Below are positions 1 to 64,000 of a DNA stretch of 64,000 nucleotides, one piece after another. Below the pieces are notes generated by a model. That model had not been told where the DNA came from. It made no database searches and saw only the letters and a list, made by a program, of their open reading frames with translations. The position numbers were made by a program, and so were the translations under genes. Source of the DNA: a bacterium (lineage in GTDB: Bacteria; JADJOY01); NCBI GenBank assembly GCA_046331705.1, contig JAXLQJ010000028.1, positions 1 through 64,000 of the forward strand, given 5' to 3'. How positions within the stretch are numbered: the stretch's first letter is position 1; the number at the start of each line of letters is the position of its first letter.

Positions 1-2
1 CA

Positions 3-1184
3 AGCGCGATCGTCTCTCGAAGCGGCTCGACCGGCGGCACGCTCGACGATCGCAAGCTCACATCCAGCGCTGCGTCATCCGCATCCGAACCGCCGCGCGC
101 CGCGTCGTCTCTCGACACGCACGCGCCCTCCGCTGGCACCACCGAGATCAACACGGCGATGCCGATCGATCGTTTCTCGTCCGCCCGCACCTACAGGCCT
201 CACGCGGCGTGGCCCGATCCCGCGACCTACGACGGGTATGCGAAGCAGACGATCAGGCTTGCGACGATTCTGCCCGACGGGGCGCCCGGCACCACCGAGC
301 TCGAGGGCGTCGCCGACGCCATCCAAAAGGCGAGCGGCGACCACCTGGGGCTCAAGCTCTACCTGGGCGTATCCGGCGACGAGAAGGACATCGTCAAGAA
401 GCTCGAGATCAACCAGCTCCAGGCGGCACACCTCACCGGTCTCGGGCTGGCCGAGATCCTGCCTTCGATCCACGTCCTCGACCTGCCTTTCTTCTTCACC
501 AGCTACGCGCAGGTCGACCGCGTGTACGACGGCGTCCTTTCCTATTTCCAGCAGGCGTTCCGCGAGAAGGGGTTCGAATTCCTGGGATTCACCGAGACCG
601 GCTTCGTCTACCTCTACAGCAACCGGAAGATCCAGAACCTCGCGGATCTTCAGCAGGCCAAGATCTGGGCAGCCGAGGGCGACCCGCTGACGGCGGCCTT
701 CGTCGCCGGGGCCAAGATTCAGTCCGTGCCACTCGCCATCCCCGACGTTTTGACGTCGCTTCAGATCGGGCTCATCGACACCGTGTACGGCCCACCCGCC
801 GGCATGATCGGCCTGCAATGGTTCACCAAGGTCAAGTACGTGCAGGCCGTGCCGTTCGTTCACGCCACCGGCGGTCTGGTGATGACCAAGAAGGCATTCG
901 ACAAGCTTCCGCCGGAGATGCAGGCACCGTTCGCGACGACGGTGGCCGAGCAGGCCGAGCTCATCACCCAATCGCTGCGCAAGGTGAACGAGGAGTCGAA
1001 GCGAGAGATCCAGAAAGCGGGCGTCACGGCCCTGCCCGAGCCGAGCGCCGAGGTCTGGATGCAGCTCCGGGACATCGCGCAGCGAGTGACGGAATCCGAA
1101 GCGGGGCACCTCTACCCGAGAGAGCTGCTCGATGGCGTACGCCGGCTTCGCGACGAAGCCGCGGCAGCGGAAGCGTCGCACTGA
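3..1184 (+). CDS. dctP: TRAP transporter substrate-binding protein (DctP family); reading frame open to the window start, possibly 5' truncated
   Basis: IRLATILPDG...GDEKDIVKKLEINQLQAA...VLDLPFFF...DVLTSLQIGLID are DctP-type motifs. There is no stop in frame between position 3 and the ATG at 159, and no signal peptide after that ATG. Confidence 0.85.
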   Translation, partial: SAIVSRSGSTGGTLDDRKLTSSAASSASEPPRAASSLDTHAPSAGTTEINTAMPIDRFSSARTYRPHAAWPDPATYDGYAKQTIRLATILPDGAPGTTELEGVADAIQKASGDHLGLKLYLGVSGDEKDIVKKLEINQLQAAHLTGLGLAEILPSIHVLDLPFFFTSYAQVDRVYDGVLSYFQQAFREKGFEFLGFTETGFVYLYSNRKIQNLADLQQAKIWAAEGDPLTAAFVAGAKIQSVPLAIPDVLTSLQIGLIDTVYGPPAGMIGLQWFTKVKYVQAVPFVHATGGLVMTKKAFDKLPPEMQAPFATTVAEQAELITQSLRKVNEESKREIQKAGVTALPEPSAEVWMQLRDIAQRVTESEAGHLYPRELLDGVRRLRDEAAAAEASH

Positions 1185-1280
1185 CCTCCTCGCGCCGCCG
1201 TCGCGCTACGCTCTCGCCACACGGGCGGCCGGGCTCGACGAGCCCGCCTGACGCCACCGCGCCCGAGGCGAGGAATCCCC

Positions 1281-2174
1281 ATGCAGATCAAGCGCACACC
1301 GGACGAGCGATTCGAGCGTTTGCCCGGCTACTCGTTCGCACCGCATTACGTCGACGTGGCAGGGCTTCGCATCCACTACGTCGACGAAGGCCCGCGCGAT
1401 GCTGCTCCGGTCCTCTTGATGCACGGCGAGCCGTCGTGGTCGTACCTCTATCGCAAGATGATTCCGGTACTCGTGGCGGCCGGCCACCGGTGTGTCGCGC
1501 CGGATCTGATCGGCTTCGGCCGTTCCGACAAGCCCGCCGACCGGCGCGACTACACCTACCAGCGGCACGTCGACTGGATGCGCGGCTTCCTGGAAGCCAC
1601 CGATCTTCGCCACGTGACGCTCTTCTGCCAGGACTGGGGCGGGCTCATCGGGCTCCGGCTGGTCGCGGAGCACGTCGAGCGATTCGACCGCGTGGTGGCC
1701 GCGAACACGTTCTTGCCCACGGGCGACCGCCCCGGCGGCAAGGCCTTCGAGCAATGGCAGCGGTTTTCGCAGGAAGCCCCGGAGTTCATGGTGGGCGCGA
1801 TCGTGCAGGGTGGCTGCGCCACCTCGCTGTCCGACGAGGTCGTGGCTGCCTACGACGCTCCGTTCCCCGACGACACGTACAAGGCGGGAGCGCGCGTCTT
1901 TCCCATGCTCGTGCCCACCACGCCCAACGATCCCGCGAGCGAGCCCAATCGCGCGGCGTGGGAGGTGCTGAAGCGCTTCGAGAAGCCGTTCTTGTGCGCG
2001 TTCAGCGATCTCGACCCGATCACCAAGGGCGCCGACAAGGTGCTGATCGAGTCCATCCCGGGCGCTCGTGGCCAACCGCACACCACGATCGAGAACGGCG
2101 GGCATTTCCTCCAAGAGGATCAGGGCGAGGCGTTGGCAGCGGTGGTCGCGCGCTTCATCGCCGCGACTTCGTGA
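1281..2174 (+). CDS. dhmA: Haloalkane dehalogenase (alpha/beta hydrolase, HLD-I / DhlA-DhmA type)
   Basis: RTPDERF N-terminus, HGEPSWSYLYRKMIP, nucleophile motif QDWGG, C-terminal GHFLQED; GAGG RBS upstream. Confidence 0.9.
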   Translation: MQIKRTPDERFERLPGYSFAPHYVDVAGLRIHYVDEGPRDAAPVLLMHGEPSWSYLYRKMIPVLVAAGHRCVAPDLIGFGRSDKPADRRDYTYQRHVDWMRGFLEATDLRHVTLFCQDWGGLIGLRLVAEHVERFDRVVAANTFLPTGDRPGGKAFEQWQRFSQEAPEFMVGAIVQGGCATSLSDEVVAAYDAPFPDDTYKAGARVFPMLVPTTPNDPASEPNRAAWEVLKRFEKPFLCAFSDLDPITKGADKVLIESIPGARGQPHTTIENGGHFLQEDQGEALAAVVARFIAATS

Positions 2175-2242
2175 GGACTGCGCGCGCGTCGGCGACGCGC
2201 CGAGGTTCCCGTCGACGCAACGGATTCCAGTCATCGGTTGCG

Positions 2243-2272
2243 TTGACACGTTTCTCGGGCGGGGCATAGAGT
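2243..2272 (+). promoter_or_regulatory. Putative sigma70-type promoter for the UbiA/radical SAM operon
   Basis: Perfect TTGACA (2243-2248), 18-nt spacer, TAGAGT (2267-2272), about 60 nt upstream of the ATG at 2333, in an intergenic gap. Confidence 0.5.
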
Positions 2273-2332
2273 CGCCACCGGGTCACCCCGCCCTCCTCGG
2301 CGACATCGATCAGAGCTCGTTCTCGGCGCAGC

Positions 2333-3271
2333 ATGTCGATCCCGGTGCCTCTCTCCGAGGACGCGGTGGTGCGTCCTCATCGAGCCACATCGAGCTCCGC
2401 CGCGGGGCGCGACGCCGCTGGCCTCCACGATCTGGCGCTGGCGTGGCGGGCGTTGCGGGCGCCGCAATGGCTGCACTTCCTGGTGGTGCCCGCGCTGCCG
2501 CTGCACGCGCTGCTGGGGATCTCGCCGCGTGAAGCCCTCGCTCACTTTCTCCCGGCGGCGCTGGTGGCCTCGCTCTGCCTCGCGTTCGGCTACGGCATCA
2601 ACGCGATCGCCGACCGCGATGGCGATCGCGACGGCACCAAGAACCCACTGGCGGGACGCGCTCGAGTCCCCACCGCCGTGTGGATCGCGGTGCTGGCGAG
2701 CGGCATCGCCGCGCTCGCGCTGGCGTGGCGAGACGCCGCCACCTTGCGCGCGACGCCCGTGTTGATCTCGCTCGCCGCGAGCGCGCTCTACAGCGTCGGG
2801 CCGCGGCTCAAGTGCGTCCCCGTCATCGGCACCCTCACGAACCTCTTCATCTTCACGCCGCTCGCCGCGCTGACGCGGCTCGACGGCACGGACGCGCCTC
2901 ACCTCGGGCTCTTGCTCGTGACCTTCGTGGTGCTGCTCACCCAGAACCAGCTCGTCCACGAGGCCGGCGACCTGGTCGAAGACCGCGGCGCGGGAACCGC
3001 GAGCTCCACGGTCATCTTCGGCACCCGCGCGTCGACGCGGGCGGCGCGCGCGCTGGGAATCGCGGCGGCGTTCGCGTTCGTCGCGGTGTGGGGACCGACC
3101 GGGATGGTGCTCTTCGCGAGCGCGGCGCCGCTCGGCGGGGGAATCCTGATCGGCAGCACGTCTTCCGAGGAGGCGGCGCGCGTGCGCCACGTGCATCGCC
3201 GCCTATCGCTCATCGCCGGCGCCATCTTGTTCCTCCTGGCGGCCGCCTCCACGACGGGCCACCACCCATGA
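2333..3271 (+). CDS. UbiA-family prenyltransferase (polytopic membrane protein)
   Basis: Asp-rich motifs NAIADRDGD...KNPL and HEAGDLVED, YSVGPRLK, multiple hydrophobic helices; ATGA overlap with the next gene. Confidence 0.8.
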   Translation: MSIPVPLSEDAVVRPHRATSSSAAGRDAAGLHDLALAWRALRAPQWLHFLVVPALPLHALLGISPREALAHFLPAALVASLCLAFGYGINAIADRDGDRDGTKNPLAGRARVPTAVWIAVLASGIAALALAWRDAATLRATPVLISLAASALYSVGPRLKCVPVIGTLTNLFIFTPLAALTRLDGTDAPHLGLLLVTFVVLLTQNQLVHEAGDLVEDRGAGTASSTVIFGTRASTRAARALGIAAAFAFVAVWGPTGMVLFASAAPLGGGILIGSTSSEEAARVRHVHRRLSLIAGAILFLLAAASTTGHHP

Positions 3272-4320
3272 CGGGCCCACGGCTTCCCGCGGCGCGCTCG
3301 CTGGCCCGCCTCGGCTGGGCGATGGCCACGCGCCGTCGGCTGCCGTTCTCGATGGTGTTCATCCTGACGAACCGCTGCAACTTCCAATGCGAGTACTGCA
3401 ACATCCCGGCGCAAGCGGGCGACGAGATGAGCGAGGCCGAGTTCCGGCGCGCCATCGACGAGCTCACGGCGCTGGGCATGTCGCGCGCGGCCTTCAGCGG
3501 CGGTGAGGTCACCATCCGACGCGAGTGCGCACCACTGATCGGGTACGCGAAATCGCTCGGGCTCTTCACCTCGATGAACACCAACGCCTGGCTGAGCGCG
3601 GCGCAGATCGACGAGCTCACGCCGAATCTGGACATGGTCGTCACGTCGCTCGACGGCCCCGAGGACGTCCACGACGAGGTGCGCCACCGCAAGGGCTCGT
3701 ACCGGCGGGTGATGGCCTCGCTGGAGCGCTTCTTGGGCTCGGGGGTGGCGGTCGCGACCATCACCACCCTAGGCCCATGGAACCTGCCCCACGTCGAATG
3801 GGTGCTCGAGCAGGCGGAGCGCTTGGGCTTCTTCGCGTATTTCCAGCCCGCCTACGAGGATTGCTTCCACCTCGAGGCCGGCATTCATTCGACGTTCGAC
3901 GGCGCGACCCTCGACTCGATCGCCGCGCGGCTTCAGGTCGCGCGCGCGAGCGGCCGGCCGGTGGGCTCGTCTCCGGGCTACTTCGAGCGGCTCTCGCGCG
4001 CGCCACGCTTCTCCGATTGCGGCACGTGCAAGGCCGGCATCTACTTCGGCACCGTGCTCGCCGATGGCCGCGTCATCCCCTGCCACCTGACCTCCGAGGG
4101 CGCCTACCTCAACGGTCGCGAGGTGGGATTCGCGCGAGCCTTCCTGGAAGCTCCCCATCCCGCCAGCGGCCCCGGCTGCAGCGTCACGCCCCTGGTCGAG
4201 AACGACTTGATCTTCAGCCTCGAGCCACGCGCGATCCTCGCCGCAGCACGCCAGATCCGCGCCGCGCGCCGCACCGCGAAGCCGCGCGCCGCGCGCGGCC
4301 AGCCGGCCGCGCCGGCGTGA
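3268..4320 (+). CDS. Radical SAM protein with C-terminal Cys-rich (SPASM/twitch-like) region
   Basis: CNFQCEYC (CxxxCxxC), FSGGE, SLDG, C-terminal CGTC...DGRVIPC...C. Start set at ATG 3268, overlapping the UbiA stop. Confidence 0.85.
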   Translation: MTGPRLPAARSLARLGWAMATRRRLPFSMVFILTNRCNFQCEYCNIPAQAGDEMSEAEFRRAIDELTALGMSRAAFSGGEVTIRRECAPLIGYAKSLGLFTSMNTNAWLSAAQIDELTPNLDMVVTSLDGPEDVHDEVRHRKGSYRRVMASLERFLGSGVAVATITTLGPWNLPHVEWVLEQAERLGFFAYFQPAYEDCFHLEAGIHSTFDGATLDSIAARLQVARASGRPVGSSPGYFERLSRAPRFSDCGTCKAGIYFGTVLADGRVIPCHLTSEGAYLNGREVGFARAFLEAPHPASGPGCSVTPLVENDLIFSLEPRAILAAARQIRAARRTAKPRAARGQPAAPA

Positions 4321-4408
4321 GCGGCGGGCGCCGGCCACCGTCCGCGTCCGCCGAGCGCGCCCGAGCGCGCCGCGCGCGGCAACCGTGCTCGCGTACGCGA
4401 GCTCCGCG

Positions 4409-5740
4409 ATGAACAAGCTCTTCTTCACCCACATGCTGATCACGGGCCTGGTGCTCGTGCTCGTGATCCGCCGCCTGCTCGCGGCCTCCGATCGGTTCGA
4501 GGCGCTGCGGCGGATCCTGCGGGGCGCCGCCGTGGTGCTGGCCCTGCCGCCGCTGATCTTCTACGCGAGCACGCTCGAATCGCTTCCGCTGTGGGCCAGC
4601 GGGTCGTGGCTCGCGCTGGCGGCGCTGGTGGGATACGCGGTGAAGCGCCGCGGTCGGCGCGCCCTGACGGTGGCGCTCGCGGTGGCGGCCTACACGGTGG
4701 TCCACACGTGGTTCGCGACGTGGCTCTTCTGGACGTTGTCGCCTGGCTGTCGCGAGGTCTGGAGCCAGCCCGGCGCGGTGCGGCTCGACGTGGACGAGGA
4801 CCCATCGCTCCCGCTCCTCAAGAACCGCGGCGAGTACGCGATCGAGGTCGATCCCGAGGAGCGCTTCGTGTACGCGAGCTACGCGCACCGCGGCTTCCTC
4901 AAGGGCGTCGCGCGCATGCGGATCGACGCGCCGGGCGACGTCACGCGGCTCGATGTGGGCGCGCGCGGCATCCTGCACGTGCGCTTCGACCCGGCCAGCC
5001 GCCGGATCTTCGCCGCCGACCACGTCGACGGTCAGCTCTACGTCCTCGCCGAGGAACCGTTCCGCGTGCTCGAGACCATCCCCCTGGGCGCCCAGGAGCC
5101 GATGGATCTGATCATCGACGCGCCGGCACGGCGACTGGTCGTGATCGATCGCACCGAGATCCCGCACGCGCCGAACCGCCCCGATCGCTTCGCCGGGCTG
5201 CTCGTCTTCGACCTCGCCGCGCCGCGCGAGCGCCTGGGCCGCATCTCCCTCGACGAGTTCGCGGGCGCCAACGAGCTCATCACGGTGCCTGGCGAGCGGC
5301 GCATCTTCGTCACCAGCGAGGGCTACATCACGCTCTTCGCCCACGACTTCGTGACCCAGACGAGCCGGCTGATCCGCACGTTCATCCCTGGCATCGGCGG
5401 AGGCGCCGTCGATGCCGAGCGCCGCGAGCTCTACCTCACCCACACCACCGGGCTCGTGCAGGTGCGCGACCTGGATACGCTCGGCTACGAGCGCACGCTG
5501 TTCGTGCGTGGCGCGCGCGCGGTGGTGGTGGACGCCGCGCGCCGAGCGCTCTACATCGGCGACTTCTTCAACGGCCGGGTGAGCCGCATCGATCCCGAGA
5601 CCGGCGCGTCACTCGGATCGATCCGCGTCGGCGTGCGCATGCGTCAGATGAAGGTGCTGCGCGACGGGCGGCTGCTCACGGCCGGCGGGTGCGGAGTCGT
5701 CGTGCTGAACCCGCCGAGAGCCTCGGCGGCGGCGAGCTGA
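4409..5740 (+). CDS. Membrane-anchored beta-propeller protein (YncE/YVTN-like), paralog 1
   Basis: About four N-terminal TM helices, then repeated blade motifs (VDPEERFVYAS, FDPASRRIFAAD, VDAERRELYLT, VDAARRALYIGD); ends AGGCGV. Confidence 0.7.
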   Translation: MNKLFFTHMLITGLVLVLVIRRLLAASDRFEALRRILRGAAVVLALPPLIFYASTLESLPLWASGSWLALAALVGYAVKRRGRRALTVALAVAAYTVVHTWFATWLFWTLSPGCREVWSQPGAVRLDVDEDPSLPLLKNRGEYAIEVDPEERFVYASYAHRGFLKGVARMRIDAPGDVTRLDVGARGILHVRFDPASRRIFAADHVDGQLYVLAEEPFRVLETIPLGAQEPMDLIIDAPARRLVVIDRTEIPHAPNRPDRFAGLLVFDLAAPRERLGRISLDEFAGANELITVPGERRIFVTSEGYITLFAHDFVTQTSRLIRTFIPGIGGGAVDAERRELYLTHTTGLVQVRDLDTLGYERTLFVRGARAVVVDAARRALYIGDFFNGRVSRIDPETGASLGSIRVGVRMRQMKVLRDGRLLTAGGCGVVVLNPPRASAAAS

Positions 5741-5767
5741 TCCCCGGCGCCCGAGCGGCGAGAGCGC

Positions 5768-7081
5768 ATGAACCAATACTTCTTCACCCACATGCTGCTG
5801 GCCGGCCTCGCCGTGCTCGGCGCGGTCTGGCTGGTGTGGATGATCGGCCGTTACGCGGCGCCGCTGCGGCGCTTGCTGCGGATCGCCGCGCTGACCATCG
5901 CGGTGCCGCCCGTGGTCTTCTACACCAGCACGCTCGCGATGCTGCCGCTGTGGGCGAGCGTTCCGTGGGGAGTGATCGTCGCGCTCGCGTACCGTGCCCT
6001 GCGCCGACACGGCATCGGCCGCACCACGGCGATCGCCGGCCTCGGCGCGTACTCGGTCTTCCACACCTGGCTCTTCACGTGCGTCTTCTTCGCGACGTCC
6101 CCCGGCTGCGAGGCGGTCTGGCGCCAACCGGGCGCGGTGCGCCTGGATAGCCAGCCGGACACCACCATGGTCGCGATCCTGCAAAACCGCGGGGAATACG
6201 GGCTCGACGTCGATCCCGAGGAGCGCTTCGCGTACGCGACCTACGCCCACGGCGGCCAGCTCAGCGGCGTGGTACGGGTGTCACTCGAGAAACCCGGCGA
6301 CACCCAGCGCGTGGACCTCGGCGCGCGCGGAATCCTGCACGCGCGCTTCGAGCCGAGCACGCGGCGGATCTATGCCGTGGACCACAAGAATGCCGAGCTC
6401 TACGTGCTCGACGCGGATCCCTTTCGGCTGGTCCAAACGGTCCAGATGAAGGTCCAGGCGCCGATGGATCTCGCGTTCGATCCGGCGGCGGGGCAGGTGC
6501 TGGTGATCGACCGAACGGAAATCGCCGACGCGCCCAATCCCGGCGATCGATTCGCGGGCCTGGTCGCGTTCGACCTCGCGGCGCCCGGCGCTCCCGTCGG
6601 CCGTTACGCGCTCGACAACCATCCGGGGGCCAACGAGATCATCACCGTGCCCGGCGAACGGCGCGCCTTCGTCACCAGCGAGGGGTTCATCACGCTGTGC
6701 GCGTACGACTACGCGAGCCATACGAGCCAGCTGCTCTTCACCGGCATTCCCGGGATCGGCGGAGGCGCCGTCGACGCCGAGCGGCGCGAGCTCTACTTAT
6801 CCCACACGATCGGGTTGGTGCAGGTGCGCGACGTGGACCGGTTCGACTACAAGCGGACCCTGTTCGTGCGCGGTGCCCGCGCGGTGACGGTCGACCCCGT
6901 GCGCAAGGCGCTCTACGTCGCGGACTTCTTCAACGGCCGCGTCAAACGCGTCGATCCCGAAAGCGGTTCCGTGCTCGGGTCCGTCCGGGTCGGCGTCCGC
7001 ATGCGACAGATGAAGGTGCTGCGCGACGGCCGGCTGCTGACGGCGAGCGCCTGCGGGATCGGGGTGCTGAATCCACCGTGA
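5768..7081 (+). CDS. Membrane-anchored beta-propeller protein, paralog 2 (tandem duplicate of 4409-5740)
   Basis: Collinear with the previous gene, with long identical stretches (IPGIGGGAVDAERRELYL, RVGVRMRQMKVLRDGRLLTA). Confidence 0.72.
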   Translation: MNQYFFTHMLLAGLAVLGAVWLVWMIGRYAAPLRRLLRIAALTIAVPPVVFYTSTLAMLPLWASVPWGVIVALAYRALRRHGIGRTTAIAGLGAYSVFHTWLFTCVFFATSPGCEAVWRQPGAVRLDSQPDTTMVAILQNRGEYGLDVDPEERFAYATYAHGGQLSGVVRVSLEKPGDTQRVDLGARGILHARFEPSTRRIYAVDHKNAELYVLDADPFRLVQTVQMKVQAPMDLAFDPAAGQVLVIDRTEIADAPNPGDRFAGLVAFDLAAPGAPVGRYALDNHPGANEIITVPGERRAFVTSEGFITLCAYDYASHTSQLLFTGIPGIGGGAVDAERRELYLSHTIGLVQVRDVDRFDYKRTLFVRGARAVTVDPVRKALYVADFFNGRVKRVDPESGSVLGSVRVGVRMRQMKVLRDGRLLTASACGIGVLNPP

Positions 7082-7222
7082 GCGTCGGCCGGCGGACGCG
7101 CCGCGAGCCGAGCGCGGGCGTGCTGCGTGGTCTCGTGGGCGCGTTTGCGGGCGCGCGACGCCGCGCAGTAACCTCGCCGCGGCGGCCCGGGCCGCTGCCG
7201 GTGGTGGCCTGGAGGGGACCGA

Positions 7223-8356
7223 ATGAACGCTGGCTCAGCGCATCCGCGTCCGCAGCGAGCGGACGTGAGCGTCGTCGTTCCCAGCCATGACGCGGCGCGG
7301 ACCCTGGAGCGCTGTGTCGCGAGCGCGCTCGCGAGCGACGAGCCGCCGCTCGAGGTGATCATCGCCGACGACGCCTCGACGGATGCGACAGCGCGAATCG
7401 CCGCCGCGCTGAGCGCGGCGTACCCGGAGCACGTCCGCTGCGTTCGTCTGGTCGAGCGACGCGGGCCCGCTTCCGCCCGCAACGCCGGCGCGCGAGCGGC
7501 GCGAGCGCCGCTGCTCTTCTTTCTCGACGCCGACACCGAGCTCGAGGCCGACGCGCTGACCCATTTCCGCACCACGATTCGGGACGCCGACGCCGTCTGC
7601 GGCGTCTACTCGCCGACACCGCTCGCTCCCGCCGGCGCCGGCGCACGCTACAAGGCGCTCTTCGATCACTTCAGCTTCTCGCGCGCGGGCGTGACCGGAT
7701 ACGACGGGTTCTCCGCGTACTGCGGCGGCGTTCGTCGGGACGTCTTCTTCGCCGTGGGCGGCTTCGACGAATCCCTCGGGCCGGGGGCCGAGCGCGAGAA
7801 CGAGGAGTTCGGCTACCGGCTGTCCCAGGCGCACCGCGTCCTCATCGATCCCGCGATTCGCGCGCGGCACCATTTCGCGGGCGTCGGGCGACTGAGCCGC
7901 AACTACTTCGTGCGCGTGATGCAGTGGACCGGCCTCTTCCTGGAACGCGGGCGCTTCGAGAGCGCCGGCGACGCGACCGCCGCGGGATCGATCCGCACCC
8001 TCGCGGCGCCGCTTGCGGCTGGCGCTTGGCTGCTGACGCCTCACCTCCCGGACGCGCTGCCGGTCGCCGTCGCGCTCGCGGTCGTCTGGGCAGCGGGCGC
8101 GTGGCCGTTCGTGCGATTCGTCGCGGGCGAGCAGCCGCGCTTCGTGCTCGCGGCGATCGTGCTCAACGTCCATTTCTCGTTCGTCATCAGCGCGGGCGCC
8201 GCGCTGGGGGCGTTACGCCACGTGGCGCAGCGACTCGCTTCTCCGAGACGCGCGCCCGAGACGCCCGCCGATCGCGATCCAGCGGGACCGCCGACTCCGT
8301 TCCCGCCTGCCGCGACGGATCGGGTCGCGGCCGTGCGCGCCGCCCCACCCGGTTGA
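7223..8356 (+). CDS. Glycosyltransferase family 2 with C-terminal membrane helices
   Basis: VSVVVPS, IIADDASTD, GPASARNAG, DxD motif FLDAD, VGGFDE; hydrophobic C-terminus. Confidence 0.88.
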   Translation: MNAGSAHPRPQRADVSVVVPSHDAARTLERCVASALASDEPPLEVIIADDASTDATARIAAALSAAYPEHVRCVRLVERRGPASARNAGARAARAPLLFFLDADTELEADALTHFRTTIRDADAVCGVYSPTPLAPAGAGARYKALFDHFSFSRAGVTGYDGFSAYCGGVRRDVFFAVGGFDESLGPGAERENEEFGYRLSQAHRVLIDPAIRARHHFAGVGRLSRNYFVRVMQWTGLFLERGRFESAGDATAAGSIRTLAAPLAAGAWLLTPHLPDALPVAVALAVVWAAGAWPFVRFVAGEQPRFVLAAIVLNVHFSFVISAGAALGALRHVAQRLASPRRAPETPADRDPAGPPTPFPPAATDRVAAVRAAPPG

Positions 8357-8360
8357 GCGC

Positions 8361-9485
8361 ATGCCGTTGCCGCAGATCCTCGGCACGCTGCGGGCCCTCG
8401 CCGATCCCCGGCAGGTCGGCTACCTCATCTTCTACGTCACGAACCGCTGCAACTTTTCCTGCGATTTTTGCTTCTATCACGAGGAAATCGCCAAGGGACG
8501 AAAGGACGACGAGCTCGCCGTCGACGAGATCGAGCGGCTGGCGGCGAAGCTCGGCCCGCTCGCCCAGCTCTCGCTCACGGGCGGCGAGCCGTTCATCCGC
8601 CCCGAGCTGATCGAGATCGCCACGGCGTTCTTGACGCACACCCACGCGCGCTGGGTCACGATCCCGACCAACGGCTGGTTCAGCGAGCGCGTCGAGCGAG
8701 CGCTCGACGTCCTGACGGCTCGCTTTCCGACCTCCAACTTTCGAGTGGTGCTGTCGGTGGACGGTATCGAGAGCCAGCACGACGTGGAGCGCCAGGCGCC
8801 GGGTTCCTGGCAACGGCTGTGCGAGACCTACGCCGCCGTCGATCGGCTACGGCGGCGCCGCGAGAACCTGGTCCTCGACGCGAACACGGTCTACTCGTCG
8901 CGCACCCAGGCTCACGTCCTCGCGATCCTGCGCGCGCTCGACGAGCGCTTCGCGTTCGACAACCTGTCGCTCACCTACACCCGCGGCCGCCTGCGCGACC
9001 GCGCCCTCGAGCCGACCTTGCACGAGCCCTACCAGCGAGCGCGCCAGCTGATCCTCGAGCGCGCGCGACGCGACGAGGGCCGAGCGCTGTCGAGCGTCTG
9101 GCGCGCCGTCGACGACGTCTCGCACGAGCTCTTGGCACGCGTGGTCTTCGAGGATCGATTCGCGGTCCCGTGCGTCGCCGGTCGCAAGCTGGTCGTCGTC
9201 GGCGAGACCGGCGACGTGTTCCCGTGCGAGGTCCTCGGGACCCGCGTCGGCAACGTCCGCGACGTCGACTACGACTTGCACCGGCTCCTCGCTGCTCCGC
9301 TGAACGAGCGGCTGGTTCGCTGGATCCGCGACAGCCGCTGCAAGTGCTCGTTCGAATGCGCCCACGCGGCCAACACCGTGTGGAACCGGTCCGCGTACCC
9401 AGCCATCGGCCGAGCGTGGCTGCGCAACGCGCTTCGGCGTACCACCCACGAGGCACTCGGTCCGGCCCAGGCTCCCGGCACCTGA
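8361..9485 (+). CDS. Radical SAM/SPASM-domain protein
   Basis: CNFSCDFC, LTGGEPF, C-terminal CVAG...GDVFPCE...GNV...CKCSFEC. Confidence 0.88.
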   Translation: MPLPQILGTLRALADPRQVGYLIFYVTNRCNFSCDFCFYHEEIAKGRKDDELAVDEIERLAAKLGPLAQLSLTGGEPFIRPELIEIATAFLTHTHARWVTIPTNGWFSERVERALDVLTARFPTSNFRVVLSVDGIESQHDVERQAPGSWQRLCETYAAVDRLRRRRENLVLDANTVYSSRTQAHVLAILRALDERFAFDNLSLTYTRGRLRDRALEPTLHEPYQRARQLILERARRDEGRALSSVWRAVDDVSHELLARVVFEDRFAVPCVAGRKLVVVGETGDVFPCEVLGTRVGNVRDVDYDLHRLLAAPLNERLVRWIRDSRCKCSFECAHAANTVWNRSAYPAIGRAWLRNALRRTTHEALGPAQAPGT

Positions 9486-9610
9486 GACGTCATGTCGCCG
9501 CTCGCACGAACCTCGCCCTGGACTCGCTCGACGCGACGGCGCCGCAGCCAGCGCGCGCCCGTTTCCCGAGCTCCCCGACCGAGGCGACTCGACTCGTCGC
9601 GACCAATCCG

Positions 9611-10597
9611 ATGAAGCTCAAGGAGCTCGAGAACCTGCCGAACCACCCGCTCGTGGGGCGCGCGCTCGGCGCGATCCGCTGGCTGGACGGCTATTCCCCG
9701 ATCCCACCGCGCTTCGTGGAGCTGGCGCTCACGTACCGGTGCAATCTCTCGTGCTCGTTCTGCTACCAGGACCAGTCGCGGCGCACCGACCTTCCGGATC
9801 TGAGCTTCGACGCCATCCAGCAGATCGAGCGCAACCTCTCCGAGTCGTTCCGCTGGAAGCCGGTGATCTATCTCTTCGGCGGCGAGGCCACCATCCACCC
9901 GGATTTCGCCCGCACCTACCAGCTCTTCACCGATCGTGGCTATCGGCTGATGATGACCACGAACGGTGCGCAGCTGCGGAAATTCGCCGACCAGCTCGGC
10001 CCCAGCAAGAGTCTCCAGCGGCTCGTGCTCTCGGTGAACACGCTCGAGTTCGAGCGCTTCCGCGCCATCCTCGATGCGCTCCACGAGCGCTGCCCGCGTT
10101 ACGAGGTCTCGCTCAGCTGCCCCGTCGACCTTCCCTGGGGCGCGGGTCTGACGCTCGACGACGTGGCACGAGAGCTCGAAGGAAGTCGCGCCAGCTCGCT
10201 CGCGTTCCAGCATTCGCAGACGGTGTTCTTGCACGATCGCGACTACGATCTCGACGAGTTGGAGCGGCAGATCGACGCCGTGCGCGCCGCGCGCTACCGC
10301 ATCCCCATCCTCTTCTTTCCGGCGATACGTCGCGGCGACCTGCGGCGGTACTATTCGAGCCCGGCCTTTCCGGGAGTCGACAAGAAATGCGTGCTGCCCT
10401 GGTTCGATCTGTTCATCCGCCCCAACGGCGACGTCACTCCGTGCGACGAGGTGGATCGGGTCGTGGGCAACGTCTTTCGCGATCGCATACGAACGATCTG
10501 GAACGGTCCCTCGTTGCGCGATTTCCGGCGCCGCATCCATCGCGACGGCAACTCCGAACGATTCTGCGGCCGCTGCTGCCACCGGCAGTACTATTGA
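9611..10597 (+). CDS. Radical SAM/SPASM-domain protein
   Basis: CNLSCSFC, FGGEA, SPASM pattern CVLPW...NGDVTPC...GNV...IWNG...CGRCC. Start set at ATG 9611 inside the longer ORF-track frame. Confidence 0.88.
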   Translation: MKLKELENLPNHPLVGRALGAIRWLDGYSPIPPRFVELALTYRCNLSCSFCYQDQSRRTDLPDLSFDAIQQIERNLSESFRWKPVIYLFGGEATIHPDFARTYQLFTDRGYRLMMTTNGAQLRKFADQLGPSKSLQRLVLSVNTLEFERFRAILDALHERCPRYEVSLSCPVDLPWGAGLTLDDVARELEGSRASSLAFQHSQTVFLHDRDYDLDELERQIDAVRAARYRIPILFFPAIRRGDLRRYYSSPAFPGVDKKCVLPWFDLFIRPNGDVTPCDEVDRVVGNVFRDRIRTIWNGPSLRDFRRRIHRDGNSERFCGRCCHRQYY

Positions 10598-10723
10598 ACG
10601 CCGCGGCGCGGTTCGTGGGCGCTGGCGGCGGCTGCAACGAGCGCTGGGCGCGCCGACCAGGGCACGCAGCCCCCGCGACGTCGCCTCGCGATCCACGCGT
10701 GTGACCGGCTCCACCTCCAGCGC

Positions 10724-12604
10724 ATGTGCGGAATCGCCGGCTACGTGACGCGCGAGCCGCGACCGGAGGTCGTCGCGCGCATGCTCGCCGCGGTCGCGCA
10801 CCGCGGCCCGGACGGCGAGGGCGAGTGGACGTCGCGGCACGGTCCCTGGCACGTGGCGCTCGGCAATCGGCGGCTCGCGGTGCTCGGCGGCTCGGCAGGC
10901 GCTCAACCCATGGCGAGCGACGACGGCGTGGTCCACGTCACGTTCAACGGCGAGATCGTGAACTGGCGCGACCTCGCGGCGCGCCTCGGCGACGAGCGTG
11001 GCCCATCTCCCACCGCGACCGACACGGAGGTCTTGGTCCGGCAGCTCGCTCTGCACGGCGCCGCCGGAATCGCCGAGCTCGACGGGATGTTCGCGTTCGC
11101 CGCCTGGGACACGCGATCGCGGCGGCTGCTGCTCGCACGCGATCGGGCCGGCATCAAGCCGCTCTACTACGCGCCGCTCGCGGACGGCGGCGTCGCGTTC
11201 GCGTCGGAGCTGAGCGCGTTGCTCCGTCATCCCGGCATCGGGCGCCGGCTCGATCACGACGCCCTCGCCGACTACTTCTTCGCCGACTACGCCGCGCCGC
11301 CGCGAAGCCTGGTGGACGGGGTGCGGAAGCTCGCGCCGGGATGCTTCGTGGCGTGGGACGACGGCCGACTCTCCGAGGAGCGCGCCTTCTGGCGGCCGCC
11401 GCCAGCGCAATCCTGGCGCGAGGACGCGTCGAGCGACGCGCTCGCGAGCGAGCTCTGGGAGCGGCTCGTCGGCGCCGTCGCCCGCTACCAGTCGGCTGAC
11501 GTACCGATCGGCTTCTTCGTGAGCGGCGGCATCGACTCGGCGCTCGTCGCGCGGGCTGCACGGGTTCCTCCCGGCGAGCGGTTACGCACGTTCTCGCTCG
11601 CCTTCAGCGATCCCTCCTACGACGAGAGCGGCTACTCGCGGATGATGGCGGAGGCGTTGCGCAGCGATCACACCGAGGTCCGGCTCGAGCCCGAGGCGCT
11701 GCTCGAGAGCGTGCCTCGGATCGCCGACTCGCTGGACGAGCCGCTCGCCGACCCGTCCTACATCGCCACGTACTTGCTCTGCGAAGCGGCGGCGCGCTCG
11801 GTGAAGGTCGCGCTCGGCGGCGACGGCGGCGACGAGCTCTGGGGTGGCTATCAGAGCTATCTGGCGCACCGCCTCGCTCGCCCCTGGCGCGCCGTCCCGC
11901 GCGCCCTGCGCGGGCTGGCGGCAAGGTGGGTCGATCGCCTGCCGGTCGGCTCCGGCTATCAGCAGCTCGACTTCAAGCTGCGCCGATTCGTGCTGCGCTG
12001 GGACGACGACGCGCGGCGCCGCCACCTGCGGTGGATGGGGAACGTCGACCTGCCCGAGCTCCGGCGACTGCTACCGCGGCTCGATCGCGAGCCGCCGGTG
12101 CTCGCCACCGAGATCCCGCTCGATCCCCGTGACCCGCTGCAGGACTGCCTGAGCCTCGACCTCGCGACGTATCTGCCCAACGCGGTGCTCACCAAGGTCG
12201 ATCGCGCGTCCATGGCGCACGGCCTCGAGGTGCGGCCGCCCTACTTGGCGAACGACCTCGTGGATTGGGCGCGGCGCCTGCCCACCCGCTACAAGGTCCG
12301 TGGGCTCGAGACCAAATGGCTGCTCAAGCGCGCGGCCCGCGGGCGGATCCCACGACCGATCATCGAACGCAGCAAGCACGGCTTCGGTGCTCCCATCGCG
12401 GCACTCGCTCGCGGACCGTTCGCCGCGAGCCTCCAGTCGATCCTCGCGGATTCCCCGCTGTGGGTGGGAGAGCGAATCGCGCGGCCCGTGGTTCGGGAGT
12501 GGCTCGACTCCCACCGCGCGGGGCGTGCCGACCACGGCCATGCGCTCTGGTCGATCTTCGTCCTCGATCGCTGGCTGCGCCGCCACGACGTCACCCTCGC
12601 TTGA
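10724..12604 (+). CDS. asnB: Asparagine synthase-like glutamine amidotransferase (AsnB family), copy 1
   Basis: MCGIAG (Ntn Cys), HRGPD, NGEI, ARDRAGIKPLYY, SGGIDS, GDGGDE, DRASMAHGLEVR. Confidence 0.9.
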   Translation: MCGIAGYVTREPRPEVVARMLAAVAHRGPDGEGEWTSRHGPWHVALGNRRLAVLGGSAGAQPMASDDGVVHVTFNGEIVNWRDLAARLGDERGPSPTATDTEVLVRQLALHGAAGIAELDGMFAFAAWDTRSRRLLLARDRAGIKPLYYAPLADGGVAFASELSALLRHPGIGRRLDHDALADYFFADYAAPPRSLVDGVRKLAPGCFVAWDDGRLSEERAFWRPPPAQSWREDASSDALASELWERLVGAVARYQSADVPIGFFVSGGIDSALVARAARVPPGERLRTFSLAFSDPSYDESGYSRMMAEALRSDHTEVRLEPEALLESVPRIADSLDEPLADPSYIATYLLCEAAARSVKVALGGDGGDELWGGYQSYLAHRLARPWRAVPRALRGLAARWVDRLPVGSGYQQLDFKLRRFVLRWDDDARRRHLRWMGNVDLPELRRLLPRLDREPPVLATEIPLDPRDPLQDCLSLDLATYLPNAVLTKVDRASMAHGLEVRPPYLANDLVDWARRLPTRYKVRGLETKWLLKRAARGRIPRPIIERSKHGFGAPIAALARGPFAASLQSILADSPLWVGERIARPVVREWLDSHRAGRADHGHALWSIFVLDRWLRRHDVTLA

Positions 12605-12744
12605 GCGCGGCCGAGCTGCGCGCGGCGCCACCCTCACGAACCCGACACCCCGCCCCGACACGCTGGCCCCGGGGGACGAGCGTTGTATCTTCCGGCACCC
12701 AGCCGCGGGCGACGCCCCCTCGACCGCGCCGGCGAGCCTTCGAC

Positions 12745-14664
12745 ATGTGTGGAATCGCGGGAGCGATCTCGCTGGGACGGCCGATCGACGAGGCCGATCG
12801 CGTCACCGCCGCGGCGATGACGCACGTGTTGCGTCATCGAGGCCCGGATCGCACCGGCTTCTTCGCGGACGCGTCGTGCGTGCTGGGAAATACCCGTCTC
12901 AAGATCCTGGATCTCTCCGACGCGGCGAATCTGCCGATGTCGAGCCCGGACGGCCGCGTGCACGTCGTCTACAACGGCGAGGTCACCAACTTCCGCGAGC
13001 TGCGCGCGCGCCTTCGCCTCGACGAGCGCCACGCGTTCCGCACCACCTCCGACACCGAGGTGGTGCTGGCGCTCTACCTCGCGCTGGGCATCGACTTCCT
13101 GCGCGAGCTGACCGGCATGTTCGCGCTCTGCATCTACGACCAGCGCGCGCAGAAGGTCTACGTCGTCCGCGACTTCTTCGGCATCCGTCCGCTCTTCGTG
13201 ATGGCGACGGCGGAGCGGCTCTACTTCGCGTCCGAGATCAAGTCGTTCCTGGAGATCCCCGGCTTCTCGGGACGCATCGACGAGGAAGCGTTCTTCCACT
13301 TCTTCGGGCTCGCCTACATCCCCGGCGCGCGCACGCCGTTCGCGGACGTGCGCGAGATCGACGGCGGGCACCTGGTCGAGGTGGATCTGGTCGAGCGACG
13401 GTTCGCCGACCGCGAGTACTACGCGCTCCGTTACGCCCCCGACGCGAGCCTGACCGAGGCAGAGCTGGCGCCCAGGCTGTTCGCCGCCATGCGCGACAGC
13501 GTCGCGCGAAATCTCGTCTCCGACGCGCCGCTGGGGCTCACGCTTTCCGGTGGGTTCGACACCAGCTCGATCCTGGCGATCACCCGCGAGCTGGTGGGCG
13601 ACCGCGACATCCACACCTACTCCATCGCGATGGCCGACGAGAGCTTCGACGAATCGGCCTATCAGCGGATCATGGTGGACGCCACGCGGTCGATCCACCA
13701 CGAGATCCGCTTCGGACCCGAGCTGGTCCTCGAGCACCTGATCGAGCACATGGCGTTCCTGGACGAGCCGACGGGCGACGGCGCCGCCATCCCTTCGTAC
13801 GTGCTCGCCAAGGAGGCGCGCAAGACCGTCGCGGTGCTGCTCTCCGGCGAAGGCGGCGACGAAGTGTTCAACGCGTACGAGACCCACGGCGCGTTCAAGG
13901 TCCGGCAGCTCTATCGGCGCTGGGTGCCCGAGACGGTGCGCCTCGCCGCGCGCGCCGCCGCGCGGCAGCTGCCGTGCTCCTACCGCAAGCTCAGCTTCGA
14001 CTTCCTCGCCAAACGCTTCACCGAAGGGGCCGAGCACGGCACACCCGAGGCCCACTACTTCTGGCGCCACGCGCTCTCTCCCGACGAGCAGCGCGCGCTC
14101 ATGCCCGCGTGCACCCACACGCCACCGACAGCGACGCTCTTTCGCGAGCTCTTCGATCGGCACCCGTTTCCCGACGAGCTCAACCGGATCTCGCTGATCG
14201 ATCTCAAGTACTACTTCATCGGCGATCTGATGGTGAAGAACGACCGCACCTTCATGGCCCATTCGGTGGAGGCGCGTTTCCCGTGGATGGACCGGCTGCT
14301 GTTCGAGCTGATGAGCAGCGTGCCTCCCGACCTGCGCATTCACGGGCTCGAGCGGCGCTACATCCAGAAGCAGGCGATGAAGGACCACGTACCGGAGGCC
14401 ATCTACCGGCGCTCGAACATGGGCCTCGAGATGCCGCATTCGGCCTGGTTCCTGCGCGAGCTGCGGCCGCTCGGCGAGCGCTACTTCGCCCGTGACGCCG
14501 TGGCGCGCGTGCCGTTCCTCGATCCCGACACCGTGCGAGCGCTGTGGGACGATCACCTGGCGCGCCGCAAGGACCACGGGCGCTCGCTCTGGTGCATCCT
14601 GAACGCGATCGTGTGGTTCGACCTCTTCGTCCACACCCGCGACTACAAGAGGTATCTCCGCTGA
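12745..14664 (+). CDS. asnB: Asparagine synthase-like glutamine amidotransferase (AsnB family), copy 2
   Basis: MCGIAG at ATG 12745, HRGPD, YNGEV, RDFFGIRPL, LSGGFDT, SGEGGDE, DRTFMAHSVEARFP. Confidence 0.9.
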   Translation: MCGIAGAISLGRPIDEADRVTAAAMTHVLRHRGPDRTGFFADASCVLGNTRLKILDLSDAANLPMSSPDGRVHVVYNGEVTNFRELRARLRLDERHAFRTTSDTEVVLALYLALGIDFLRELTGMFALCIYDQRAQKVYVVRDFFGIRPLFVMATAERLYFASEIKSFLEIPGFSGRIDEEAFFHFFGLAYIPGARTPFADVREIDGGHLVEVDLVERRFADREYYALRYAPDASLTEAELAPRLFAAMRDSVARNLVSDAPLGLTLSGGFDTSSILAITRELVGDRDIHTYSIAMADESFDESAYQRIMVDATRSIHHEIRFGPELVLEHLIEHMAFLDEPTGDGAAIPSYVLAKEARKTVAVLLSGEGGDEVFNAYETHGAFKVRQLYRRWVPETVRLAARAAARQLPCSYRKLSFDFLAKRFTEGAEHGTPEAHYFWRHALSPDEQRALMPACTHTPPTATLFRELFDRHPFPDELNRISLIDLKYYFIGDLMVKNDRTFMAHSVEARFPWMDRLLFELMSSVPPDLRIHGLERRYIQKQAMKDHVPEAIYRRSNMGLEMPHSAWFLRELRPLGERYFARDAVARVPFLDPDTVRALWDDHLARRKDHGRSLWCILNAIVWFDLFVHTRDYKRYLR

Positions 14665-14683
14665 GCGCGGATGCAATGGCCGC

Positions 14684-16306
14684 GTGGAGCCCGACCGCAC
14701 CGAGGGGCGCGCCCACGACGCGCTCGCGGCGAGGCCGGCGGGCGAGCCGAGGACGGTGAGCGACGCGGGCGCACCTGCGCGCGGCTCGAGCCTCGCGCTC
14801 GAGCTGCTCGGGCTCGTGCTGCTCGCGGTGATGCTGGTCGCGCCGAGCGCCATACCGATCCCGCTGCTCGCCGTCGTCGGCCACGTGGTCGGCTACCCGC
14901 TCGCGGCGCTGGTGGCCGCGAAGCTCCAGAAGCGGCCGCCCGTCGCGATCCGCGGGATCGGCGTTCCCGAGTGCGTGGTGGCGCTGCTGCTGCTAAACGC
15001 GTTCCTGTGCTGGATCCCGGCCGCCCTCGTCCTCGCCGCCTTCTTGCTCGCCGGCTGGGCGTCGATCCGGCGCGGCTCGTTGCGCCGCTTCGTCCTCGTG
15101 GTGGTGGCGGCGGCCGGGGCGACGCTCGCGAGCGGCCTGCCGGCGGGCGCGCCGCTCTGGTGGTTCCACTTCGGCCTCGCGCTGGTATCCGTGAGCGCGT
15201 GCTTCGGTCCCTATTTCGCGCTGGCGCCCGCGGTGGCGGCGCATCGCGCTCGGCCGACGCGCGCGCTCATGCTCGGAGCCTTCATCCTGCTCGGCCCGAC
15301 CATCCGCTTCTACGGTCAAGGCGCTTCCACTCCCTGGCTCACGCCGCTGGTCGCGCGGCAGCCCGGCTTCGCGCTCCTCGTCGCACCCAGCCTGCGCACC
15401 CTCGGAACGCGTGGCGTGGCGCCGATCCCGGGGGGCCTGCTGATCCAGGAGAACGGCGCGCACTTGCGCGTGCTGCGCGATGGGGTGCTGCGCGAGTGCT
15501 TCGGAAGACACGCCCACTTCGGGCGCGTGGACCAGCCCGTCTGCGATCCCGAGGATCGATTCACCTGCTACGTACCCATGGACGACGGTGGGCTCCTGAC
15601 GGTGAACACCCTCGACTGTCGGGTGACGCGACTGCCGATCACGTCCCTCGCCTACGATCTGCTGGAGGCCGATCCGTCGCACCGGCACTTCGCGCTGGTG
15701 AACGGCCGCGACCACGTGGTGACGCTCCTCGAGCGACTCGCTCCCGGGCGCTTCCGACACGTCGCGGATCTCGCGATGGAGACGCTCATCGGCAAGAAGC
15801 TGCCGTCGTCGCGATCCATCACCCTGACCGAGGACGCGATGCTCTACGCGGCCCCCACCGCCAACCGGCAGATCGAGGTCTGGTCGTACGATTTCGGCGA
15901 CGGCGAGCTCGAGCGGATTCTCGCGACGCGGCCGGGGACGACCGCCATCGGCGGGTCGTGGCACGGGCTCGCCGTGCCCGGCGAGCGGATCATCCACACC
16001 AACGTCCTCGGCTTGGTCCAGGTCTACGACTGGAACGGCGAGCTGTCTCGCCAAGTGCGGCTCGCGCCGCTGCTGCGGCAGGTCGTCTACGACCCCGAGC
16101 GCCGCCTCGCGTACGTGCTCGACGACTTCGGCTTCCTGTGGGTCGTCGATCCACGCTCGGGGACGCGACGACAGCCCTTCTTCGTGGGCCTCAAGCCCAA
16201 GAACATGACCTTCGAGGACGGCGTGCTCTACCTCGGCAGCAGCGCCGGCATCTTCGCGATTCGGCTCGACGAGGCCCTCGCGGGACGCGACCCGGCAACA
16301 CCCTGA
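14684..16306 (+). CDS. Membrane-anchored beta-propeller protein, paralog 3
   Basis: About 6-7 N-terminal TM helices; C-terminal blades (LRQVVYDPERRLAYVLD, FVGLKPKNM, LYLGSSAGIFAI) match the end of the other paralogs. Confidence 0.6.
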   Translation: MEPDRTEGRAHDALAARPAGEPRTVSDAGAPARGSSLALELLGLVLLAVMLVAPSAIPIPLLAVVGHVVGYPLAALVAAKLQKRPPVAIRGIGVPECVVALLLLNAFLCWIPAALVLAAFLLAGWASIRRGSLRRFVLVVVAAAGATLASGLPAGAPLWWFHFGLALVSVSACFGPYFALAPAVAAHRARPTRALMLGAFILLGPTIRFYGQGASTPWLTPLVARQPGFALLVAPSLRTLGTRGVAPIPGGLLIQENGAHLRVLRDGVLRECFGRHAHFGRVDQPVCDPEDRFTCYVPMDDGGLLTVNTLDCRVTRLPITSLAYDLLEADPSHRHFALVNGRDHVVTLLERLAPGRFRHVADLAMETLIGKKLPSSRSITLTEDAMLYAAPTANRQIEVWSYDFGDGELERILATRPGTTAIGGSWHGLAVPGERIIHTNVLGLVQVYDWNGELSRQVRLAPLLRQVVYDPERRLAYVLDDFGFLWVVDPRSGTRRQPFFVGLKPKNMTFEDGVLYLGSSAGIFAIRLDEALAGRDPATP

Positions 16307-16396
16307 GCGCGCCGCGCGCGCTCCGCTGACCCCGCGCGCGCAGGCGGCCGCCGCGCCAGCCGCTCGTGCCCTCGGCCCGCCTAGCCCTTTCCGCGC

Positions 16397-17650
16397 TCAG
16401 CGGGCCGGCGGCGCGCCCGACAGGATCTGGTCCGCGAGCATCCGGGCGACGATCGCGTGGCCGAGCGCGTTGGGATGGCCGAGATCGGCGACGAAGTAGA
16501 GCGCGGGCAAGAGCCGCGACCCGATCTCGCCCTCGGCATCGACCACCTCGACGCCACGCTCCCGCCCGATCGCGAGCGACAGCTCTCGCATGTCGCGGAT
16601 CCAGCGGATTCCCCACGGCCGTCCCGACGGAGGCGTCACGATGAGCGGGCGGATGCCGTGCTCCCGCGACTTCGCCAGGATGTCCTCGACGTGCGCCCGG
16701 TAGCGCGGGCGCAACAGCTCGGGCTCGTAGGCTCCTTGCGCCCACTCGTCGTTGTCCCCCATGTAGATGGAGACGATCGCGGGCCGGTAGGCGAGCGCAT
16801 GCTCGAACTGCTCGGCGAGATGCGAGGTCGCCGCGCCGCTGAACGCGCAGTTCACGACGCGGAACGGCCGCTCCGGCCGGGTGGCGTTGAGCCGTTCCTC
16901 GAGCAGCGCTCCGTAGCTCATCGTGCCGGGCAGCAAGATCGCCTCGGTGGACGAGTCGCCGAGCAACGCGACGGTCACCGTGCCTTCGTCGACCGTCTTG
17001 GGCGGATTGCTGGATCGGGTCGCATCGAGGCATTCCGCCGGCATGGGATGGAACGTGGTGGGGACCGCCAGGAACGCCGCGACACCCGCCACGGCGACGC
17101 CGGTCCGAATCCAGCCGTGGCGCTCGCGCCGCACCAGCGCCTGGAAGACCCGGCGCCGTGAAGCGAGCAGCGCCACCAGCACCAGGAAGAGGAAGTTGCT
17201 GGTGAGCATCCACGAGCCCACGTAAGCGGCGGCGACCCATGCGACCGGCGCCCAGCGGGGCTCGCCACCGCCTTCGTGGCGCGCCCGGTAGCCGCGCGCC
17301 CAGCGGATCGCGAGCCCTGCGGCGAGCGTGAACGGCAAGGCGCCCACGTGGCCGTCGACACCCGGAACCAGCGCGCACACGAGCGCGAGGACCACGACAC
17401 CAGCGAACGGCCGCAAGCGTGGATCGCGCAGGATCGCCCGCGACCGCAACGCCGCGAGCGGCGGCGCGAGCGCCGCCAGCGCGATCGCGAGCGCGGTGAA
17501 GAGCAGTCCGCTCGCCGAGAGCGTGACCGCGAACATGAAGACGCCGATCGCGAGCGTCTCGACGATGCACAGGAAGAGATACTCGAGCAGCGCCGGGACG
17601 CCGCGCAGCGCCCGGCCGAGGCGCGTCGCGCCGGTCGTGGGCTCAGCCAC
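16397..17650 (-). CDS. Membrane protein with C-terminal SGNH/GDSL hydrolase domain
   Basis: Multiple N-terminal TM helices; SGNH blocks LGDSS, FSGA, MGDND, DLGHPN (DxxH). Confidence 0.78.
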   Translation of the reverse strand: MAEPTTGATRLGRALRGVPALLEYLFLCIVETLAIGVFMFAVTLSASGLLFTALAIALAALAPPLAALRSRAILRDPRLRPFAGVVVLALVCALVPGVDGHVGALPFTLAAGLAIRWARGYRARHEGGGEPRWAPVAWVAAAYVGSWMLTSNFLFLVLVALLASRRRVFQALVRRERHGWIRTGVAVAGVAAFLAVPTTFHPMPAECLDATRSSNPPKTVDEGTVTVALLGDSSTEAILLPGTMSYGALLEERLNATRPERPFRVVNCAFSGAATSHLAEQFEHALAYRPAIVSIYMGDNDEWAQGAYEPELLRPRYRAHVEDILAKSREHGIRPLIVTPPSGRPWGIRWIRDMRELSLAIGRERGVEVVDAEGEIGSRLLPALYFVADLGHPNALGHAIVARMLADQILSGAPPAR

Positions 17651-18362
17651 CGGAGGCGACGGCGACGTCCGCCGCGCGCGCGGCGCGCGGGAACGGCTGG
17701 GGGACGGGGAAGTCGAGGTCGTCGAGGCTCACCAGCGGTCGGCGCAGCCGCGCCGAGAGCAGGAGCGCGAACCAGACGTAGAAGATCACCTGCTGGAGCA
17801 CCCGCGAGAACGGCGGGATGTCGATGAGGTTGAAGAGCAGCAGCGCGAACACGATCCAGCCGATCGCCAGCTTGAGCCCCTTCTTCGAGCCGGGCGGCTG
17901 CGGCACCCAGAACTGCAGGAAGAGCGGGAAGGCCATGAACGGCCGCCAGGCCCACGCTCCCCAGATCTGCAGCCAGCTCGTCTTCACCTTCCAGGTCCAC
18001 CAGCCGACCTCGAAGTTGACGTACTCGATCGCGAGGCCGACGAAGCTGGTCAGGAAGACCGTGGCGCAGAGCAGCCGGAAGAACGGCACCACGCGACGGC
18101 CGTCGACGCGCTGCTCGAAGAGGTGGATCGACAAGCTGAACGCGCAGTAGAAGGCGAACGTGAAGCCGATGACGTGGATCACCGGGAAGCCGAGGATCTG
18201 CGGCAGCTTCGCGTCGAACACGTAGAAGTCTCGTCCGCCGTAGAGCGCCGACGCGGGAATCGCGATGCCGAAGAAGAGCTGGGTGGCGCGCAGCGAGCGG
18301 AAGAAGAGGCTGTGAATCACCAGCGCCGCGAGGCAGAGCGTAGCCGGCAGCATCAGGAGCAT
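17643..18362 (-). CDS. Polytopic membrane protein, possibly DUF422/CruF-like
   Basis: Very hydrophobic; ILGFPV and IEYVNFEVGWWTW resemble the lGvP...gwW.W pattern of DUF422. Start set at ATG 18362. Confidence 0.45.
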   Translation of the reverse strand: MLLMLPATLCLAALVIHSLFFRSLRATQLFFGIAIPASALYGGRDFYVFDAKLPQILGFPVIHVIGFTFAFYCAFSLSIHLFEQRVDGRRVVPFFRLLCATVFLTSFVGLAIEYVNFEVGWWTWKVKTSWLQIWGAWAWRPFMAFPLFLQFWVPQPPGSKKGLKLAIGWIVFALLLFNLIDIPPFSRVLQQVIFYVWFALLLSARLRRPLVSLDDLDFPVPQPFPRAARAADVAVASGG

Positions 18363-18550
18363 GCGGCTCTCCTGCGCTTCACTGCGGCGGCGATCGCGAG
18401 CACCGCCGCGACGAAGATGGGAACGGTCGGGATCAGCGCCTTGGGCGAGCCTTGCTTGAGCAGCACGGCCGCGACGCACACCGCGACGAACACGAAGATC
18501 GCGAGCTCGGGAACGAAATAGAGAACGCGCGTCAAGCGGGACTCACGCAT
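18353..18550 (-). CDS. Small two-helix membrane protein (65 aa), hypothetical
   Basis: Two hydrophobic segments flanked by basic residues; overlaps the start of the downstream gene by 10 bp. Confidence 0.5.
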   Translation of the reverse strand: MRESRLTRVLYFVPELAIFVFVAVCVAAVLLKQGSPKALIPTVPIFVAAVLAIAAAVKRRRAACS

Positions 18551-18697
18551 GCGGCCCTCGTCGCCTGGGCTCGTGCGCGTGGCGTGTCGCGCCGCGAGCG
18601 ATCGGATCGGCGCGAAACCTTACCACAGCGCCTCCGCGACCCACGCGAGCGTTGCCGCGATCGAGACGCGGCTCGACCACGCTGCCGTGTCCGCCCG

Positions 18698-20731
18698 CTA
18701 GCCCGGCGCGTCCAGGTCGTATTGGGTGAAGTGGCGCAGCACCGTGAGCGTCGGCGGCGGGCGTTCGGGGCCATACGCCCAGCGCCAGAAGGCATGGCCG
18801 AGCTTGCGATAACGCCACGCCGCGTCGACGTTGAGAACGCGCTCGCCGGCGGCGGGTAGCCTCAGCTCGAAGACGTCCTCGATCGTGCCGCCCGGCGCCA
18901 GCTCGCGGTCGACGGTGACGCTCGCCGCGTCCCAGATTCGATAGTGCTCGATGGGGCGGCCGTCCGGACCGAGCATCCTGCCCCCGAGCGTGTGGGTGCC
19001 CTCGAGCAGCTCGCCGTCGGGGCCCGTCCCGCCGCTCGCGAAGAGCGTGCTCCCGTCGCGGCCGGTCACGCGCACCTCGAGCCAGGTCTCCTGGATGTCG
19101 AGCGACGATGCAGGAAACGGATGCGTCATGCGGGTGCTCGCCGTCCGCACCGCGAGACGGGCGCGTTCACCGTCGATCGCCGTCAGCTCGGAATCGAGCG
19201 TCATGTAGAAGAAGCTGCCGAGCCGCTCGGGTCCGAGCCGGAAGTCCCGGCGCCCGCCCTTCGCGTAGAGATCCTCGAGAGCGCGCACGAAGAGCTCGCT
19301 TCGGCTCCAGCGCGCGTTGAGCTCGGCGAAGCGCGGCCACCCGAGGATCTCGAAGCTGGCGACGTTCGAGCCCGGGAAGAAATGATTACGCCCTCGTCCC
19401 TCGAGGCCGAGATCCGAGGAGCGCTCCATGTGGCAATCCACGCAGCTCGGCCCCGGCGCGATCGTGCGCAGCGCCCCGTGGTGGCAAGACAGGCAGAAGC
19501 CGTCCTCTCGAATCGCCGGCGGCGTGAACGCGCGGCCGTGCGCGCGGGGATTGAGGCTCAACAGGAACCGCTCCGCGGACGCGATCGGCCCGCCGCGCGC
19601 CTCGGCGTCGCGAAACGGCGCGAGCAACGCTCGGTCGAGCGTCACCGTGTAGCGCGAGCGCTGCGAGTCGAGCACCTGGGCGTCCGTCACCGAGTGACAG
19701 AACACACACGGCAACGCGTCGCGCTCGCCGGCGCGGCCGCGGGGCGCGCCCTCGGCGAGCAACGCCGCCGGCAGATGACAGCCCGCGCAGACTCCCTCGT
19801 TCGCCGCACCGAGCTCGCTGTCGACGAGATCGAGAACGCGTTGCATGTGACCCGGTTGGTACGACACGCCGTGCAGCGAATGCCGCGCCTCGTCGAGCAC
19901 TCCGCCATGGCAGCCATCGCCGTCGCCGCAGCTGCGCGAGATGTCCATCCACGCGGCGCCCACGCCGCGCGCGGCGGGCGCCCGTTCGTCGCTCGCGCGG
20001 CGTTCGAACGGAGCGGTCGCGAGATGGAAGTCGACCGAGGGAAATCGCTGCCGATCGGTCGCGCGGCGCGCCGCGACGTCCACCGCGAGCCCCACACCCG
20101 CGAAGAGCGCCAAGCCGAGGGCGACCCGCCGCGACACCGCTCGCCAACCCAGCGCGCGGCGCGCTGGCGCCACCAGCACGATCCAACCGACCACGCTCGC
20201 GCCCACCCCGAGCACGGTGTGGAAATCGAAGATCATGCGCTCGGTCGGCCGGCCCCTCGCCGGCAAGATCAGCGCTCCCAGCGACGCCGTGAGCGTCCAC
20301 ACCACCAGCGTCCCCACCTGCTTGAGCACCGTGCGCGGCCTCCGCACGCCGCCGAGCAGCGGGATCGCGCGCAGCACCAGGAACACCACCAGCACGAAGA
20401 GCGGGATCAGGATCTGCCCCGCCACCCGGTTGCTGACCTCGATCGGCAGATGCTTGAGCGCGAACACGCGCAGCAGCGCGAGAAAGAACACCGCCACGAA
20501 CGCGAGCCCCGTGAACGGCCCGAGCCCCGGGACCTCCTGGCGAAGGCGTGCGAAGACGTTGCGCACCAACGTCACGGTGACGAAGGTCGCGAGGAGCGGA
20601 TGCAGGATGAGGTTCAGCCGAAACGCGGGCCCCCACGAGCGCGACACCAGGTTGAGGAAGCCCGAGAGCACCACCAGCACGAAGAGCAGCACGTGGCGCG
20701 CCGGGTCGGATCGCGGAGCGTCGGGAGGCAT
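18698..20731 (-). CDS. Membrane-anchored pentaheme c-type cytochrome (TM domain + c554-like heme domain + C-terminal beta domain)
   Basis: About 7 TM helices with LHP and FHT His residues; heme motifs CGDGDGCH, CAGCH, CVFCH, CLSCH, CVDCH; C-terminal THPFP...WLEVRV...SG...WRYRK. Confidence 0.8.
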   Translation of the reverse strand: MPPDAPRSDPARHVLLFVLVVLSGFLNLVSRSWGPAFRLNLILHPLLATFVTVTLVRNVFARLRQEVPGLGPFTGLAFVAVFFLALLRVFALKHLPIEVSNRVAGQILIPLFVLVVFLVLRAIPLLGGVRRPRTVLKQVGTLVVWTLTASLGALILPARGRPTERMIFDFHTVLGVGASVVGWIVLVAPARRALGWRAVSRRVALGLALFAGVGLAVDVAARRATDRQRFPSVDFHLATAPFERRASDERAPAARGVGAAWMDISRSCGDGDGCHGGVLDEARHSLHGVSYQPGHMQRVLDLVDSELGAANEGVCAGCHLPAALLAEGAPRGRAGERDALPCVFCHSVTDAQVLDSQRSRYTVTLDRALLAPFRDAEARGGPIASAERFLLSLNPRAHGRAFTPPAIREDGFCLSCHHGALRTIAPGPSCVDCHMERSSDLGLEGRGRNHFFPGSNVASFEILGWPRFAELNARWSRSELFVRALEDLYAKGGRRDFRLGPERLGSFFYMTLDSELTAIDGERARLAVRTASTRMTHPFPASSLDIQETWLEVRVTGRDGSTLFASGGTGPDGELLEGTHTLGGRMLGPDGRPIEHYRIWDAASVTVDRELAPGGTIEDVFELRLPAAGERVLNVDAAWRYRKLGHAFWRWAYGPERPPPTLTVLRHFTQYDLDAPG

Positions 20732-20752
20732 GGGCGTGCTCGGGGACCGGTG

Positions 20753-22213
20753 TCAGTCCACCCGCGCGGCTTCGCGCGGCGGATCGAAGCGATGACTGGG
20801 CAACGCGGGACCGGGCTTCTCCGCGATGCCGATGCGCGCCATGTGGCACGCGGTGCATCCCGTGGTGCCGCGGCAGGCGTCGATTCTCCGCTGCCCGGCG
20901 TGCTCGGGCCTCTGCAAGACTTGGCGCGCGAGATCCGCGGGAACGGTCGGCGGGAACTCGGTGAAGCGATGACAACCGAGACAGCGCGCATCGGCGGCGT
21001 CCGCGCTCGCCACCCCGAAGTCCTCGGCGTGCTCGCGCCACACGCCCACCATCATCATGAGCGAGAGCGGTGTGCGCAGATACCACCTCGGCAACGACAG
21101 CTCGAGGGCGCCGTCGCCGACCCCCTCGCCGTGGGCGCGCAGCCGGTGGCAGGCGAGGCAGGAGATCCCCTCGCGCAGGGCCTCGGGCGCGACCAATCCG
21201 CCACCGGGCGCGATCTCGCCGGAGAAGAGCGAGATCGGATCGTGGCACGCGCCGCACACGCGCGCGGCGCGAATCCCGAAGGTCCGCGCGGTTTGCTCGA
21301 GCGCGACCCGATACCCATCGCCGACGCTCGCGCGATGCGGCGAAGCGAGCCACTCCGAGTAGACGCTCGGGTGGCACGCGCGGTGCCCACACGCGTTCGA
21401 TCCACCGAGCGCCTCCGCGCGATAGGTGCCGCCGGTGGAGGTGCGCGCCAGGCTCGGCGCGAAGTCGGCGACGCGCGCGCGCACCCACGGTGCGCCATCC
21501 CCGTCCTCGAACCAGAGCTCGCGCGTCGACGATGCGTCGAGCGCCACCAGCATGCACCCGACCGTCGCGGCCACCACCAGCCCGCGCCAGCGAACGCCGC
21601 TCGCACTGGGCGCGGGCGCGGACGCCGGCGCGACGACAGCGGTCCGGCGCACAGCCCATACGACGTGCAGGACCACCAGCGGCGCTCCCAGCGCCAGCGC
21701 CACCCGGTGGACCGGAAGCGCCGGGCCACCCACGGTGAGGAGCGAGACGTAGGCCCCGACCCAGAACGCGAGCTTGACGGCGAGCCAGCCGACGCGCGCG
21801 ACCCAGCGCTCGGCGACGCCGAGCCCTGCGACGTCGCGCCGCACGTGCGTGAGCAGATACGGCAGCACGAGCGCCAGATACGGCCGGCCGCCGAGCTGAT
21901 GAAGAACGCGCAGGTTGAAGCTCGCCTGCGTGTAACGAGGCAAGAAAGCGACGACCGTGCCGCTCACCGCCATCGCGCTCGTGGTCGCCACCAGCAGGAA
22001 ACGCCCCAGCGCACGGGCCCGCGGTCGCTCGTTCGCCAGCAACCACCACGAGCCCCCGAACACTCCGAGGTGCAAGGGCGCATCGAGGATCGAGTACGAG
22101 CCGAGCGCGTAGAGCGCGACCAGGTAGAAGCCGTCGAGCGCGGTGAACGCGAAGAGCTGCCGGAAGATCGCCGCGCGCACCCGCGCCCCGCGGCCGGTCG
22201 CCGGCGTGCTCAT
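20753..22213 (-). CDS. Membrane-anchored pentaheme c-type cytochrome, short form lacking the C-terminal domain
   Basis: Start ATG 22213 overlaps the upstream stop; TM domain with H-x17-H and H-x13-H; CGHRACH, CGACH, CLACH, CLGCH, CTACH; ends soon after SHRF. Confidence 0.8.
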   Translation of the reverse strand: MSTPATGRGARVRAAIFRQLFAFTALDGFYLVALYALGSYSILDAPLHLGVFGGSWWLLANERPRARALGRFLLVATTSAMAVSGTVVAFLPRYTQASFNLRVLHQLGGRPYLALVLPYLLTHVRRDVAGLGVAERWVARVGWLAVKLAFWVGAYVSLLTVGGPALPVHRVALALGAPLVVLHVVWAVRRTAVVAPASAPAPSASGVRWRGLVVAATVGCMLVALDASSTRELWFEDGDGAPWVRARVADFAPSLARTSTGGTYRAEALGGSNACGHRACHPSVYSEWLASPHRASVGDGYRVALEQTARTFGIRAARVCGACHDPISLFSGEIAPGGGLVAPEALREGISCLACHRLRAHGEGVGDGALELSLPRWYLRTPLSLMMMVGVWREHAEDFGVASADAADARCLGCHRFTEFPPTVPADLARQVLQRPEHAGQRRIDACRGTTGCTACHMARIGIAEKPGPALPSHRFDPPREAARVD

Positions 22214-23682
22214 GTGCCGCTCGCGCGCCCGCCTGCTTCGTCCGGGCGCAGCTCGTAGATACCGCAGCGGCAGGTGTAGAAGACGCGATCGCCGGCGACC
22301 GAGAAGGCGCGAACGCCGACCGGCACGTCGGTGACGATGCGACCCGCGGCCGGCGCATCGAGCGGCAGCAGCGCGATGCTGGGCAGGACGGGGTTTCCCA
22401 CCAGGATTCGGTCGTGCGCCGCATCGACCACGACGTAACGCGAGCCGAACGGCACCCGATGGCTCTCGCGCTGCTCGAGGGTGGCGACGTCGACGCGCAG
22501 CACGCGCCCCGTGGGGCTCACCATCCATAGCGCGTCGCGCTTGGCGTCGTACGCCACGTCCGCGACCGCGGGAGCGTCGCGGCGCCGGATCACGCGCCCG
22601 TCGGGGTCGAGGATGGCGATCTCCCACCCCGCGGCCACGGCGATCCCGCTCGCGGTGGCCGCCAAGTGCGGCAGCCCGCCAGTCGGCATGGGTACCCGCG
22701 TGAGCACGCCGCCGTCGGGCTGGTGCACGGTGAGCACCGACTCTTCCTGCCCTCGCAACCCCGCGCCGAAGAAGCGGCCCGTGGTGGGCTCGCGCTCGAA
22801 CCAGGTCGGCGCGTAGTCGAGGCCGAACGATCCGATGCGCTCGAGCGGCTCGGTGCGAAACGCCTCGACCATTCCCGTCATCAGATCGATCGGCTCGTCG
22901 CCACGCATCGCGCCGGCGGCCCACACGGTGCCATCCGGGCCCACGACCATGCTGATCGGCACGTGTTGCCGTAGCGGCACGCTCTGGACCGCACCGCTCG
23001 CCAACTCGGCGCGCACGATCAGTCCCGGCGTATCGGTGCCGCCCAACCGCACCTCCGTCCACACGCAGGCATCGCCCCGCGAATCGCAGTGCAGGCTGTA
23101 GCGCGCCCCCGAGTCACGCGGAACCACCGCCTGGCCGCGGCCGCAAAACGCCGGAAACGGCCGATCGCGGATGCCCGGGTGGTAGGTCACCCAGGTGGTG
23201 ACGGCGATCGCCAGCAGCAGGTGGTTGAGCGCCAGCATCCGCAGCGCGATGCGCCGCGGCGCGAGCGCGGCGGTGAGACAGACGACGAGCGCCGGCGCGA
23301 GCGCCAGCCAGGCAGGCGCGAGCACGTGGGGGACCGCCATCAGGCTCGCCTGGGCGCCGCGCACCGCGTGCTGCTCCCAGCGCGTGCCCACGGCCTCCGC
23401 CGCGAGCAGCACCCAGGCGAGCGTCGCGACGACCACACCGAGGGTGGCTCGAGCCGCGCTGCCGCGAATCGCGTCGACCCGGCGATCGATCCCAGCGAGG
23501 AGCCGCGCAATCCCCAGCACGACTCGGAGCAGCACTCCGAGCAGCGCCGCCGAGCACGCCGCGTGGACCCACAGCACGCCGATCCAACGCAAGCCCACGC
23601 CTGAGCCGAGCGAGATCGCCGCGCAGAGCACGATCGCCGCCGTCACCGAGCAGGCGAACGCCGTGCGCGGGCGCGCGGTCAC
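22210..23682 (-). CDS. Membrane-anchored beta-propeller protein, paralog 4
   Basis: About 5 TM helices, then blades (DVAYDAKRDALWMV, VVDAAHDRILVG); ends YTCRCGIYEL. Start at GTG 23682 is an estimate. Confidence 0.6.
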   Translation of the reverse strand: MTARPRTAFACSVTAAIVLCAAISLGSGVGLRWIGVLWVHAACSAALLGVLLRVVLGIARLLAGIDRRVDAIRGSAARATLGVVVATLAWVLLAAEAVGTRWEQHAVRGAQASLMAVPHVLAPAWLALAPALVVCLTAALAPRRIALRMLALNHLLLAIAVTTWVTYHPGIRDRPFPAFCGRGQAVVPRDSGARYSLHCDSRGDACVWTEVRLGGTDTPGLIVRAELASGAVQSVPLRQHVPISMVVGPDGTVWAAGAMRGDEPIDLMTGMVEAFRTEPLERIGSFGLDYAPTWFEREPTTGRFFGAGLRGQEESVLTVHQPDGGVLTRVPMPTGGLPHLAATASGIAVAAGWEIAILDPDGRVIRRRDAPAVADVAYDAKRDALWMVSPTGRVLRVDVATLEQRESHRVPFGSRYVVVDAAHDRILVGNPVLPSIALLPLDAPAAGRIVTDVPVGVRAFSVAGDRVFYTCRCGIYELRPDEAGGRASGT

Positions 23683-24040
23683 AAATGCGTTCAGCGCGCG
23701 GTACGCAGCGCGCGCTCGCGCGGCGCGAAGCCGGGGCGGCGCGGAGGGAAGCCGAGCGGGCTCGGGATGAGACGACACGTGTCGCGGTGCGAAGCGAAGT
23801 CCGGCAGCGGCGATCGCGGGGAGGGTGGCACGCCGGCGCGCGCCCGCTTGGCATCGCACCGGACGAAGCCCACGACAAGCCCCTGGACGCCGCGCGCTGG
23901 GATCGAGCACGGGCGCCGACGCGCCACCACCACCCGATCCCCGCCGAACGCGAGGCGCCGCGCGCGAGCGCTTCTTGCGCCGCGGGCCTGCGTTCGGCAA
24001 CGCTAGACCCTCCCCGCCGTCGCTCGCCGGACACACGCCC

Positions 24041-26128
24041 GTGACTGATTCGGATCGGACCACGCCCGACGTGGCTGCGGCTGCTCGGGTGGCGGCACTG
24101 GGCGCGCTCACCGCGGCCATCGCCTACGCCGCGCATCGCATCCAGAGCTCCCAATTCCCCCTCGACATGCTCACGGTCGAGATGATCGTGCTGCCGGTCT
24201 TCGGCCTGGCACTCGGCCTGGTGCGCGGCGAGCGCTGGTTCCCTGCGGCCCGCGAGACGCGCCGCGCGCTCGCGATCGCCATCGTCTTCCTGGGAGCCAT
24301 GGCGATGAACCGGGGCATCTCGCTCCACTACTTCGTGAGCGAGGCGTACTACCCGTATCCCAAGCCGGCCTACGCGCCGTGGAGGCTCGCGGCGTTCGTG
24401 GTCTCGTGGATCGCCGAGGGCGGGGTCTTCGCCTGGCTCGGACACCGCTGGCGGAACGAGGTCGCGCGGCCCGCGGCGCTCGGCCTCGGCATGCTCGGTG
24501 CGGCTGCGGGGCTGGTGGTGGCCGCGCGAGCCATCTTCGCGTTCGGCGCCCAGCCCGTGCTGGTGGGCGCGGTCGCGCTGGCGATGCTGCTCGGGCTCGG
24601 CACCTGGCTCGCGGGGCTCGTCCCACTCGCCGGTGCAGCGCTGCTGGTGCTCAGCGCGCGCACCCCGTACTCGTTCCTGACCTGGCGCGCGTTGCCGCAG
24701 GACTACACGCTCCTCGAGCAGCAGTGGACGCCCTACTACTTCCTCAACTTCATCTCGCTCCAGGACGACCGCTGTCTGGGCGGCATCTACAGCTACCTGA
24801 TGCTGTGGCAGGTGTGCGACGAGCCCTCGCTGCTGCAGCGCGAGTTCCGCTATTTCCACGGCACCGTCGGCGAAGGCAAACGTTCGATGCTCGGCATCGG
24901 GCGCGTCGACGGCACCACGGCGCTCACGCTCGCGCCGCCGGAGAAGCCGCTCGAGCGCGTGACCTTGGTCGAGGTCGACCCCGTCGTCGCCGAGCGGATG
25001 AACGGCGTGCTGGCGCGCTACAACGGCGATCTCGCCCACCAGCCCCAGCACCGCATCGTCTCCGCCGATTGGCGCAGCTTCCTGGAGCACGACGACCAGC
25101 GCTACGACGTGCTCGCACTCGACGGGTTGGGGATCGCGCTCTACACGATCCCGCTCACCAACTTTCCCCACGAGGGCTGGCTCTTCACCCGCGAGGCGTT
25201 TCGGACGATCTTCGACCGGCGGCTCGAAGACGACGGCGTGATGATCATCAACTGGGGCAGCACCCGTGAGCACGAGGTCTACCCGCTGGTGGCGAACCTG
25301 CCCGACGACGTCGCCAAGGCCGCCTTCTGGATCACGTTCTCCGAGTATCCGTTCTCGGGATTGCCGCTCCTTCTCATCGCTGCGTCGCGCGATCACGCCA
25401 GGATCGACGCGCTGCGCGCGGCCCTCGACGGCGTCCCGCCCTTCAAGGAAGTGCCGATCCCCGCCGACCTCGCCGCGTATCGGTTCACCGACGACTCGCC
25501 GCTGGTGCAGCGCGCCGTGTATCGCGACGGGCTGTTCCTCGGCTATCCGCTGGCTATCGCGGTCGCCGTGGCCGCGCTGACGTTGGCGCGGCGCTCGCGA
25601 CGCAAGGGCCTCGTGAGCGGGCTCGCTTCCGGCGGGATCGCGCTCGCCGGCGCGCTCGCCACCCTCGGCCTCGCGTGGATCGTCTCGCGGCACGCGCGCA
25701 TCGCCGTGCCCTCGGGCGCTGCCCTGGGCGCGCTGCTCCTCGCGGGCGCGTGGCTCGTCGGTGCCGGCGGCGCCGCCATCCTGGCGCGGACGCGCTGGAT
25801 CCGGACCGCGGTGCTGACCAGCGCGCTCGCCGCGACGGCGGCGGTGCTCGCGCTGCGCGCGGAAGCGGAGCCGCGGGCAATCGCGATCGTGGCCAGCGCC
25901 GTGATCGTGGGCGCCGCCGCCGGTGCGCTCGCCACCGCGAGCGCACGCGCTGCCGCCGATCGCGTCCGCGCCATCGCGCTCTACCTGATGGCGGCGACGC
26001 TCGGGCTGGTGATCTACCAGCAGCTCTTGCTGCGCGTGGGGTTCGCGTCCACCGCGAGCGCCTGGTGCGCGCTCACGATCGGGCTGGCGTGCGCGCTGGC
26101 GCTGCGCCGTCCCGCCGCGAGCCGCTGA
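24041..26128 (+). CDS. Membrane protein with central spermidine-synthase-like class I SAM-fold domain
   Basis: TM helices on both sides of VTLVEVDPVV, ADWRSFL...RYDVLALD, LFTREAF...RLEDDGV, FTDDSP. Start at GTG 24041 is an estimate. Confidence 0.7.
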   Translation: MTDSDRTTPDVAAAARVAALGALTAAIAYAAHRIQSSQFPLDMLTVEMIVLPVFGLALGLVRGERWFPAARETRRALAIAIVFLGAMAMNRGISLHYFVSEAYYPYPKPAYAPWRLAAFVVSWIAEGGVFAWLGHRWRNEVARPAALGLGMLGAAAGLVVAARAIFAFGAQPVLVGAVALAMLLGLGTWLAGLVPLAGAALLVLSARTPYSFLTWRALPQDYTLLEQQWTPYYFLNFISLQDDRCLGGIYSYLMLWQVCDEPSLLQREFRYFHGTVGEGKRSMLGIGRVDGTTALTLAPPEKPLERVTLVEVDPVVAERMNGVLARYNGDLAHQPQHRIVSADWRSFLEHDDQRYDVLALDGLGIALYTIPLTNFPHEGWLFTREAFRTIFDRRLEDDGVMIINWGSTREHEVYPLVANLPDDVAKAAFWITFSEYPFSGLPLLLIAASRDHARIDALRAALDGVPPFKEVPIPADLAAYRFTDDSPLVQRAVYRDGLFLGYPLAIAVAVAALTLARRSRRKGLVSGLASGGIALAGALATLGLAWIVSRHARIAVPSGAALGALLLAGAWLVGAGGAAILARTRWIRTAVLTSALAATAAVLALRAEAEPRAIAIVASAVIVGAAAGALATASARAAADRVRAIALYLMAATLGLVIYQQLLLRVGFASTASAWCALTIGLACALALRRPAASR

Positions 26129-27806
26129 GCCAGCGGTCGGCGTCGATCTCGAGGATCCCGAGCGCCGAGCCCACCCAGATCCGCGCGCCGTCGGGCGAGA
26201 GCGCCAGCGAGCCCGGCTTCTTCCCGACGCCCAGCCGCGCGATCACCTTGCCGCTTCCGTAGTCGGTCGCTTCGAGCACGCCCGTTCCCCAACCGAGCCC
26301 GTAGACGATCCGGCGCGCGGGATCGAACGCCAGGTTGCGACAGCCGGCGCGCGGCCCCTCCAGGGTGCGGCGAACCTCCCAGGTGGCGGCGTCGATCTCG
26401 TGGATCACGTCGCCATAGCCCTCGGGCACCAGCACGATGCCGAGGTTCGCGTCGAGGAGCATGTCGGTCGAGCCCATCGGCAAGATCAGGCTGCGCACCA
26501 CCGCGAGCCGTTCGCGATCGATGTCCGCGAGCGCGTAGTGGTCGCGCGCGTCGACGGGACCGAGGAGCGCCACCAGGCGATCACGACGCGCGTCGTGGAG
26601 CAGCTTGAGCCCGCCACCGTGCAAGCGCGTGACGCCCGCTTGGTGCAGATCGAGCGAGCGGCCGAGCGTCCAGGTGGCGCGCTGCCACTCGGTGATCACC
26701 GCGCGCTCGTAGGCGAGGATGTAGAACCGCTCGTGAGCAGCGTCGACCCAGAACGAGATCGCGTCGCCCACCGGCCCCTTGCCGAAGAGGTCGGCGCTGG
26801 ACGCGCGACGAAACGGCGCGGACGCGAAGAAGTTCACCTCGGCGCGCGGCGCGTCCACGCCCACCAACATGCCGGTCGTGGGATCGAGCTCGGTGGAGCG
26901 CATGCCGCCCTCGATCGTGAGCAGCTCGGCCGCGGCACCCGCCGCCAGCGGCAGCCGCATCACCCCCGAGGCCCAGCCGGAGGTGGGGCCGTACGAGAGA
27001 AAGAGCGCCTGGCCGACGGGGTCGTGGACCAGCTGGCGAGGGAAGAGCCGCTCGTAGGCCGAGCGCTCGTCGCTCGACGGGTAGAGCCGCCGCACGAAAT
27101 CGAGCTTCGCCAGCGTCTCGGGAGCACCGCGATGACCGGGATAAACACCGAGGAAGAAGAGCGTGATGAGCAAGAGTGGCGCGAACCCGGCAAGTGAACG
27201 GGCGAAGCCGCGCGGCGCATCCACCAGCGGCAGCAGTACCAGCCACGCCGCCATGAGCGGCACCGGCCCGAGATTGGGGACGTGCGCCAGGCTGATGCTG
27301 AGCGCGACGAAGTAGCCCACGGAGACCGCAAGGATCGCGAATGGCGTCTTACGGCGGGTGCGCGGCCACACGACCAGCGCCACCAGCGCCAGCACGATCG
27401 CCGCCACCAAGCCGACGAATACCGGATCGATGCGTACCAGGAATTCGAGGAGCTTCGGCAGTCGCGTCCAATCGAGCGGTAGCCAGCGGAACGAGCGCTC
27501 CTTGGTGGGCTCCATCTCGAAGGCGAGGCCCGGGATCACCCACCACGCCATCGTCGCAGCACCCACCGTGAGCACGCTGCTCAGAACGCGGCGCGGCCAA
27601 CGCTGTGCGCGATGACCGAACATCCACACCAGCTCGAGCAGCAACAGCAGCGACGCGATCGCGATCATGCGCGCCAGGAGCTCGCGCTCCGCGAATCCAC
27701 CGTCGAGGCCGACCAGGAGCGTCTGGATGCCGACGTAGCCCAGGATCGTGAACGCGATCGCGTCGAGCACCACGATGCCGAAAAAACGCCACGGGTGCTG
27801 GTTCAT
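26073..27806 (-). CDS. Membrane-anchored beta-propeller protein, paralog 5
   Basis: About 7 TM helices, then blades (RNLAFDPARRIVY, VGKKPGSLALSPDGARIWVGS); ATG 27806 overlaps the upstream stop. Confidence 0.68.
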   Translation of the reverse strand: MNQHPWRFFGIVVLDAIAFTILGYVGIQTLLVGLDGGFAERELLARMIAIASLLLLLELVWMFGHRAQRWPRRVLSSVLTVGAATMAWWVIPGLAFEMEPTKERSFRWLPLDWTRLPKLLEFLVRIDPVFVGLVAAIVLALVALVVWPRTRRKTPFAILAVSVGYFVALSISLAHVPNLGPVPLMAAWLVLLPLVDAPRGFARSLAGFAPLLLITLFFLGVYPGHRGAPETLAKLDFVRRLYPSSDERSAYERLFPRQLVHDPVGQALFLSYGPTSGWASGVMRLPLAAGAAAELLTIEGGMRSTELDPTTGMLVGVDAPRAEVNFFASAPFRRASSADLFGKGPVGDAISFWVDAAHERFYILAYERAVITEWQRATWTLGRSLDLHQAGVTRLHGGGLKLLHDARRDRLVALLGPVDARDHYALADIDRERLAVVRSLILPMGSTDMLLDANLGIVLVPEGYGDVIHEIDAATWEVRRTLEGPRAGCRNLAFDPARRIVYGLGWGTGVLEATDYGSGKVIARLGVGKKPGSLALSPDGARIWVGSALGILEIDADRWLSGSRRDGAAPARTPARS

Positions 27807-29284
27807 GGCGCCGCCCCCAGCGACGGCTCGATCTCGTAGACGCCGCATCCGGAGGCGACCCAAACGTGTCCGGACTCGGGGTCCACGATGGCGTTCCGAG
27901 CCAGCCGGCCCACGTGCGCCGCGGGCGGCGATCGCCAATCGCCGGCGCCGAACCACGCGAGCAAGGCACCGGAGGTGAACGAGAGCGTGTACCAGCGCTG
28001 ATCCACGGGGTTCACCAGCACCAGCTGCGGCATCGCGTGGAACGTCATCGCCGGAACGTGCGTGCCGCTCTTCAGATTCACGCGTTCCAGTTGCCAGCGC
28101 ACCGGCGAGAGCAGGTACGCGAGCTCACGCTCGGGATCGACGACGGCCGAGGCGGCGAGCCAAAACGGCAGCTTCCGCTCGCGAAAGGCGAGCGAGTCGA
28201 GGTCGAGGGAGATGAGCGTGCCCTCGAGCGCCGGAACCCACAGCATGCGCCCGCCATCGGTGAAGCTGGGAATGCCAACGCGCCGACCCACCGCGATCGT
28301 CTGGCCGTCTTGCTCGCTCTCGGCGCTGAAACGAGCGAGCGAGTGGAAGTCGCCGGCATCGAGCACCTCGATCACCACGTCGTGATAGAGCGCGTCACCC
28401 TCCGCCGGCCAGAAGAGCACGAAGAGCTTGCCGTCGCGGTGCACGATGCCGTGCGCCTCGCCACCGAGGCGCACCAACCTCCGGAACGCGAGCCCCGCGG
28501 AGATGTCGAGCTCCGCGAGGCAATAGACGCCGTTTCCCGAGGTGAGCGCGAAGAGACGGCGGCCCGCGGAGTCGAGCGCCAGCCGATCCGGGTAGAGCGT
28601 GCACGTCTCGTTCGCCGGCAAGGCCACGTTCGTCACGCTGCCGTCGCGCGCGATTGCCGTGAGCTGTCCGCCCAGCGCCGTGGTCCAGAAAGCACTCTGG
28701 TGCGAGACGAAGATGCGCCCATCGAGTGGATCCCGCGCCACGTCGTACGGGTTGCTGAAGCGCAGCCCGGGCGAGGCGTCGATCTGGCTTCGCGACAGCA
28801 CCACGTGCGTGCGCGGGTTCGTGCCCTCACCCGGGCAACGCGACGCGAGCGGCGGCACGCGAATGCCCATCACCACGGCGAACGCGATCCACGCGAATCC
28901 CATCAACGACGGCAGCAACGCGAAGCGCCGCGCGCGCACCATTCGCAAGAGCGCCACCGCCACCATGCACGCAGCAGCCGCCGCCACACCCACGCGTGTG
29001 TAGGCGTAGAACCAGATCCAGTAGAAGAGCGTGGGCAGGATCAGCGCGAGCTTCGCGAGCGCGCCGAGCACACGGAGCCACCAGCGACCACGAACGCGCG
29101 CGACGAAGCCTCGGACCTCGGGGATCCGCTCGAGGCGCACGGACACCAGCGCCAGCACGGCGAACACGGCCAACGCCAGCAGCGCGCGGTGCGGCCCGTA
29201 GATCTCGATCGGAAAGCGAATGATCTCCTGCGGCAGCACCCAGAAGACCAAGAGCGCGAAACGCCGGAGCGTAGTCACGAGCAT
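27803..29284 (-). CDS. Membrane-anchored beta-propeller protein, paralog 6
   Basis: N-terminal TM helices; NPYDVARDPLDGRIFVS, LALDSAGRRLFA, VGRLARNAIVDPESGHVWVASGCGV. Confidence 0.68.
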   Translation of the reverse strand: MLVTTLRRFALLVFWVLPQEIIRFPIEIYGPHRALLALAVFAVLALVSVRLERIPEVRGFVARVRGRWWLRVLGALAKLALILPTLFYWIWFYAYTRVGVAAAAACMVAVALLRMVRARRFALLPSLMGFAWIAFAVVMGIRVPPLASRCPGEGTNPRTHVVLSRSQIDASPGLRFSNPYDVARDPLDGRIFVSHQSAFWTTALGGQLTAIARDGSVTNVALPANETCTLYPDRLALDSAGRRLFALTSGNGVYCLAELDISAGLAFRRLVRLGGEAHGIVHRDGKLFVLFWPAEGDALYHDVVIEVLDAGDFHSLARFSAESEQDGQTIAVGRRVGIPSFTDGGRMLWVPALEGTLISLDLDSLAFRERKLPFWLAASAVVDPERELAYLLSPVRWQLERVNLKSGTHVPAMTFHAMPQLVLVNPVDQRWYTLSFTSGALLAWFGAGDWRSPPAAHVGRLARNAIVDPESGHVWVASGCGVYEIEPSLGAAP

Positions 29285-31245
29285 CCCGGCGCTCCCGGCG
29301 AAGGATCGATGCGTCGCAGGGGCTCGCTGCCTGGCGCGATCCACACCTGACCGTCGCGCGCCGCCACGGCCATGAGCGGCGCATCCGTGGCGCAACGCGT
29401 GAGCACGCGTTTGGGCTGGCGATCGACCAGCTCGATCACCCACAGCCCGCGCTCGTGAGCGGCGACGTAGAGCTTGTCGCCATCGACGGCGAGGCCGACG
29501 GGATACGTGATGCCGAGACGCATGCGACGACCGAGGCGCTCGGGCTCGTCGGGATTCGACACGTCGAGCGCGGTCACGGCACCGAGATCGGCGACGTAGA
29601 GCGTGTGGCCTTGGGCCGCGAACGCGAGCGGTTCGTCGACGGTATCGGGGATCTGACCCAGATCGCGCCAGCTCGGTTCGCCCTGCGCATCGAAGCGCAC
29701 GAAGCCGAGGCCGTGGTGGAGCGCCGCCACCCACACCGCGTCACCGGCGCGAATCGCGCGCCACGCGTAGCCGGGCCGATTGAAGAGATGCGTGCGCGCG
29801 AGGCGGCCCGACTCGTCGCGTCGCAACACCGACACCGGGCCTTCGCCCCCCACGGTGATGATCCGCTCGCCGAGCATCTCGGTGCGGCGCACGTGCTGCT
29901 CGATCTCGAAGGTCTGCACGAGCCGCGGCGCCGCGGGATCGGACACATCCCACTCGGTGAGGCCGCCCGTGACTTCGGAAACGAAGGCGCGACCGTCGCG
30001 CACCATCACGTGCTGGGCGGTGCCACGGGTGGGGATGTTCGAGAGCTTTGAGGGCGTGCCGTCCGCGGCGAGGGCGTAGAGATCGACACCGCCGCTCCCC
30101 TTGGCGACGGCCGCGTGACCGGGAAAGAGCTCGATGAAGTGCGAGAAGCCTCGTGGCGAGAATTCGCCCAGGAGACGCGCGCTCGCGGGGTTCACGACGT
30201 CGTAGACCGCGAAGCCACGAGCGCCGCGGGTCACGACCATCCGCCCCTTCTCACACGACACGTGCACCGGCGTGCCCGCGACGTCGATGCGACTCACGAG
30301 CTTGGGCGCATCGGGATCGAGGAGATCCACGACGAAGACGCCACTGGCGTAGTCGGCGACACACAACCGGCTCAGGGCCGGATCCACGCTCACCCCGCGG
30401 ATGTGAACCCCGGCGGGGAGCGGCACGAGGTTCGGCGGAACCGGCCCGCCATCGGTGCGCGCGATACCGAGCCCGAGATTCCCCATGCCGAAGTAGACGT
30501 ACGGGCGATTCACCGCGACGTCGAAGGGCGGCGGCTCGGGCAATCCCGCCGCACCTGGCGGAACCTCGGCGATGCGCCGGTTGGTGAGTGCCGCACCGCT
30601 CGCGAGATCGATCTGGATCACACCGTAGCCACCCACGCTCACCCAACCGGACTCACCATCGATGGCCGCGCCTTGCCCCACACCGGGCGTGACCTGGCTG
30701 CCGACGAGCTTGGGATGGGCTGGATCACTCACGTCGGCGACGAAGAAACCGCCAGCCCGCGCCGCCACCAGCGCGCGATCGCCGTAGACGGCCATGTCGT
30801 AGCCGTAGATCAGGTGATCGGGCTCGCTCTTCGGCGACAGGTAGCGGCGCACCTTGGGCCGCATCCGGTCCGAGAGATCGAGGACTCCCATGCCCTTGTC
30901 GCCGGCGGTGGTGAAGCCCCAACCCGGACGCACGATCAGGCGGTGCAGGAACTGGGCGAGCACCGTCGAGTACACGGGGCGGTACGTGGCCGTTCGATCC
31001 AGCACGAACACCGACAGCGTCGTGCCCTGAAACGCCATCGCATGCGTCGGGTCGACGACGACGGCGTCCGTGGTGATCTCGTCCCACGGCTCGCGCACCA
31101 CGTCGTGGAAGCGCAGGTGGCGCCACACGTTAGGCCCGAGGTCCGCGAGCGTGGCGATCACGAAGGCCAGCACCACGACGCCGACCCCCTGCGCGATCCG
31201 GCGCAGCCCACGTCGCAGGCGCGAGTGCCGCGCGGCGGCGGTCAC
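29275..31245 (-). CDS. LVIVD-repeat protein with N-terminal membrane anchor
   Basis: Repeats such as GFFVADVSDPAHPKLVGS, GVFVVDLLDPDAPKLVS, GFAVYDVVNPAS, GLTEWDVSDPAAPRLV, ALDVSNPDEP; GTGA overlap with the upstream cytochrome gene. Confidence 0.78.
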   Translation of the reverse strand: MTAAARHSRLRRGLRRIAQGVGVVVLAFVIATLADLGPNVWRHLRFHDVVREPWDEITTDAVVVDPTHAMAFQGTTLSVFVLDRTATYRPVYSTVLAQFLHRLIVRPGWGFTTAGDKGMGVLDLSDRMRPKVRRYLSPKSEPDHLIYGYDMAVYGDRALVAARAGGFFVADVSDPAHPKLVGSQVTPGVGQGAAIDGESGWVSVGGYGVIQIDLASGAALTNRRIAEVPPGAAGLPEPPPFDVAVNRPYVYFGMGNLGLGIARTDGGPVPPNLVPLPAGVHIRGVSVDPALSRLCVADYASGVFVVDLLDPDAPKLVSRIDVAGTPVHVSCEKGRMVVTRGARGFAVYDVVNPASARLLGEFSPRGFSHFIELFPGHAAVAKGSGGVDLYALAADGTPSKLSNIPTRGTAQHVMVRDGRAFVSEVTGGLTEWDVSDPAAPRLVQTFEIEQHVRRTEMLGERIITVGGEGPVSVLRRDESGRLARTHLFNRPGYAWRAIRAGDAVWVAALHHGLGFVRFDAQGEPSWRDLGQIPDTVDEPLAFAAQGHTLYVADLGAVTALDVSNPDEPERLGRRMRLGITYPVGLAVDGDKLYVAAHERGLWVIELVDRQPKRVLTRCATDAPLMAVAARDGQVWIAPGSEPLRRIDPSPGAPGCS

Positions 31246-33338
31246 GTCGGGCCCCCGGCTTCCGCCCGCGCCAGCTCCTCGATGGGCAGCGGCACGGCGG
31301 CGGCGCCGAGGACCTCGCGGGCGAGCCACGGCGCCAGCGCGCGATGCCGCCAGCGCGCCTCGACGCGAAACGGCGGCCGCGCATCGGCCGGAACCGCGAA
31401 CGCGAATCGTTCCTCGTGGATCATTCCCGGCTGGATGCGCGGACCCGGAACCGCCGCCGGCGCGCCGCTCGCCAACCACACGTCGACCGGATCGCCAGGC
31501 CGCGGTCGCGGCACGCCGAGACGCCGCGTCTCGACGTCGAGCTCGTCGCGCTCACCCGCGCTGCCGCTCGCGAGGATCGTGCGCCCAGCGCCGTCGTTGA
31601 CGGTCAGCGCGAGCCAGGTCTCCGCCGACGTCGCGACGAGCGCCGGCAGCGCGTGGCCCAGCCGCCGCGAGCCGGTGCGGACCGCGATCTCGGCATTCGC
31701 GCCGGGCCTGAGCCGCTCGACGCCATCGATCGTGACATCGAGCAGCGGCAAGCCTCGGTAGTGGCGCTGATAGGCGCGCACCTGGGGATCGCGCATCACC
31801 CGAAGATACGTGAGGAGGCTCGGGCGAACCTCGAGCGTCCCGTCGAGCCAGCCACGCGCCGCCTCGGCCGCCCGCGCGAGGTCCGGATCGCCGGCGCTCG
31901 GATCGGGCACCAGCCGCGGCAACGACGTGCTGCGCCCCAGCGTGTGGTGATCCCACGGCGGATGCGCCCAATCCAGCTCGAACATGTGCATATGGCATTC
32001 GCGACAACCGATGCCTTCCGCGGCGAGTCCGCTCGCCTGCCACGTGGCATAGGTGTCGAGGCCGTGCGCGCCCGCCGCGCCCTCCTGATGGCACGGCGCG
32101 CAGAGCTCGGCCTGCTTGCGGGGGGGGCGCATGTAGTTGGCGCGATGTGGCTTCACCCAGCGATAGACGAGATCGATCTCCAGCGGGTGCGTGAGCGCGC
32201 CGCTGCCCGCGAGATCCGGCAGGTAGACCTCGGGCTCGCGAAGCGTGAAGCGCCCATCGCCGAGCGGCGTGGGCGCCGAGTCGAGCGCATGGCACGCCAC
32301 GCACGAAACGCCCTCGTCGCTCAGCCGGACGCTCACGGCGGCGTCGCCGGCGCCACGCTCACCGAGCACCGCTCGCACGGGATCGTGGCAGCGCCCGCAG
32401 CTCGCCGCCGCTCCCGCGCCGGCGCGCGCCGTCAGTCGCGCGACGGCGTACGTGTACGGTCGATTCGTGGCGGAGTAACGGTGCGCCGACACCGCCCATT
32501 CCTGGTAGCTCTCGAGGTGGCACTCGGGCAGACCGCATCCCGCCGAAGGGATCGTGAGCGAGGTGCGCGGCGAGGCATCGGGCGCGGCGCTCGGCGTGGG
32601 GGCGAGCGCTCGCGCCGCCAGCAAGCGGCCGCCGAGCGCCGTGAGCCCGACGGGGACCCCGATCGCCAGCGCGAGCAGATACGCGAACCCCGGCCGGCGC
32701 GCGAGCCACGCGCCCCAGCGGCGCGCCGTCGCGGCGCACACCAGCGCCAGCAGCAGCGCCGAGGCGAGATGGACGTGGTTGAGGATGTTGGTGATCGTGC
32801 CCAGCGACTTGAAGACGCCCAGGTAAAACCCGCTCGCCAGCGCCATCAGCGCCGCGGGCCAGCCGATCGCCACCGCCGTCGCGACCCAGCGCGGCGACCG
32901 CCGCGACTGGCGAGCACGAAAGAAGAGCGCCAGCGGCACCAACAGCGAGAGCCACGCGGCGACCGCGCTCTCCATCGGCACGTAGCCGGCGCTGAAGATC
33001 AGGAACGGCACGGTCGCGAGCGCGAGCGCCAACGCGAGCACCACGAAGCCCGCGTGGGTCCAGCCGATGCCCCCCACGACCGTGACGAGCAGGAAGAGCA
33101 CCAGCGCCACGATCCCCGCGCGAACGTGAACGTGGAGAGCGCCCAAGAGCGCCAGATCCAGCGCGCCTCGCGCAGCCATGCCGACACCGGTGACGAGCAA
33201 TGCCGCCGCCAGCCCGGCCACCGCGGTGCCCAACCCAGCAGCCACGGCTCGGGGCCGCTTCGGTGCGCCGACGCTCAACGCCCGCTCGGCTGCCGACGCG
33301 ACACGACGCCCCCCGCGTGCTTCACCAGCACCACGCAA
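31242..33338 (-). CDS. Membrane-anchored pentaheme c-type cytochrome (start uncertain)
   Basis: TM domain with HVH motifs; CGLPECH, CGRCH, CVACH, CAPCH, CRECH; YQEWAVSAH; C-terminal GHALP...TWLALTV...ASG. Confidence 0.8.
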   Translation of the reverse strand: MRGAGEARGGRRVASAAERALSVGAPKRPRAVAAGLGTAVAGLAAALLVTGVGMAARGALDLALLGALHVHVRAGIVALVLFLLVTVVGGIGWTHAGFVVLALALALATVPFLIFSAGYVPMESAVAAWLSLLVPLALFFRARQSRRSPRWVATAVAIGWPAALMALASGFYLGVFKSLGTITNILNHVHLASALLLALVCAATARRWGAWLARRPGFAYLLALAIGVPVGLTALGGRLLAARALAPTPSAAPDASPRTSLTIPSAGCGLPECHLESYQEWAVSAHRYSATNRPYTYAVARLTARAGAGAAASCGRCHDPVRAVLGERGAGDAAVSVRLSDEGVSCVACHALDSAPTPLGDGRFTLREPEVYLPDLAGSGALTHPLEIDLVYRWVKPHRANYMRPPRKQAELCAPCHQEGAAGAHGLDTYATWQASGLAAEGIGCRECHMHMFELDWAHPPWDHHTLGRSTSLPRLVPDPSAGDPDLARAAEAARGWLDGTLEVRPSLLTYLRVMRDPQVRAYQRHYRGLPLLDVTIDGVERLRPGANAEIAVRTGSRRLGHALPALVATSAETWLALTVNDGAGRTILASGSAGERDELDVETRRLGVPRPRPGDPVDVWLASGAPAAVPGPRIQPGMIHEERFAFAVPADARPPFRVEARWRHRALAPWLAREVLGAAAVPLPIEELARAEAGGPT

Positions 33339-33817
33339 GCCGGCGCGGACGCCGCGGTGATCGCGATCAGAGAAGGGACGAACCCAAGCACGCGCGGCCG
33401 ATCGTCTCGCGAAACCGGAACGGGCCGCCCATTCTGTGAACCACGCCGCGCTCAGTCAACGCACGCGGCGAGCGAGCCCAGCACCGTCGGCGTCGAGCTG
33501 GTCGACGTTTGCGATCACCGGGCGGTCGTCGCAGACCCGCGGAAGCCCATCTGCCCGGCTTGCTCCGCCTCGTTCGACGGCTGGGTATGCGGATACTCGC
33601 TCTCGCGATCGCACTCGGCCCCGTCGCGTCGACCCCGCGCGTCGACCCCATGCGCGAACGGGCGGGGGCTGCTAGACTCGACGGCGCGTTCGGTGCCCGC
33701 GTCCGGCATCGCCTCCCCCCTTCGACTGGACGAGCGTTGACTGCACCCGCCGTGCGCACGACGCACGGTACCCGGGTCGGATCGAATGACCCGAGTCGCC
33801 TGAGCCGAGCCCTGGGG

Positions 33818-35260
33818 ATGCGCGTACTGCTGGTCAATCTCGCCGCCGGCGACACCGACTTCATCGACAAAGGTCGGGTCTGGCGCAGCATCTACCGGCG
33901 GCCCTATCTCGGTCTCCAGTACCTCTCGGCGTACCTGAAGCAGCACGGCCACCGCGTCGATCTCGTCGACTGTCAGGTCGAGCCGCTGGGAGCGAGCGCG
34001 CTCGCGGAGCGCGCGCGGCGCGGCGGCTATGGGCTGGTGGGCTTCTTCGCGATCTACGTGAATCGCGAGCAACTCCTCGCGTGCGTCGGCGAGATCCGCG
34101 ATCGCGTGGGCGTTCCCGTGGTGGTCGGCGGCCCGGACTGCTTCAACGACGAGGCATACCTGCGCGCCGGCGTCGACTACGTGGTGCGCGGCGAAGGCGA
34201 GGTCACGCTCCTCGAGCTGGTCGAGCGCATCGACGCCGGCAAACCGGTGGACGACGTGCTCGGCCTCTCGCGGCTCGAGCGTGGCGAGCTGCTCCGCCAT
34301 CCCGACCGCCCGTTCATCGCCGACGTGGATTCACTGCCGTTTCCCGATCGTTCGCACTATCCGATCCACGTGTGGCACGACTACATGGACTTCAACATGC
34401 GGAAGCCCTTCGCGACGCTGATCACGTCGCGCGGTTGTCCGTATGGGTGTGAGTTCTGCGACTCGCCGAGCCTCTGGCAACGCAAGGTTCGACAGCGCTC
34501 GCCGGCGAACGTGCTCGCGGAGGTCGACGAGCTGGTACGCGAGCACGGCGTCCGCTACCTGCTCTTCTCGGACGACATCTTCGGCATCTCGTTCGAGTGG
34601 CAGAAGGAGTTCTGCGAGGCGCTCGCGGCGCGCCGCTACGATCTCGGCTACTTCTGCCTGATCCACCCGCTCGTCTACGGCCAGCACACCGAGGAGCGCA
34701 TGGAGCTGCTGGCGCGTTCGGGCTGCAGGACCTTCCACATCGGCGTGCAATCGGCGAGCGAGAACGTGCTGCGCTCGAGCGGCCGCTTCCCGGGCGAGCT
34801 TCGCCACCACCGCCCCATCGTCGAGCTGGCGCGGCGCCACGGCATCCTCTCGTTCACCACGTTCATCCATGGGCTGCCGGGCGATACCCGCGAGGGTTTC
34901 GCCGAGTCGCGTGCCTTCGTGAAGAAGATGTCGCCGGATTACGCGCTCTTCCTGCCGCTCAAGGTGTTCGCGGGGTCGACGCTCGAGGGCAAGCTCACGC
35001 GTGGGGAGCGCGAGCTGCCCGGCTTCACCTGGGAGGAGCTGGTACGCGAGTGCCGGCGCTCGGAGCTCGAGTTCTATCGCCACCCCGGTCGCTCGCTTCG
35101 GCTCTTCGCGTACGTGCTGCGGCACAATCCGGCGTGGCTGGTCACGCGCGGCTGGTACGCCGTGTACATGATCGTGCGCACGCTGTGGATCGGGCTCTTG
35201 CCCGCGGCCCGCCCCCACGATCGCGATTCCGCGACCCTTCCCGCGCTCAGCTCCGCTTGA
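33818..35260 (+). CDS. Cobalamin-binding (class B) radical SAM protein
   Basis: PYLGLQYLSAYLK, VVVGGP, VRGEGE (B12-binding domain); TSRGCPYGCEFC; FSDDIF; FIHGLPGDT. Start ATG 33818. Confidence 0.88.
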   Translation: MRVLLVNLAAGDTDFIDKGRVWRSIYRRPYLGLQYLSAYLKQHGHRVDLVDCQVEPLGASALAERARRGGYGLVGFFAIYVNREQLLACVGEIRDRVGVPVVVGGPDCFNDEAYLRAGVDYVVRGEGEVTLLELVERIDAGKPVDDVLGLSRLERGELLRHPDRPFIADVDSLPFPDRSHYPIHVWHDYMDFNMRKPFATLITSRGCPYGCEFCDSPSLWQRKVRQRSPANVLAEVDELVREHGVRYLLFSDDIFGISFEWQKEFCEALAARRYDLGYFCLIHPLVYGQHTEERMELLARSGCRTFHIGVQSASENVLRSSGRFPGELRHHRPIVELARRHGILSFTTFIHGLPGDTREGFAESRAFVKKMSPDYALFLPLKVFAGSTLEGKLTRGERELPGFTWEELVRECRRSELEFYRHPGRSLRLFAYVLRHNPAWLVTRGWYAVYMIVRTLWIGLLPAARPHDRDSATLPALSSA

Positions 35261-35270
35261 CCGACCTCGC

Positions 35271-36800
35271 GTGAACGCGCTCGAAGGCCCCGTCTACCAC
35301 CCGATCCCGCCGGGGGCGGACTGGCTCACTCGTCTCTCCTATCGAGTCGAGTGGCTCTCGGTGGCGACCGAGGGCCGCATGCACCTGCTGGTGCTGCTCG
35401 GGCCGCCGCTCTTCACGATCGCGTGCCTGATCGCGGCGCGGCTCACGCGCCGCTGGCCGTGGATCGCGTGGCTCGCGCGCGCGGCGGCGGTGGTGGCGCC
35501 GGTGGTGGCGCTGCGCCCGTTCTTCTTCTCGACGTGGGTGCTCGCGAAGGGCCAGCTCGCCGTGCTCGCGATCCCCTACCCGCTGGCGCTGTGGCGCGGG
35601 CGTGGCAAGCGCACCGTGGCGGCGCGCCTCTATCGCGGCACGGTGTGGGCGACCTTCCTGCTGGCGCTCTTGCCGTTCGGGAACATCGCCGCGTCCTACA
35701 ACCGCACTCACGACTGCGAACGCGTCCAGGCCGACTCGCGCGTGCGTTTCCTCTTCTCGTTCTGCGATCCGAGCTGGGAGAAGACGTTCCACGAGGTCCT
35801 CGGCGCCGATGCCGAGATCCACGCCCGCGAGTCGCGTTCCATCGCCGTGTCCGACGACGGACGCTTCGCGTTCCTGGGCGTGGGTTACGAGGACGAGCCC
35901 GCGGTCTGGCCGTATCTCGTCGTGGATCGCGCGAGCGGCGCGATCGTGAAGGCGGAGCCGCATCGCACGATCTTCGACATCGCGTGCGTTCCGGGCTCGG
36001 GCCGCTGCTTCGGCAGCCAAGCGTGGGAGTCCGCCATCCACGTCCTCGATCAAGCAAGCCAGAGCTGGGTCGAGGCGCTGCGAGCCCCGTTCAAGCCGCG
36101 CTTTCTCGCGGTGGACCCGGTGCGCGGGCGGCTGGTGCTCACGGGCGCGCTCGGCGTTCAGCTCGCGTTCCTCGACGCGCGCACCCTCGCCTTCGACGAC
36201 GTGAGCGCGCTCGCGCCGCTGCGCAGCCCGGCTAGCTCGGCGGCCTACGACCCGGTGCGCGATCGCGTGTTCGTGACCGGCGAGCTCCACTCGCGCACCT
36301 CGCTCAAGTACGCGACCGGCCCGGACTACCGCTTCGAGTCGTACGTGAGCCCGGTGATGGACTGGCTGCACCACATGGGCACCTCGGTCGGCCTCCAGCT
36401 CGATCCCGAGACTCGCGAGCTCTTCATCGCGTACACCTTCACTGGCGAGGTGGGGATCTTCGACGTCGACGACGTGGAGCCGAAAGGCAGCATCCAGCTC
36501 CAGACCGGGCTCCGCGAGCTCGCCTACGACCGCACCAGGAAAGTGCTCTACGCCGGCAACTTCCTGACGGGCGACATCCACGTGGTGGACGTTCCCACGC
36601 GGCGCGAGATCGACCGGATCTTCGTGGGCCGCCTGATCCGCCAGATCACGTGGGCGCCTGCCATCGATCGATTGCTGGTGACCTCGGCGAACGGCTTCCT
36701 GGAGGTGGACCCGCGTCTGCCGGGCTCGGCGCCGGCCATCCAGCGCCTTCACAGGCTCCCCCCCGAACTGCACGATCGCCTTCACCTGCTCGCGGAGTGA
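35271..36800 (+). CDS. Membrane-anchored beta-propeller protein (YncE-like), paralog 7
   Basis: N-terminal TM helices; PRFLAVDPVRGRL, AYDPVRDRVFV, LRELAYDRTRKVLYAGNFLTGDI, FVGRLIRQI. Confidence 0.7.
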   Translation: MNALEGPVYHPIPPGADWLTRLSYRVEWLSVATEGRMHLLVLLGPPLFTIACLIAARLTRRWPWIAWLARAAAVVAPVVALRPFFFSTWVLAKGQLAVLAIPYPLALWRGRGKRTVAARLYRGTVWATFLLALLPFGNIAASYNRTHDCERVQADSRVRFLFSFCDPSWEKTFHEVLGADAEIHARESRSIAVSDDGRFAFLGVGYEDEPAVWPYLVVDRASGAIVKAEPHRTIFDIACVPGSGRCFGSQAWESAIHVLDQASQSWVEALRAPFKPRFLAVDPVRGRLVLTGALGVQLAFLDARTLAFDDVSALAPLRSPASSAAYDPVRDRVFVTGELHSRTSLKYATGPDYRFESYVSPVMDWLHHMGTSVGLQLDPETRELFIAYTFTGEVGIFDVDDVEPKGSIQLQTGLRELAYDRTRKVLYAGNFLTGDIHVVDVPTRREIDRIFVGRLIRQITWAPAIDRLLVTSANGFLEVDPRLPGSAPAIQRLHRLPPELHDRLHLLAE

Positions 36801-36807
36801 CGAACCG

Positions 36808-37782
36808 ATGAAGGTGGCCGCCCGTGCCGTGCTGCTGGCGCTCTTCGCGGGAGCGTTGATCGTGGCGATCGGCCCGGCGGTCGTCCCTCCTCCCAACGTG
36901 TCGCTCCCCGGCGGCACACCGGTCGCGAGTGGCGAGGTCTCGCCCGCCGCCGGCGAGGCGATCTTCTGGGGCAAGGGGCGCTGCTTCACCTGCCATTCGG
37001 TGGGGGACCGCGGCGGCGAGCGGCGCTGCCCGAACCTCGGCGCGAGCGACGATCAACCGGCGATCGGTGCCCGGGCAGCCGCGCGCGCCGAGGCGCTGCG
37101 CGGCGCACGGGGTGCCGATCTCACCCCCACCGACTATCTCGTCGAGTCGCTGGTGAATCCCACCGCCTACGTCGTGGCGGGCTTCAAGCCCGAGATGCCG
37201 GCCGTGATGAAGCCGCCGCTCGCGCTCTCCAGCGACGAAGTGCGAGCGCTCGTGGCGTATCTCCAGAGCCTCGGTGGTGCCGTGAACGTCGCGGCGATCC
37301 GGATGCCCGCGCTGCTCGGGCCGGCTTCTGCCGCCGTCGAGACCTGGGCGCCCTATCTCGCCGGCGATCCCGCGCGCGGCGAGCAGCTCTTCTTCGATCC
37401 GAAGGGCGTGGGGTGCGCGGCCTGCCACCGGATCGGCGAGCGCGGCGGCCGCGTCGGCCCCGAGCTGACGCACCTCGGTGCGATTCGCGAGCCGCGCCAG
37501 ATCCTCGAATCGATCCTCGATCCGAGCGCCCAGATCTCGAACGGCTTCGAGGGCGTCGAGATCGAGACCCGCGACCACGAGTCGGTGGTCGGCACCCTCG
37601 CCGGCGAGGACGAGACGAGCGTGACGCTGGCGCTCGCGAGCGGCACCTCGCGAACCATCGCGAAGACCGAGATCGTCCGCCGCGACACCGTCCGGACTTC
37701 GCTCATGCCCGGCAACTTCGCCGAGCTGCTGCGCGTCACCGAGCTCCACGACCTGCTCGCCTACCTCACGGCCCAACGATGA
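36808..37782 (+). CDS. Diheme c-type cytochrome; second domain resembles the PVC-type putative heme-binding domain
   Basis: Signal/TM anchor; CFTCH...YLVESLVNP...EMP; GDPARGEQLFF...CAACH...GPELT...ILESILDPSA...SLMP. Confidence 0.82.
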   Translation: MKVAARAVLLALFAGALIVAIGPAVVPPPNVSLPGGTPVASGEVSPAAGEAIFWGKGRCFTCHSVGDRGGERRCPNLGASDDQPAIGARAAARAEALRGARGADLTPTDYLVESLVNPTAYVVAGFKPEMPAVMKPPLALSSDEVRALVAYLQSLGGAVNVAAIRMPALLGPASAAVETWAPYLAGDPARGEQLFFDPKGVGCAACHRIGERGGRVGPELTHLGAIREPRQILESILDPSAQISNGFEGVEIETRDHESVVGTLAGEDETSVTLALASGTSRTIAKTEIVRRDTVRTSLMPGNFAELLRVTELHDLLAYLTAQR

Positions 37783-39881
37783 AGATCCCGATCAAACCGC
37801 TGCGCTCACTGTTCGCCGACGACAACCGCAGCCCCAAGCTCTTCCGCTCCCGGTGGGCGATCTGGACCTACGCCTTCGTCATCTGTTTCGTGATCAGCGC
37901 GGTCAGCGGCTACGTGGTGTGGGCTTGGCCGGAGCTCGACCTCGACTACTACTTCCTCCTCAAGGCCCACGTGGGCATCGGCAACGCGGGACTGATCCTG
38001 CTCTGCCTCCTGAGCGCGGTGCACCTGAACGCTCTCTACGGCAAGCAAGCGCGCAACCTGGTGCTCATCACGTTCCTGTTCTTCTTCGGCATGACCCTGA
38101 CCGATTTCGGGCCCGCCGAGCGCTTCTTCGTGCCACTCGCGATCCTGCTCTTCGGCACCGTCCGCTACCTGCTGCCGGCCCGGAAGACGCGCGCCAGCGC
38201 GCTGTGGGTGGGCGTGGCGGCTTTCTGCGTGCTCACGGTGCTCTACGGCACCGGCTGGTCGATCGCCGGCTGGTCGAGGCAGCAACGGTCGAACATGGCC
38301 GCCCACGTCCACGACGTGCTCGGCTGGTTCGCGCCGCCGCTGGTGCTCTTCCATCTGTTCTGGGGCTTCCCGTTCCGCGAGGAGCCGCGTACCAAGCGGG
38401 CGCTGCTCGGGCTGGCGGTGGCGATGGTGGCGGTCTTGGGAGGGGCCTCGCTCAACCCCGGGCGATTCCTTCGACAAGCCGTGGAGACCGCGCGCGAGGA
38501 GGGGATACCCACCCACGCGCGCACCGACGAGAGCACCTGCGGCACCGCGCTCTGCCATTCGGAGATCTTCAAGCAATGGCAGACCTCGGCGCACCGGTTC
38601 TCGGCGACGAACGTGCCCTACGTGCGGGTGGCGGAGCTGATCGAGTCCGAGCGCGGCGCCGCCGCGCGCGCCAGCTGCCGCGGCTGCCACGAGCCGGGTG
38701 TGCCGCTCTCGCCGCTTCGCACCGGCCACGATCCACACCAGATCGATCCGGCGCAGCTCGAGCCCGGCATCACCTGCCGCGGCTGCCACTTGATCGATCA
38801 CGTGAAGGAGCCCGCCTGGAACGGCGAGTACACGTTCGCGCGCGAGACGCTCTACCTACCGGGACAGGATCTCGCGAACTCGCACGTGCTCGGCGCCTAT
38901 CTCGACTTCCTGCCGCTCGAGGCCCGCGACCACCGCGCCAACTTCGCGCGACCCGTCCAGCGCGAGCCGAAGTTCTGCGAGACCTGCCATCGCATCGAGA
39001 TCCCGGCGGAGTCGAACGGGGCGCAGTCGTTCGTGTTCGACGGCCCGGCTCCGTCGTGGGCGCAATCCGGCTACGCCGCGACCGGCGTGCGCTGCAATCA
39101 CTGTCACCTGCAGCTCTTCAAGTTCCCCGATCCCGATTCCTCGGAGCGCGACTACCACGCGCGCCCCGACCACCGGTTCTTCGGCCTGAACGCGTTCCTG
39201 GGCGACACCGTGCCGCGCGGCGACGTCATCCCCGCGCGCTGGGACCTGTTCCGCGACGCGACCCGCGACTGGCTGAATGGTCGGCTGGAGGTCAGCCGTT
39301 TCGAGCAGACCTTTCTCTTCTACACCGGCGACGCCCGCTCCAAGGCGTACCGCGTGTTCTCCGGCAAGCCCATCCTCGATCTGCGTTACGGCGGGAGGCG
39401 CGAGGGCGACACCGCGATCCTCACCGTGCGCACCACCAATCAGCGCATCGGCCACCGCTTCCCGGTCTCGCTGGTCGACGTGAGCGAGATCTGGCTGGAA
39501 GTGACGGCCACCGATCCCGACGGTCGCGTGCTCTTCGCGTCGGGGGCTCTCGACTCCGCGGGTCGGGTGCCGGAGGACGCGCGCCGGCTGGGTGCGCGGA
39601 TCGTGGACAAGGACGGCCGGGAGGTCCAGTTCCACCGCATCTGGGTCGCCGCCGGCATGCAGGACGAGCGCTTCGTCTATCCCGGCCAGCGGATCGAGGA
39701 CGAGTTCCGCATCCCGCTCGAGGGTCCGATCGGCTGGCTGAAGGTGACGGCGCGCTGGCACTACCGCCGCTACAAGCCCGAGTTCAGCGAATGGGTGTGG
39801 GGCGAGGGGAACCGAGCCCCCGACCTCGTGATCGCCGAGGCGACGAGCGAGGTGCCGGTGCCCCTCGAGCGCACCGATTGA
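37779..39881 (+). CDS. Membrane-anchored pentaheme c-type cytochrome with cytochrome-b-like TM domain
   Basis: ATGA overlap at 37779; TM His pairs H-x17-H and H-x13-H; CGTALCH, CRGCH, CRGCH, CETCH, CNHCH; GHRFP...IWLEV...ASG...WHYRR. Confidence 0.85.
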   Translation: MKIPIKPLRSLFADDNRSPKLFRSRWAIWTYAFVICFVISAVSGYVVWAWPELDLDYYFLLKAHVGIGNAGLILLCLLSAVHLNALYGKQARNLVLITFLFFFGMTLTDFGPAERFFVPLAILLFGTVRYLLPARKTRASALWVGVAAFCVLTVLYGTGWSIAGWSRQQRSNMAAHVHDVLGWFAPPLVLFHLFWGFPFREEPRTKRALLGLAVAMVAVLGGASLNPGRFLRQAVETAREEGIPTHARTDESTCGTALCHSEIFKQWQTSAHRFSATNVPYVRVAELIESERGAAARASCRGCHEPGVPLSPLRTGHDPHQIDPAQLEPGITCRGCHLIDHVKEPAWNGEYTFARETLYLPGQDLANSHVLGAYLDFLPLEARDHRANFARPVQREPKFCETCHRIEIPAESNGAQSFVFDGPAPSWAQSGYAATGVRCNHCHLQLFKFPDPDSSERDYHARPDHRFFGLNAFLGDTVPRGDVIPARWDLFRDATRDWLNGRLEVSRFEQTFLFYTGDARSKAYRVFSGKPILDLRYGGRREGDTAILTVRTTNQRIGHRFPVSLVDVSEIWLEVTATDPDGRVLFASGALDSAGRVPEDARRLGARIVDKDGREVQFHRIWVAAGMQDERFVYPGQRIEDEFRIPLEGPIGWLKVTARWHYRRYKPEFSEWVWGEGNRAPDLVIAEATSEVPVPLERTD

Positions 39882-39899
39882 GCGCCGCGCCCAGCGGGC

Positions 39900-40358
39900 T
39901 CAGCCCGCGTCGACCTTGACCTCGCGCCCGGCGAGCTCGCTTCCGGGGGTCAGGCAGAGCAGCCGCACGCGGCCGGTCGCGACGACCTGGTTCGACTCGT
40001 TCCGAATCACCGCCTCCCAGAGCTGGGAGCGGCGTCCGCGGGTGATCGGGGTCGCGATCACCGACAGGCGACCGTCGCGGGTCGCGCGCACGAAGCTCGT
40101 GTGGTTCTCGAGCCCGACCACCGAGAGCCCCTCGCCGAAGACGCTCATCGCCGCACCGATCGAGCACACGGTCTCGATCACGCTGCAGTGGACGCCGCCG
40201 TGCACGATGCCGTAGGGCTGGTGATGGCGCGCATCCACCTGCCACTCGCCGACGACGCGTTCGCCGCTCACCTCGGTGAGGTGGAGACCGAGGTGTCGGT
40301 TCCAGGCACCGGTCTCCATCCACGAATCGTGGGAATCCTGGGGCGATCGAGCGTCCAT
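39900..40358 (-). CDS. PaaI-family (hotdog fold) thioesterase
   Basis: HHQPYGIVHGGVHCSVIET, VVGLENHTSFVRA, GRRSQLWE. Start ATG 40358 with GGAG RBS. Confidence 0.85.
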   Translation of the reverse strand: MDARSPQDSHDSWMETGAWNRHLGLHLTEVSGERVVGEWQVDARHHQPYGIVHGGVHCSVIETVCSIGAAMSVFGEGLSVVGLENHTSFVRATRDGRLSVIATPITRGRRSQLWEAVIRNESNQVVATGRVRLLCLTPGSELAGREVKVDAG

Positions 40359-40429
40359 CGTGCTCCTCCGGCGTGCTAGGGTCGCGAGCGAGGCGCTAGT
40401 GTAGCCCGCCACCGATACGCGAGAACCCC

Positions 40430-41815
40430 GTGCCGAACGACCTGCTGAACGAGAGCGCCGCCCGCGCGAAGCGAGCTGGCGCCGGATTCGACCGCGCTCG
40501 TGGAGTCGCCCGCGCGATGCTCGCGATGGTGCTCGCCGCGACGCTCCACGCGCCGAGCGTGCGCGCCGCCAGCGCGACGCCACGGCCGCTCGAGATCGTC
40601 GTGGCGCGCGACGGCGAAACGAGCGTCGAGACGGTGCTCGTGCCTGCCGCCTCCACGACGCCGACGACGGTGGTGATCCCGATCGCCGGTGCGCTCGCGC
40701 CGGACCAGGTCCGACTCTCCGCGCCGGAGGCGGTCGTCCACCTGGATGCGTACACCGCGCCGCGGCTGGTCCGCTACAACGACGGCAACCCGTGCTCGCC
40801 ACCGGTGGACTTCCAGTTCCGCGTGGCGCCGCCGCCCCCGTTTCGCAACGGCGCCGCGGTCGCGAGCGCGGCGATCGCGCGCAGCGCAGGCGCTGCGGAG
40901 GTGGGCACCCCAGCGCCCGCGAGCGCCTTTCATGTGGTCCGGCTCGGCGCGCACGGCGACCTCGAGCGCTGGCTCGCCAGCGAAGGCCGAACGACCCCGG
41001 CGCGTGAGCGCGCTCGACTCGAGCGACTGGCGGCGCGGGGCGGCAGCCTGGTCGTGCTCGCCCCGGCCTCCGGCACGGCCTCCGCGCCCACCCCCGGCCC
41101 GGCCGTTCGTGCGGTGACCGTCACGCACGGCAGCCGCGAGCTCTGGCTGCCGCTTCGACTGGCCGCGACCTCGAGCGAGGTGGACCCCGACGCCGAGCAG
41201 CTCCTGCTTCACGTGCTGACGCGCACCGGGCGTGCCGAGATCGCGGGGCGCGCGAGCGCCGTGGTCGCATCCGGTTCGTCGCTGCCCGCCTTCGTTCAGC
41301 GCGACTACGAGCAGTTCTATGCGGCGGCGTTCCGACACGCATCGAGCCGCGGTGAGCGTGGTGCCGCGTGGCTCGAGTACGCGGGGGATACGGGCTACTG
41401 CGATCCCTGCGTGGCCGATCCACTGCCGGTCGACGAGCTACGCGCGCTGGGCGCCGCTTGGGCCGAGCTTCCGCGCGGCGATTCCGGGGGACACACCGAT
41501 GTCGCGCCTGAGCAGCACCGCGGCGGGGCTCGAAACGTGTTCCTTTCGCGGTTCCGGATCGCGCTCGGCTCCGAGCGCGACGGCGAGCCGATGGTGATCG
41601 GCGAGAGCTCGGCGCAGCGCGGCGCACAAGTGCGCTTCGTGGTGCGCTATCCGTACGCGGGCCCGACGACCTGCGCCGCCGCCGGGGCCTACCGCGAGAA
41701 GCTGGCTCGCCGCGACGCGGACGAGCGCCGCGCGCTCGCGGCGCTCACGGGCTGGAGCGAGGCGGAGATCGAGCGGGTCGCCGCGGAGCCCGCGCCGCCG
41801 GTCGCGCCGCGTTGA
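40430..41815 (+). CDS. DUF2330-like exported protein
   Basis: Signal-like N-terminus; LDAYTAPRLVRYNDGNPC and EYAGDTGYCDPC motifs typical of DUF2330. Confidence 0.65.
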   Translation: MPNDLLNESAARAKRAGAGFDRARGVARAMLAMVLAATLHAPSVRAASATPRPLEIVVARDGETSVETVLVPAASTTPTTVVIPIAGALAPDQVRLSAPEAVVHLDAYTAPRLVRYNDGNPCSPPVDFQFRVAPPPPFRNGAAVASAAIARSAGAAEVGTPAPASAFHVVRLGAHGDLERWLASEGRTTPARERARLERLAARGGSLVVLAPASGTASAPTPGPAVRAVTVTHGSRELWLPLRLAATSSEVDPDAEQLLLHVLTRTGRAEIAGRASAVVASGSSLPAFVQRDYEQFYAAAFRHASSRGERGAAWLEYAGDTGYCDPCVADPLPVDELRALGAAWAELPRGDSGGHTDVAPEQHRGGARNVFLSRFRIALGSERDGEPMVIGESSAQRGAQVRFVVRYPYAGPTTCAAAGAYREKLARRDADERRALAALTGWSEAEIERVAAEPAPPVAPR

Positions 41816-41855
41816 AGGAGCGCGGCGCGCGGGCGCTCGACCTCGAAAGAAAGGC

Positions 41856-43376
41856 TCAGCCGACGGCGTGCGACGCGCGGCGCCGGCGCGTGAGCGCCAG
41901 CGCCAGCACCGCGAGCGGCGCCGCGAGCACCCCCAGCTCGACGTTCGCGACCTGGCCGCGCTCGTCGAACGCAACGGCGATGGCGCCGCAACCGGACGTC
42001 GAGCCGTAGACGGCCACCGAGCCCGCGCGCAGCGCGCCGGACACGGCGAGATTCGGCGTCCCCACGACCAGGTCGCCGAGGCCATCGGCGTTGATGTCGC
42101 CGAGCCCCGCCACCGCCCAGCCCACGAGGTCGCCGCGATTCACGCCGTCGTAGCGTTGCAGCACCTGCCCGGTCCCCGAATAAACGTACGCCGTACCACC
42201 GTTGTAGACACCGCCCGGGTTCGAGTTCGGAGCGCCGATCAGCACGTCGGCCTTGCCGTCGCGGTTGACGTCGCCGACCCACGAGGCCGTGTTGCCCAGG
42301 TACGTGTACTCCTCGGGAGCCACCACCCGCAGCAGCTGGCTGTAGTCGGCGCCGGAGAAGATGTAGAAGCCGCCGTACGTCTTCCACGAATAGAACTTGT
42401 TCGGGTCGCCGGCGTGCAGCACGGTCGCGCCCACCGCCAGATCCGGGAAACCGTCGCCGTTCACGTCCCCCACGCCGGCGACGGACCAGCCCGTGTAGTC
42501 GAGGTAGTGCACGCCCTCCCACTTCTTGAGGATCGTCCCGTCCTTGCCGGAGAAGAGCCACGCGCCGCCCGCGTTGTACTCGTTGCGTGGATCCCAGTGC
42601 GGCACGCCGACGATGATGTCGGGGTAGGTGTCCTTGTTCACGTCCATGGCGGCGGCCACCGAGATGCCCAGGTTGTCGCTGGGATTGAAGGTGTCCTCGC
42701 CGTCGAAGCGGAAGAGCTGGCTACCGTCGACGCCCGACAGCACGAAGACCGAGCCCGCGTCGGGACGACCGCCGGGGTCCATGTAGGGCGCGGTGACGGC
42801 CACGTCGGCGAAGCCGTCCTTGTTCACGTCGCCCAGGCCCGCCACGGCCCAGCCGTAGAGATCGCCCTCGTTGACGCCGTGCTTCTGCCACAGGAGCGCG
42901 CCGTCCTTGCCCGAGTACACGTAGGCCGCGCCCACGCGATTGATCGCGCCGAGCCACTCGTCGCGCGCGCCGACGAGGATGTCCGCGTAGCCGTCGCCGT
43001 TCACGTCGCCGGCGCCCGCCACGGAATAGCCGTAATGGTCGCCCGCATGCGCACCGTCGAGCTGGCGAAGCAACGCGCCGTTCTTCCCCGAATACACGTA
43101 CACGCTGCCCGCGTCCTCACGGCCGCCCGGATCCTGCCACGGCGCGCCGACGAGCACGTCGGGTGTGCCGTCCTTGTTCACGTCGCCGGCCGCGGCGACG
43201 GCGCCTCCGAAGTAGTCGTACTCGGTGGTGCCGTTCCACTGGAACTTCGGCGCGGCCGCTGCCGCCGCGTGGGTGCGCGCGGCGATCAGACCGGGCACCA
43301 GCGCGGCGATCGCCAGCCCACCTGCCGCCAACGCGATCCGGCTGCTTCCCATCCCTCGCGTCCTGCGTCCGCTCAT
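41856..43376 (-). CDS. FG-GAP (integrin-alpha-like) repeat protein with C-terminal Cys-TM-Arg tail
   Basis: About 7 repeats of G(D)VNxDGxxDxxVGAP; signal peptide; tail SGCG...LAVLALALTRRRR; ATG 43376 overlaps the upstream stop. Confidence 0.85.
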   Translation of the reverse strand: MSGRRTRGMGSSRIALAAGGLAIAALVPGLIAARTHAAAAAAPKFQWNGTTEYDYFGGAVAAAGDVNKDGTPDVLVGAPWQDPGGREDAGSVYVYSGKNGALLRQLDGAHAGDHYGYSVAGAGDVNGDGYADILVGARDEWLGAINRVGAAYVYSGKDGALLWQKHGVNEGDLYGWAVAGLGDVNKDGFADVAVTAPYMDPGGRPDAGSVFVLSGVDGSQLFRFDGEDTFNPSDNLGISVAAAMDVNKDTYPDIIVGVPHWDPRNEYNAGGAWLFSGKDGTILKKWEGVHYLDYTGWSVAGVGDVNGDGFPDLAVGATVLHAGDPNKFYSWKTYGGFYIFSGADYSQLLRVVAPEEYTYLGNTASWVGDVNRDGKADVLIGAPNSNPGGVYNGGTAYVYSGTGQVLQRYDGVNRGDLVGWAVAGLGDINADGLGDLVVGTPNLAVSGALRAGSVAVYGSTSGCGAIAVAFDERGQVANVELGVLAAPLAVLALALTRRRRASHAVG

Positions 43377-45403
43377 GGCTTCACCCACGTCGTCGTCGCC
43401 ATCACCGCCGGCGTCGCCATGCCGGTGTTCAGCCACGCATCCAGCAAGTTGATGCCGACGTTGGCGAGGAACGGATCCGTACGGTTGTTCGCGAAGCTCA
43501 CGAACTGGATGTATTCCCAGCTCGTGGGCTGGTAGTAGAGCGTGATCGTCGCCGTGGTCGCCGCGGGCGGCGGGTTGAGCGGCACGGTGTCCCAGTACTG
43601 ATACGCCCCGCCTGGCCCGGGGTTGCCGAACTGCGTCTCGGGCACCGGCAGTGCGTTGCGCTCGCGCGCCATGTCGTAGCTCATGCCGTAGGGCGGGATG
43701 CGGTTGTCGTGGGCGACCGTGTTGTTGAGCGCGAAATGGAAGGTCATGTAGCTGGTGCCCGGCGCCTGGTGGGCGAGATCGCCGAGCGTGTAGTTGGGCT
43801 GACCGCTGTTGCGATCGAAGCTCAGCACCAGCGACGGCGAGTAACCCATGCCGAGGAGCTGGCTCGCCCACTCCTGCGACATCGCCATCTGGATCTCGTA
43901 GATGCGGGTGTTGGTGCCCGAGAGATCCAGCAGCGTCTGCACCTGCACGTTCTGGCCGCCGATCACGGCGGTGATCGCGCCGTACTGACCGTCCTCGCGC
44001 AGCAGCGTTCCGCCGCCGTCGTACCACTTCATGTTGAGCCACATGCGGCGGCCTTCGGGATAGCCGGAGATGAGCTTGTGACCCGTGAGGTTGATGACGC
44101 GCAGCGTGTTGGTGTTGTTGTCCACGGCGAGCGCCGCGGCGTTCGACAGATTGGCGTAGACGCGCGTCTTGCCGTCGTTGAGCGCGTCCAGCTCCTCCTG
44201 GCCGAGCTCGTTGGCGCCGATCCGCAGCGTGCCCTTGGTCTTCATGTACTGGATGGCGTCCGGCACCCAGTAGTTGCCGCCGGTGAGGTCGTGGCGCGGC
44301 ATGTCCGTGTGCGGCGTGTGTCCCGGCAGCACGCAACCCGGAGTCACCAGCGGACGCATGTGGCAGGTCTGGCAGGTGTAGAAGCGCGGCTGGCCGTCGG
44401 CGTAGTCACCGCCGGACTGATCGTACGCGCGCTTGATGGCGCCTTGCTTCAGCTCGGCAGGCAACGTCGGATAGTCGAGCACACGCAGGTTGGCGAGCGC
44501 GCCGGACTTCCACTCCGAGAAGGTGCGCTCGACGATCCCGTACTGGTGCGGGAAGGTCTTGAACGCGGCCTTGGTCTCGACCGGCGCCCCGGGCACGCCG
44601 CTGAACGAGCCTGGGGGAAGCGGGATCTGCGCGCCGTTGTTGTGGGCCAGATCGCCGACCATGGGGTTCGAGACGTCGTGGCACGTGCCGCACATCTCGG
44701 CTTGACGGTGGTACTTGGACTTCTGGGCGCCATGCGCGCAGTCGGGCGGAGTGTAGGGGCCGAGTCGATTGAACGATGCGGCGAGCACCATCTGCGCCGC
44801 GCCGTAGTAGCCCTCGGGAGGATTGCCGCCGTCGTTGGCGATGAACGGCGGGTTCTGGATGCCCTCGATCTCCGACCCGTCCGGGTTGGTGAGCTTGTGG
44901 CAGATGTCACACTCGACGCCGAAGCCATCGTCGACGTCAGTCAGACCTTGGCCGTTGGTGGGGATGGCGCGGTTCTCGGCCCAGCCGGCCCCGGTGTGGC
45001 AGCGCATGCAGACGTTCCCGTAGCCCGGGAAGTCCTGCTCGGCGATCGCGAGCTGCCCCCAGAAGATCGGGTCGCGGCCCGAGTGCATCATCATGCTCCC
45101 GAGCGCCAGGTGGTACGGCTCGGTGGTCTTGTCCCAACCGCCGTGACAGCCCTTGCAGAGCCCAACCGGCTCGGTGGTGAAGCTCGGGAAGATCTCGCCT
45201 TGTTGCGTGCCAGGCATCTGCACGTCGGTGGGCACCACGGTATTCGCCGCGCGATTGGTGGCCGAGCCGCCGTTCGAGAACGCCGCCGCCAGGCCGACCG
45301 CGATCAACACCGTCGCCGCGATTCGGCCGCGCGTGGCGAGCGGCGCGAGCCGCCAGCGTCGCTGCCGTCCGGCGCCGTTCGTGGATTCATCCGCCATCGT
45401 CAC
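43373..45403 (-). CDS. Secreted pentaheme c-type cytochrome (no polytopic TM domain)
   Basis: Signal peptide; CKGCH, CMRCH, CDICH, CGTCH, CQTCH; TFSEWK, HDLTGGN, GHKLISGYPEGRRMWL. Confidence 0.85.
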   Translation of the reverse strand: MTMADESTNGAGRQRRWRLAPLATRGRIAATVLIAVGLAAAFSNGGSATNRAANTVVPTDVQMPGTQQGEIFPSFTTEPVGLCKGCHGGWDKTTEPYHLALGSMMMHSGRDPIFWGQLAIAEQDFPGYGNVCMRCHTGAGWAENRAIPTNGQGLTDVDDGFGVECDICHKLTNPDGSEIEGIQNPPFIANDGGNPPEGYYGAAQMVLAASFNRLGPYTPPDCAHGAQKSKYHRQAEMCGTCHDVSNPMVGDLAHNNGAQIPLPPGSFSGVPGAPVETKAAFKTFPHQYGIVERTFSEWKSGALANLRVLDYPTLPAELKQGAIKRAYDQSGGDYADGQPRFYTCQTCHMRPLVTPGCVLPGHTPHTDMPRHDLTGGNYWVPDAIQYMKTKGTLRIGANELGQEELDALNDGKTRVYANLSNAAALAVDNNTNTLRVINLTGHKLISGYPEGRRMWLNMKWYDGGGTLLREDGQYGAITAVIGGQNVQVQTLLDLSGTNTRIYEIQMAMSQEWASQLLGMGYSPSLVLSFDRNSGQPNYTLGDLAHQAPGTSYMTFHFALNNTVAHDNRIPPYGMSYDMARERNALPVPETQFGNPGPGGAYQYWDTVPLNPPPAATTATITLYYQPTSWEYIQFVSFANNRTDPFLANVGINLLDAWLNTGMATPAVMATTTWVKP

Positions 45404-45648
45404 ATCCTCTCCGGCGTACGCTCACCCGAGCGTGGCTGCCGCGAGCCGCGCGTGCGCTCTCGGGGCCTGCCGCAATGCGATTTAGAACGACGTTCGAGGT
45501 TCCCACGTTCGCTAGTTCGCGTGCAACCGGCTCCCTCGGCGGCCGAGCGTCGGCGGGGTTGTTCCCGGCTCCGCGCCACCTGTAGGCTCGAAGGATGCGC
45601 GCGCGGCGACTCGGGCGCGCGAGACGTTCACCCGCGCGGGAGGGATGC

Positions 45649-47187
45649 ATGGTGTCGTGTGAGAAAGGTCTCCATTGGGCTCGTGTGATCTCGATCACCG
45701 CGTTGCTCGCGACGGGCACCGCCTCGCTTCCCGCCGGTGCGACGGTGATCACGGTCGACTCGCCCGCCGACGATCTCGGGCTCGGGCCCAACGGGAACTG
45801 CACGCTGCGTGAGGCACTGCGCGCCGCGAACACCAACGCGCCTGTCGACGGGTGCCCAGCGGGAACGGTCGGCGTGGTGGCGACCGATACCATCACCCTC
45901 CCCGCCGGCACGTACGTTCTCACCGCGGCAGGGCGATACGAGGATCAAGGGCTCACGGGCGACCTCGACGTGTTCGACAAGGTCCAGATCGCTGGCGCCG
46001 GCCAGGCGAGCACCGTGGTGGACGCGGCGGGAATCGATCGCGTCTTCCACCTGCGCGGCACCACGGTCGGCCTCTCGAACCTCACGCTGCGCGGCGGATC
46101 GGCGGTGGAGCACGGCCCCGAAGCTGGCGAGGAGCAGGCGCCGATGGGCGGCGGCCTCTTCGTGGAGTTCAACGCCGCCGTGACGCTCACCGACGTCACC
46201 ATCCAGGACAACGCGGCGCTCGATGGCGGCGGCATCCAGAACCTGGGCGGCACCATCGACGTGGTGCGCTGCACGATCACCGAGAACCTGGCGGAGCTCG
46301 ACCTCACGTTCACGGACTTCGAGAGCGGCTTCAGCGCGGGGATCGGCAACGACGGCCCCACGGCGGTGGTGCACGTCTCGGACTCGACGATCAGCGCGAA
46401 CACGGCGCGGCTCGGTGGTGGCGGGGTCAGCAACGCATTCTTCGGCCTGGGCGGATCGATGACGATCGCCGGCTCGACGATCCACGGGAACCTGGCGCTC
46501 GGCGCCGCCGCGAGCGGTTTCCCGTGGCCTCCCACGGGGGGCGCCGCAGGCGTGCTCAACGACGGACCGATGACGATCACGAACTCCACCATCAGCGGAA
46601 ACGTCGCCAATCCGTTCACCGTGCCGAGCTCCGGCGGCGGCATCATCACGGGCGGCGACACGACCGCGGCGGTGTTCACGATGACCAACTCGACGGTCAC
46701 CGGGAATCAGTCGTCGAGCGCGACCGCGCTCTTGGTGAACACCGGCACGGTGTCGCTCGCCAACAGCCTGCTGCAGGGCAGCTGCGGCTTTCTGGGCGCA
46801 ACCACCATGACGAGCTTGGGCGGCAACCTGGAGAGCCCCGGGAACGGCTGCCGCCTCACGCTCGCCTCGGACATCGTGAACGTCGCCGATCCGAAGCTCG
46901 GGCCGCTGGCCGCCAATGGCGGGCCCACCCCGACGCACGCGCTCCTCACCGGCAGCCCCGGGCTCGACAAGGCGCTCGCCGCGAATTGCCCCGCCACGGA
47001 CCAGCGCGGCACGGTTCGCCCCCAGCCCACCGCCGGCAAGTGCGACATCGGCGCTTACGAGAAGACGTCCACCGGCTGCGGCACGGGCAGCCCCGCGCTG
47101 GCGTTCTTTCCAGTGGCGTTGGTTCTCTCGAACCGGGCGCGATCGCGTCGCACGCGCGACGCATCCGTGGATCAGCGCGCGAGCTGA
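45649..47187 (+). CDS. CSLREA-domain / beta-helix surface protein with choice-of-anchor-Q-like end and Cys-TM-Arg tail
   Basis: GNCTLREA, Gly-rich TIxxN repeats, LGPLAANGGPTPTHALLTGSP...DQRG...CDIGAYE, tail TGCG...LVLSNRARSRR. Confidence 0.8.
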   Translation: MVSCEKGLHWARVISITALLATGTASLPAGATVITVDSPADDLGLGPNGNCTLREALRAANTNAPVDGCPAGTVGVVATDTITLPAGTYVLTAAGRYEDQGLTGDLDVFDKVQIAGAGQASTVVDAAGIDRVFHLRGTTVGLSNLTLRGGSAVEHGPEAGEEQAPMGGGLFVEFNAAVTLTDVTIQDNAALDGGGIQNLGGTIDVVRCTITENLAELDLTFTDFESGFSAGIGNDGPTAVVHVSDSTISANTARLGGGGVSNAFFGLGGSMTIAGSTIHGNLALGAAASGFPWPPTGGAAGVLNDGPMTITNSTISGNVANPFTVPSSGGGIITGGDTTAAVFTMTNSTVTGNQSSSATALLVNTGTVSLANSLLQGSCGFLGATTMTSLGGNLESPGNGCRLTLASDIVNVADPKLGPLAANGGPTPTHALLTGSPGLDKALAANCPATDQRGTVRPQPTAGKCDIGAYEKTSTGCGTGSPALAFFPVALVLSNRARSRRTRDASVDQRAS

Positions 47188-48719
47188 CCGCCCCGACGCC
47201 TGCGCGGCACGACCGTCCAGCTCACTGCGCGACGACGCGCGCGCAACGCGCGGGTCGCCAGCAGCAATCCGACCGCCACCACGACCGGGGCCATGCCCGT
47301 CGCCGCGCCCCGTCGCACCGCGGCGCAGCCGTGGTCGCAGACGTCGCCCAAGCCATCGTGGTCGGCGTCCGCCTGGTCCACGTTCGCGACCGTGGGGCAG
47401 TTGTCGAACTCGTCGGGGACCGAGTCGGAGTCGGCATCGTCGAGGGCGATCAGATAGGCCTTGCCGGCCTTGGGTGCGTACTGGTCCGAGCGCACCGCGG
47501 TGGCGACCATGAACCCGTGCCCCGCCACCACCGCGCCGAGGCTCTCGAGGGTGGAGCCGTCGATTCGCTTCGCCTCGGTCCACGTGGTTCCAGAGCGGTG
47601 ATAGAGGTACTCGGCGCCAGCGAGAGTCCCGCCCGCCGCATGCCCGGGAGCGGCGACGATGGCGGTATCCCCCACCAGGGCACCGTACGTGCCGTAGACG
47701 TCGAGCTCGGCGCCCTCGCTCGGCAGCAGCTTCACGGTCTGCGTCCACGCGCCGTTCGGCTGCCGATCGAAGACGTAAGCGGCGCCAGCGTCGAGCGCCA
47801 CGTTGTCCACGCGCCGCGAGCCGATCAGCACCCGGTCGCCATCGAGGCTCACGAACTGGCCGAAGCGCCCTTGGGTCTCTGCGTCGTTCGCCGTCATCCG
47901 CGCCATCTGCACCCACTGTCCGTTCTGCAGCTCGAAGATGAACGCCGAGCCGTTCTGCTGAAGCGGATCGTCGGCGAGGTGGGCACCGATCGCCATGCGG
48001 GTTCCCGACGCATCGATCGAGATCGTCTCGCCGAAGTGCCACTGGAAGCGTTCGACGGGAACGAGCGTCTGGGTCTGGGTCCAAACCCCGTTGGTGCGCT
48101 GGAAGACGTAAGCCGTGGAGATCCAGAACGCGCCCACGACCAGCATGTCGCCGTGCAGCGCGAGCGAGTAGCCGAAATAGTCGCCGATCGCGCTCTCCGC
48201 GGGCTGCAGCCGCGCCGTCTGCGTCCACTGACCCGCGTTCTTCTCGTAGACGTAGACCGCGCCGGGATAGTTGGTCGGCGGGCTGGGGCGCGGCTCCGGC
48301 CGCGCCGGACCGCTTCCGCCGACCACGATCGTGTTGCCGTCCACTCCGATGCCGTTGCCGAACCATTGGTCGATCTGGGGATCGGACGGATGCAGCTCGG
48401 CGGTCTGCGTCCACTTCGAGCCGCTTCGCTCGTAGACGAACGCCTTGCCCGGACCGGGGCTCCCCGCGATCGACGACATGATCGCGCCGACCACGATGAT
48501 GTTGCCGTCCGGGTCCATCGTGACCGTCTGCCCGAACATGTCGCCGAGCTGCGCCGGATCGCCGTGCAGCTCCGCCCAGGGCGATTGGACCGCCGCGCGC
48601 GCCCGTCCCGCCGTGAAGAGCATCGCCGCGACCACCCACGCTGCGCGCGAGGCCCGGTGAAGATGATTTTTGTTCTCAGCGAAGCACGATCGTCCATGTG
48701 CGCGGGCACTGGGTACCAT
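47172..48719 (-). CDS. FG-GAP repeat protein with thrombospondin type-3 repeat and Cys-TM-Arg tail (start uncertain)
   Basis: FGxSxALxGDxLVVGA repeats; DADSDSVPDEFDNCPTVANVDQADADHDGLGDVCD; tail HGCA...LLLATRALRARRR. Confidence 0.8.
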   Translation of the reverse strand: MVPSARAHGRSCFAENKNHLHRASRAAWVVAAMLFTAGRARAAVQSPWAELHGDPAQLGDMFGQTVTMDPDGNIIVVGAIMSSIAGSPGPGKAFVYERSGSKWTQTAELHPSDPQIDQWFGNGIGVDGNTIVVGGSGPARPEPRPSPPTNYPGAVYVYEKNAGQWTQTARLQPAESAIGDYFGYSLALHGDMLVVGAFWISTAYVFQRTNGVWTQTQTLVPVERFQWHFGETISIDASGTRMAIGAHLADDPLQQNGSAFIFELQNGQWVQMARMTANDAETQGRFGQFVSLDGDRVLIGSRRVDNVALDAGAAYVFDRQPNGAWTQTVKLLPSEGAELDVYGTYGALVGDTAIVAAPGHAAGGTLAGAEYLYHRSGTTWTEAKRIDGSTLESLGAVVAGHGFMVATAVRSDQYAPKAGKAYLIALDDADSDSVPDEFDNCPTVANVDQADADHDGLGDVCDHGCAAVRRGAATGMAPVVVAVGLLLATRALRARRRAVSWTVVPRRRRGGQLAR

Positions 48720-48975
48720 CGGAAGCTCCTGGACCGTGCCTGACCAGCCGGACGCGGTGTGACGATCGGGTGAAACGACGAGACGAGGGAATTTGATCGT
48801 AGCTCCGCCACGGCTCGACGCGCCAGGCCGCAACCAGGAGCGTCGGCGGGCTCATTCCGACGCGCCGCGTCGGCCGCGCGCGCCGCGCGAGCGTCCGAGC
48901 GTCGGCGGGAGTTGCTCGCGAGACGAGTCTCCTGAGAGAGTCGTTCTCATGACTCCGCCTCGAAGGGAACCCCAC

Positions 48976-50781
48976 ATGCAACCGCTTTCGTCTCCGGCGG
49001 GCTCGCCGGCAACGCCAGAGATCGCCCGCCGCCGCTTGCTCGGGCTGGTGTTGATGGCACTTCCGCTGTCGCTGGCGTGCCATCAAGTGACCTCGGTCAC
49101 ACCAAACCCAGCGACGCCGCAGCAAATCGTCCGGATCGCGGGCTCGGGCTTCGGCGCCCAGCCCCAGACGGGCGATCAGGTGACGCTCGACGGTCAGGTG
49201 CTCGAGGTCGTCGCGTGGGCGGACAAGGAGATCCAGGCTCGCCTTCCGTACGGCAAGATCAGCGGCAGCTACCCCTTGGTGGTGCGGAGGCTGAACGCGG
49301 ACTCGTCGCCGATCCAGCTCGCGATCACCCCGGGCAACGCCAACTTCATGGCGAATCTGAGCCTCACGGTGAATCCCAAGAACCACTTATCTTGGTTCGT
49401 GGAGTTCGACACCGCGCACCCATCCACCGCGTCCGCGACCATCGCCAGCGCGGCCGGGACGTTCGCGGTGCCGAGCCAGGGCATCGCCTCCACGGTCGGC
49501 GGCTCCCATCACCGCGTGGTGATCCTGGGCCTGCGGGTGGACACCGACCACACGGTGCGCGTGACCGCCGACGACGGCGCGAGCTCGATCGACGCCACCG
49601 TGCCCATCCACCCAGCACCCCTGCCGACGGATTTCCAACCGCCCATCCAGACGCTCGTCAGCGAGCCCGCGTCGATGGCGCCCGGCTACACGATGTTTCC
49701 GGCCCACACCGGCAGCGACCTCAACAACCCGGTGGGCAACATCTACATCGTCGACAGCGCCGGAAAGCTCGTCTGGTACCACGTGGTGCAGAGCAAGATC
49801 GACGACGTCGAGTACCTCTCGAACGGGCACGTGCTCTACGCAAGCCACGGCACGATCATCGAGATCGACATGCTCGGCAACGAGATCCGTCGCTACACCG
49901 CCGCCGACATCGGCGTACCCGCGCTGCACCACATGGTCACCGAGCTGCCCAACGGCAACCTGGTGACGCTCTACCCGGACATGCGCGTGATCGGCGGATA
50001 TCCGGGGAACGTGAGCTACAAGGTGGTCGCCGACGGCATCGCCGAGTTCACCCGCGACGGTCATCCGGTGCGGCTCTATCCGCTCTGGGATTACCTCGAT
50101 CCCTACCGGATCATCGATCAGCTCGGCTGGGTGATCCCCGTGTGGCCCGACATCTTCGGCGCCGACTCCCGCACGCTCACCGGCGCCAACGGCGTCGTCT
50201 ACGACCCCAGCGACGACTCGTTCCTGGTCTCGATGCGCCAGCAAGACATCGTGCTCAAGGTCAGCCGCGCCACCGGCGAGCGCAAGTGGGTCCTGGGCCA
50301 GGATTGGGCGGGGAGCACCGGCGACGACGATTGGCCCTACCTGACGCTGGTCGGGCCCGGATTGCTACCCATCCACCAGCACGCGCCCAACCTGCTGCCC
50401 GACGGGCACCTGATGCTCTACGACAACGGCAACTCGCGGCAGCTTCCCGAGTTCTCGAGGCCGGTCGAGTACGCGATCGATGGTGCCAACCTCACGGTCT
50501 CCGAGGTGTGGTCGTGGGTGGATCCCGCCTACGACCCGCCGCTCTTCTCGATCTTCACCGGCGACGCCGATCGGCTCGGCAACGGCAACGTGCTGGTCAG
50601 CGATACGGGGTTGTGGGACGACTACCCGTTCGGGCTGCGGTGGATCCGCTTCGCCGAGGTCCGCCCGGCGGACGATCACAAGGTCTGGGAGATCCAGGTG
50701 AGAGGAATCGGCGTCTCCTGGACGGGCTACAACGGCAAGCGAATCCCCACGCTCTACGCCGGCTTCGCCGCCGCCCAGTAA
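48976..50781 (+). CDS. Aryl-sulfate sulfotransferase-family protein with N-terminal IPT/TIG-like domain, possible lipoprotein
   Basis: RRRLL...LSLAC signal; IAGSGFG (IPT-like); LHHMVTELPNGN, VVYDPSDDSFLVSMRQQ, HQHAP, YDNGN, SRPVEY. Confidence 0.75.
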   Translation: MQPLSSPAGSPATPEIARRRLLGLVLMALPLSLACHQVTSVTPNPATPQQIVRIAGSGFGAQPQTGDQVTLDGQVLEVVAWADKEIQARLPYGKISGSYPLVVRRLNADSSPIQLAITPGNANFMANLSLTVNPKNHLSWFVEFDTAHPSTASATIASAAGTFAVPSQGIASTVGGSHHRVVILGLRVDTDHTVRVTADDGASSIDATVPIHPAPLPTDFQPPIQTLVSEPASMAPGYTMFPAHTGSDLNNPVGNIYIVDSAGKLVWYHVVQSKIDDVEYLSNGHVLYASHGTIIEIDMLGNEIRRYTAADIGVPALHHMVTELPNGNLVTLYPDMRVIGGYPGNVSYKVVADGIAEFTRDGHPVRLYPLWDYLDPYRIIDQLGWVIPVWPDIFGADSRTLTGANGVVYDPSDDSFLVSMRQQDIVLKVSRATGERKWVLGQDWAGSTGDDDWPYLTLVGPGLLPIHQHAPNLLPDGHLMLYDNGNSRQLPEFSRPVEYAIDGANLTVSEVWSWVDPAYDPPLFSIFTGDADRLGNGNVLVSDTGLWDDYPFGLRWIRFAEVRPADDHKVWEIQVRGIGVSWTGYNGKRIPTLYAGFAAAQ

Positions 50782-50882
50782 CGCGACGATCGGCGACGCG
50801 CGATTCGAGTCGGGCGCAGACCTCGGCCGCGTCGTCGGCGCGGCCGGGTCTGCGTTCCGGAGGCTTCCGACGGAACCCCGGC

Positions 50883-52868
50883 TCAGGCTCGTACGAACCG
50901 GCGGCGCAGCAGCTTGAGGCCGGCGAACAGGAACATCGCCGCGCCGAGCGAGCCGCCGAGGCCCGCGGATCCCGAGCCCGTCGTGCCCACCGCAGCGTCC
51001 GCCGCTTGCGGCGTCAGGCAGCCCGGCGTGGCGGCGTTGCAGTCGTCGTCGATTCCATTGCCCGGGATCTCGACGGCTCCAGGATGGACCGCGGCGTTGG
51101 CGTCGTTGCAGTCGACGGCACCGCACGCGCCGCCCTCGGTCGAGTAGCCGTCGTAGTCGCCATCGGTGCACGGAGCGCCGTTCACCTCGTAGGCGCCACG
51201 GTCGCAGACACCGGCGTTGCGTGCGTAGTGGCGCTGGTCGAAGCTCGGACACGCCGCCGCCAGGCCGGTGTTGATCGCGGGGCTGCCGGTGCCGAGGGCC
51301 TGTGTCCAGGTGGCCCCACCGTTGTTCGCGAGCGCTTGCAGGTTGAGCGACGCCGCGGAGATCGCGGCCAGGTCTCCCGAGCCTGACAGGGCGCAGGTGT
51401 TGGCCGGGCTCTCCAGGTTTCCGCCCGAGGAGGTGACGGCGACCGTGCCATCACACGCCTCGCCGGTGGTGGCACCACCCGGCACGACCGCGAGGCTCGC
51501 GGCGATGACGGTGTTGACCAACGTCGTCGAGCCGTCGGAGTTGAGCGCGCCACCGAGGACCGCGCCTGCGGTGCCGACGCCAGGGGCGCCACCGGTCACC
51601 TGGTTGTCGGCGAGCGTGGCGCTCGTGAGCGTCACCGTACCGTCGGAGTCGATCGCACCGCCGGATGCCGCACCGCCCACGCTGGCGATGAGCGAGGAGC
51701 CCGCCCCGCCGGTGGCGAGGTTCTTGGCGAACGTCGAGTTCGTGACCGCGAGCGTGGCGCCACCCGCCACGAACGCTCCCGCACCGCCGCCCGCACCGCC
51801 ATTTCCGCCGAGGTTCGAGGTGTTGCCGGTCGCGGTGTTCTCCGCCACCAGGCTCTGCGTGAGGCTGACCGTGCCGCCTCCGACGTAGAGCGCGCCGCCG
51901 CGTGCCGCGCCCCCCGTCACGCCGCGTCCCCCGGTGGTGGAGTTCCGCGCGAAGAGCGTGTCGAGAATCGTCGCGGTCGCCCCGTAAGACGCGACACCTC
52001 CGCCGGCCGAGCCGGGCGCGCCGACACCGAAGTACCCGTCTTGCCCGGAGGTGGCGGCGTTGTCCTGGATCGTCGAGTTGCGGATCGAGAGCAAACCCTG
52101 GCTGAGGATTCCGCCACCGGTGCCCGTCCCTGCGGGCTGGCCGAACATGCACGAGCACGACATCGAGCAGCAGCCGGTGCCGCCGTTTCCGCCCGCGGCG
52201 ACGTTCTGACTCACCTCGACGGTGTCGAGGGTGAGGCTGCCGGTGCTCGAGCTCAGGATCCCACCGGCGGTCGCGCTGCCGCCGCCGGCGCTCGAGTTGC
52301 CGTTGCCGCCGGTCGCGCGGTTGTCGACGACGCGCGCCCGCGTGAGCGTGAGATCGCCGTCGTTCCAGATGCCGCCCGCAGACACCGACTGATTGGTGCC
52401 GCCGGTGAGGCGCGCGCCGCTGAGGGTGAGGTCCGAGATCTCCACGAGCGCGCTCGACGCGATCTGCAAGATGCGATCGCCGAGCCCGCTGGCGCTGATC
52501 GTGGTGCTCGCGGCGCTGGCGCCGCGAATCGTGAGCGACTCGGTCACGTCCAGGTCGCCGGTGGCGCTCGCGTCCTCGCCCGCGCCGGGAATCGAGAGCG
52601 TATACGTGCCCGCCGCCAGCACGATCGTGTCCGCGCCCACGCTGCCAGCCGCGCACGCGTCCACGGCGACGTTGCCGTTCGCCGCCTGGATCGCCTCGCG
52701 CAACGTGCAGTTCCCGTTGGCACCCAGGTTGGCGTCATCGGCCGTCACGCTGACGTTGTAGACGGTTGCGCGGGCGGTGCCGGCGAGCAACAGCGCGGCG
52801 CCGAGCACCGCGGAGAAGCGCGGCACGATTCGGCGAGCGGTGATCGGATGCGCACTGCAACGATGCAT
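50883..52868 (-). CDS. CSLREA-domain Gly-rich surface protein with putative metal-binding repeat and Cys-TM-Arg tail
   Basis: GNCTLREA; Gly-rich beta-helix repeats; LANNGGATWTQAL...CDRGAYE; DCNDANAAVHPGAVEIPGNGIDDDCN; tail PGC...FAGLKLLRRRF. Confidence 0.8.
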   Translation of the reverse strand: MHRCSAHPITARRIVPRFSAVLGAALLLAGTARATVYNVSVTADDANLGANGNCTLREAIQAANGNVAVDACAAGSVGADTIVLAAGTYTLSIPGAGEDASATGDLDVTESLTIRGASAASTTISASGLGDRILQIASSALVEISDLTLSGARLTGGTNQSVSAGGIWNDGDLTLTRARVVDNRATGGNGNSSAGGGSATAGGILSSSTGSLTLDTVEVSQNVAAGGNGGTGCCSMSCSCMFGQPAGTGTGGGILSQGLLSIRNSTIQDNAATSGQDGYFGVGAPGSAGGGVASYGATATILDTLFARNSTTGGRGVTGGAARGGALYVGGGTVSLTQSLVAENTATGNTSNLGGNGGAGGGAGAFVAGGATLAVTNSTFAKNLATGGAGSSLIASVGGAASGGAIDSDGTVTLTSATLADNQVTGGAPGVGTAGAVLGGALNSDGSTTLVNTVIAASLAVVPGGATTGEACDGTVAVTSSGGNLESPANTCALSGSGDLAAISAASLNLQALANNGGATWTQALGTGSPAINTGLAAACPSFDQRHYARNAGVCDRGAYEVNGAPCTDGDYDGYSTEGGACGAVDCNDANAAVHPGAVEIPGNGIDDDCNAATPGCLTPQAADAAVGTTGSGSAGLGGSLGAAMFLFAGLKLLRRRFVRA

Positions 52869-53002
52869 GGGTCCCCCTGGATCGACGCGGGTCGACACCC
52901 GCCGTTGGCGCGATCCCTCACTCTACCGACGTCGCGCCAGGCGCGCCACGGAACGGGAAACGGATGCGCGCGGCCCGCGGAACAACCTGGGTGAGGCCAG
53001 CC

Positions 53003-54748
53003 TCAGCGGCCGCGCTCGCCCAGCCAGCTGGCGAGGTCGACGCGGAAGATGCCCTCCTGGCTGCCCGCCCACAGCACGTCGTCGACCGGATCGAGCATCA
53101 GCGATTGCGCCTTCTTGCCGATGGGAATGCGCTTCACGATCCGCGTGGGATCGCCGTACTCGAACGCCCAGAGCTCACCCGGCAAGAACGCCAGCGCGTA
53201 GAAGAGCTCGCGCTTGGGGTCGAAGAGCAGGTTCCGCGAGTTGAGCGGCCCGCGGAACGAGCGCACCGGCCTGAGCGGTGCCAGCGAGTACTCGTAGAAA
53301 CGATCCGAGAAGAAGCTCGCGGCGACCAGCGTGCGCTTGCCGGGGATGGTGATGAAGTCGAGCCCGCCCTCGGGCAACACTTGCTTGTCCACGACCGTCA
53401 GCGTCGCGGGATCCACCTCGAGAAGCAGGAACCGATCGTGGCGATCGGTCATGCCCAGCTCGGCGTAGAGGTGCCCCGTGGTGGGATCGTGAAGGACCTT
53501 GAGCAATCCGCTGCGGAAGCGCGTGAGCCCGAGATCGCGCATCGAGAGCTGGCGCACGAACGCCTGGGTGTCGCGCTCGTACTCGGCGAGGATCGGCAGC
53601 TCGTGGAAGGTGATGAAGATCCGCTCGGGAGTGACCGCGAACGACCACGGCGCGATCCGCCCCTGCTCGAGCACGTTCACCTGCCGCACGATGCGCAGCG
53701 GGTCGCCCTCGAAGACCAGGAAGTTCCCCTTGTCCCAGTCCATGCTGAGGATCTCGTCCTGCGCGGGGTTCGACCACAGGTAGCGCGCCAGCCCCGGGAA
53801 CTCGAGGACGCGCGCCTCGTGGGTCGCGAGGTCCACGCGCACCAGGCCCGAGCTCGGGCCGTAGCACGTGAACAGGAAGCGGCGATCGTGTGAGAGCACG
53901 AACTCGCGCATGTACTGCAGATCGAAGTCCGGCGCGGCACCGGGACGCGGATAGACGTGGGTGATGGCGGGATCGTCGACCTTCGGATGCGCGGCACTGC
54001 CCCACGGCAGGAAGCCCACGTAGATCCACAGGATCTGCGACGAGAGCGCGGTCGCGAAGGTGGCCCGCATCGCCCAGCGCAGGTAGCCGAGCGGGATGGC
54101 GATCGCGCCGATCACGAGCGGCACCACGAACGCGATGACGTAGGCCTTCATCTTGCTCGAGCCGAGCTCGAACACGATGAACCAACCGCTCAGCCCGGCC
54201 CAGCCGAGCAGCACCGCGCAGGCCAGCGCGGCCATCCCCCGCGAGCGTCGCGCCAGCGCGAGCGCTAGCAGCGCGGTGACCGCCAGCGTCGCCACCAGCC
54301 CGCCTGGCGCGATGCGAGCCATCAGCAGCAAGTTGAGGGCGATCTTGTGCCACTCGAGCGGGATCCACACGTTCGTGTAGCCCTTGGTGACGCGGCTCAG
54401 CACCAAGAGCGCGGGACCGCTCAGGATGGCGGCGATCCCGAGCAGCTGATCGATCCACGTCTCACGCGAGATCGCCCCCAGCCGACCGTGCGTGACGTAG
54501 AAGTGGCCCATCAGCACGGCGATCGCGCCCAGGAACACGGCCGCGCCGAGCGGTCGCGAGACGACGCCGTCGATGCCGAGCAGCGCGTATTCCACGCCTT
54601 TGTAGGCCAGCACCACGAAGAGCGCCGCGTCGCTCGCGAGCATCGCCGCCGACGACACGCGCGAACGCCGCGGCAGCGCCGCGCAGCCACCCGATGCGGC
54701 AGACGCGCCAGTCTGGGGTCGCGTCTCTTGCTCGTGCTGCGAGCTCAT
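53003..54748 (-). CDS. Membrane-anchored beta-propeller protein, paralog 8 (closest to 26073-27806)
   Basis: TM domain then YGPSSG, GLLKVLHD, RNLLFDPKRELFY, IGKKAQSL; ATG 54748 overlaps the upstream stop. Confidence 0.7.
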   Translation of the reverse strand: MSSQHEQETRPQTGASAASGGCAALPRRSRVSSAAMLASDAALFVVLAYKGVEYALLGIDGVVSRPLGAAVFLGAIAVLMGHFYVTHGRLGAISRETWIDQLLGIAAILSGPALLVLSRVTKGYTNVWIPLEWHKIALNLLLMARIAPGGLVATLAVTALLALALARRSRGMAALACAVLLGWAGLSGWFIVFELGSSKMKAYVIAFVVPLVIGAIAIPLGYLRWAMRATFATALSSQILWIYVGFLPWGSAAHPKVDDPAITHVYPRPGAAPDFDLQYMREFVLSHDRRFLFTCYGPSSGLVRVDLATHEARVLEFPGLARYLWSNPAQDEILSMDWDKGNFLVFEGDPLRIVRQVNVLEQGRIAPWSFAVTPERIFITFHELPILAEYERDTQAFVRQLSMRDLGLTRFRSGLLKVLHDPTTGHLYAELGMTDRHDRFLLLEVDPATLTVVDKQVLPEGGLDFITIPGKRTLVAASFFSDRFYEYSLAPLRPVRSFRGPLNSRNLLFDPKRELFYALAFLPGELWAFEYGDPTRIVKRIPIGKKAQSLMLDPVDDVLWAGSQEGIFRVDLASWLGERGR

Positions 54749-57174
54749 CCCGTCTCTCCACCCACGGCGAACGCGAGTCGCTCGGCGCGCTGGGCCGCCA
54801 CCAAGACCGGCACCGGTCGCATCCCGCCCTCCGCCTGCCAATGCGAGGCATCCGTCTTGCGGTAGAGCCACCGCACCGAGACCTCGAGCACGCCGAGCGG
54901 GCTCGGCGCATCCCACTCGAACTCCTCGGTCTGCGAATCGCCGGGCAGGATCACCCGCGCGCCCGACGACGACGTGCCGTGCCAGAGCGCAGGCGCGCGC
55001 TGCGGCGACGGCCCCGTCGCGGCGCCCGGCGCCCGCACCACCGTCCCCAATCGATGGGCGTCGTCTCCGAGGCGACCCGCGTCGTCGAGCAATCCGCTCG
55101 CGAAGACCGTCCGGCCATCCTCGTCACGCACCCGTACCTCGAGCCACGCCTCCAGTCGATCGATCGAGCCCGCCGGGAACGGATGCGTCATCCAGGGGTT
55201 CGACGTGGTCACCGCGAGACGCGCCCGACCCGGCACAGGCGCGCTCAGCGCCAACGCGATCGGCAAGCACGGTTCGCGCAAGGCCTCCGCCGGAAGCGGC
55301 GTCTCGGCCTCGCCCGGGACGTCGCGCGGGCGCGGCGCGCTCGCCACACACGCGCCGAGCGCCCACGCCGATTGCGCGGACGCGAGCGCCTCGTCGCCCA
55401 CGCGCACCGCCGCCGCCAGGTTCGCGCCGGGAAAGAGATGGCTCTTGTGCGCGCCCGCGCCGCCCAGCGCCGTCGCCGCGGGCATGTGGCAATCGACGCA
55501 GCGGATCCCCGCGACCAGCACGCGGATCTGCAGGTGATGGCAGGTCTGGCAGACGCGATCCTCGGCGAGCACCGCCGGCGAGAAGGCGCGCCCGTGCGCG
55601 GCCCCGTTGAGGCCGATCGTGTAGCGGTCGAAGGCGCCCAGCCCGCGCCGCTCTCGCACCGCGTCGCGGTACGGTCCGAGCAGACCACCCGTCAAGCTCA
55701 CGGTGTAGCTCGACTCCCACGGTGGATCGACGGCGACGTCGGCGATGCGGTGGCAGAGCACGCAATCGATCGCGTCGGCGCGCGCGTCGCTCCGTGGCGC
55801 CGCGAGCTCGCCCGCGGGCGCGCTCGGCGCATGACAGGCGACACACCCCGGCGACGTCGCGAGCGGCGATTCCTCTCGCGGTGCTGCCAGCGCATGCGCC
55901 CCTGAGCCGTGCAACGAGCGATGGGACTCCGCGACGATCTCCGCGTGGCAGCCACCCTCCCCGGCGCACGAGCCCGAGAGCTGGAGCCAGCGATCGGCGG
56001 CGGCGCGCGCGAGCGGCGGCTCGGCTGCTTCCGCCGCGCCACGTCCAACGCTGGCGACGACCGTGATGTCGCCCGGGCCGGCCGGCAACCAGGACTCGCC
56101 GAGCACCAAGGCCACCAACGCGCCGACCGCGATCGCCGCGCCGCGCCACGCGCCCGCGAACGCGCCCGACCCGCCGCTTCCCGCGGCGCGGCCGACGAGC
56201 GCGGCCGACCCGATCGCGACCAGACCCCACACCGTGTGCACGTTGTAGAGGTGTCGATCGTGCTCGCGGCTGATGCGCAGGATCACCAGCCACGCCATGC
56301 TCACGACCACCAGCAACGGCGCCGTCCACACCACCAATCCGAGCGCGCTCCTGCGCACCTCCGGGGCCGGGCCGCGCTTGAGCAGCCCGCGCGCCACGAA
56401 CACCGCGCCCACCACCAGCACCGGCAGCGAGATCCGCCCATCGACGGCGTCGCGGGGCAGGCTGGTGCTCACCATGACCGCCTTGCGCACCGGAACCAGC
56501 GCGAACAGGATCGACAAGCCGATCCACAGCGACAGCGGCATGCGCGCCGCTTCCATCCGCAGCCGCCGACCGAGGCTCAGGAAGAGCTGCCACAGCACGA
56601 TGCAAGCGGCGGTGACCCAGCCGACGAGACCGATCAGCGTGCCCGTGAGCGTTCGAGACGCGAACGGCTCGAGGTCGTGACGTCCGGTCGCGGGAATCAG
56701 GATCACCAGCCCCAGGGCCGCCGCCGCGAGCCACGCCGCGATCGCGACCAGCCCGGCGAGCGACGCGACGCGTGCTCGCTTGTCGCGAAACGTCGACGCC
56801 AACCCACGCGCGAGCAGCGACGCGCCCACCACCGCCGCCGGCAAGACCACGCGGCCGTCCACCCAGTCGGATTGGTCGGTCGCCAGCCGATCGAGCACCC
56901 ACGCCCGCGCGGGAGCGATCGCGGCGAGGATCATGAGCCCGAGCCCCGCGGCGGCCTCGACGCGCGAGCCCTCGCCGTCCACGCGGCGAAACACCAGGCG
57001 CAAGACCAGCGCGAACGCGAGGAATCCCAGCAGCGGGTGCAGGACGAGGTTCCAGCGAAAGACGAAGCCCGCACCGGAGACGAGATTGACCAAGCCCGAG
57101 GCCATCGCCAGCGCGACAGCGATCGCGAGGCGGGCGCGCGCCGGTTCGGATCCGGACGGCGCGCGCGGGTCCAT
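54745..57174 (-). CDS. Membrane-anchored pentaheme c-type cytochrome with internally duplicated TM domain (closest to 18698-20731)
   Basis: CAGEGGCH, CVACH, CVLCH, CQTCH, CVDCH; AHGRAF, HLFPGAN, MTHPFP, WLEVRV, YRK shared with 18698-20731. Confidence 0.8.
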   Translation of the reverse strand: MDPRAPSGSEPARARLAIAVALAMASGLVNLVSGAGFVFRWNLVLHPLLGFLAFALVLRLVFRRVDGEGSRVEAAAGLGLMILAAIAPARAWVLDRLATDQSDWVDGRVVLPAAVVGASLLARGLASTFRDKRARVASLAGLVAIAAWLAAAALGLVILIPATGRHDLEPFASRTLTGTLIGLVGWVTAACIVLWQLFLSLGRRLRMEAARMPLSLWIGLSILFALVPVRKAVMVSTSLPRDAVDGRISLPVLVVGAVFVARGLLKRGPAPEVRRSALGLVVWTAPLLVVVSMAWLVILRISREHDRHLYNVHTVWGLVAIGSAALVGRAAGSGGSGAFAGAWRGAAIAVGALVALVLGESWLPAGPGDITVVASVGRGAAEAAEPPLARAAADRWLQLSGSCAGEGGCHAEIVAESHRSLHGSGAHALAAPREESPLATSPGCVACHAPSAPAGELAAPRSDARADAIDCVLCHRIADVAVDPPWESSYTVSLTGGLLGPYRDAVRERRGLGAFDRYTIGLNGAAHGRAFSPAVLAEDRVCQTCHHLQIRVLVAGIRCVDCHMPAATALGGAGAHKSHLFPGANLAAAVRVGDEALASAQSAWALGACVASAPRPRDVPGEAETPLPAEALREPCLPIALALSAPVPGRARLAVTTSNPWMTHPFPAGSIDRLEAWLEVRVRDEDGRTVFASGLLDDAGRLGDDAHRLGTVVRAPGAATGPSPQRAPALWHGTSSSGARVILPGDSQTEEFEWDAPSPLGVLEVSVRWLYRKTDASHWQAEGGMRPVPVLVAAQRAERLAFAVGGETG
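56220..56990 (-). repeat. Intragenic tandem duplication of an approximately 139-aa membrane module
   Basis: VDGRVVLPAAVVGASLLARGL (near 56862) and VDGRISLPVLVVGAVFVARGL (near 56445) are 417 bp apart in the same ORF; boundaries are approximate. Confidence 0.65.
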
Positions 57175-57318
57175 GCCGGGTGGGTGCGCGGGCGGTATCG
57201 GGTCCGATGGTGGCCGCGGACGTGGTCCGGAACGAAGCCCAGGAGCCGCCGCCGAGGGCGACAGAATCCCACATGCCTCGCGACGCCGGCCAGCCGAATC
57301 CGCGGGCGCAGCGCGCGC

Positions 57319-58884
57319 TCACGGAGAAGGAACGACGCCGGGCACGGCGGCCAGATCCCAGACGAAGACTCCGCAGCCGCTCGCGGCGAGCACCTCGTGG
57401 CGAACGCGATCCGCTACGACGTTGCGCAGCAGCCAGCCGAGCCGCGCGCTCGCCACCGGCGCGAGATCGGCGAGCGAGTAGAGCGCGAGCGTACCCGTGT
57501 ACGAACCGACGGCGACCACCCCAGCGCCGGGGTCCAGATCCACGTCCGCCAACCCGCTCGCCTCGAGCGTCACGTACGCGACTGGCGCGAGCGTGGCGGT
57601 GTCGATGCGCACCAGCCGTCGCCGCAGCGGGTCGGCGACGAACGCCGCGTGCTCTCCTTCGTCGAGCCGCACGCCGATCAGCGCCGAGCCGTAGCTCGCG
57701 GCGCTCGCGACGAGCATCTCGGTGTCGACGACCCGCAATCCCGGCGCCGCCGTGGACGTGGAATAGAGCGTGCGACCGTCGGCGCTCACGTCGAGGTACT
57801 GGAACGGCACGTCCAGCGCCGGATCGGTGCTGCGACGCGCGACCGCGGGCGAGGGTCCGCGCAGCTCGAGGATGCCTTTCTCCGTCGCGGCGGAGAGAAG
57901 CACCCAGACGCGGTCGCTCGTGGGATCGGCCCGGATCGCATTGGGCTCGCCGCCGAGCGGTATCACCGTGGGCGCGCCGAAGCGCCCTCCTTCGACGACC
58001 ACGTCCAGCACGGCATCGGCGGAGCCGAGCACCAGCGCAAGCACCTCGTCGTGGCGCACCGCCATCCGCTCGGGAAAGAGCGGCGGCGCGGGAAGCGGCG
58101 CGAACGCCTCGGCGAGCTCGAGCACGTCCTCGACAATTCCGGTCTCGCGATCCACCAGCACCAGCGCCCCGTACGAGCGCGCGTCCGCCTTCACCGACAC
58201 CACCAGATCCTCGCCGACGACCTGCACGTCGTACGGTCGCCCGGTGGCGAGGCCGGTCGCGGCGCGCAGCGATTCGGTGGACACCACCCGTCGCAACCCG
58301 CTCGCGACGAGCGGCGCGGCACAGGTCGAAGCCGGCGGTCCCAGCTTGAACCCGTAGAACGTCGCCACACCGAGGGCCGGCAACACCACCGCGAGGCTCG
58401 TGAAACGCGTGGCCCACGAGGCACGCCGCGGCAGCACGAGGATCGTCAGCGCGAGCGCGAGCGTCGTCGCCACGGTTGCCCGCGGGAAGAGGCCGTACGC
58501 GGACGCGAGGTGCGCGAGCACGCGCGGGCCGGTCTCGCCCGTCGCGTACTCGACGATCCTTCGCACTGGCCCGAATCGCTCGCCGCCCACCGCGCCGGCC
58601 GAGGGAAAGAGGGCGTGGCTCGCGACGTACGCGAGCAGCCAGAACGCGCACGCGAACGCCTGCCGATGGCGGTGCACCCCGCGTGCGAGCCGCGCATAGA
58701 CGAGCCCGGTGACGAGGCCGAGAGCGCCGCCGATCACCAGGTGACCGAAGCCGCCGACGTCGGGCGGCTCCCACGCCGCCGACAGGGTCATCGCCGCGAG
58801 CGCGCCGAGGGCGCCCGCCAGCGACGCCGAAGCCCGCGAGCGCGCGACGGTCGCGCCGATTGGATCGGTTGGGAAGCGGCGCAA
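57319..58884 (-). CDS. Membrane-anchored beta-propeller protein, paralog 9 (start uncertain)
   Basis: N-terminal TM helices; GRPYDVQV, IRADPTSDRVWV, LGWLLRNVVADRVRHEVLAASGCGV. Confidence 0.65.
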   Translation of the reverse strand: MRRFPTDPIGATVARSRASASLAGALGALAAMTLSAAWEPPDVGGFGHLVIGGALGLVTGLVYARLARGVHRHRQAFACAFWLLAYVASHALFPSAGAVGGERFGPVRRIVEYATGETGPRVLAHLASAYGLFPRATVATTLALALTILVLPRRASWATRFTSLAVVLPALGVATFYGFKLGPPASTCAAPLVASGLRRVVSTESLRAATGLATGRPYDVQVVGEDLVVSVKADARSYGALVLVDRETGIVEDVLELAEAFAPLPAPPLFPERMAVRHDEVLALVLGSADAVLDVVVEGGRFGAPTVIPLGGEPNAIRADPTSDRVWVLLSAATEKGILELRGPSPAVARRSTDPALDVPFQYLDVSADGRTLYSTSTAAPGLRVVDTEMLVASAASYGSALIGVRLDEGEHAAFVADPLRRRLVRIDTATLAPVAYVTLEASGLADVDLDPGAGVVAVGSYTGTLALYSLADLAPVASARLGWLLRNVVADRVRHEVLAASGCGVFVWDLAAVPGVVPSP

Positions 58885-58964
58885 ACGACGGGAACGGTGG
58901 ACACGAAGGCGCGGGTGCAGGAATCTAGCGAGGCGTCGAAAAGCGAGTCAATCGAGCCCCCGAG

Positions 58965-60680
58965 GTGAAACGAATCCATGTCGTAGGCGGTCTCGGCGTC
59001 GCCCTGACGCTGGCGGTGGCGACGTGGCCTCCGCCGGGATTCGAGCCCACCGCGCGCGGCCGCGGGCTGAGCGCGTGGGAGGACGACCTCACGTACGGTC
59101 GTCCCGACGAGCGGATCGCCGCGGCGCGCGAGGTCGCCGCGCTGGCTCGCCGCGCGGCGGTGATCGAGGCGCTGAGGCGCGACCCGGTGCGCGCGGCGCT
59201 CGCCTCCGACGATCCCGCGACCCGCGGCTCCGTGCTGCGCTCGCTGCTGGGAGCGCCGGAGGCCCTCGCGCCACTGATCTCCGCGCTCGAGCAGCTCCCA
59301 CACGCGAGCCAGCGCGACGCGTTCGCTGCCCTCGCGGGCGCCCTCGCCGCGGAGCTCGCTTCCGGCTCCCCACCGACGGCGGCTAGCGCGGGAGGCGAAA
59401 CCGCGTGCGGTGAGGAATCGCCCGACGGGATGGCCAGCGACGATTCGCCGGGAGCTCCGGGCATCGCGGCGCGCCGCGCGGCGCGCGACGCGCGCTGTCG
59501 ATTCACGCTCAGGCTCGTCGAGCGCGGCGACTTCGGGATGCGCGAGTTCTGGCTGCTCGCAAGCCGGCTCACGAGCCATGGGATCGGCGTGCGCGTGCCG
59601 AGCCCGCCCTCCAACCACGGCAACCTGCTCGCCGACCCCGACCCGCGGGTGCGGCGCGAGGCGGCGGTGGCGATTCTGCGCATGGGACCCGAGGCCCGGG
59701 CCACTGCCGAGAAGGTCGTGCAGCGCGAGAAGCCGGCAGTCCGAACCGTGGCGCTGCGCGAGCTCGCGGAGGCGCGTGCTCACCTGCCCGCGTTCGACCT
59801 CGACGCGGCGCTCGCTCCCCTCGACGCGCACGCGCTGGAACGACTGTTCGCCGGCGCCGCCCGCACCGGCGCGAGCGCGGCACCACTGCTCGAGCGCGCG
59901 CTCGCCGACGAGCGCGTCGAGGTGCGGCGCTGGGCGGCCTGGTCCGCCCGCGAGCTCGCTCCGAGCCTCGGCATGGCCTCCTGGCTCGCGCCCCACGCCC
60001 ACGATCCGGACGACGACGTCCGACGATTCACGCTGGTGGCCGCGGCCCGCGCCGCCGACGCCGAGGCCGCGAGGCTCGGGCTGTTGCGCGCCGGCCTCGG
60101 CGATCCGGCGATCGCGGTGCGCCACGCCGCCACCGCGGAGCTGGTGCGGCTGGGCGAGCCTGGCTGCGCAACGCTCGCAGGGGCGCTCGCCCGAGACGAC
60201 TCCGATGGCGACGACACCCTCGCTCGGGTGCTCGCCGGTTCACGCGCGCCACTCCCCACCACTGCGGCGTGCGCCGAGCTCGTCGCAGCGCTGGTGCGAG
60301 TGCTTCCAAGGGCGTCCCCCGCCACCAGCGGCGCGATCCAGACGGCAATCGCGCGCGGCGCGGCGCCGGACGCCCTCACGCTGCTGCTCGGCGATGCGGA
60401 TCCGAGCGTCCGCTTGCGGGCACTCGGCGTTCTCGGTCAGCAGCGCGGGCGCGACGACGCCGAGCGCGCGCGCATCGCCGCGTCGCTGGCGGGACTGCTG
60501 CCGGACCCTGACCCCTTGGTGCGTCGCGCCGCGCTGGCGGCCCTGACTCGGCTGGGCGGCGATGCGCTGCGGTCGGTCGCCGAGCCGATTGGCGCGCTGG
60601 CGCGCGGCGACGCCGACGTCCGCGTGCGTGCGCGGGCCGAGCGCGCCCTCGCCCGGCTCGCGGGAGCGCCACGTTCATGA
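58965..60680 (+). CDS. HEAT-repeat protein with N-terminal signal/TM
   Basis: Repeated LADPDPRVRREAA, LADERVEVRRWAA, LGDADPSVRLRAL, LPDPDPLVRRAAL motifs. Confidence 0.72.
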   Translation: MKRIHVVGGLGVALTLAVATWPPPGFEPTARGRGLSAWEDDLTYGRPDERIAAAREVAALARRAAVIEALRRDPVRAALASDDPATRGSVLRSLLGAPEALAPLISALEQLPHASQRDAFAALAGALAAELASGSPPTAASAGGETACGEESPDGMASDDSPGAPGIAARRAARDARCRFTLRLVERGDFGMREFWLLASRLTSHGIGVRVPSPPSNHGNLLADPDPRVRREAAVAILRMGPEARATAEKVVQREKPAVRTVALRELAEARAHLPAFDLDAALAPLDAHALERLFAGAARTGASAAPLLERALADERVEVRRWAAWSARELAPSLGMASWLAPHAHDPDDDVRRFTLVAAARAADAEAARLGLLRAGLGDPAIAVRHAATAELVRLGEPGCATLAGALARDDSDGDDTLARVLAGSRAPLPTTAACAELVAALVRVLPRASPATSGAIQTAIARGAAPDALTLLLGDADPSVRLRALGVLGQQRGRDDAERARIAASLAGLLPDPDPLVRRAALAALTRLGGDALRSVAEPIGALARGDADVRVRARAERALARLAGAPRS

Positions 60681-61828
60681 GCGCGCCGGTGCCGCTCGCG
60701 CTGCCGAGCGTCGGCGCGGCCGAACGGGCCGCGGTCGGCGAGGTGCTGGCGTCGGGCTGGCTCGCGCAAGGTCCGCGCGTGGCGGCGTTCGAGGACGCGC
60801 TCGCACGCGTGATCGACGCACCGCACGTGGTCGCCACGTCGTCGGGAACGGCCGCGCTGCTGCTGGCGCTGCGCGTGGCGGGCGTCCAACCGGGCGATCG
60901 CGTGCTGGTGCCGTCGCTCACCTACATCGCCACGGTGAACGCCGTGGTCGCCGCCGGCGCGATCCCCGTCTTCGCGGACGTGGACGCGCGCACGCTCAAC
61001 CTGGACGTGGCCGACGCCGAGCGCGCGATCGCCGCGGAGGGTCCCGTCGCGGCGGTGCTGCTGGTGCACCAGCTCGGGCATCCCGCAGCGCTCGGGGCGT
61101 TTCGCGCGCTCGCGAAACGCACCGGCACGCTGCTCCTCGAAGATGCGGCGTGCGCGCTGGGCAGCACCATCCACGGACGCCCGATCGGCGCGCGCGCGCC
61201 CGGCGAGCGCGGTGGCGCAGCGCTCAGCTTCCACCCTCGCAAGGTCGTCACCACCGGCGAGGGCGGCGCGCTCGTCACGGGCTCCGCCGCGGAAGCGGAC
61301 GCGGCGCGCGCCTTTCGCGACCAGGGCGCCGATCGCGGCGCCCACGAGCGCCAGCGGCTCGGCCAGCGCGAGCCCGAGCACTACGCGGCACCCGGATTCA
61401 ATCTGCGCATGTCCGATCTCGAGGCCGCGGTGGGACTGGCGCAGCTCGGGCGTCTCGACGCGATGCTGGCTGCGCGACGGCGGCTCGCCGCCCGCTACGA
61501 CGAGCTCCTCGCCGAGGTGAGCGGGATCATGCCGTTTCGTTTCGAGCCCGGGATCGTGCCGAACCGGCAGAGCTACGCGGTCGTGGTCGACGAATCGATC
61601 GCGCCGGAGGGAGTGTGCGCCGCGCTCGCCGAGCGTGGCATCGCGACGCGGCGCGCGGTGATGGCCGCGCACCTCGAGCCCGCGTATCGGGCCTTCGCCA
61701 CGCGCCCGCTCGAGACGACCGAAGCGCTGGCGCGGCGTGCCCTCGCGTTGCCGCTCTTTCCCGATCTCACGGACACCGACCAGGACCGAGTCGTCGCGGC
61801 GTTGCGCGCCGCGACTCGCGCGCGCTGA
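60677..61828 (+). CDS. DegT/DnrJ/EryC1/StrS-family PLP-dependent sugar aminotransferase
   Basis: SSGTAAL, VPSLTYIATVNAV, EDAACALG, SFHPRKVVTTGEGG, GFNLRMSD, LALPLFP. Confidence 0.9.
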   Translation: MSAPVPLALPSVGAAERAAVGEVLASGWLAQGPRVAAFEDALARVIDAPHVVATSSGTAALLLALRVAGVQPGDRVLVPSLTYIATVNAVVAAGAIPVFADVDARTLNLDVADAERAIAAEGPVAAVLLVHQLGHPAALGAFRALAKRTGTLLLEDAACALGSTIHGRPIGARAPGERGGAALSFHPRKVVTTGEGGALVTGSAAEADAARAFRDQGADRGAHERQRLGQREPEHYAAPGFNLRMSDLEAAVGLAQLGRLDAMLAARRRLAARYDELLAEVSGIMPFRFEPGIVPNRQSYAVVVDESIAPEGVCAALAERGIATRRAVMAAHLEPAYRAFATRPLETTEALARRALALPLFPDLTDTDQDRVVAALRAATRAR

Positions 61829-61917
61829 CTTCTGGCGCGCTGACCCCCTTGCTCGCGCGGAGCCGCGGTTCCTACACTGAGCGCCCCGTCTCGCGCGAAG
61901 CCCGAATCGGCGGGTTC

Positions 61918-62988
61918 GTGGCTCTCATTCTCGACACGTCCCACACCTCGACCACCGCGCGGGCACTGCCGGTGCGTGTCGGCGTGGTCGGCGCGGGCTA
62001 TTGGGGAACCAACGTCGTCCGCAGCCTGGGTTGGGTGCCGGGCGCCGAGCTGGGCTGGGTATGCGATCGCGAGGCGAGCCGTCTGGCGCCGTTCGCCGCG
62101 CGCCTGCCCCGCACGCGCTTCACCACCTCGCTCGACGAGCTGCTCGCCGATCCCACGCTCGACGCGTTGCTGGTGGCGATTCACGCACCGGCGCAAGCGG
62201 AGGTGGCGATCCGGGCGCTCGGGGCCGGCAAGCACGTGTTCGTCGAGAAGCCCCTCGCCCTGACGCTCGAGGGCGCCGAGCGCGTGGTGGCCGCCGCGGA
62301 GCGCGCGGATCGCGTCCTGATGCTCGGCTTGACCTACCGCTACAACCCGCTGGTGGAGGCGGTCGCCCGACTCTTGGGTTCCGGCGCGCTGGGCGAGGTG
62401 CGCGCGTGCTTCTCGCAACGCTCGAACCTGACGGTGGAGGATCAGCACACCAACGCCCTGTGGTCGCTGGCGCCCCACGACGTGTCGATCCTGCACCACC
62501 TCTTCGGCGAGCCGACACGCGTCGCGGCACGCGGCGGGCGTCACGCCCACGGCAGGCCCGCCGCATCCGCGTGGCTGAGGTTCGATTGGCAGGGCGGCCC
62601 GACGGCGTGGGTCTTCGTCAGCCTGGTCGATCCGCCCAAGCGCCGCCTGCTGGTGATCGTCGGCACGGAGCGGGCGCTGATCTTCGACGAGCTGGCGCCG
62701 CCCGCCACGCGGCTGCGACTCGTCGACGCAGGCGCGGTGCGCTGGCGCGGCGACGCGAGCATTCCCGCGCTTCCCACCGACCTCGGAACGGCGATCGCGG
62801 TGCTCGACGGCGAGCCGCTGGTGCACGAATGCGAGCACTTCGTGGCCTGCGTCCGCGCCGGCAGCGAGCCGCTCACCGGCCGCCGCGCCGCGCTCGACGT
62901 GACTCGCATCCTGGAGGCGCTACAGCGGTCGCTCGACGGCCACGGCTGCTTCGTCGATCCGCGCGGCGCTGCCGTCCCCGCCAGCTGA
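61918..62988 (+). CDS. Gfo/Idh/MocA-family NAD(P)-dependent oxidoreductase (start uncertain)
   Basis: VGVVGAGYWG, GKHVFVEKPLA, LWSLAPHDVS, EPLVHECEHF. Confidence 0.88.
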   Translation: MALILDTSHTSTTARALPVRVGVVGAGYWGTNVVRSLGWVPGAELGWVCDREASRLAPFAARLPRTRFTTSLDELLADPTLDALLVAIHAPAQAEVAIRALGAGKHVFVEKPLALTLEGAERVVAAAERADRVLMLGLTYRYNPLVEAVARLLGSGALGEVRACFSQRSNLTVEDQHTNALWSLAPHDVSILHHLFGEPTRVAARGGRHAHGRPAASAWLRFDWQGGPTAWVFVSLVDPPKRRLLVIVGTERALIFDELAPPATRLRLVDAGAVRWRGDASIPALPTDLGTAIAVLDGEPLVHECEHFVACVRAGSEPLTGRRAALDVTRILEALQRSLDGHGCFVDPRGAAVPAS

Positions 62989-64000
62989 GATCGGGACCGT
63001 CCGTTCCGCCAGCGTCGTCACCGGCAACGGTGGCGCGCCGTCGCCGAGCGCGAGGCGAGCGAAGTGCCGGTTGATCCCGCGGTGCAGGAGCCGGCCGTGG
63101 AGCTCGAACGGCGGCTGCGCGTCGGCGGGGACCGACACCGGCAAGCGCCGCTCGATCCGTCCTCCCGGTGGCACCGTCAGGTCCTCGAGATGACCGGCGG
63201 CGGAGAGGATGTCGTGATCCAGGATCGCGCGCCCTTCCCCGTCGCGAAACACGCGCCGCAAGGCCAGCGAATCCGCCGCGCGCTCGCCCTCGGGCCCGTC
63301 GAAGCCCGAGCGCCAGATCGAGCGGTTCGCGCCATCGCGCACCTCGAGCTCGACCCACGCGTCGTTGAGGTCGAGCGCCCCCGACGGAAATCCGTGACCG
63401 ACGCCGCGACTGCGGATCACCACGTCGAGCTGCAGGCCGGGCGTCGACCCCGGCGCCGTCGCGGGCTCGATTCGGCCGGCGAGCGCCAGCTCGAGGTCGG
63501 CGCTCTTCAGGAACCCGACCAGCGCATCGAGCTGCAGCGCGTCGTTCGCGACCGCGGCGAGGTGCGTGTTCCCGCCGAGGAACCGGTGGCTCGCCTCACG
63601 CGGACCCGGCCGATCCGGGTCCTCCACCTTGGGCATGTGGCACGAGACACAGGGGCGCCGGGTGGCACCGGGCTGGGTGGGCTGGCCGGGCTGGTCGCCG
63701 AACGGACCGCGTCGCCACTCGCCGTACGTGTCCTGCTCGAGCAAGGCGAGCCCATCCGGGCCGTGCAGCTCGAGCGAATGGCATTCGCCGCACAGCGCCG
63801 GATCCGCGTAGCGAGACTCGCCGAGCATGTCCGCCATGTGATCGGGCCGCATGGCGTGGGCGCTGTAGCCCTCCATGGGCGGGCCGACGAAGAAACGCGG
63901 CGGGTCGAAGCGATAGCTGCCGCTGCCGACGTGATCGGGGGTGATCTGCAGGCGATGGCAGGCCAGGCACGAGACACCCTCCTGATCGGCGCTCGGGCCG
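62920..64000 (-). CDS. Multiheme c-type cytochrome of the same family, 5' part beyond the window end
   Basis: Frame is open to the window end (GVSCLACHRL near 63950-63978), then CGECH, TYGEW, CVSCHMP, SHRFLGGN, GHGFPSG...WVELEV. Confidence 0.8.
   Translation of the reverse strand, partial: GPSADQEGVSCLACHRLQITPDHVGSGSYRFDPPRFFVGPPMEGYSAHAMRPDHMADMLGESRYADPALCGECHSLELHGPDGLALLEQDTYGEWRRGPFGDQPGQPTQPGATRRPCVSCHMPKVEDPDRPGPREASHRFLGGNTHLAAVANDALQLDALVGFLKSADLELALAGRIEPATAPGSTPGLQLDVVIRSRGVGHGFPSGALDLNDAWVELEVRDGANRSIWRSGFDGPEGERAADSLALRRVFRDGEGRAILDHDILSAAGHLEDLTVPPGGRIERRLPVSVPADAQPPFELHGRLLHRGINRHFARLALGDGAPPLPVTTLAERTVPISAGGDGSAARIDEAAVAVERPL

Follow-up and report, generated by a model that had tools for sequence, protein, structure and literature searches.

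Membrane-integral pentaheme cytochromes, about twenty in one genome of an uncultured bacterial group, probably move electrons across the inner membrane and show gene neighbourhoods hinting at a role in the cell envelope

Gene content of the locus

The window, i.e., the whole stretch of 64,000 nucleotides that was analysed, contains a dense assembly of multiheme cytochrome, membrane-anchored propeller and radical SAM genes (Table 1). The genes listed in the original prediction are all present as intact, codon-typical open reading frames, including those for UbiA, GT2, two AsnB, SGNH, DegT, Gfo/Idh/MocA and four radical SAM enzymes (three SPASM-like and one B12-binding), and the nine TM + propeller genes are confirmed. 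Adjacent genes overlap by 4–10 nt at seven junctions, as in the case of cytochrome gene 20753..22213, which shares 4 nt with the upstream propeller gene 22210..23682. The seven pentahemes have five heme-c motifs each, the first one being CX4CH or CX5CH in six of them; the number of heme motifs in the window, put beforehand at at least 35, is exactly 35 (30 CXXCH and 5 CX4CH/CX5CH first motifs) and rises to 37 once the gene cut at position 64000 is completed.

Table 1. Features of the window, with their coordinates and the matches or relationships on which the assignments are based
Positions	Strand	Feature	Basis and remarks
2333..3271	+	UbiA-family prenyltransferase-like membrane protein	PF01040 E 1e-13; sole off-contig paralogue also adjoins a membrane pentaheme
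3322..4320	+	Radical SAM enzyme (SPASM/twitch-like)	PF04055; below every NCBIfam cut-off
4385..5740	+	TM + predicted seven-bladed propeller	Profile member; 60% identity to 5768..7081
5768..7081	+	TM + predicted seven-bladed propeller	Profile member; 60% identity to 4385..5740
7223..14664	+	Variable accessory block: GT2, two radical SAM, two AsnB-type amidotransferases	Orthologues not found in a 120-kb syntenic stretch of G003
14684..16306	+	TM + propeller	Profile member
16397..17650	-	Membrane-anchored SGNH hydrolase	PF13472
17643..18362	-	Small multi-TM protein, unnamed family	No Pfam match at E 1; family often abuts membrane pentahemes
18698..20692	-	Cytochrome b-pentaheme c-Ig fusion, long form	Periplasmic-side His pair only
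20753..22213	-	Cytochrome b-pentaheme c, short form, no Ig domain	All four TM His
22210..23682	-	TM + propeller	Profile member
24089..26128	+	Multi-TM protein with spermidine-synthase-like domain	PF01564 E 6e-4; homologues between cytochromes or propellers on C6 of the source genome and in G041
26073..27806	-	TM + propeller, YGPTSG subfamily	Profile member
27803..29284	-	TM + propeller	Profile member
29275..31245	-	Single-TM LVIVD-repeat propeller, separate family	PF08309; both off-contig paralogues close to core genes
31242..33233	-	Cytochrome b-pentaheme c-Ig fusion	
33818..35260	+	B12-binding radical SAM enzyme	Heads a four-gene operon kept in G001, G003 and G004
35271..36800	+	TM + predicted seven-bladed propeller	Modelled
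36808..37782	+	Membrane-anchored diheme cytochrome c	PF00034; TIGR02603 124.7 bits vs cut-off 68.15
37779..39881	+	Cytochrome b-pentaheme c-Ig fusion	Modelled; orthologue in second lineage
41856..52826	.	Separate block of secreted proteins (FG-GAP, CSLREA/choice-of-anchor Q, arylsulfotransferase)	Includes pentaheme 43373-45397
53003..54643	-	TM + propeller, YGPTSG subfamily	Profile member
54745..57174	-	Cytochrome b-pentaheme c-Ig fusion, enlarged TM region	Outer His pair only
57319..58791	-	TM + propeller	Profile member
58965..62988	+	HEAT-repeat protein, DegT aminotransferase, Gfo/Idh/MocA oxidoreductase	
62920..64000	-	3' part of cytochrome b-pentaheme c-Ig fusion	Gene start at contig position 64959

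The locus runs past the window to the contig end (95.6 kb), and beyond position 64000 it includes a seventh membrane pentaheme, two carbamoyltransferases, two SGNH, two Tes-like and three B12 radical SAM genes; the Tes-like genes score 158.3 and 148.2 bits with the model of tetraether lipid synthase Tes (NF045702), i.e., under its cut-off of 450. Counted over the whole genome, membrane pentaheme cytochromes number 21, membrane-anchored propellers about 29 and B12 radical SAM genes 79. The window, taken earlier for one system, is the densest patch of these three genome-wide expansions and not a self-contained system. The 7- to 9-fold amplification attributed to it applies to paralogues recognized by profile, but is genome-wide rather than local; the window propellers are only 15–27% identical, apart from one pair at 60%, and form no tandem array.

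The block 41856..52826 is unrelated to the rest and is probably not part of the gene guild. Its pentaheme, 43373-45397, has a single N-terminal hydrophobic segment, matches the other six with a best E of 7.6e-4 and groups with soluble relatives, so that, of the seven related polytopic cytochromes originally predicted, six stand and the seventh is probably an exported, distant relative. Soluble relatives of the pentaheme head adjoin genes whose best matches appear respiratory.

Architecture of the cytochromes and propellers

The six membrane cytochromes are polytopic and clearly related (19–32% pairwise identity). They consist of a cytochrome b domain, missed in the original prediction, fused to a pentaheme head of the 5ZE8/MccSep fold with an Ig-like domain; the latter is found in 18 of the 21 genome paralogues and is missing from three short forms, 20753..22213 included. 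The outer, periplasmic-side pair of transmembrane His is present in all 21 paralogues; all four transmembrane His are kept in 15, and both inner ones have been lost together in four. The transmembrane part of the model of 37779..39881 matches superoxide oxidase 5oc0 (Z 11.0, rmsd 4.1, 141 aligned) and FdnI 1kqg (Z 10.1, rmsd 5.5, 147 aligned), values falling in the Z 10–11 range where the tool cautions about helical bundles, and its head (residues 242-692) matches 5ZE8 with Z 23.4 (rmsd 3.6, 335 aligned). The cytochrome probably moves electrons across the inner membrane.

MccSep/ExtKL is the polysulfide reductase of Geobacter sulfurreducens (PDB 9WT8/9WT9), described as having four bis-His hemes, with heme 1 proposed as the electron entry point (bioRxiv 2025.11.18.688581). 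The four distal His corresponding to these bis-His hemes are invariant in 18/18 long forms. On the other hand, heme 2 has no conserved sixth ligand and its pocket is highly variable among the paralogues: the positions aligned with C239, the Cys distal ligand of heme 2 in MccSep, are L/Q in the profile, no conserved Cys was found in the heme 4–5 loop, and the U325 site, which follows the GHxxPxG motif, shows neither Cys nor an in-frame TGA in the 18 long forms.

The lack of a conserved sixth ligand of heme 2, superoxide oxidase as best transmembrane fold match and a head family that includes a polysulfide reductase and truncated haemoglobin fusions would suit small-ligand chemistry or sensing, in which an open heme 2 would take up or convert sulfur species, NO, O2 or superoxide and so produce or remove reactive species at the envelope, for instance for oxidative cross-linking. 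This explanation is quite improbable in our judgement, since 21 divergent paralogues with different pockets would be needless for one small ligand and the Cys and Sec of MccSep are missing.

The propellers are, as judged from the one that was modelled (35271..36800), seven-bladed and YncE-like; the model aligns with E. coli YncE 3vgz at E 1e-14 and fits WD40 propellers to a similar degree, while with the YncE-like family model NF052280 the propellers reach at most 19.2 bits (cut-off 400). No invariant His, Cys or Asp and no conserved catalytic residue were found across the 29 propellers. A periplasmic location has only modest support (17 of the 29 propellers for, 7 ties, 5 against).

Gene neighbourhoods in the source genome and elsewhere

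Cytochromes having a propeller gene within 5 kb number 13/21 in the source genome G000 (0.7 expected), 5/17 in G003 (0.5 expected), 7/21 in G005 (0.5 expected) and 4/6 in G041, a second lineage (0.1 expected). The enrichment is thus roughly 10- to 30-fold in four genomes, the related ones being non-independent samples. The predicted co-localisation of the two families is therefore borne out far above chance in the source genome, in its relatives and in the second lineage and, together with a predicted heme b domain spanning the membrane, upholds the idea of a modular membrane redox apparatus. In G041 four B12 radical SAM genes and one Tes-like one come after an overlapping propeller–cytochrome–cytochrome–propeller run, and 4-nt propeller/cytochrome overlaps occur there as in the window; G005 presents the same gene families in new orders, and blocks are gained or lost between congeners. 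There is no one-to-one pairing, because only 4/20 off-contig propellers lie within three genes of a cytochrome.

Co-localisation with the enzymes named at the outset holds in part. Off-contig propellers are found close to B12 radical SAM genes more often than to cytochromes, with ten of the 20 lying within three genes of such a gene (2000 random draws gave a mean of 1.2 and at most 6); the off-contig cytochromes of the source genome are not enriched near such genes (2/14, random mean 0.8) and those of G003 weakly so (4/17, 1.3 expected). As to the sugar enzymes, to which both partners had been tied, the link of AsnB, GT2, DegT and Gfo to the core families does not recur: off-contig paralogues close to these families are GT2 1/12, AsnB 1/3, DegT 1/11 and Gfo 1/6, against a background of 0.116.

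In other bacteria a gene for a CRTAC1-type propeller lies directly downstream of the cytochrome in 7/13 loci examined and none occupies that position in the other six; in Granulicella three such genes flank the cytochrome.

It could be argued that the cytochromes, the propellers and the radical SAM enzymes have each expanded independently and gathered in the same variable envelope islands, the cytochromes working alone or together (short and long pairs, diheme) without propellers. Indeed, the majority of propellers lack a neighbouring cytochrome, none lies within three genes of a cytochrome trio on C7, one propeller subfamily in G146 and G301 shows no membrane pentaheme within the stretches read, the blocks vary between congeners and an unrelated secreted-protein block sits in the window. 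This reading is doubtful in view of the 4-nt overlaps in two lineages, the enrichment in four genomes and the fact that in other bacteria the cytochrome is likewise paired with a propeller, albeit of another family.

Another possibility, which we deem unlikely, is respiratory branching, whereby the paralogues would be CbcL-like quinol oxidases (or quinone reductases), each tuned to its own potential and supplying periplasmic carriers and extracellular electron transfer, with the propellers as docking subunits. The b/c fusion logic shared with CbcL, the diheme c gene translationally coupled to one pentaheme paralogue, the many further multiheme cytochromes and four cytochrome c assembly genes of the genome, and the respiratory-looking neighbours of the soluble heads are in keeping with it. 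Nevertheless, neither a catalytic respiratory subunit nor a porin gene lies beside the membrane forms in the annotated loci (with the exception of foreign locus L116, which adjoins a nitrate-reductase-type delta gene), and neither the variability of the heme-2 pocket nor the radical SAM context would be explained.

A tentative mechanism and its relation to known systems

The explanation that we favor, with a probability of roughly 45%, is that the cytochromes conduct electrons across the membrane and, with propellers as exchangeable partners, serve to tailor the envelope, the window being a hot-spot of a gene guild spread through the lineage. Sequence and fold show a helical cytochrome b domain, always with the periplasmic-side and usually with the cytoplasmic-side His pair, joined through one further helix to the periplasmic pentaheme and Ig-like head. 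By analogy with MccSep, electrons would enter from the membrane, the quinol pool being the most likely source, and travel by way of heme b, c-heme 1 and hemes 3 and 4 to heme 2, the fused b domain taking the donor role filled in MccSep by a separate protein. Because the Cys ligand of heme 2 and the neighbouring Sec are gone, and the pocket varies from one paralogue to the next, each paralogue may act on a different periplasmic substrate or pass electrons to a partner. Gene order suggests that the anchored propellers could be non-catalytic partners or substrate-presenting modules, replacing the CRTAC1-type propeller that accompanies the cytochrome in other bacteria. In the most speculative step, the B12 and Tes-like radical SAM enzymes, which have expanded alongside, might build or modify the envelope lipids or lipid-linked glycans that serve as targets, the propellers linking the cytochrome and radical SAM sets.

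The neighbourhoods thus hint at multiheme cytochromes that modify the cell envelope, beyond respiration. In a more daring form of combinatorial envelope tailoring, possible even if the odds are against it, some 20 trans-membrane seven-heme (or six-heme) oxidoreductases, some of them as complementary short and long heterodimers, would bind to exchangeable membrane propellers and perform redox steps in the periplasm on lipids or lipid-linked glycans supplied by about 80 B12 radical SAM enzymes; if so, multiheme cytochromes would be biosynthetic enzymes and no mere respiratory wires. To our knowledge, polysulfide reduction by MccSep is the one known activity of the pentaheme head; the fusions suggest that its electron donor is of the type of a membrane-connected cytochrome b, and a single genome offers 21 natural active-site variants of the head. 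Furthermore, a propeller partner recurs, of CRTAC1 type elsewhere and of YncE type here, which provides two large families with a testable role, and the envelope link, if true, would explain the need for periplasmic redox power in genomes rich in B12 radical SAM enzymes.

Family models, profile and structure comparisons revealed no already characterised complex that matches, and no description of this cytochrome–propeller arrangement was found in the literature searched. Cytochrome cd1 and quinohemoprotein amine dehydrogenase (QHNDH) are comparators in which cytochrome c and propeller are combined. The analogy drawn earlier with these two enzymes and with hydrazine synthase holds only loosely, because no conserved catalytic residue was found across the 29 propellers, of which one was modelled; no family model of the three matched among the window proteins and, compared with them (hydrazine synthase as presented in PMC12758564), both partners are here inner-membrane proteins.

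The described PHC pentaheme family comprises Thermochromatium tepidum cytochrome c552 (PDB 5ZE8), sPHC/lPHC of cable bacteria (PMC11976967) and PtdA (bioRxiv 2023.11.21.568154), the described members being soluble periplasmic proteins or haemoglobin fusions. The five-heme cap and C-terminal Ig-like domain are shared (profile E 1e-15, Z 23.4), whereas the present proteins carry a fused cytochrome b domain, frequently show CX4CH/CX5CH at heme 1 and exist in about 21 copies. With MccSep/ExtKL they share the head and the four conserved distal His but differ in being membrane-integral; 37779..39881 reaches 29.3 bits with NF040886 (cut-off 250), which 2/21 members match at E 0.001. CbcL of G. sulfurreducens combines in one chain a diheme b membrane domain and a periplasmic multiheme c domain with nine c hemes, the c domain coming first, judged from the residue numbers given (bioRxiv 2022.08.31.506072). 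By described architecture, the b/c fusion and a b domain with four transmembrane His (here in 15 of the 21 paralogues) are common to both, whereas here the b domain comes first and a five-heme PHC head replaces the nine c hemes.

A parallel in gene order is the cytochrome b-pentaheme-TPR + CRTAC1 (FG-GAP/ASPIC-UnbV) gene pair, of which no description was found in the literature searched. It has the same cytochrome core, lies on the same side of the tree and has a neighbouring propeller gene, occurring usually once or twice per genome among the matches listed, often with TPR. No window cytochrome carries TPR, the proteins terminating after the Ig domain; PF07593 is absent from the neighbours of the six membrane forms, and the sole FG-GAP neighbour among the window pentahemes, lacking UnbV, is that of the distant 43373-45397. 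In contrast to that pair, the cytochromes described here lack TPR, are accompanied by polytopic YncE-type propellers, number about 20 and are set in radical SAM surroundings.

Gene content and genomic setting

The genome from which the window derives (8.17 Mb in 118 contigs, ~70% GC, rated 95.7% complete) has five further members of its family in the collection, all other "relatives" sharing with it the domain only. An orthologue of the membrane cytochrome gene starting at 37779, 76% identical, lies in a locus (L052) with the record prefix JADJOY01, a label given to a candidate phylum, and a 42%-identical one in a locus (L055) of genome G041, record prefix JACPQY01, deposited as Nitrospirae; G041 was treated as a second lineage because what is apparently the same genome, listed as G330 with identical coordinates, is classed as "same domain".

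Genes called with a codon model and scanned against Pfam (41 genes) and NCBIfam (38 genes) include all those named in the original prediction, and the minimum of 35 heme-binding motifs then proposed coincides with the window total (30 CXXCH and 5 CX4CH/CX5CH). Six of the seven supposedly related pentaheme cytochromes are polytopic and 19–32% identical, whereas the seventh (43373) is distant and located among secreted-protein genes; the propellers do number nine, but as paralogues they are remote, with pairwise identities of 15–27% save for one 60% pair. The GC content along the window is flat (67–76%), no tRNA gene was found in it and no cassette- or integron-like repeats occur between its genes, the repeats present being FG-GAP units or stretches of paralogous coding sequence. 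From one study, two RNA runs (5–7% of words) yielded, for positions 21000–40900, short low-depth contig pieces, some 99–100% alike, and no evidence of transcription or co-transcription. An assembly chimera was rejected on the basis of synteny in three family genomes (G001, G003 and G004), and tandem duplication was rejected as the origin, the six membrane cytochromes belonging to at least four subfamilies, some of them common to G041.

Iterated profiles gave 27 cytochrome and 48 propeller matches in the source genome. Of the former, 21 were kept after removal of a weak match, a fragment, 43373 and three copies located on a contig end whose sequence is 99.8% identical to contig C7, a near-identity due to either a recent duplication or strain mixture within the assembly; 29 propellers, all having a membrane region at the N-terminus and a single propeller, were picked by hand. 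B12 radical SAM genes amount to 79 by profile and 74 by PF02310, the latter matching 62, 66 and 16 times in the family genomes G003 and G005 and in G041, respectively. Cytochrome matches are 20 in G003 and 22 in G005, propeller matches at least 22 and at least 23 among 150 candidates scored per genome, and G041 has 6 full-length cytochromes and 9 propellers.

Features of the window, of its contig and of related genomes (C, contigs of the source genome; L, loci)
Feature	Location	Content
Short + long cytochrome pair	window 18698-22213	
Short + long cytochrome pair	C6:222452-225891	
Short + long cytochrome pair	C7:77215-80853	
Secreted-protein block	window 41856-52826	four secreted proteins whose C-terminal tails contain Cys, are hydrophobic and rich in Arg, and resemble a protein-sorting signal
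Pentaheme/FG-GAP pair	window 41856-45397	FG-GAP propeller gene 20 nt downstream of the distant single-TM pentaheme 43373
Cassette shortly after the window	L011:7905-13922 (contig 69.9-75.9 kb)	two carbamoyltransferases, small ferritin-like protein, DUF5989-like ORF (E 3e-4, under cut-off), SGNH protein
Contig end	L012:6815-16591	radical SAM genes: two Tes/TrsS-like (below cut-offs) and three B12-type
Near-identical segments	C63:1-17642 and C7:64903-82536	17.6 kb, 99.8% identical, three cytochrome genes; continuation 92-94% similar
Other multiheme clusters	C48:13789-17866; C19:67143-89556; C22:11585-20364	proteins with 32 and 24 CXXCH included
54745 orthologues	L148:5481-10586 (G001); L149 (G002)	tandem pair, each 51-53% identical to window gene 54745
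Fused ORF	L032:9207-11858 (G003)	unnamed 239-aa membrane family + 54745 orthologue
Multi-copy ~307-aa family	C6:226351-227289 and ten more	one copy within the C6 cytochrome cluster

The membrane cytochromes as probable electron conduits

Among the 21 aligned paralogues H64 shows no variation and H178 almost none; as transmembrane histidines, this outer pair is present in 21/21 and all four in 15/21, the inner pair being jointly lost in four. The head of the AlphaFold model of 37779 (pLDDT 74) matches the pentaheme head family (PHC) structure 5ZE8 (Foldseek E 3e-9; Z 23.4), and its membrane part resembles, more weakly, superoxide oxidase (Z 11.0) and FdnI (Z 10.1). Basic residues are more abundant before than after the last transmembrane helix in 16 of the 21 proteins, and the head is therefore placed in the periplasm. 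Structure and conservation thus lend good support to the view that the cytochromes are very probably a trans-membrane electron conduit. That such conduits serve a branching of respiration appears improbable, and that they serve small-ligand chemistry less probable still.

Three cytochromes are short forms that have no Ig domain and keep all four transmembrane histidines. Each adjoins a long form devoid of the inner pair, and this arrangement, of which similar examples are present in G003 and G005, suggests that short and long forms are complementary heterodimers. In the short forms, the heme 4–5 loop bears a His together with one additional Cys; the length of this loop varies from 12 to >40 residues among the paralogues.

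The propellers and their neighbourhoods

The model of the propeller encoded at 35271 (pLDDT 77) consists of N-terminal helices and a propeller that resembles YncE and WD40 proteins about equally. Alignment of the 29 propellers yields a mean column identity of 18%, with >90% conservation at a single Gly; one subfamily is marked by conserved motifs and extends to further genomes, with matches in 9 of 401 (G146, G301, G330 and the six family genomes). A positive-inside test (17 for, 7 ties, 5 against) gives modest support to a periplasmic location. Complex prediction for one pair, the 37779 head and the 35271 propeller as soluble domains only, gave no call either way (score 0.00, mark 0.32).

Outside the window's contig, counting as neighbours genes within three genes of each other, propellers lie near a B12 radical SAM gene in 10/20 cases (random mean 1.16) and near a cytochrome in 4/20 (0.18), and cytochromes near a propeller in 6/14 (0.24); cytochromes near a B12 radical SAM gene (2/14 versus a random mean of 0.82) are not enriched. 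A propeller occurs within 5 kb of 13/21 cytochromes in the source genome, 5/17 in G003, 7/21 in G005 and 4/6 in G041, against expectations of 0.1–0.7 that ignore contig ends, some pairs being common to kin genomes. In G041, genes overlap in the order propeller-cytochrome-cytochrome-propeller, and downstream of this run lie four B12 radical SAM genes and a Tes-like one. Another cluster of that genome combines two cytochromes with three propellers and a pair of homologues of 24089, a window gene.

Among other genes of the contig, those whose off-contig paralogues are consistently found near the cytochrome or propeller families are the Tes-like radical SAM (3/3), LVIVD propeller (2/2), UbiA (1/1) and spermidine-synthase-like (1/1) genes; each of the five Tes-like genes in the source genome has a B12 radical SAM gene no more than three genes away. 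Paralogues of the carbamoyltransferase, FG-GAP and CSLREA genes show no enrichment there, nor do those of GT2, AsnB, DegT and Gfo, so that the link to sugar enzymes originally envisaged was not supported. Most genes between 24 and 54 kb have orthologues in G003 in the same order; for the GT2/AsnB block and 18698–23682, no counterpart turned up in the 120 kb of that genome that were covered. The unit is thus not the window, as had been supposed, but a guild of gene families arranged in shuffled modules, whose hub is the propeller.

The cytochromes are likely to be functionally tied to the propellers, though not in a one-to-one fashion. That the families merely gather in shared islands while doing separate jobs is unlikely. 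The overall account of conduits with propeller partners serving envelope tailoring, a purpose that best fits the gene neighbourhood but only on indirect grounds, is put forward tentatively, with a probability of roughly 0.45. Hopanoid tailoring was rejected, no squalene-hopene cyclase match being found in the source genome at its 95.7% completeness.

A supposed likeness of the 239-aa membrane protein to carotenoid hydratases was rejected, Pfam lending it no support in the 6 + 3 proteins tested; the fusion of this protein in G003 may be an assembly error, since it is absent from G001 and G002. The ~307-aa family, which we take to resemble REP-associated tyrosine transposase, had no library match. 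As to the secreted-protein block, tails of this kind number 23 across the genome when searched for with a loose pattern, and the NCBIfam sorting-signal models did not match the four proteins. The pair formed by 43373, for which a PDB sequence search gave nothing under E 0.07, and the FG-GAP propeller gene is kept in G001 and G003.

Distribution and relation to known systems

The cytochrome profile (E 1e-40, two candidates scored per genome) matched at least 38 of 401 genomes, many matches being soluble; homologues include TPR fusions. In 7 of 13 membrane-form loci from other bacteria a CRTAC1-type (FG-GAP/ASPIC-UnbV) propeller gene directly follows the cytochrome, and in Granulicella tundricola three such genes flank it; the 43373 pair echoes this pairing. 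A quick tree built from 93 heads (midpoint-rooted, with SH-aLRT as the sole support measure; two of the 95 rows, both truncated, were omitted) separates membrane-fused from soluble forms (SH-aLRT 99) and groups the CRTAC1/TPR-type forms of other bacteria in one subgroup (93). The G041 paralogues interleave with those of the source family in at least three subfamilies, which are therefore old or exchanged. A 1262-aa database protein (P0003) has an unrelated hydrolase-like N-terminal half followed by a 46%-identical cytochrome, a junction that looks like a frameshifted gene call. A metagenome scan gave 3 short loci only, and every match of an Atlas search was under 0.9.

The literature searched (titles and abstract starts, covering few subscription papers) contains no description of this fusion or pairing, though such homologues may be listed in the supplements of the MccSep preprint (bioRxiv 2025.11.18.688581). 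MccSep, the Geobacter sulfurreducens polysulfide reductase, is a sequence relative of these cytochromes (E 2e-5). It is described as having four bis-His hemes and a His/Cys-ligated heme 2 with Sec325 beside it, electrons being proposed to enter at heme 1 from a separate donor (bioRxiv 2025.11.18.688581). The four distal His are shared, being invariant in the 18 long forms, whereas the heme 2 Cys and the Sec are both absent from them. With CbcL, another b/c fusion, the working mode is alike, but the head is of the PHC type; these cytochromes are members of the PHC family and neither MccSep nor CbcL.

Follow-up and report, generated by a model that had tools for sequence, protein, structure and literature searches.

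Pentaheme c-type cytochromes of the PHC family join a five-heme domain to an Ig-like beta-sandwich, as is the case for the c552 of Thermochromatium tepidum (5ZE8), Geobacter ExtKL and Gsu2801, the sPHC and lPHC of cable bacteria (PMC11976967) and PtdA (bioRxiv 2023.11.21.568154). The proteins described there are soluble and periplasmic, some of them being fused to a truncated hemoglobin. MccSep (ExtKL of Geobacter sulfurreducens), a soluble tetramer, is a polysulfide reductase in which hemes 1, 3, 4 and 5 are bis-His ligated and heme 2 is His/Cys ligated, with the active site at heme 2 beside an Ig loop bearing a selenocysteine (bioRxiv 2025.11.18.688581). As for membrane domains, DUF4405 (PF14358) consists of a helix pair repeated twice with four central His, and one purified DUF4405 protein bound heme b (PMC11334425). 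CbcL of G. sulfurreducens combines a diheme cytochrome b and a multiheme cytochrome c in a single chain at the inner membrane, with nine c hemes and six helices, the His being arranged 1+1+1+2 on helices 1, 2, 3 and 5 (bioRxiv 2021.04.15.440034).

The family analysed here, whose soluble half belongs to the same fold, would work as a PHC module to which a heme-b wire of the DUF4405 type has been attached. Compared with the described PHC proteins, it has a multi-helix membrane domain with His pairs ahead of the hemes, a first heme motif that is often CX4CH or CX5CH, and 21 copies in the source genome. With MccSep, it has in common five c hemes, four non-motif His and an Ig stem with a GH-x-(F/I)P loop; unlike that soluble tetramer, it is fused to the membrane, and membership of MccSep is ruled out by the missing Sec/Cys at the U325 position and, in the long forms, the missing conserved heme-2 Cys. 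Membership of CbcL is ruled out by the heme count (five vs. nine) and the His layout (2+2), the PHC fold and the non-respiratory context being further differences. Both halves are already known. In the main texts searched, which were mostly those of freely available papers, no description of the fusion, its His variants or its context was found; proteins of this kind may be listed in supplementary tables of the papers on MccSep, on cable bacteria and on DUF4405.

Family genes of the window and their membrane half

The window, i.e. the whole stretch of 64,000 nucleotides that was analysed, carries six family members, namely the five genes of a preliminary description and one more ending at 62920 (Table 1). 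Each of the five has a CX4CH or CX5CH motif first, then four CxxCH, which gives five hemes per chain. The preliminary description had reported exactly spaced transmembrane His pairs in genes 37779 and 20753 despite low overall similarity; the peptides were located at both genes, and the two proteins are 22-24% identical. It had also assigned only the first His of each pair to 18698, 31242 and 54745, and the second His is indeed missing in each of them. The pattern is not due to chance, since shuffling of the N-terminal parts restored it in only 2 of 2000 cases for 37779 and in none of 2000 for 20753; a strict His filter, passed by 11 of the 21 family members, was passed by 0 of the 560 other multi-helix membrane ORFs of the genome. 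The window also holds, at 43373-45403(-), a soluble, signal-anchored five-heme relative of PHC type without the membrane His domain, which is set among FG-GAP and beta-helix surface-protein genes and is distant from the fused family in the tree.

Table 1. Family members and neighbouring genes in the window
Position	Strand	Feature	Remarks
18698..20731	-	Two-His long form	Multi-helix membrane domain, H44/H171; five heme-c motifs, heme 4-5 loop deleted; Ig-like C-terminal domain; ATG 21 bases from the end of 20753
20753..22213	-	Four-His short form	H105-x17-H123 and H169-x13-H183; five heme-c motifs; extra invariant H438 and C447; without Ig-like domain
22210..23682	-	Membrane-anchored predicted beta-propeller	Stop overlaps 20753 start (ATGA); no Pfam match
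24089..26128	+	Membrane protein, weak spermidine-synthase-like domain	Homologues found next to family members in a second lineage
26073..29284 (27803-29284, 26073-27806)	-	Two membrane-anchored predicted beta-propellers	Downstream of 31242, one coupled run
29275..31245	-	LVIVD-repeat beta-propeller	Start overlaps 31242 stop (GTGA)
31242..33233	-	Two-His long form	H36/H155; start uncertain (33233-33338)
33818..35260	+	B12-binding radical SAM enzyme	First gene of the run ending in 37779
35271..36800	+	Membrane-anchored predicted beta-propeller	Homologue precedes the 37779 orthologue in a Nitrospirae-labelled genome
36808..37782	+	Membrane-anchored diheme cytochrome c	Stop overlaps 37779 start (ATGA); candidate redox partner
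37779..39881	+	Four-His long form	700 aa; seven predicted membrane helices; H64-x17-H82 and H178-x13-H192; CX4CH + 4 CxxCH; Ig-like domain
53003..54658	-	Membrane-anchored predicted beta-propeller	Downstream of 54745; closely homologous genes adjoin family members on contigs C6 and C26, and likewise in the Nitrospirae-labelled genome
54745..57174	-	Two-His long form	H46/H313, H313 placed after an internal repeat of membrane helices; heme 4-5 loop deleted
57319..58884	-	Membrane-anchored predicted beta-propeller	Upstream of 54745
62920..64000, running on to C28 64959	-	Sixth family member	Four His, H95/H113/H159/H173; absent from the preliminary description

In both predicted models (mean pLDDT of 74.7 for 37779 and of 74.8 for the membrane part of 20753), a core of four helices precedes an anchor helix, with zero to four extra helices between the two halves of the core. 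The charge bias of 37779 points to a cytoplasmic N-terminus, with the first His of both pairs close to the periplasmic side, so that the two-His forms would keep the heme adjoining the c-type domain. We infer that two b hemes are bound, one by the first and third His on the periplasm side, the other by the second and fourth His on the cytoplasm side.

At the profile level, the Pfam cut-off is reached by no family membrane domain of the source genome: PF14358 matched one of 20 members, at E 0.11 and below the cut-off, and a distant fusion (P0083) scored 20.5 vs. a cut-off of 26.7. The membrane profile of the family, for its part, finds a true DUF4405 protein, P0077 (47.7 bits vs. 26.7), at E 5e-9, and in HHalign (72.6%, E 3e-5) the His columns of both repeats align. 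The family differs from DUF4405 in its x17 first-pair spacing, in the extra helices between the repeats, and in being fused to a c-type multiheme domain rather than lying beside flavinylation genes.

Concerning structural neighbours, VIA placed the membrane part of the full 37779 model closest to HyaC (Z 10.3, rmsd 4.4, 141 aligned), followed by CybB (cytochrome b561, Z 10.2), STEAP4 (9.9) and FdnI (9.4), these scores (8.7-10.3 overall) lying within the range of common helical bundles; the isolated membrane domain gave a best Z of 8.5, tied with unrelated helices. PepSY/MsrQ-type structures were not among the matches listed in either VIA search, and a PDB sequence search with the membrane alignment returned nothing under E 0.2. 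HyaC, FdnI and CybB are separate subunits, unlike the fused family, and their His arrangement differs from that found here. In FdnI and HyaC it is 1+1+2, whereas the layout of the family is 2+2 on two helices, as in DUF4405.

The His conservation announced as a check in the preliminary description was found in homologues recruited by the heme domain alone: a Nitrospirae-labelled genome holds six copies found in this way, five with four His and one with two. Taken together with the DUF4405 profile link and the topology, this conservation supports well the earlier proposal of two b hemes on transmembrane His pairs with one-heme variants, whereas the role of electron conduit that went with it proved too narrow.

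The pentaheme half

The soluble half has the pentaheme c552 fold of the PHC/MccSep family. Its best PDB sequence match is 5ZE8 (E 1.5e-17), spanning both the heme and the Ig parts; Foldseek gave the same structure at E 5.7e-10 as the sole match under 0.001, and VIA gave Z 22.9, rmsd 3.4 and 331 aligned. The C-terminal Ig-like beta-sandwich is present in the long forms and lacking in short forms such as 20753. Genes for cytochrome c maturation were found in the genome.

The five heme motifs, H272, H385 and H465 are invariant in all 53 membrane-fused members, and H559 is kept in 48 of the 48 members having the Ig domain; other kept residues are D567 (44/53), H619 (37/53) and N278 (34/53). As only four non-motif His are available to the five c hemes, one heme would lack a His ligand; by analogy with MccSep, this would be heme 2. 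N278, D567 and H619 are candidate pocket residues, although H619 could instead be a heme ligand; as a fifth His ligand it would close heme 2 and turn the chain into a pure wire. Neither Sec nor Cys was found at the position of MccSep U325 in any of 86 motifs, the residue being Leu565 in 37779 and the frames being open at this site, and no conserved non-motif Cys was seen in the long forms when the distal heme-2 Cys of MccSep was looked for. In the short forms, an extra His and an extra Cys (C447 in 20753) of the heme 4-5 loop are invariant in 10 of 10.

Copies, His classes and gene neighbourhood

The heme-part profile gave 25 matches in the source genome, corresponding to 21 distinct full-length genes, three duplicates on a repeated contig and one fragment. 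These members are 21-27% identical to 37779; by His class, 15 carry the x17 and x13 pairs, one carries x17 twice and five are two-His forms. The five kin genomes hold 14-23 matches each, the phylum sample comprising six genomes. Contig C63 repeats the C7 cluster (about 64000-81000) almost letter for letter in the proteins compared, and is probably an assembly duplicate.

Of 25 metagenome loci obtained from heme-domain patterns, one was a self-match and 21 were without the membrane domain of the family, while both His pairs were present in all three with a multi-helix membrane domain. The profile of the membrane domain picked up 278 clusters (50% identity, E up to 0.001). Among the best 150 of these 278 matches, at least 111 clusters are pentaheme fusions, and 36 of the 39 unfused clusters are at most 336 aa long. 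Within the 111 fused clusters of the matches listed, 81 have four His, 23 have only the first of each pair, four lack the fourth His only and three lack the second only. Since this list contains the own members of the source genome and its kin, and since the profile is biased towards the first His of each pair, the absence of the opposite His loss cannot be inferred from it. Other searches returned less: the membrane profile matched two of 395 non-kin genomes, one of them weakly (8 candidates scored per genome); word-indexed protein searches, an insensitive method, gave 2, 7 and 2 matches; a contig search with P0005 found no locus beyond that of P0005 itself; and every match in the ESM Atlas was under 0.9 and serves as a lead only. 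P0029 (1262 aa) was rejected as a fusion, as it looks like a read-through into an unrelated hydrolase. At L117:4856-8299(+), a frame of 1148 aa holds a propeller-like region, one further CxxCH and the pentaheme domain; this region matches the membrane-propeller profile weakly (E 2e-7), and the frame is possibly a natural propeller-PHC fusion.

In the tree, of which only a quick version was made, most two-His forms fall in one clade (support 98) within the group having a shortened heme 4-5 loop, whereas 31242 stands apart from it, apparently through a separate loss of the second His of its pairs, and the two-His gene of the Nitrospirae-labelled genome is separate again. Such scattered positions suggest that the second His of the pairs was likely lost two or three times. 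Among the matches listed, the short heme 4-5 loop occurs in 15 of 23 two-His and in 7 of 75 four-His clusters, at a P of 2e-7 that is overstated because the clusters are kin.

In the source genome, each of the three short forms (four His, Ig domain absent) is immediately followed by a two-His long form, and eight further short/long pairs were found across four kin genomes, one being cut by a contig end, one having a split long gene and one having three His per chain. In this last pair (L037:1872-5275, genome G005), each chain has three of the four His; the cytoplasm-side heme could be shared between the chains, or the pair could be decaying. Four two-His genes are without an adjoining short partner (31242, 54745, the Nitrospirae-labelled gene and one kin orthologue), which argues against an obligate short/long pair. 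A complex prediction for 20753 (12-486) and 18698 (1-460, the Ig domain omitted for size) scored 0.01 vs. a mark of 0.32 and counts neither way.

As a whole, the window forms an island whose genes encode glycosyltransferases, UbiA, radical SAM enzymes, asparagine-synthase-like, GDSL and DegT proteins, and membrane beta-propellers. A membrane propeller lies within 10 kb of 13 of 22 family hits vs. 5.6% of long ORFs, an enrichment inflated by the 11 neighbours used to seed the profile and borne out at no more than 4 of 10 loci. B12-binding radical SAM genes lie near 8 of 22 hits vs. 15%, a weak link in a genome with 75 such genes. The same genome has 28 membrane-anchored beta-propeller genes, which together with these 75 make an unusually large tailoring expansion. 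At 2333-16306(+), one same-strand run comprises UbiA, three radical SAM, one glycosyltransferase, two asparagine-synthase-like and three membrane-propeller genes; no family cytochrome lies within it.

In the Nitrospirae-labelled genome, four of the six copies have like neighbours and the other two lie among housekeeping genes; one same-strand run there holds a glycosyltransferase, a methyltransferase, a propeller, two family members, a second propeller and five radical SAM genes. The context common to the two lineages may be one transferred island. Directly upstream of the family, an FG-GAP/ASPIC propeller was present in two of the three distant metagenome loci. Spermidine-synthase-like membrane proteins occur twice in the source genome (24089-26128(+) and L003:9658-11982), each at most 10 kb away from a family member; in the Nitrospirae-labelled genome, such proteins lie beside the family three times.

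No molybdoenzyme, NrfD or porin-cytochrome was seen among the 103 neighbouring genes scanned, and PF02621 (futalosine menaquinone family) was not found in the genome. Separate large multiheme clusters, unlinked to the family, lie at C48 13690-17866 (32 + 24 CxxCH), C19 67000-89600 and C22 11500-20400. As for RNA, nine runs contained 5-8% of the words; in the four that were mapped, 37779 and 31242 were covered solely by short identical stretches (150-256 bases, depth 2-7), which do not show transcription.

Possible functions

The reading that we favour, with a probability of roughly 45%, is that these proteins are single-chain, membrane-wired redox enzymes acting on a putative periplasmic substrate, most likely in cell-envelope tailoring. 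A conduit alone appears too narrow, because the PHC/MccSep fold has a catalytic member and because the gene context is biosynthetic rather than respiratory. Electrons would be exchanged between the predicted b hemes and the membrane (quinone pool) or the cytoplasm, and the c hemes would relay them to heme 2, which would lie beside the Ig stem and is likely catalytic, although the flow could run either way. Electrons might reach the two-His forms, which would keep the periplasm-side heme, from quinol, whose oxidation by these forms the preliminary description had proposed, or laterally from a four-His partner. The Ig stem may shape the substrate pocket, the neighbouring beta-propellers may be partners, and many paralogues may mean many substrates. 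Counting against a tailoring enzyme are the absence of the Sec/Cys of MccSep and the diheme cytochrome c coupled to 37779, which suits an electron carrier.

That same coupling speaks for respiratory conduits from quinol to the periplasm, the view of the preliminary description, which would work like CbcL: the b hemes would oxidise quinol, the c hemes would pass the electrons on to carriers in the periplasm or to acceptors outside the cell, and the paralogues would be set to different potentials. CbcL, itself a fusion of b and c domains, is known to have this role (bioRxiv 2021.04.15.440034), and relatives of the PHC family have been proposed as carriers in cable bacteria and ptd clusters (PMC11976967; bioRxiv 2023.11.21.568154); the genome has several other multiheme clusters, and H619 may complete a bis-His ligation. 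We nevertheless regard these conduits as somewhat unlikely: no respiratory catalytic subunit or porin was found among the 103 neighbours, the large multiheme clusters sit on other contigs, 21 paralogues at 21-27% identity beside glycan-tailoring genes are unlike a respiratory set, and the His layout and domain order of CbcL differ. The family could also consist of membrane-bound reductases of sulfur or nitrogen oxyanions with the electron donor fused in, acting on polysulfide or selenite as MccSep-like enzymes, or on nitrite or hydroxylamine at an open heme. The fold common to the family and MccSep is in keeping with this, as is the invariant C447 of the short forms, which belongs to the heme 4-5 loop, a region in which 5ZE8 also carries a Cys. 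NF040886 (ExtKL) is matched by 4 of the 21 members, but at 29 bits vs. a cut-off of 250; with Sec/Cys at the U325 position in 0 of 86, long forms devoid of a conserved extra Cys and no sulfur genes among the neighbours scanned, such reductases seem improbable.

The membrane His themselves might not be heme-b ligands, serving another metal or a structural role, in which case the proteins would be membrane-anchored pentaheme cytochromes. At least one His is missing in 30 of the 111 fused clusters (among the matches listed), and the membrane fold scores within the range of common bundles. In 23 of these 30 clusters, however, the loss concerns the pair of one side, as expected for one cofactor site; the His align in the DUF4405 profile link, and heme-b cytochromes are the best matches of the membrane part of the full model, which makes a role outside heme b very improbable.

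Returning to tailoring enzymes, a bolder version, which we hold to be rather unlikely as a whole, is that of an undescribed class of self-contained transmembrane oxidoreductases: bacteria whose genomes carry large islands for envelope biosynthesis would employ b-heme/pentaheme chains by the dozen, each equipped with a substrate pocket and a beta-propeller partner of its own, for redox reactions of glycans or lipids beyond the cytoplasm, and in some cases a short four-His chain would be the transmembrane carrier and a long two-His chain would bear the open catalytic heme.

Multiheme cytochromes are usually read as respiratory. Here, a fold with one known enzyme (MccSep) and one orphan structure (5ZE8) is fused to its own predicted heme-b supply, has been expanded to about 20 copies per genome within one small uncultured lineage, and lies among envelope-tailoring genes. 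The natural series of four-, three- and two-His forms is a ready set on the reduction of a membrane heme wire to one heme. If the enzyme reading is true, heme counts in such genomes would overstate respiratory capacity, and a periplasmic biosynthetic redox chemistry that has gone unrecognised would exist.
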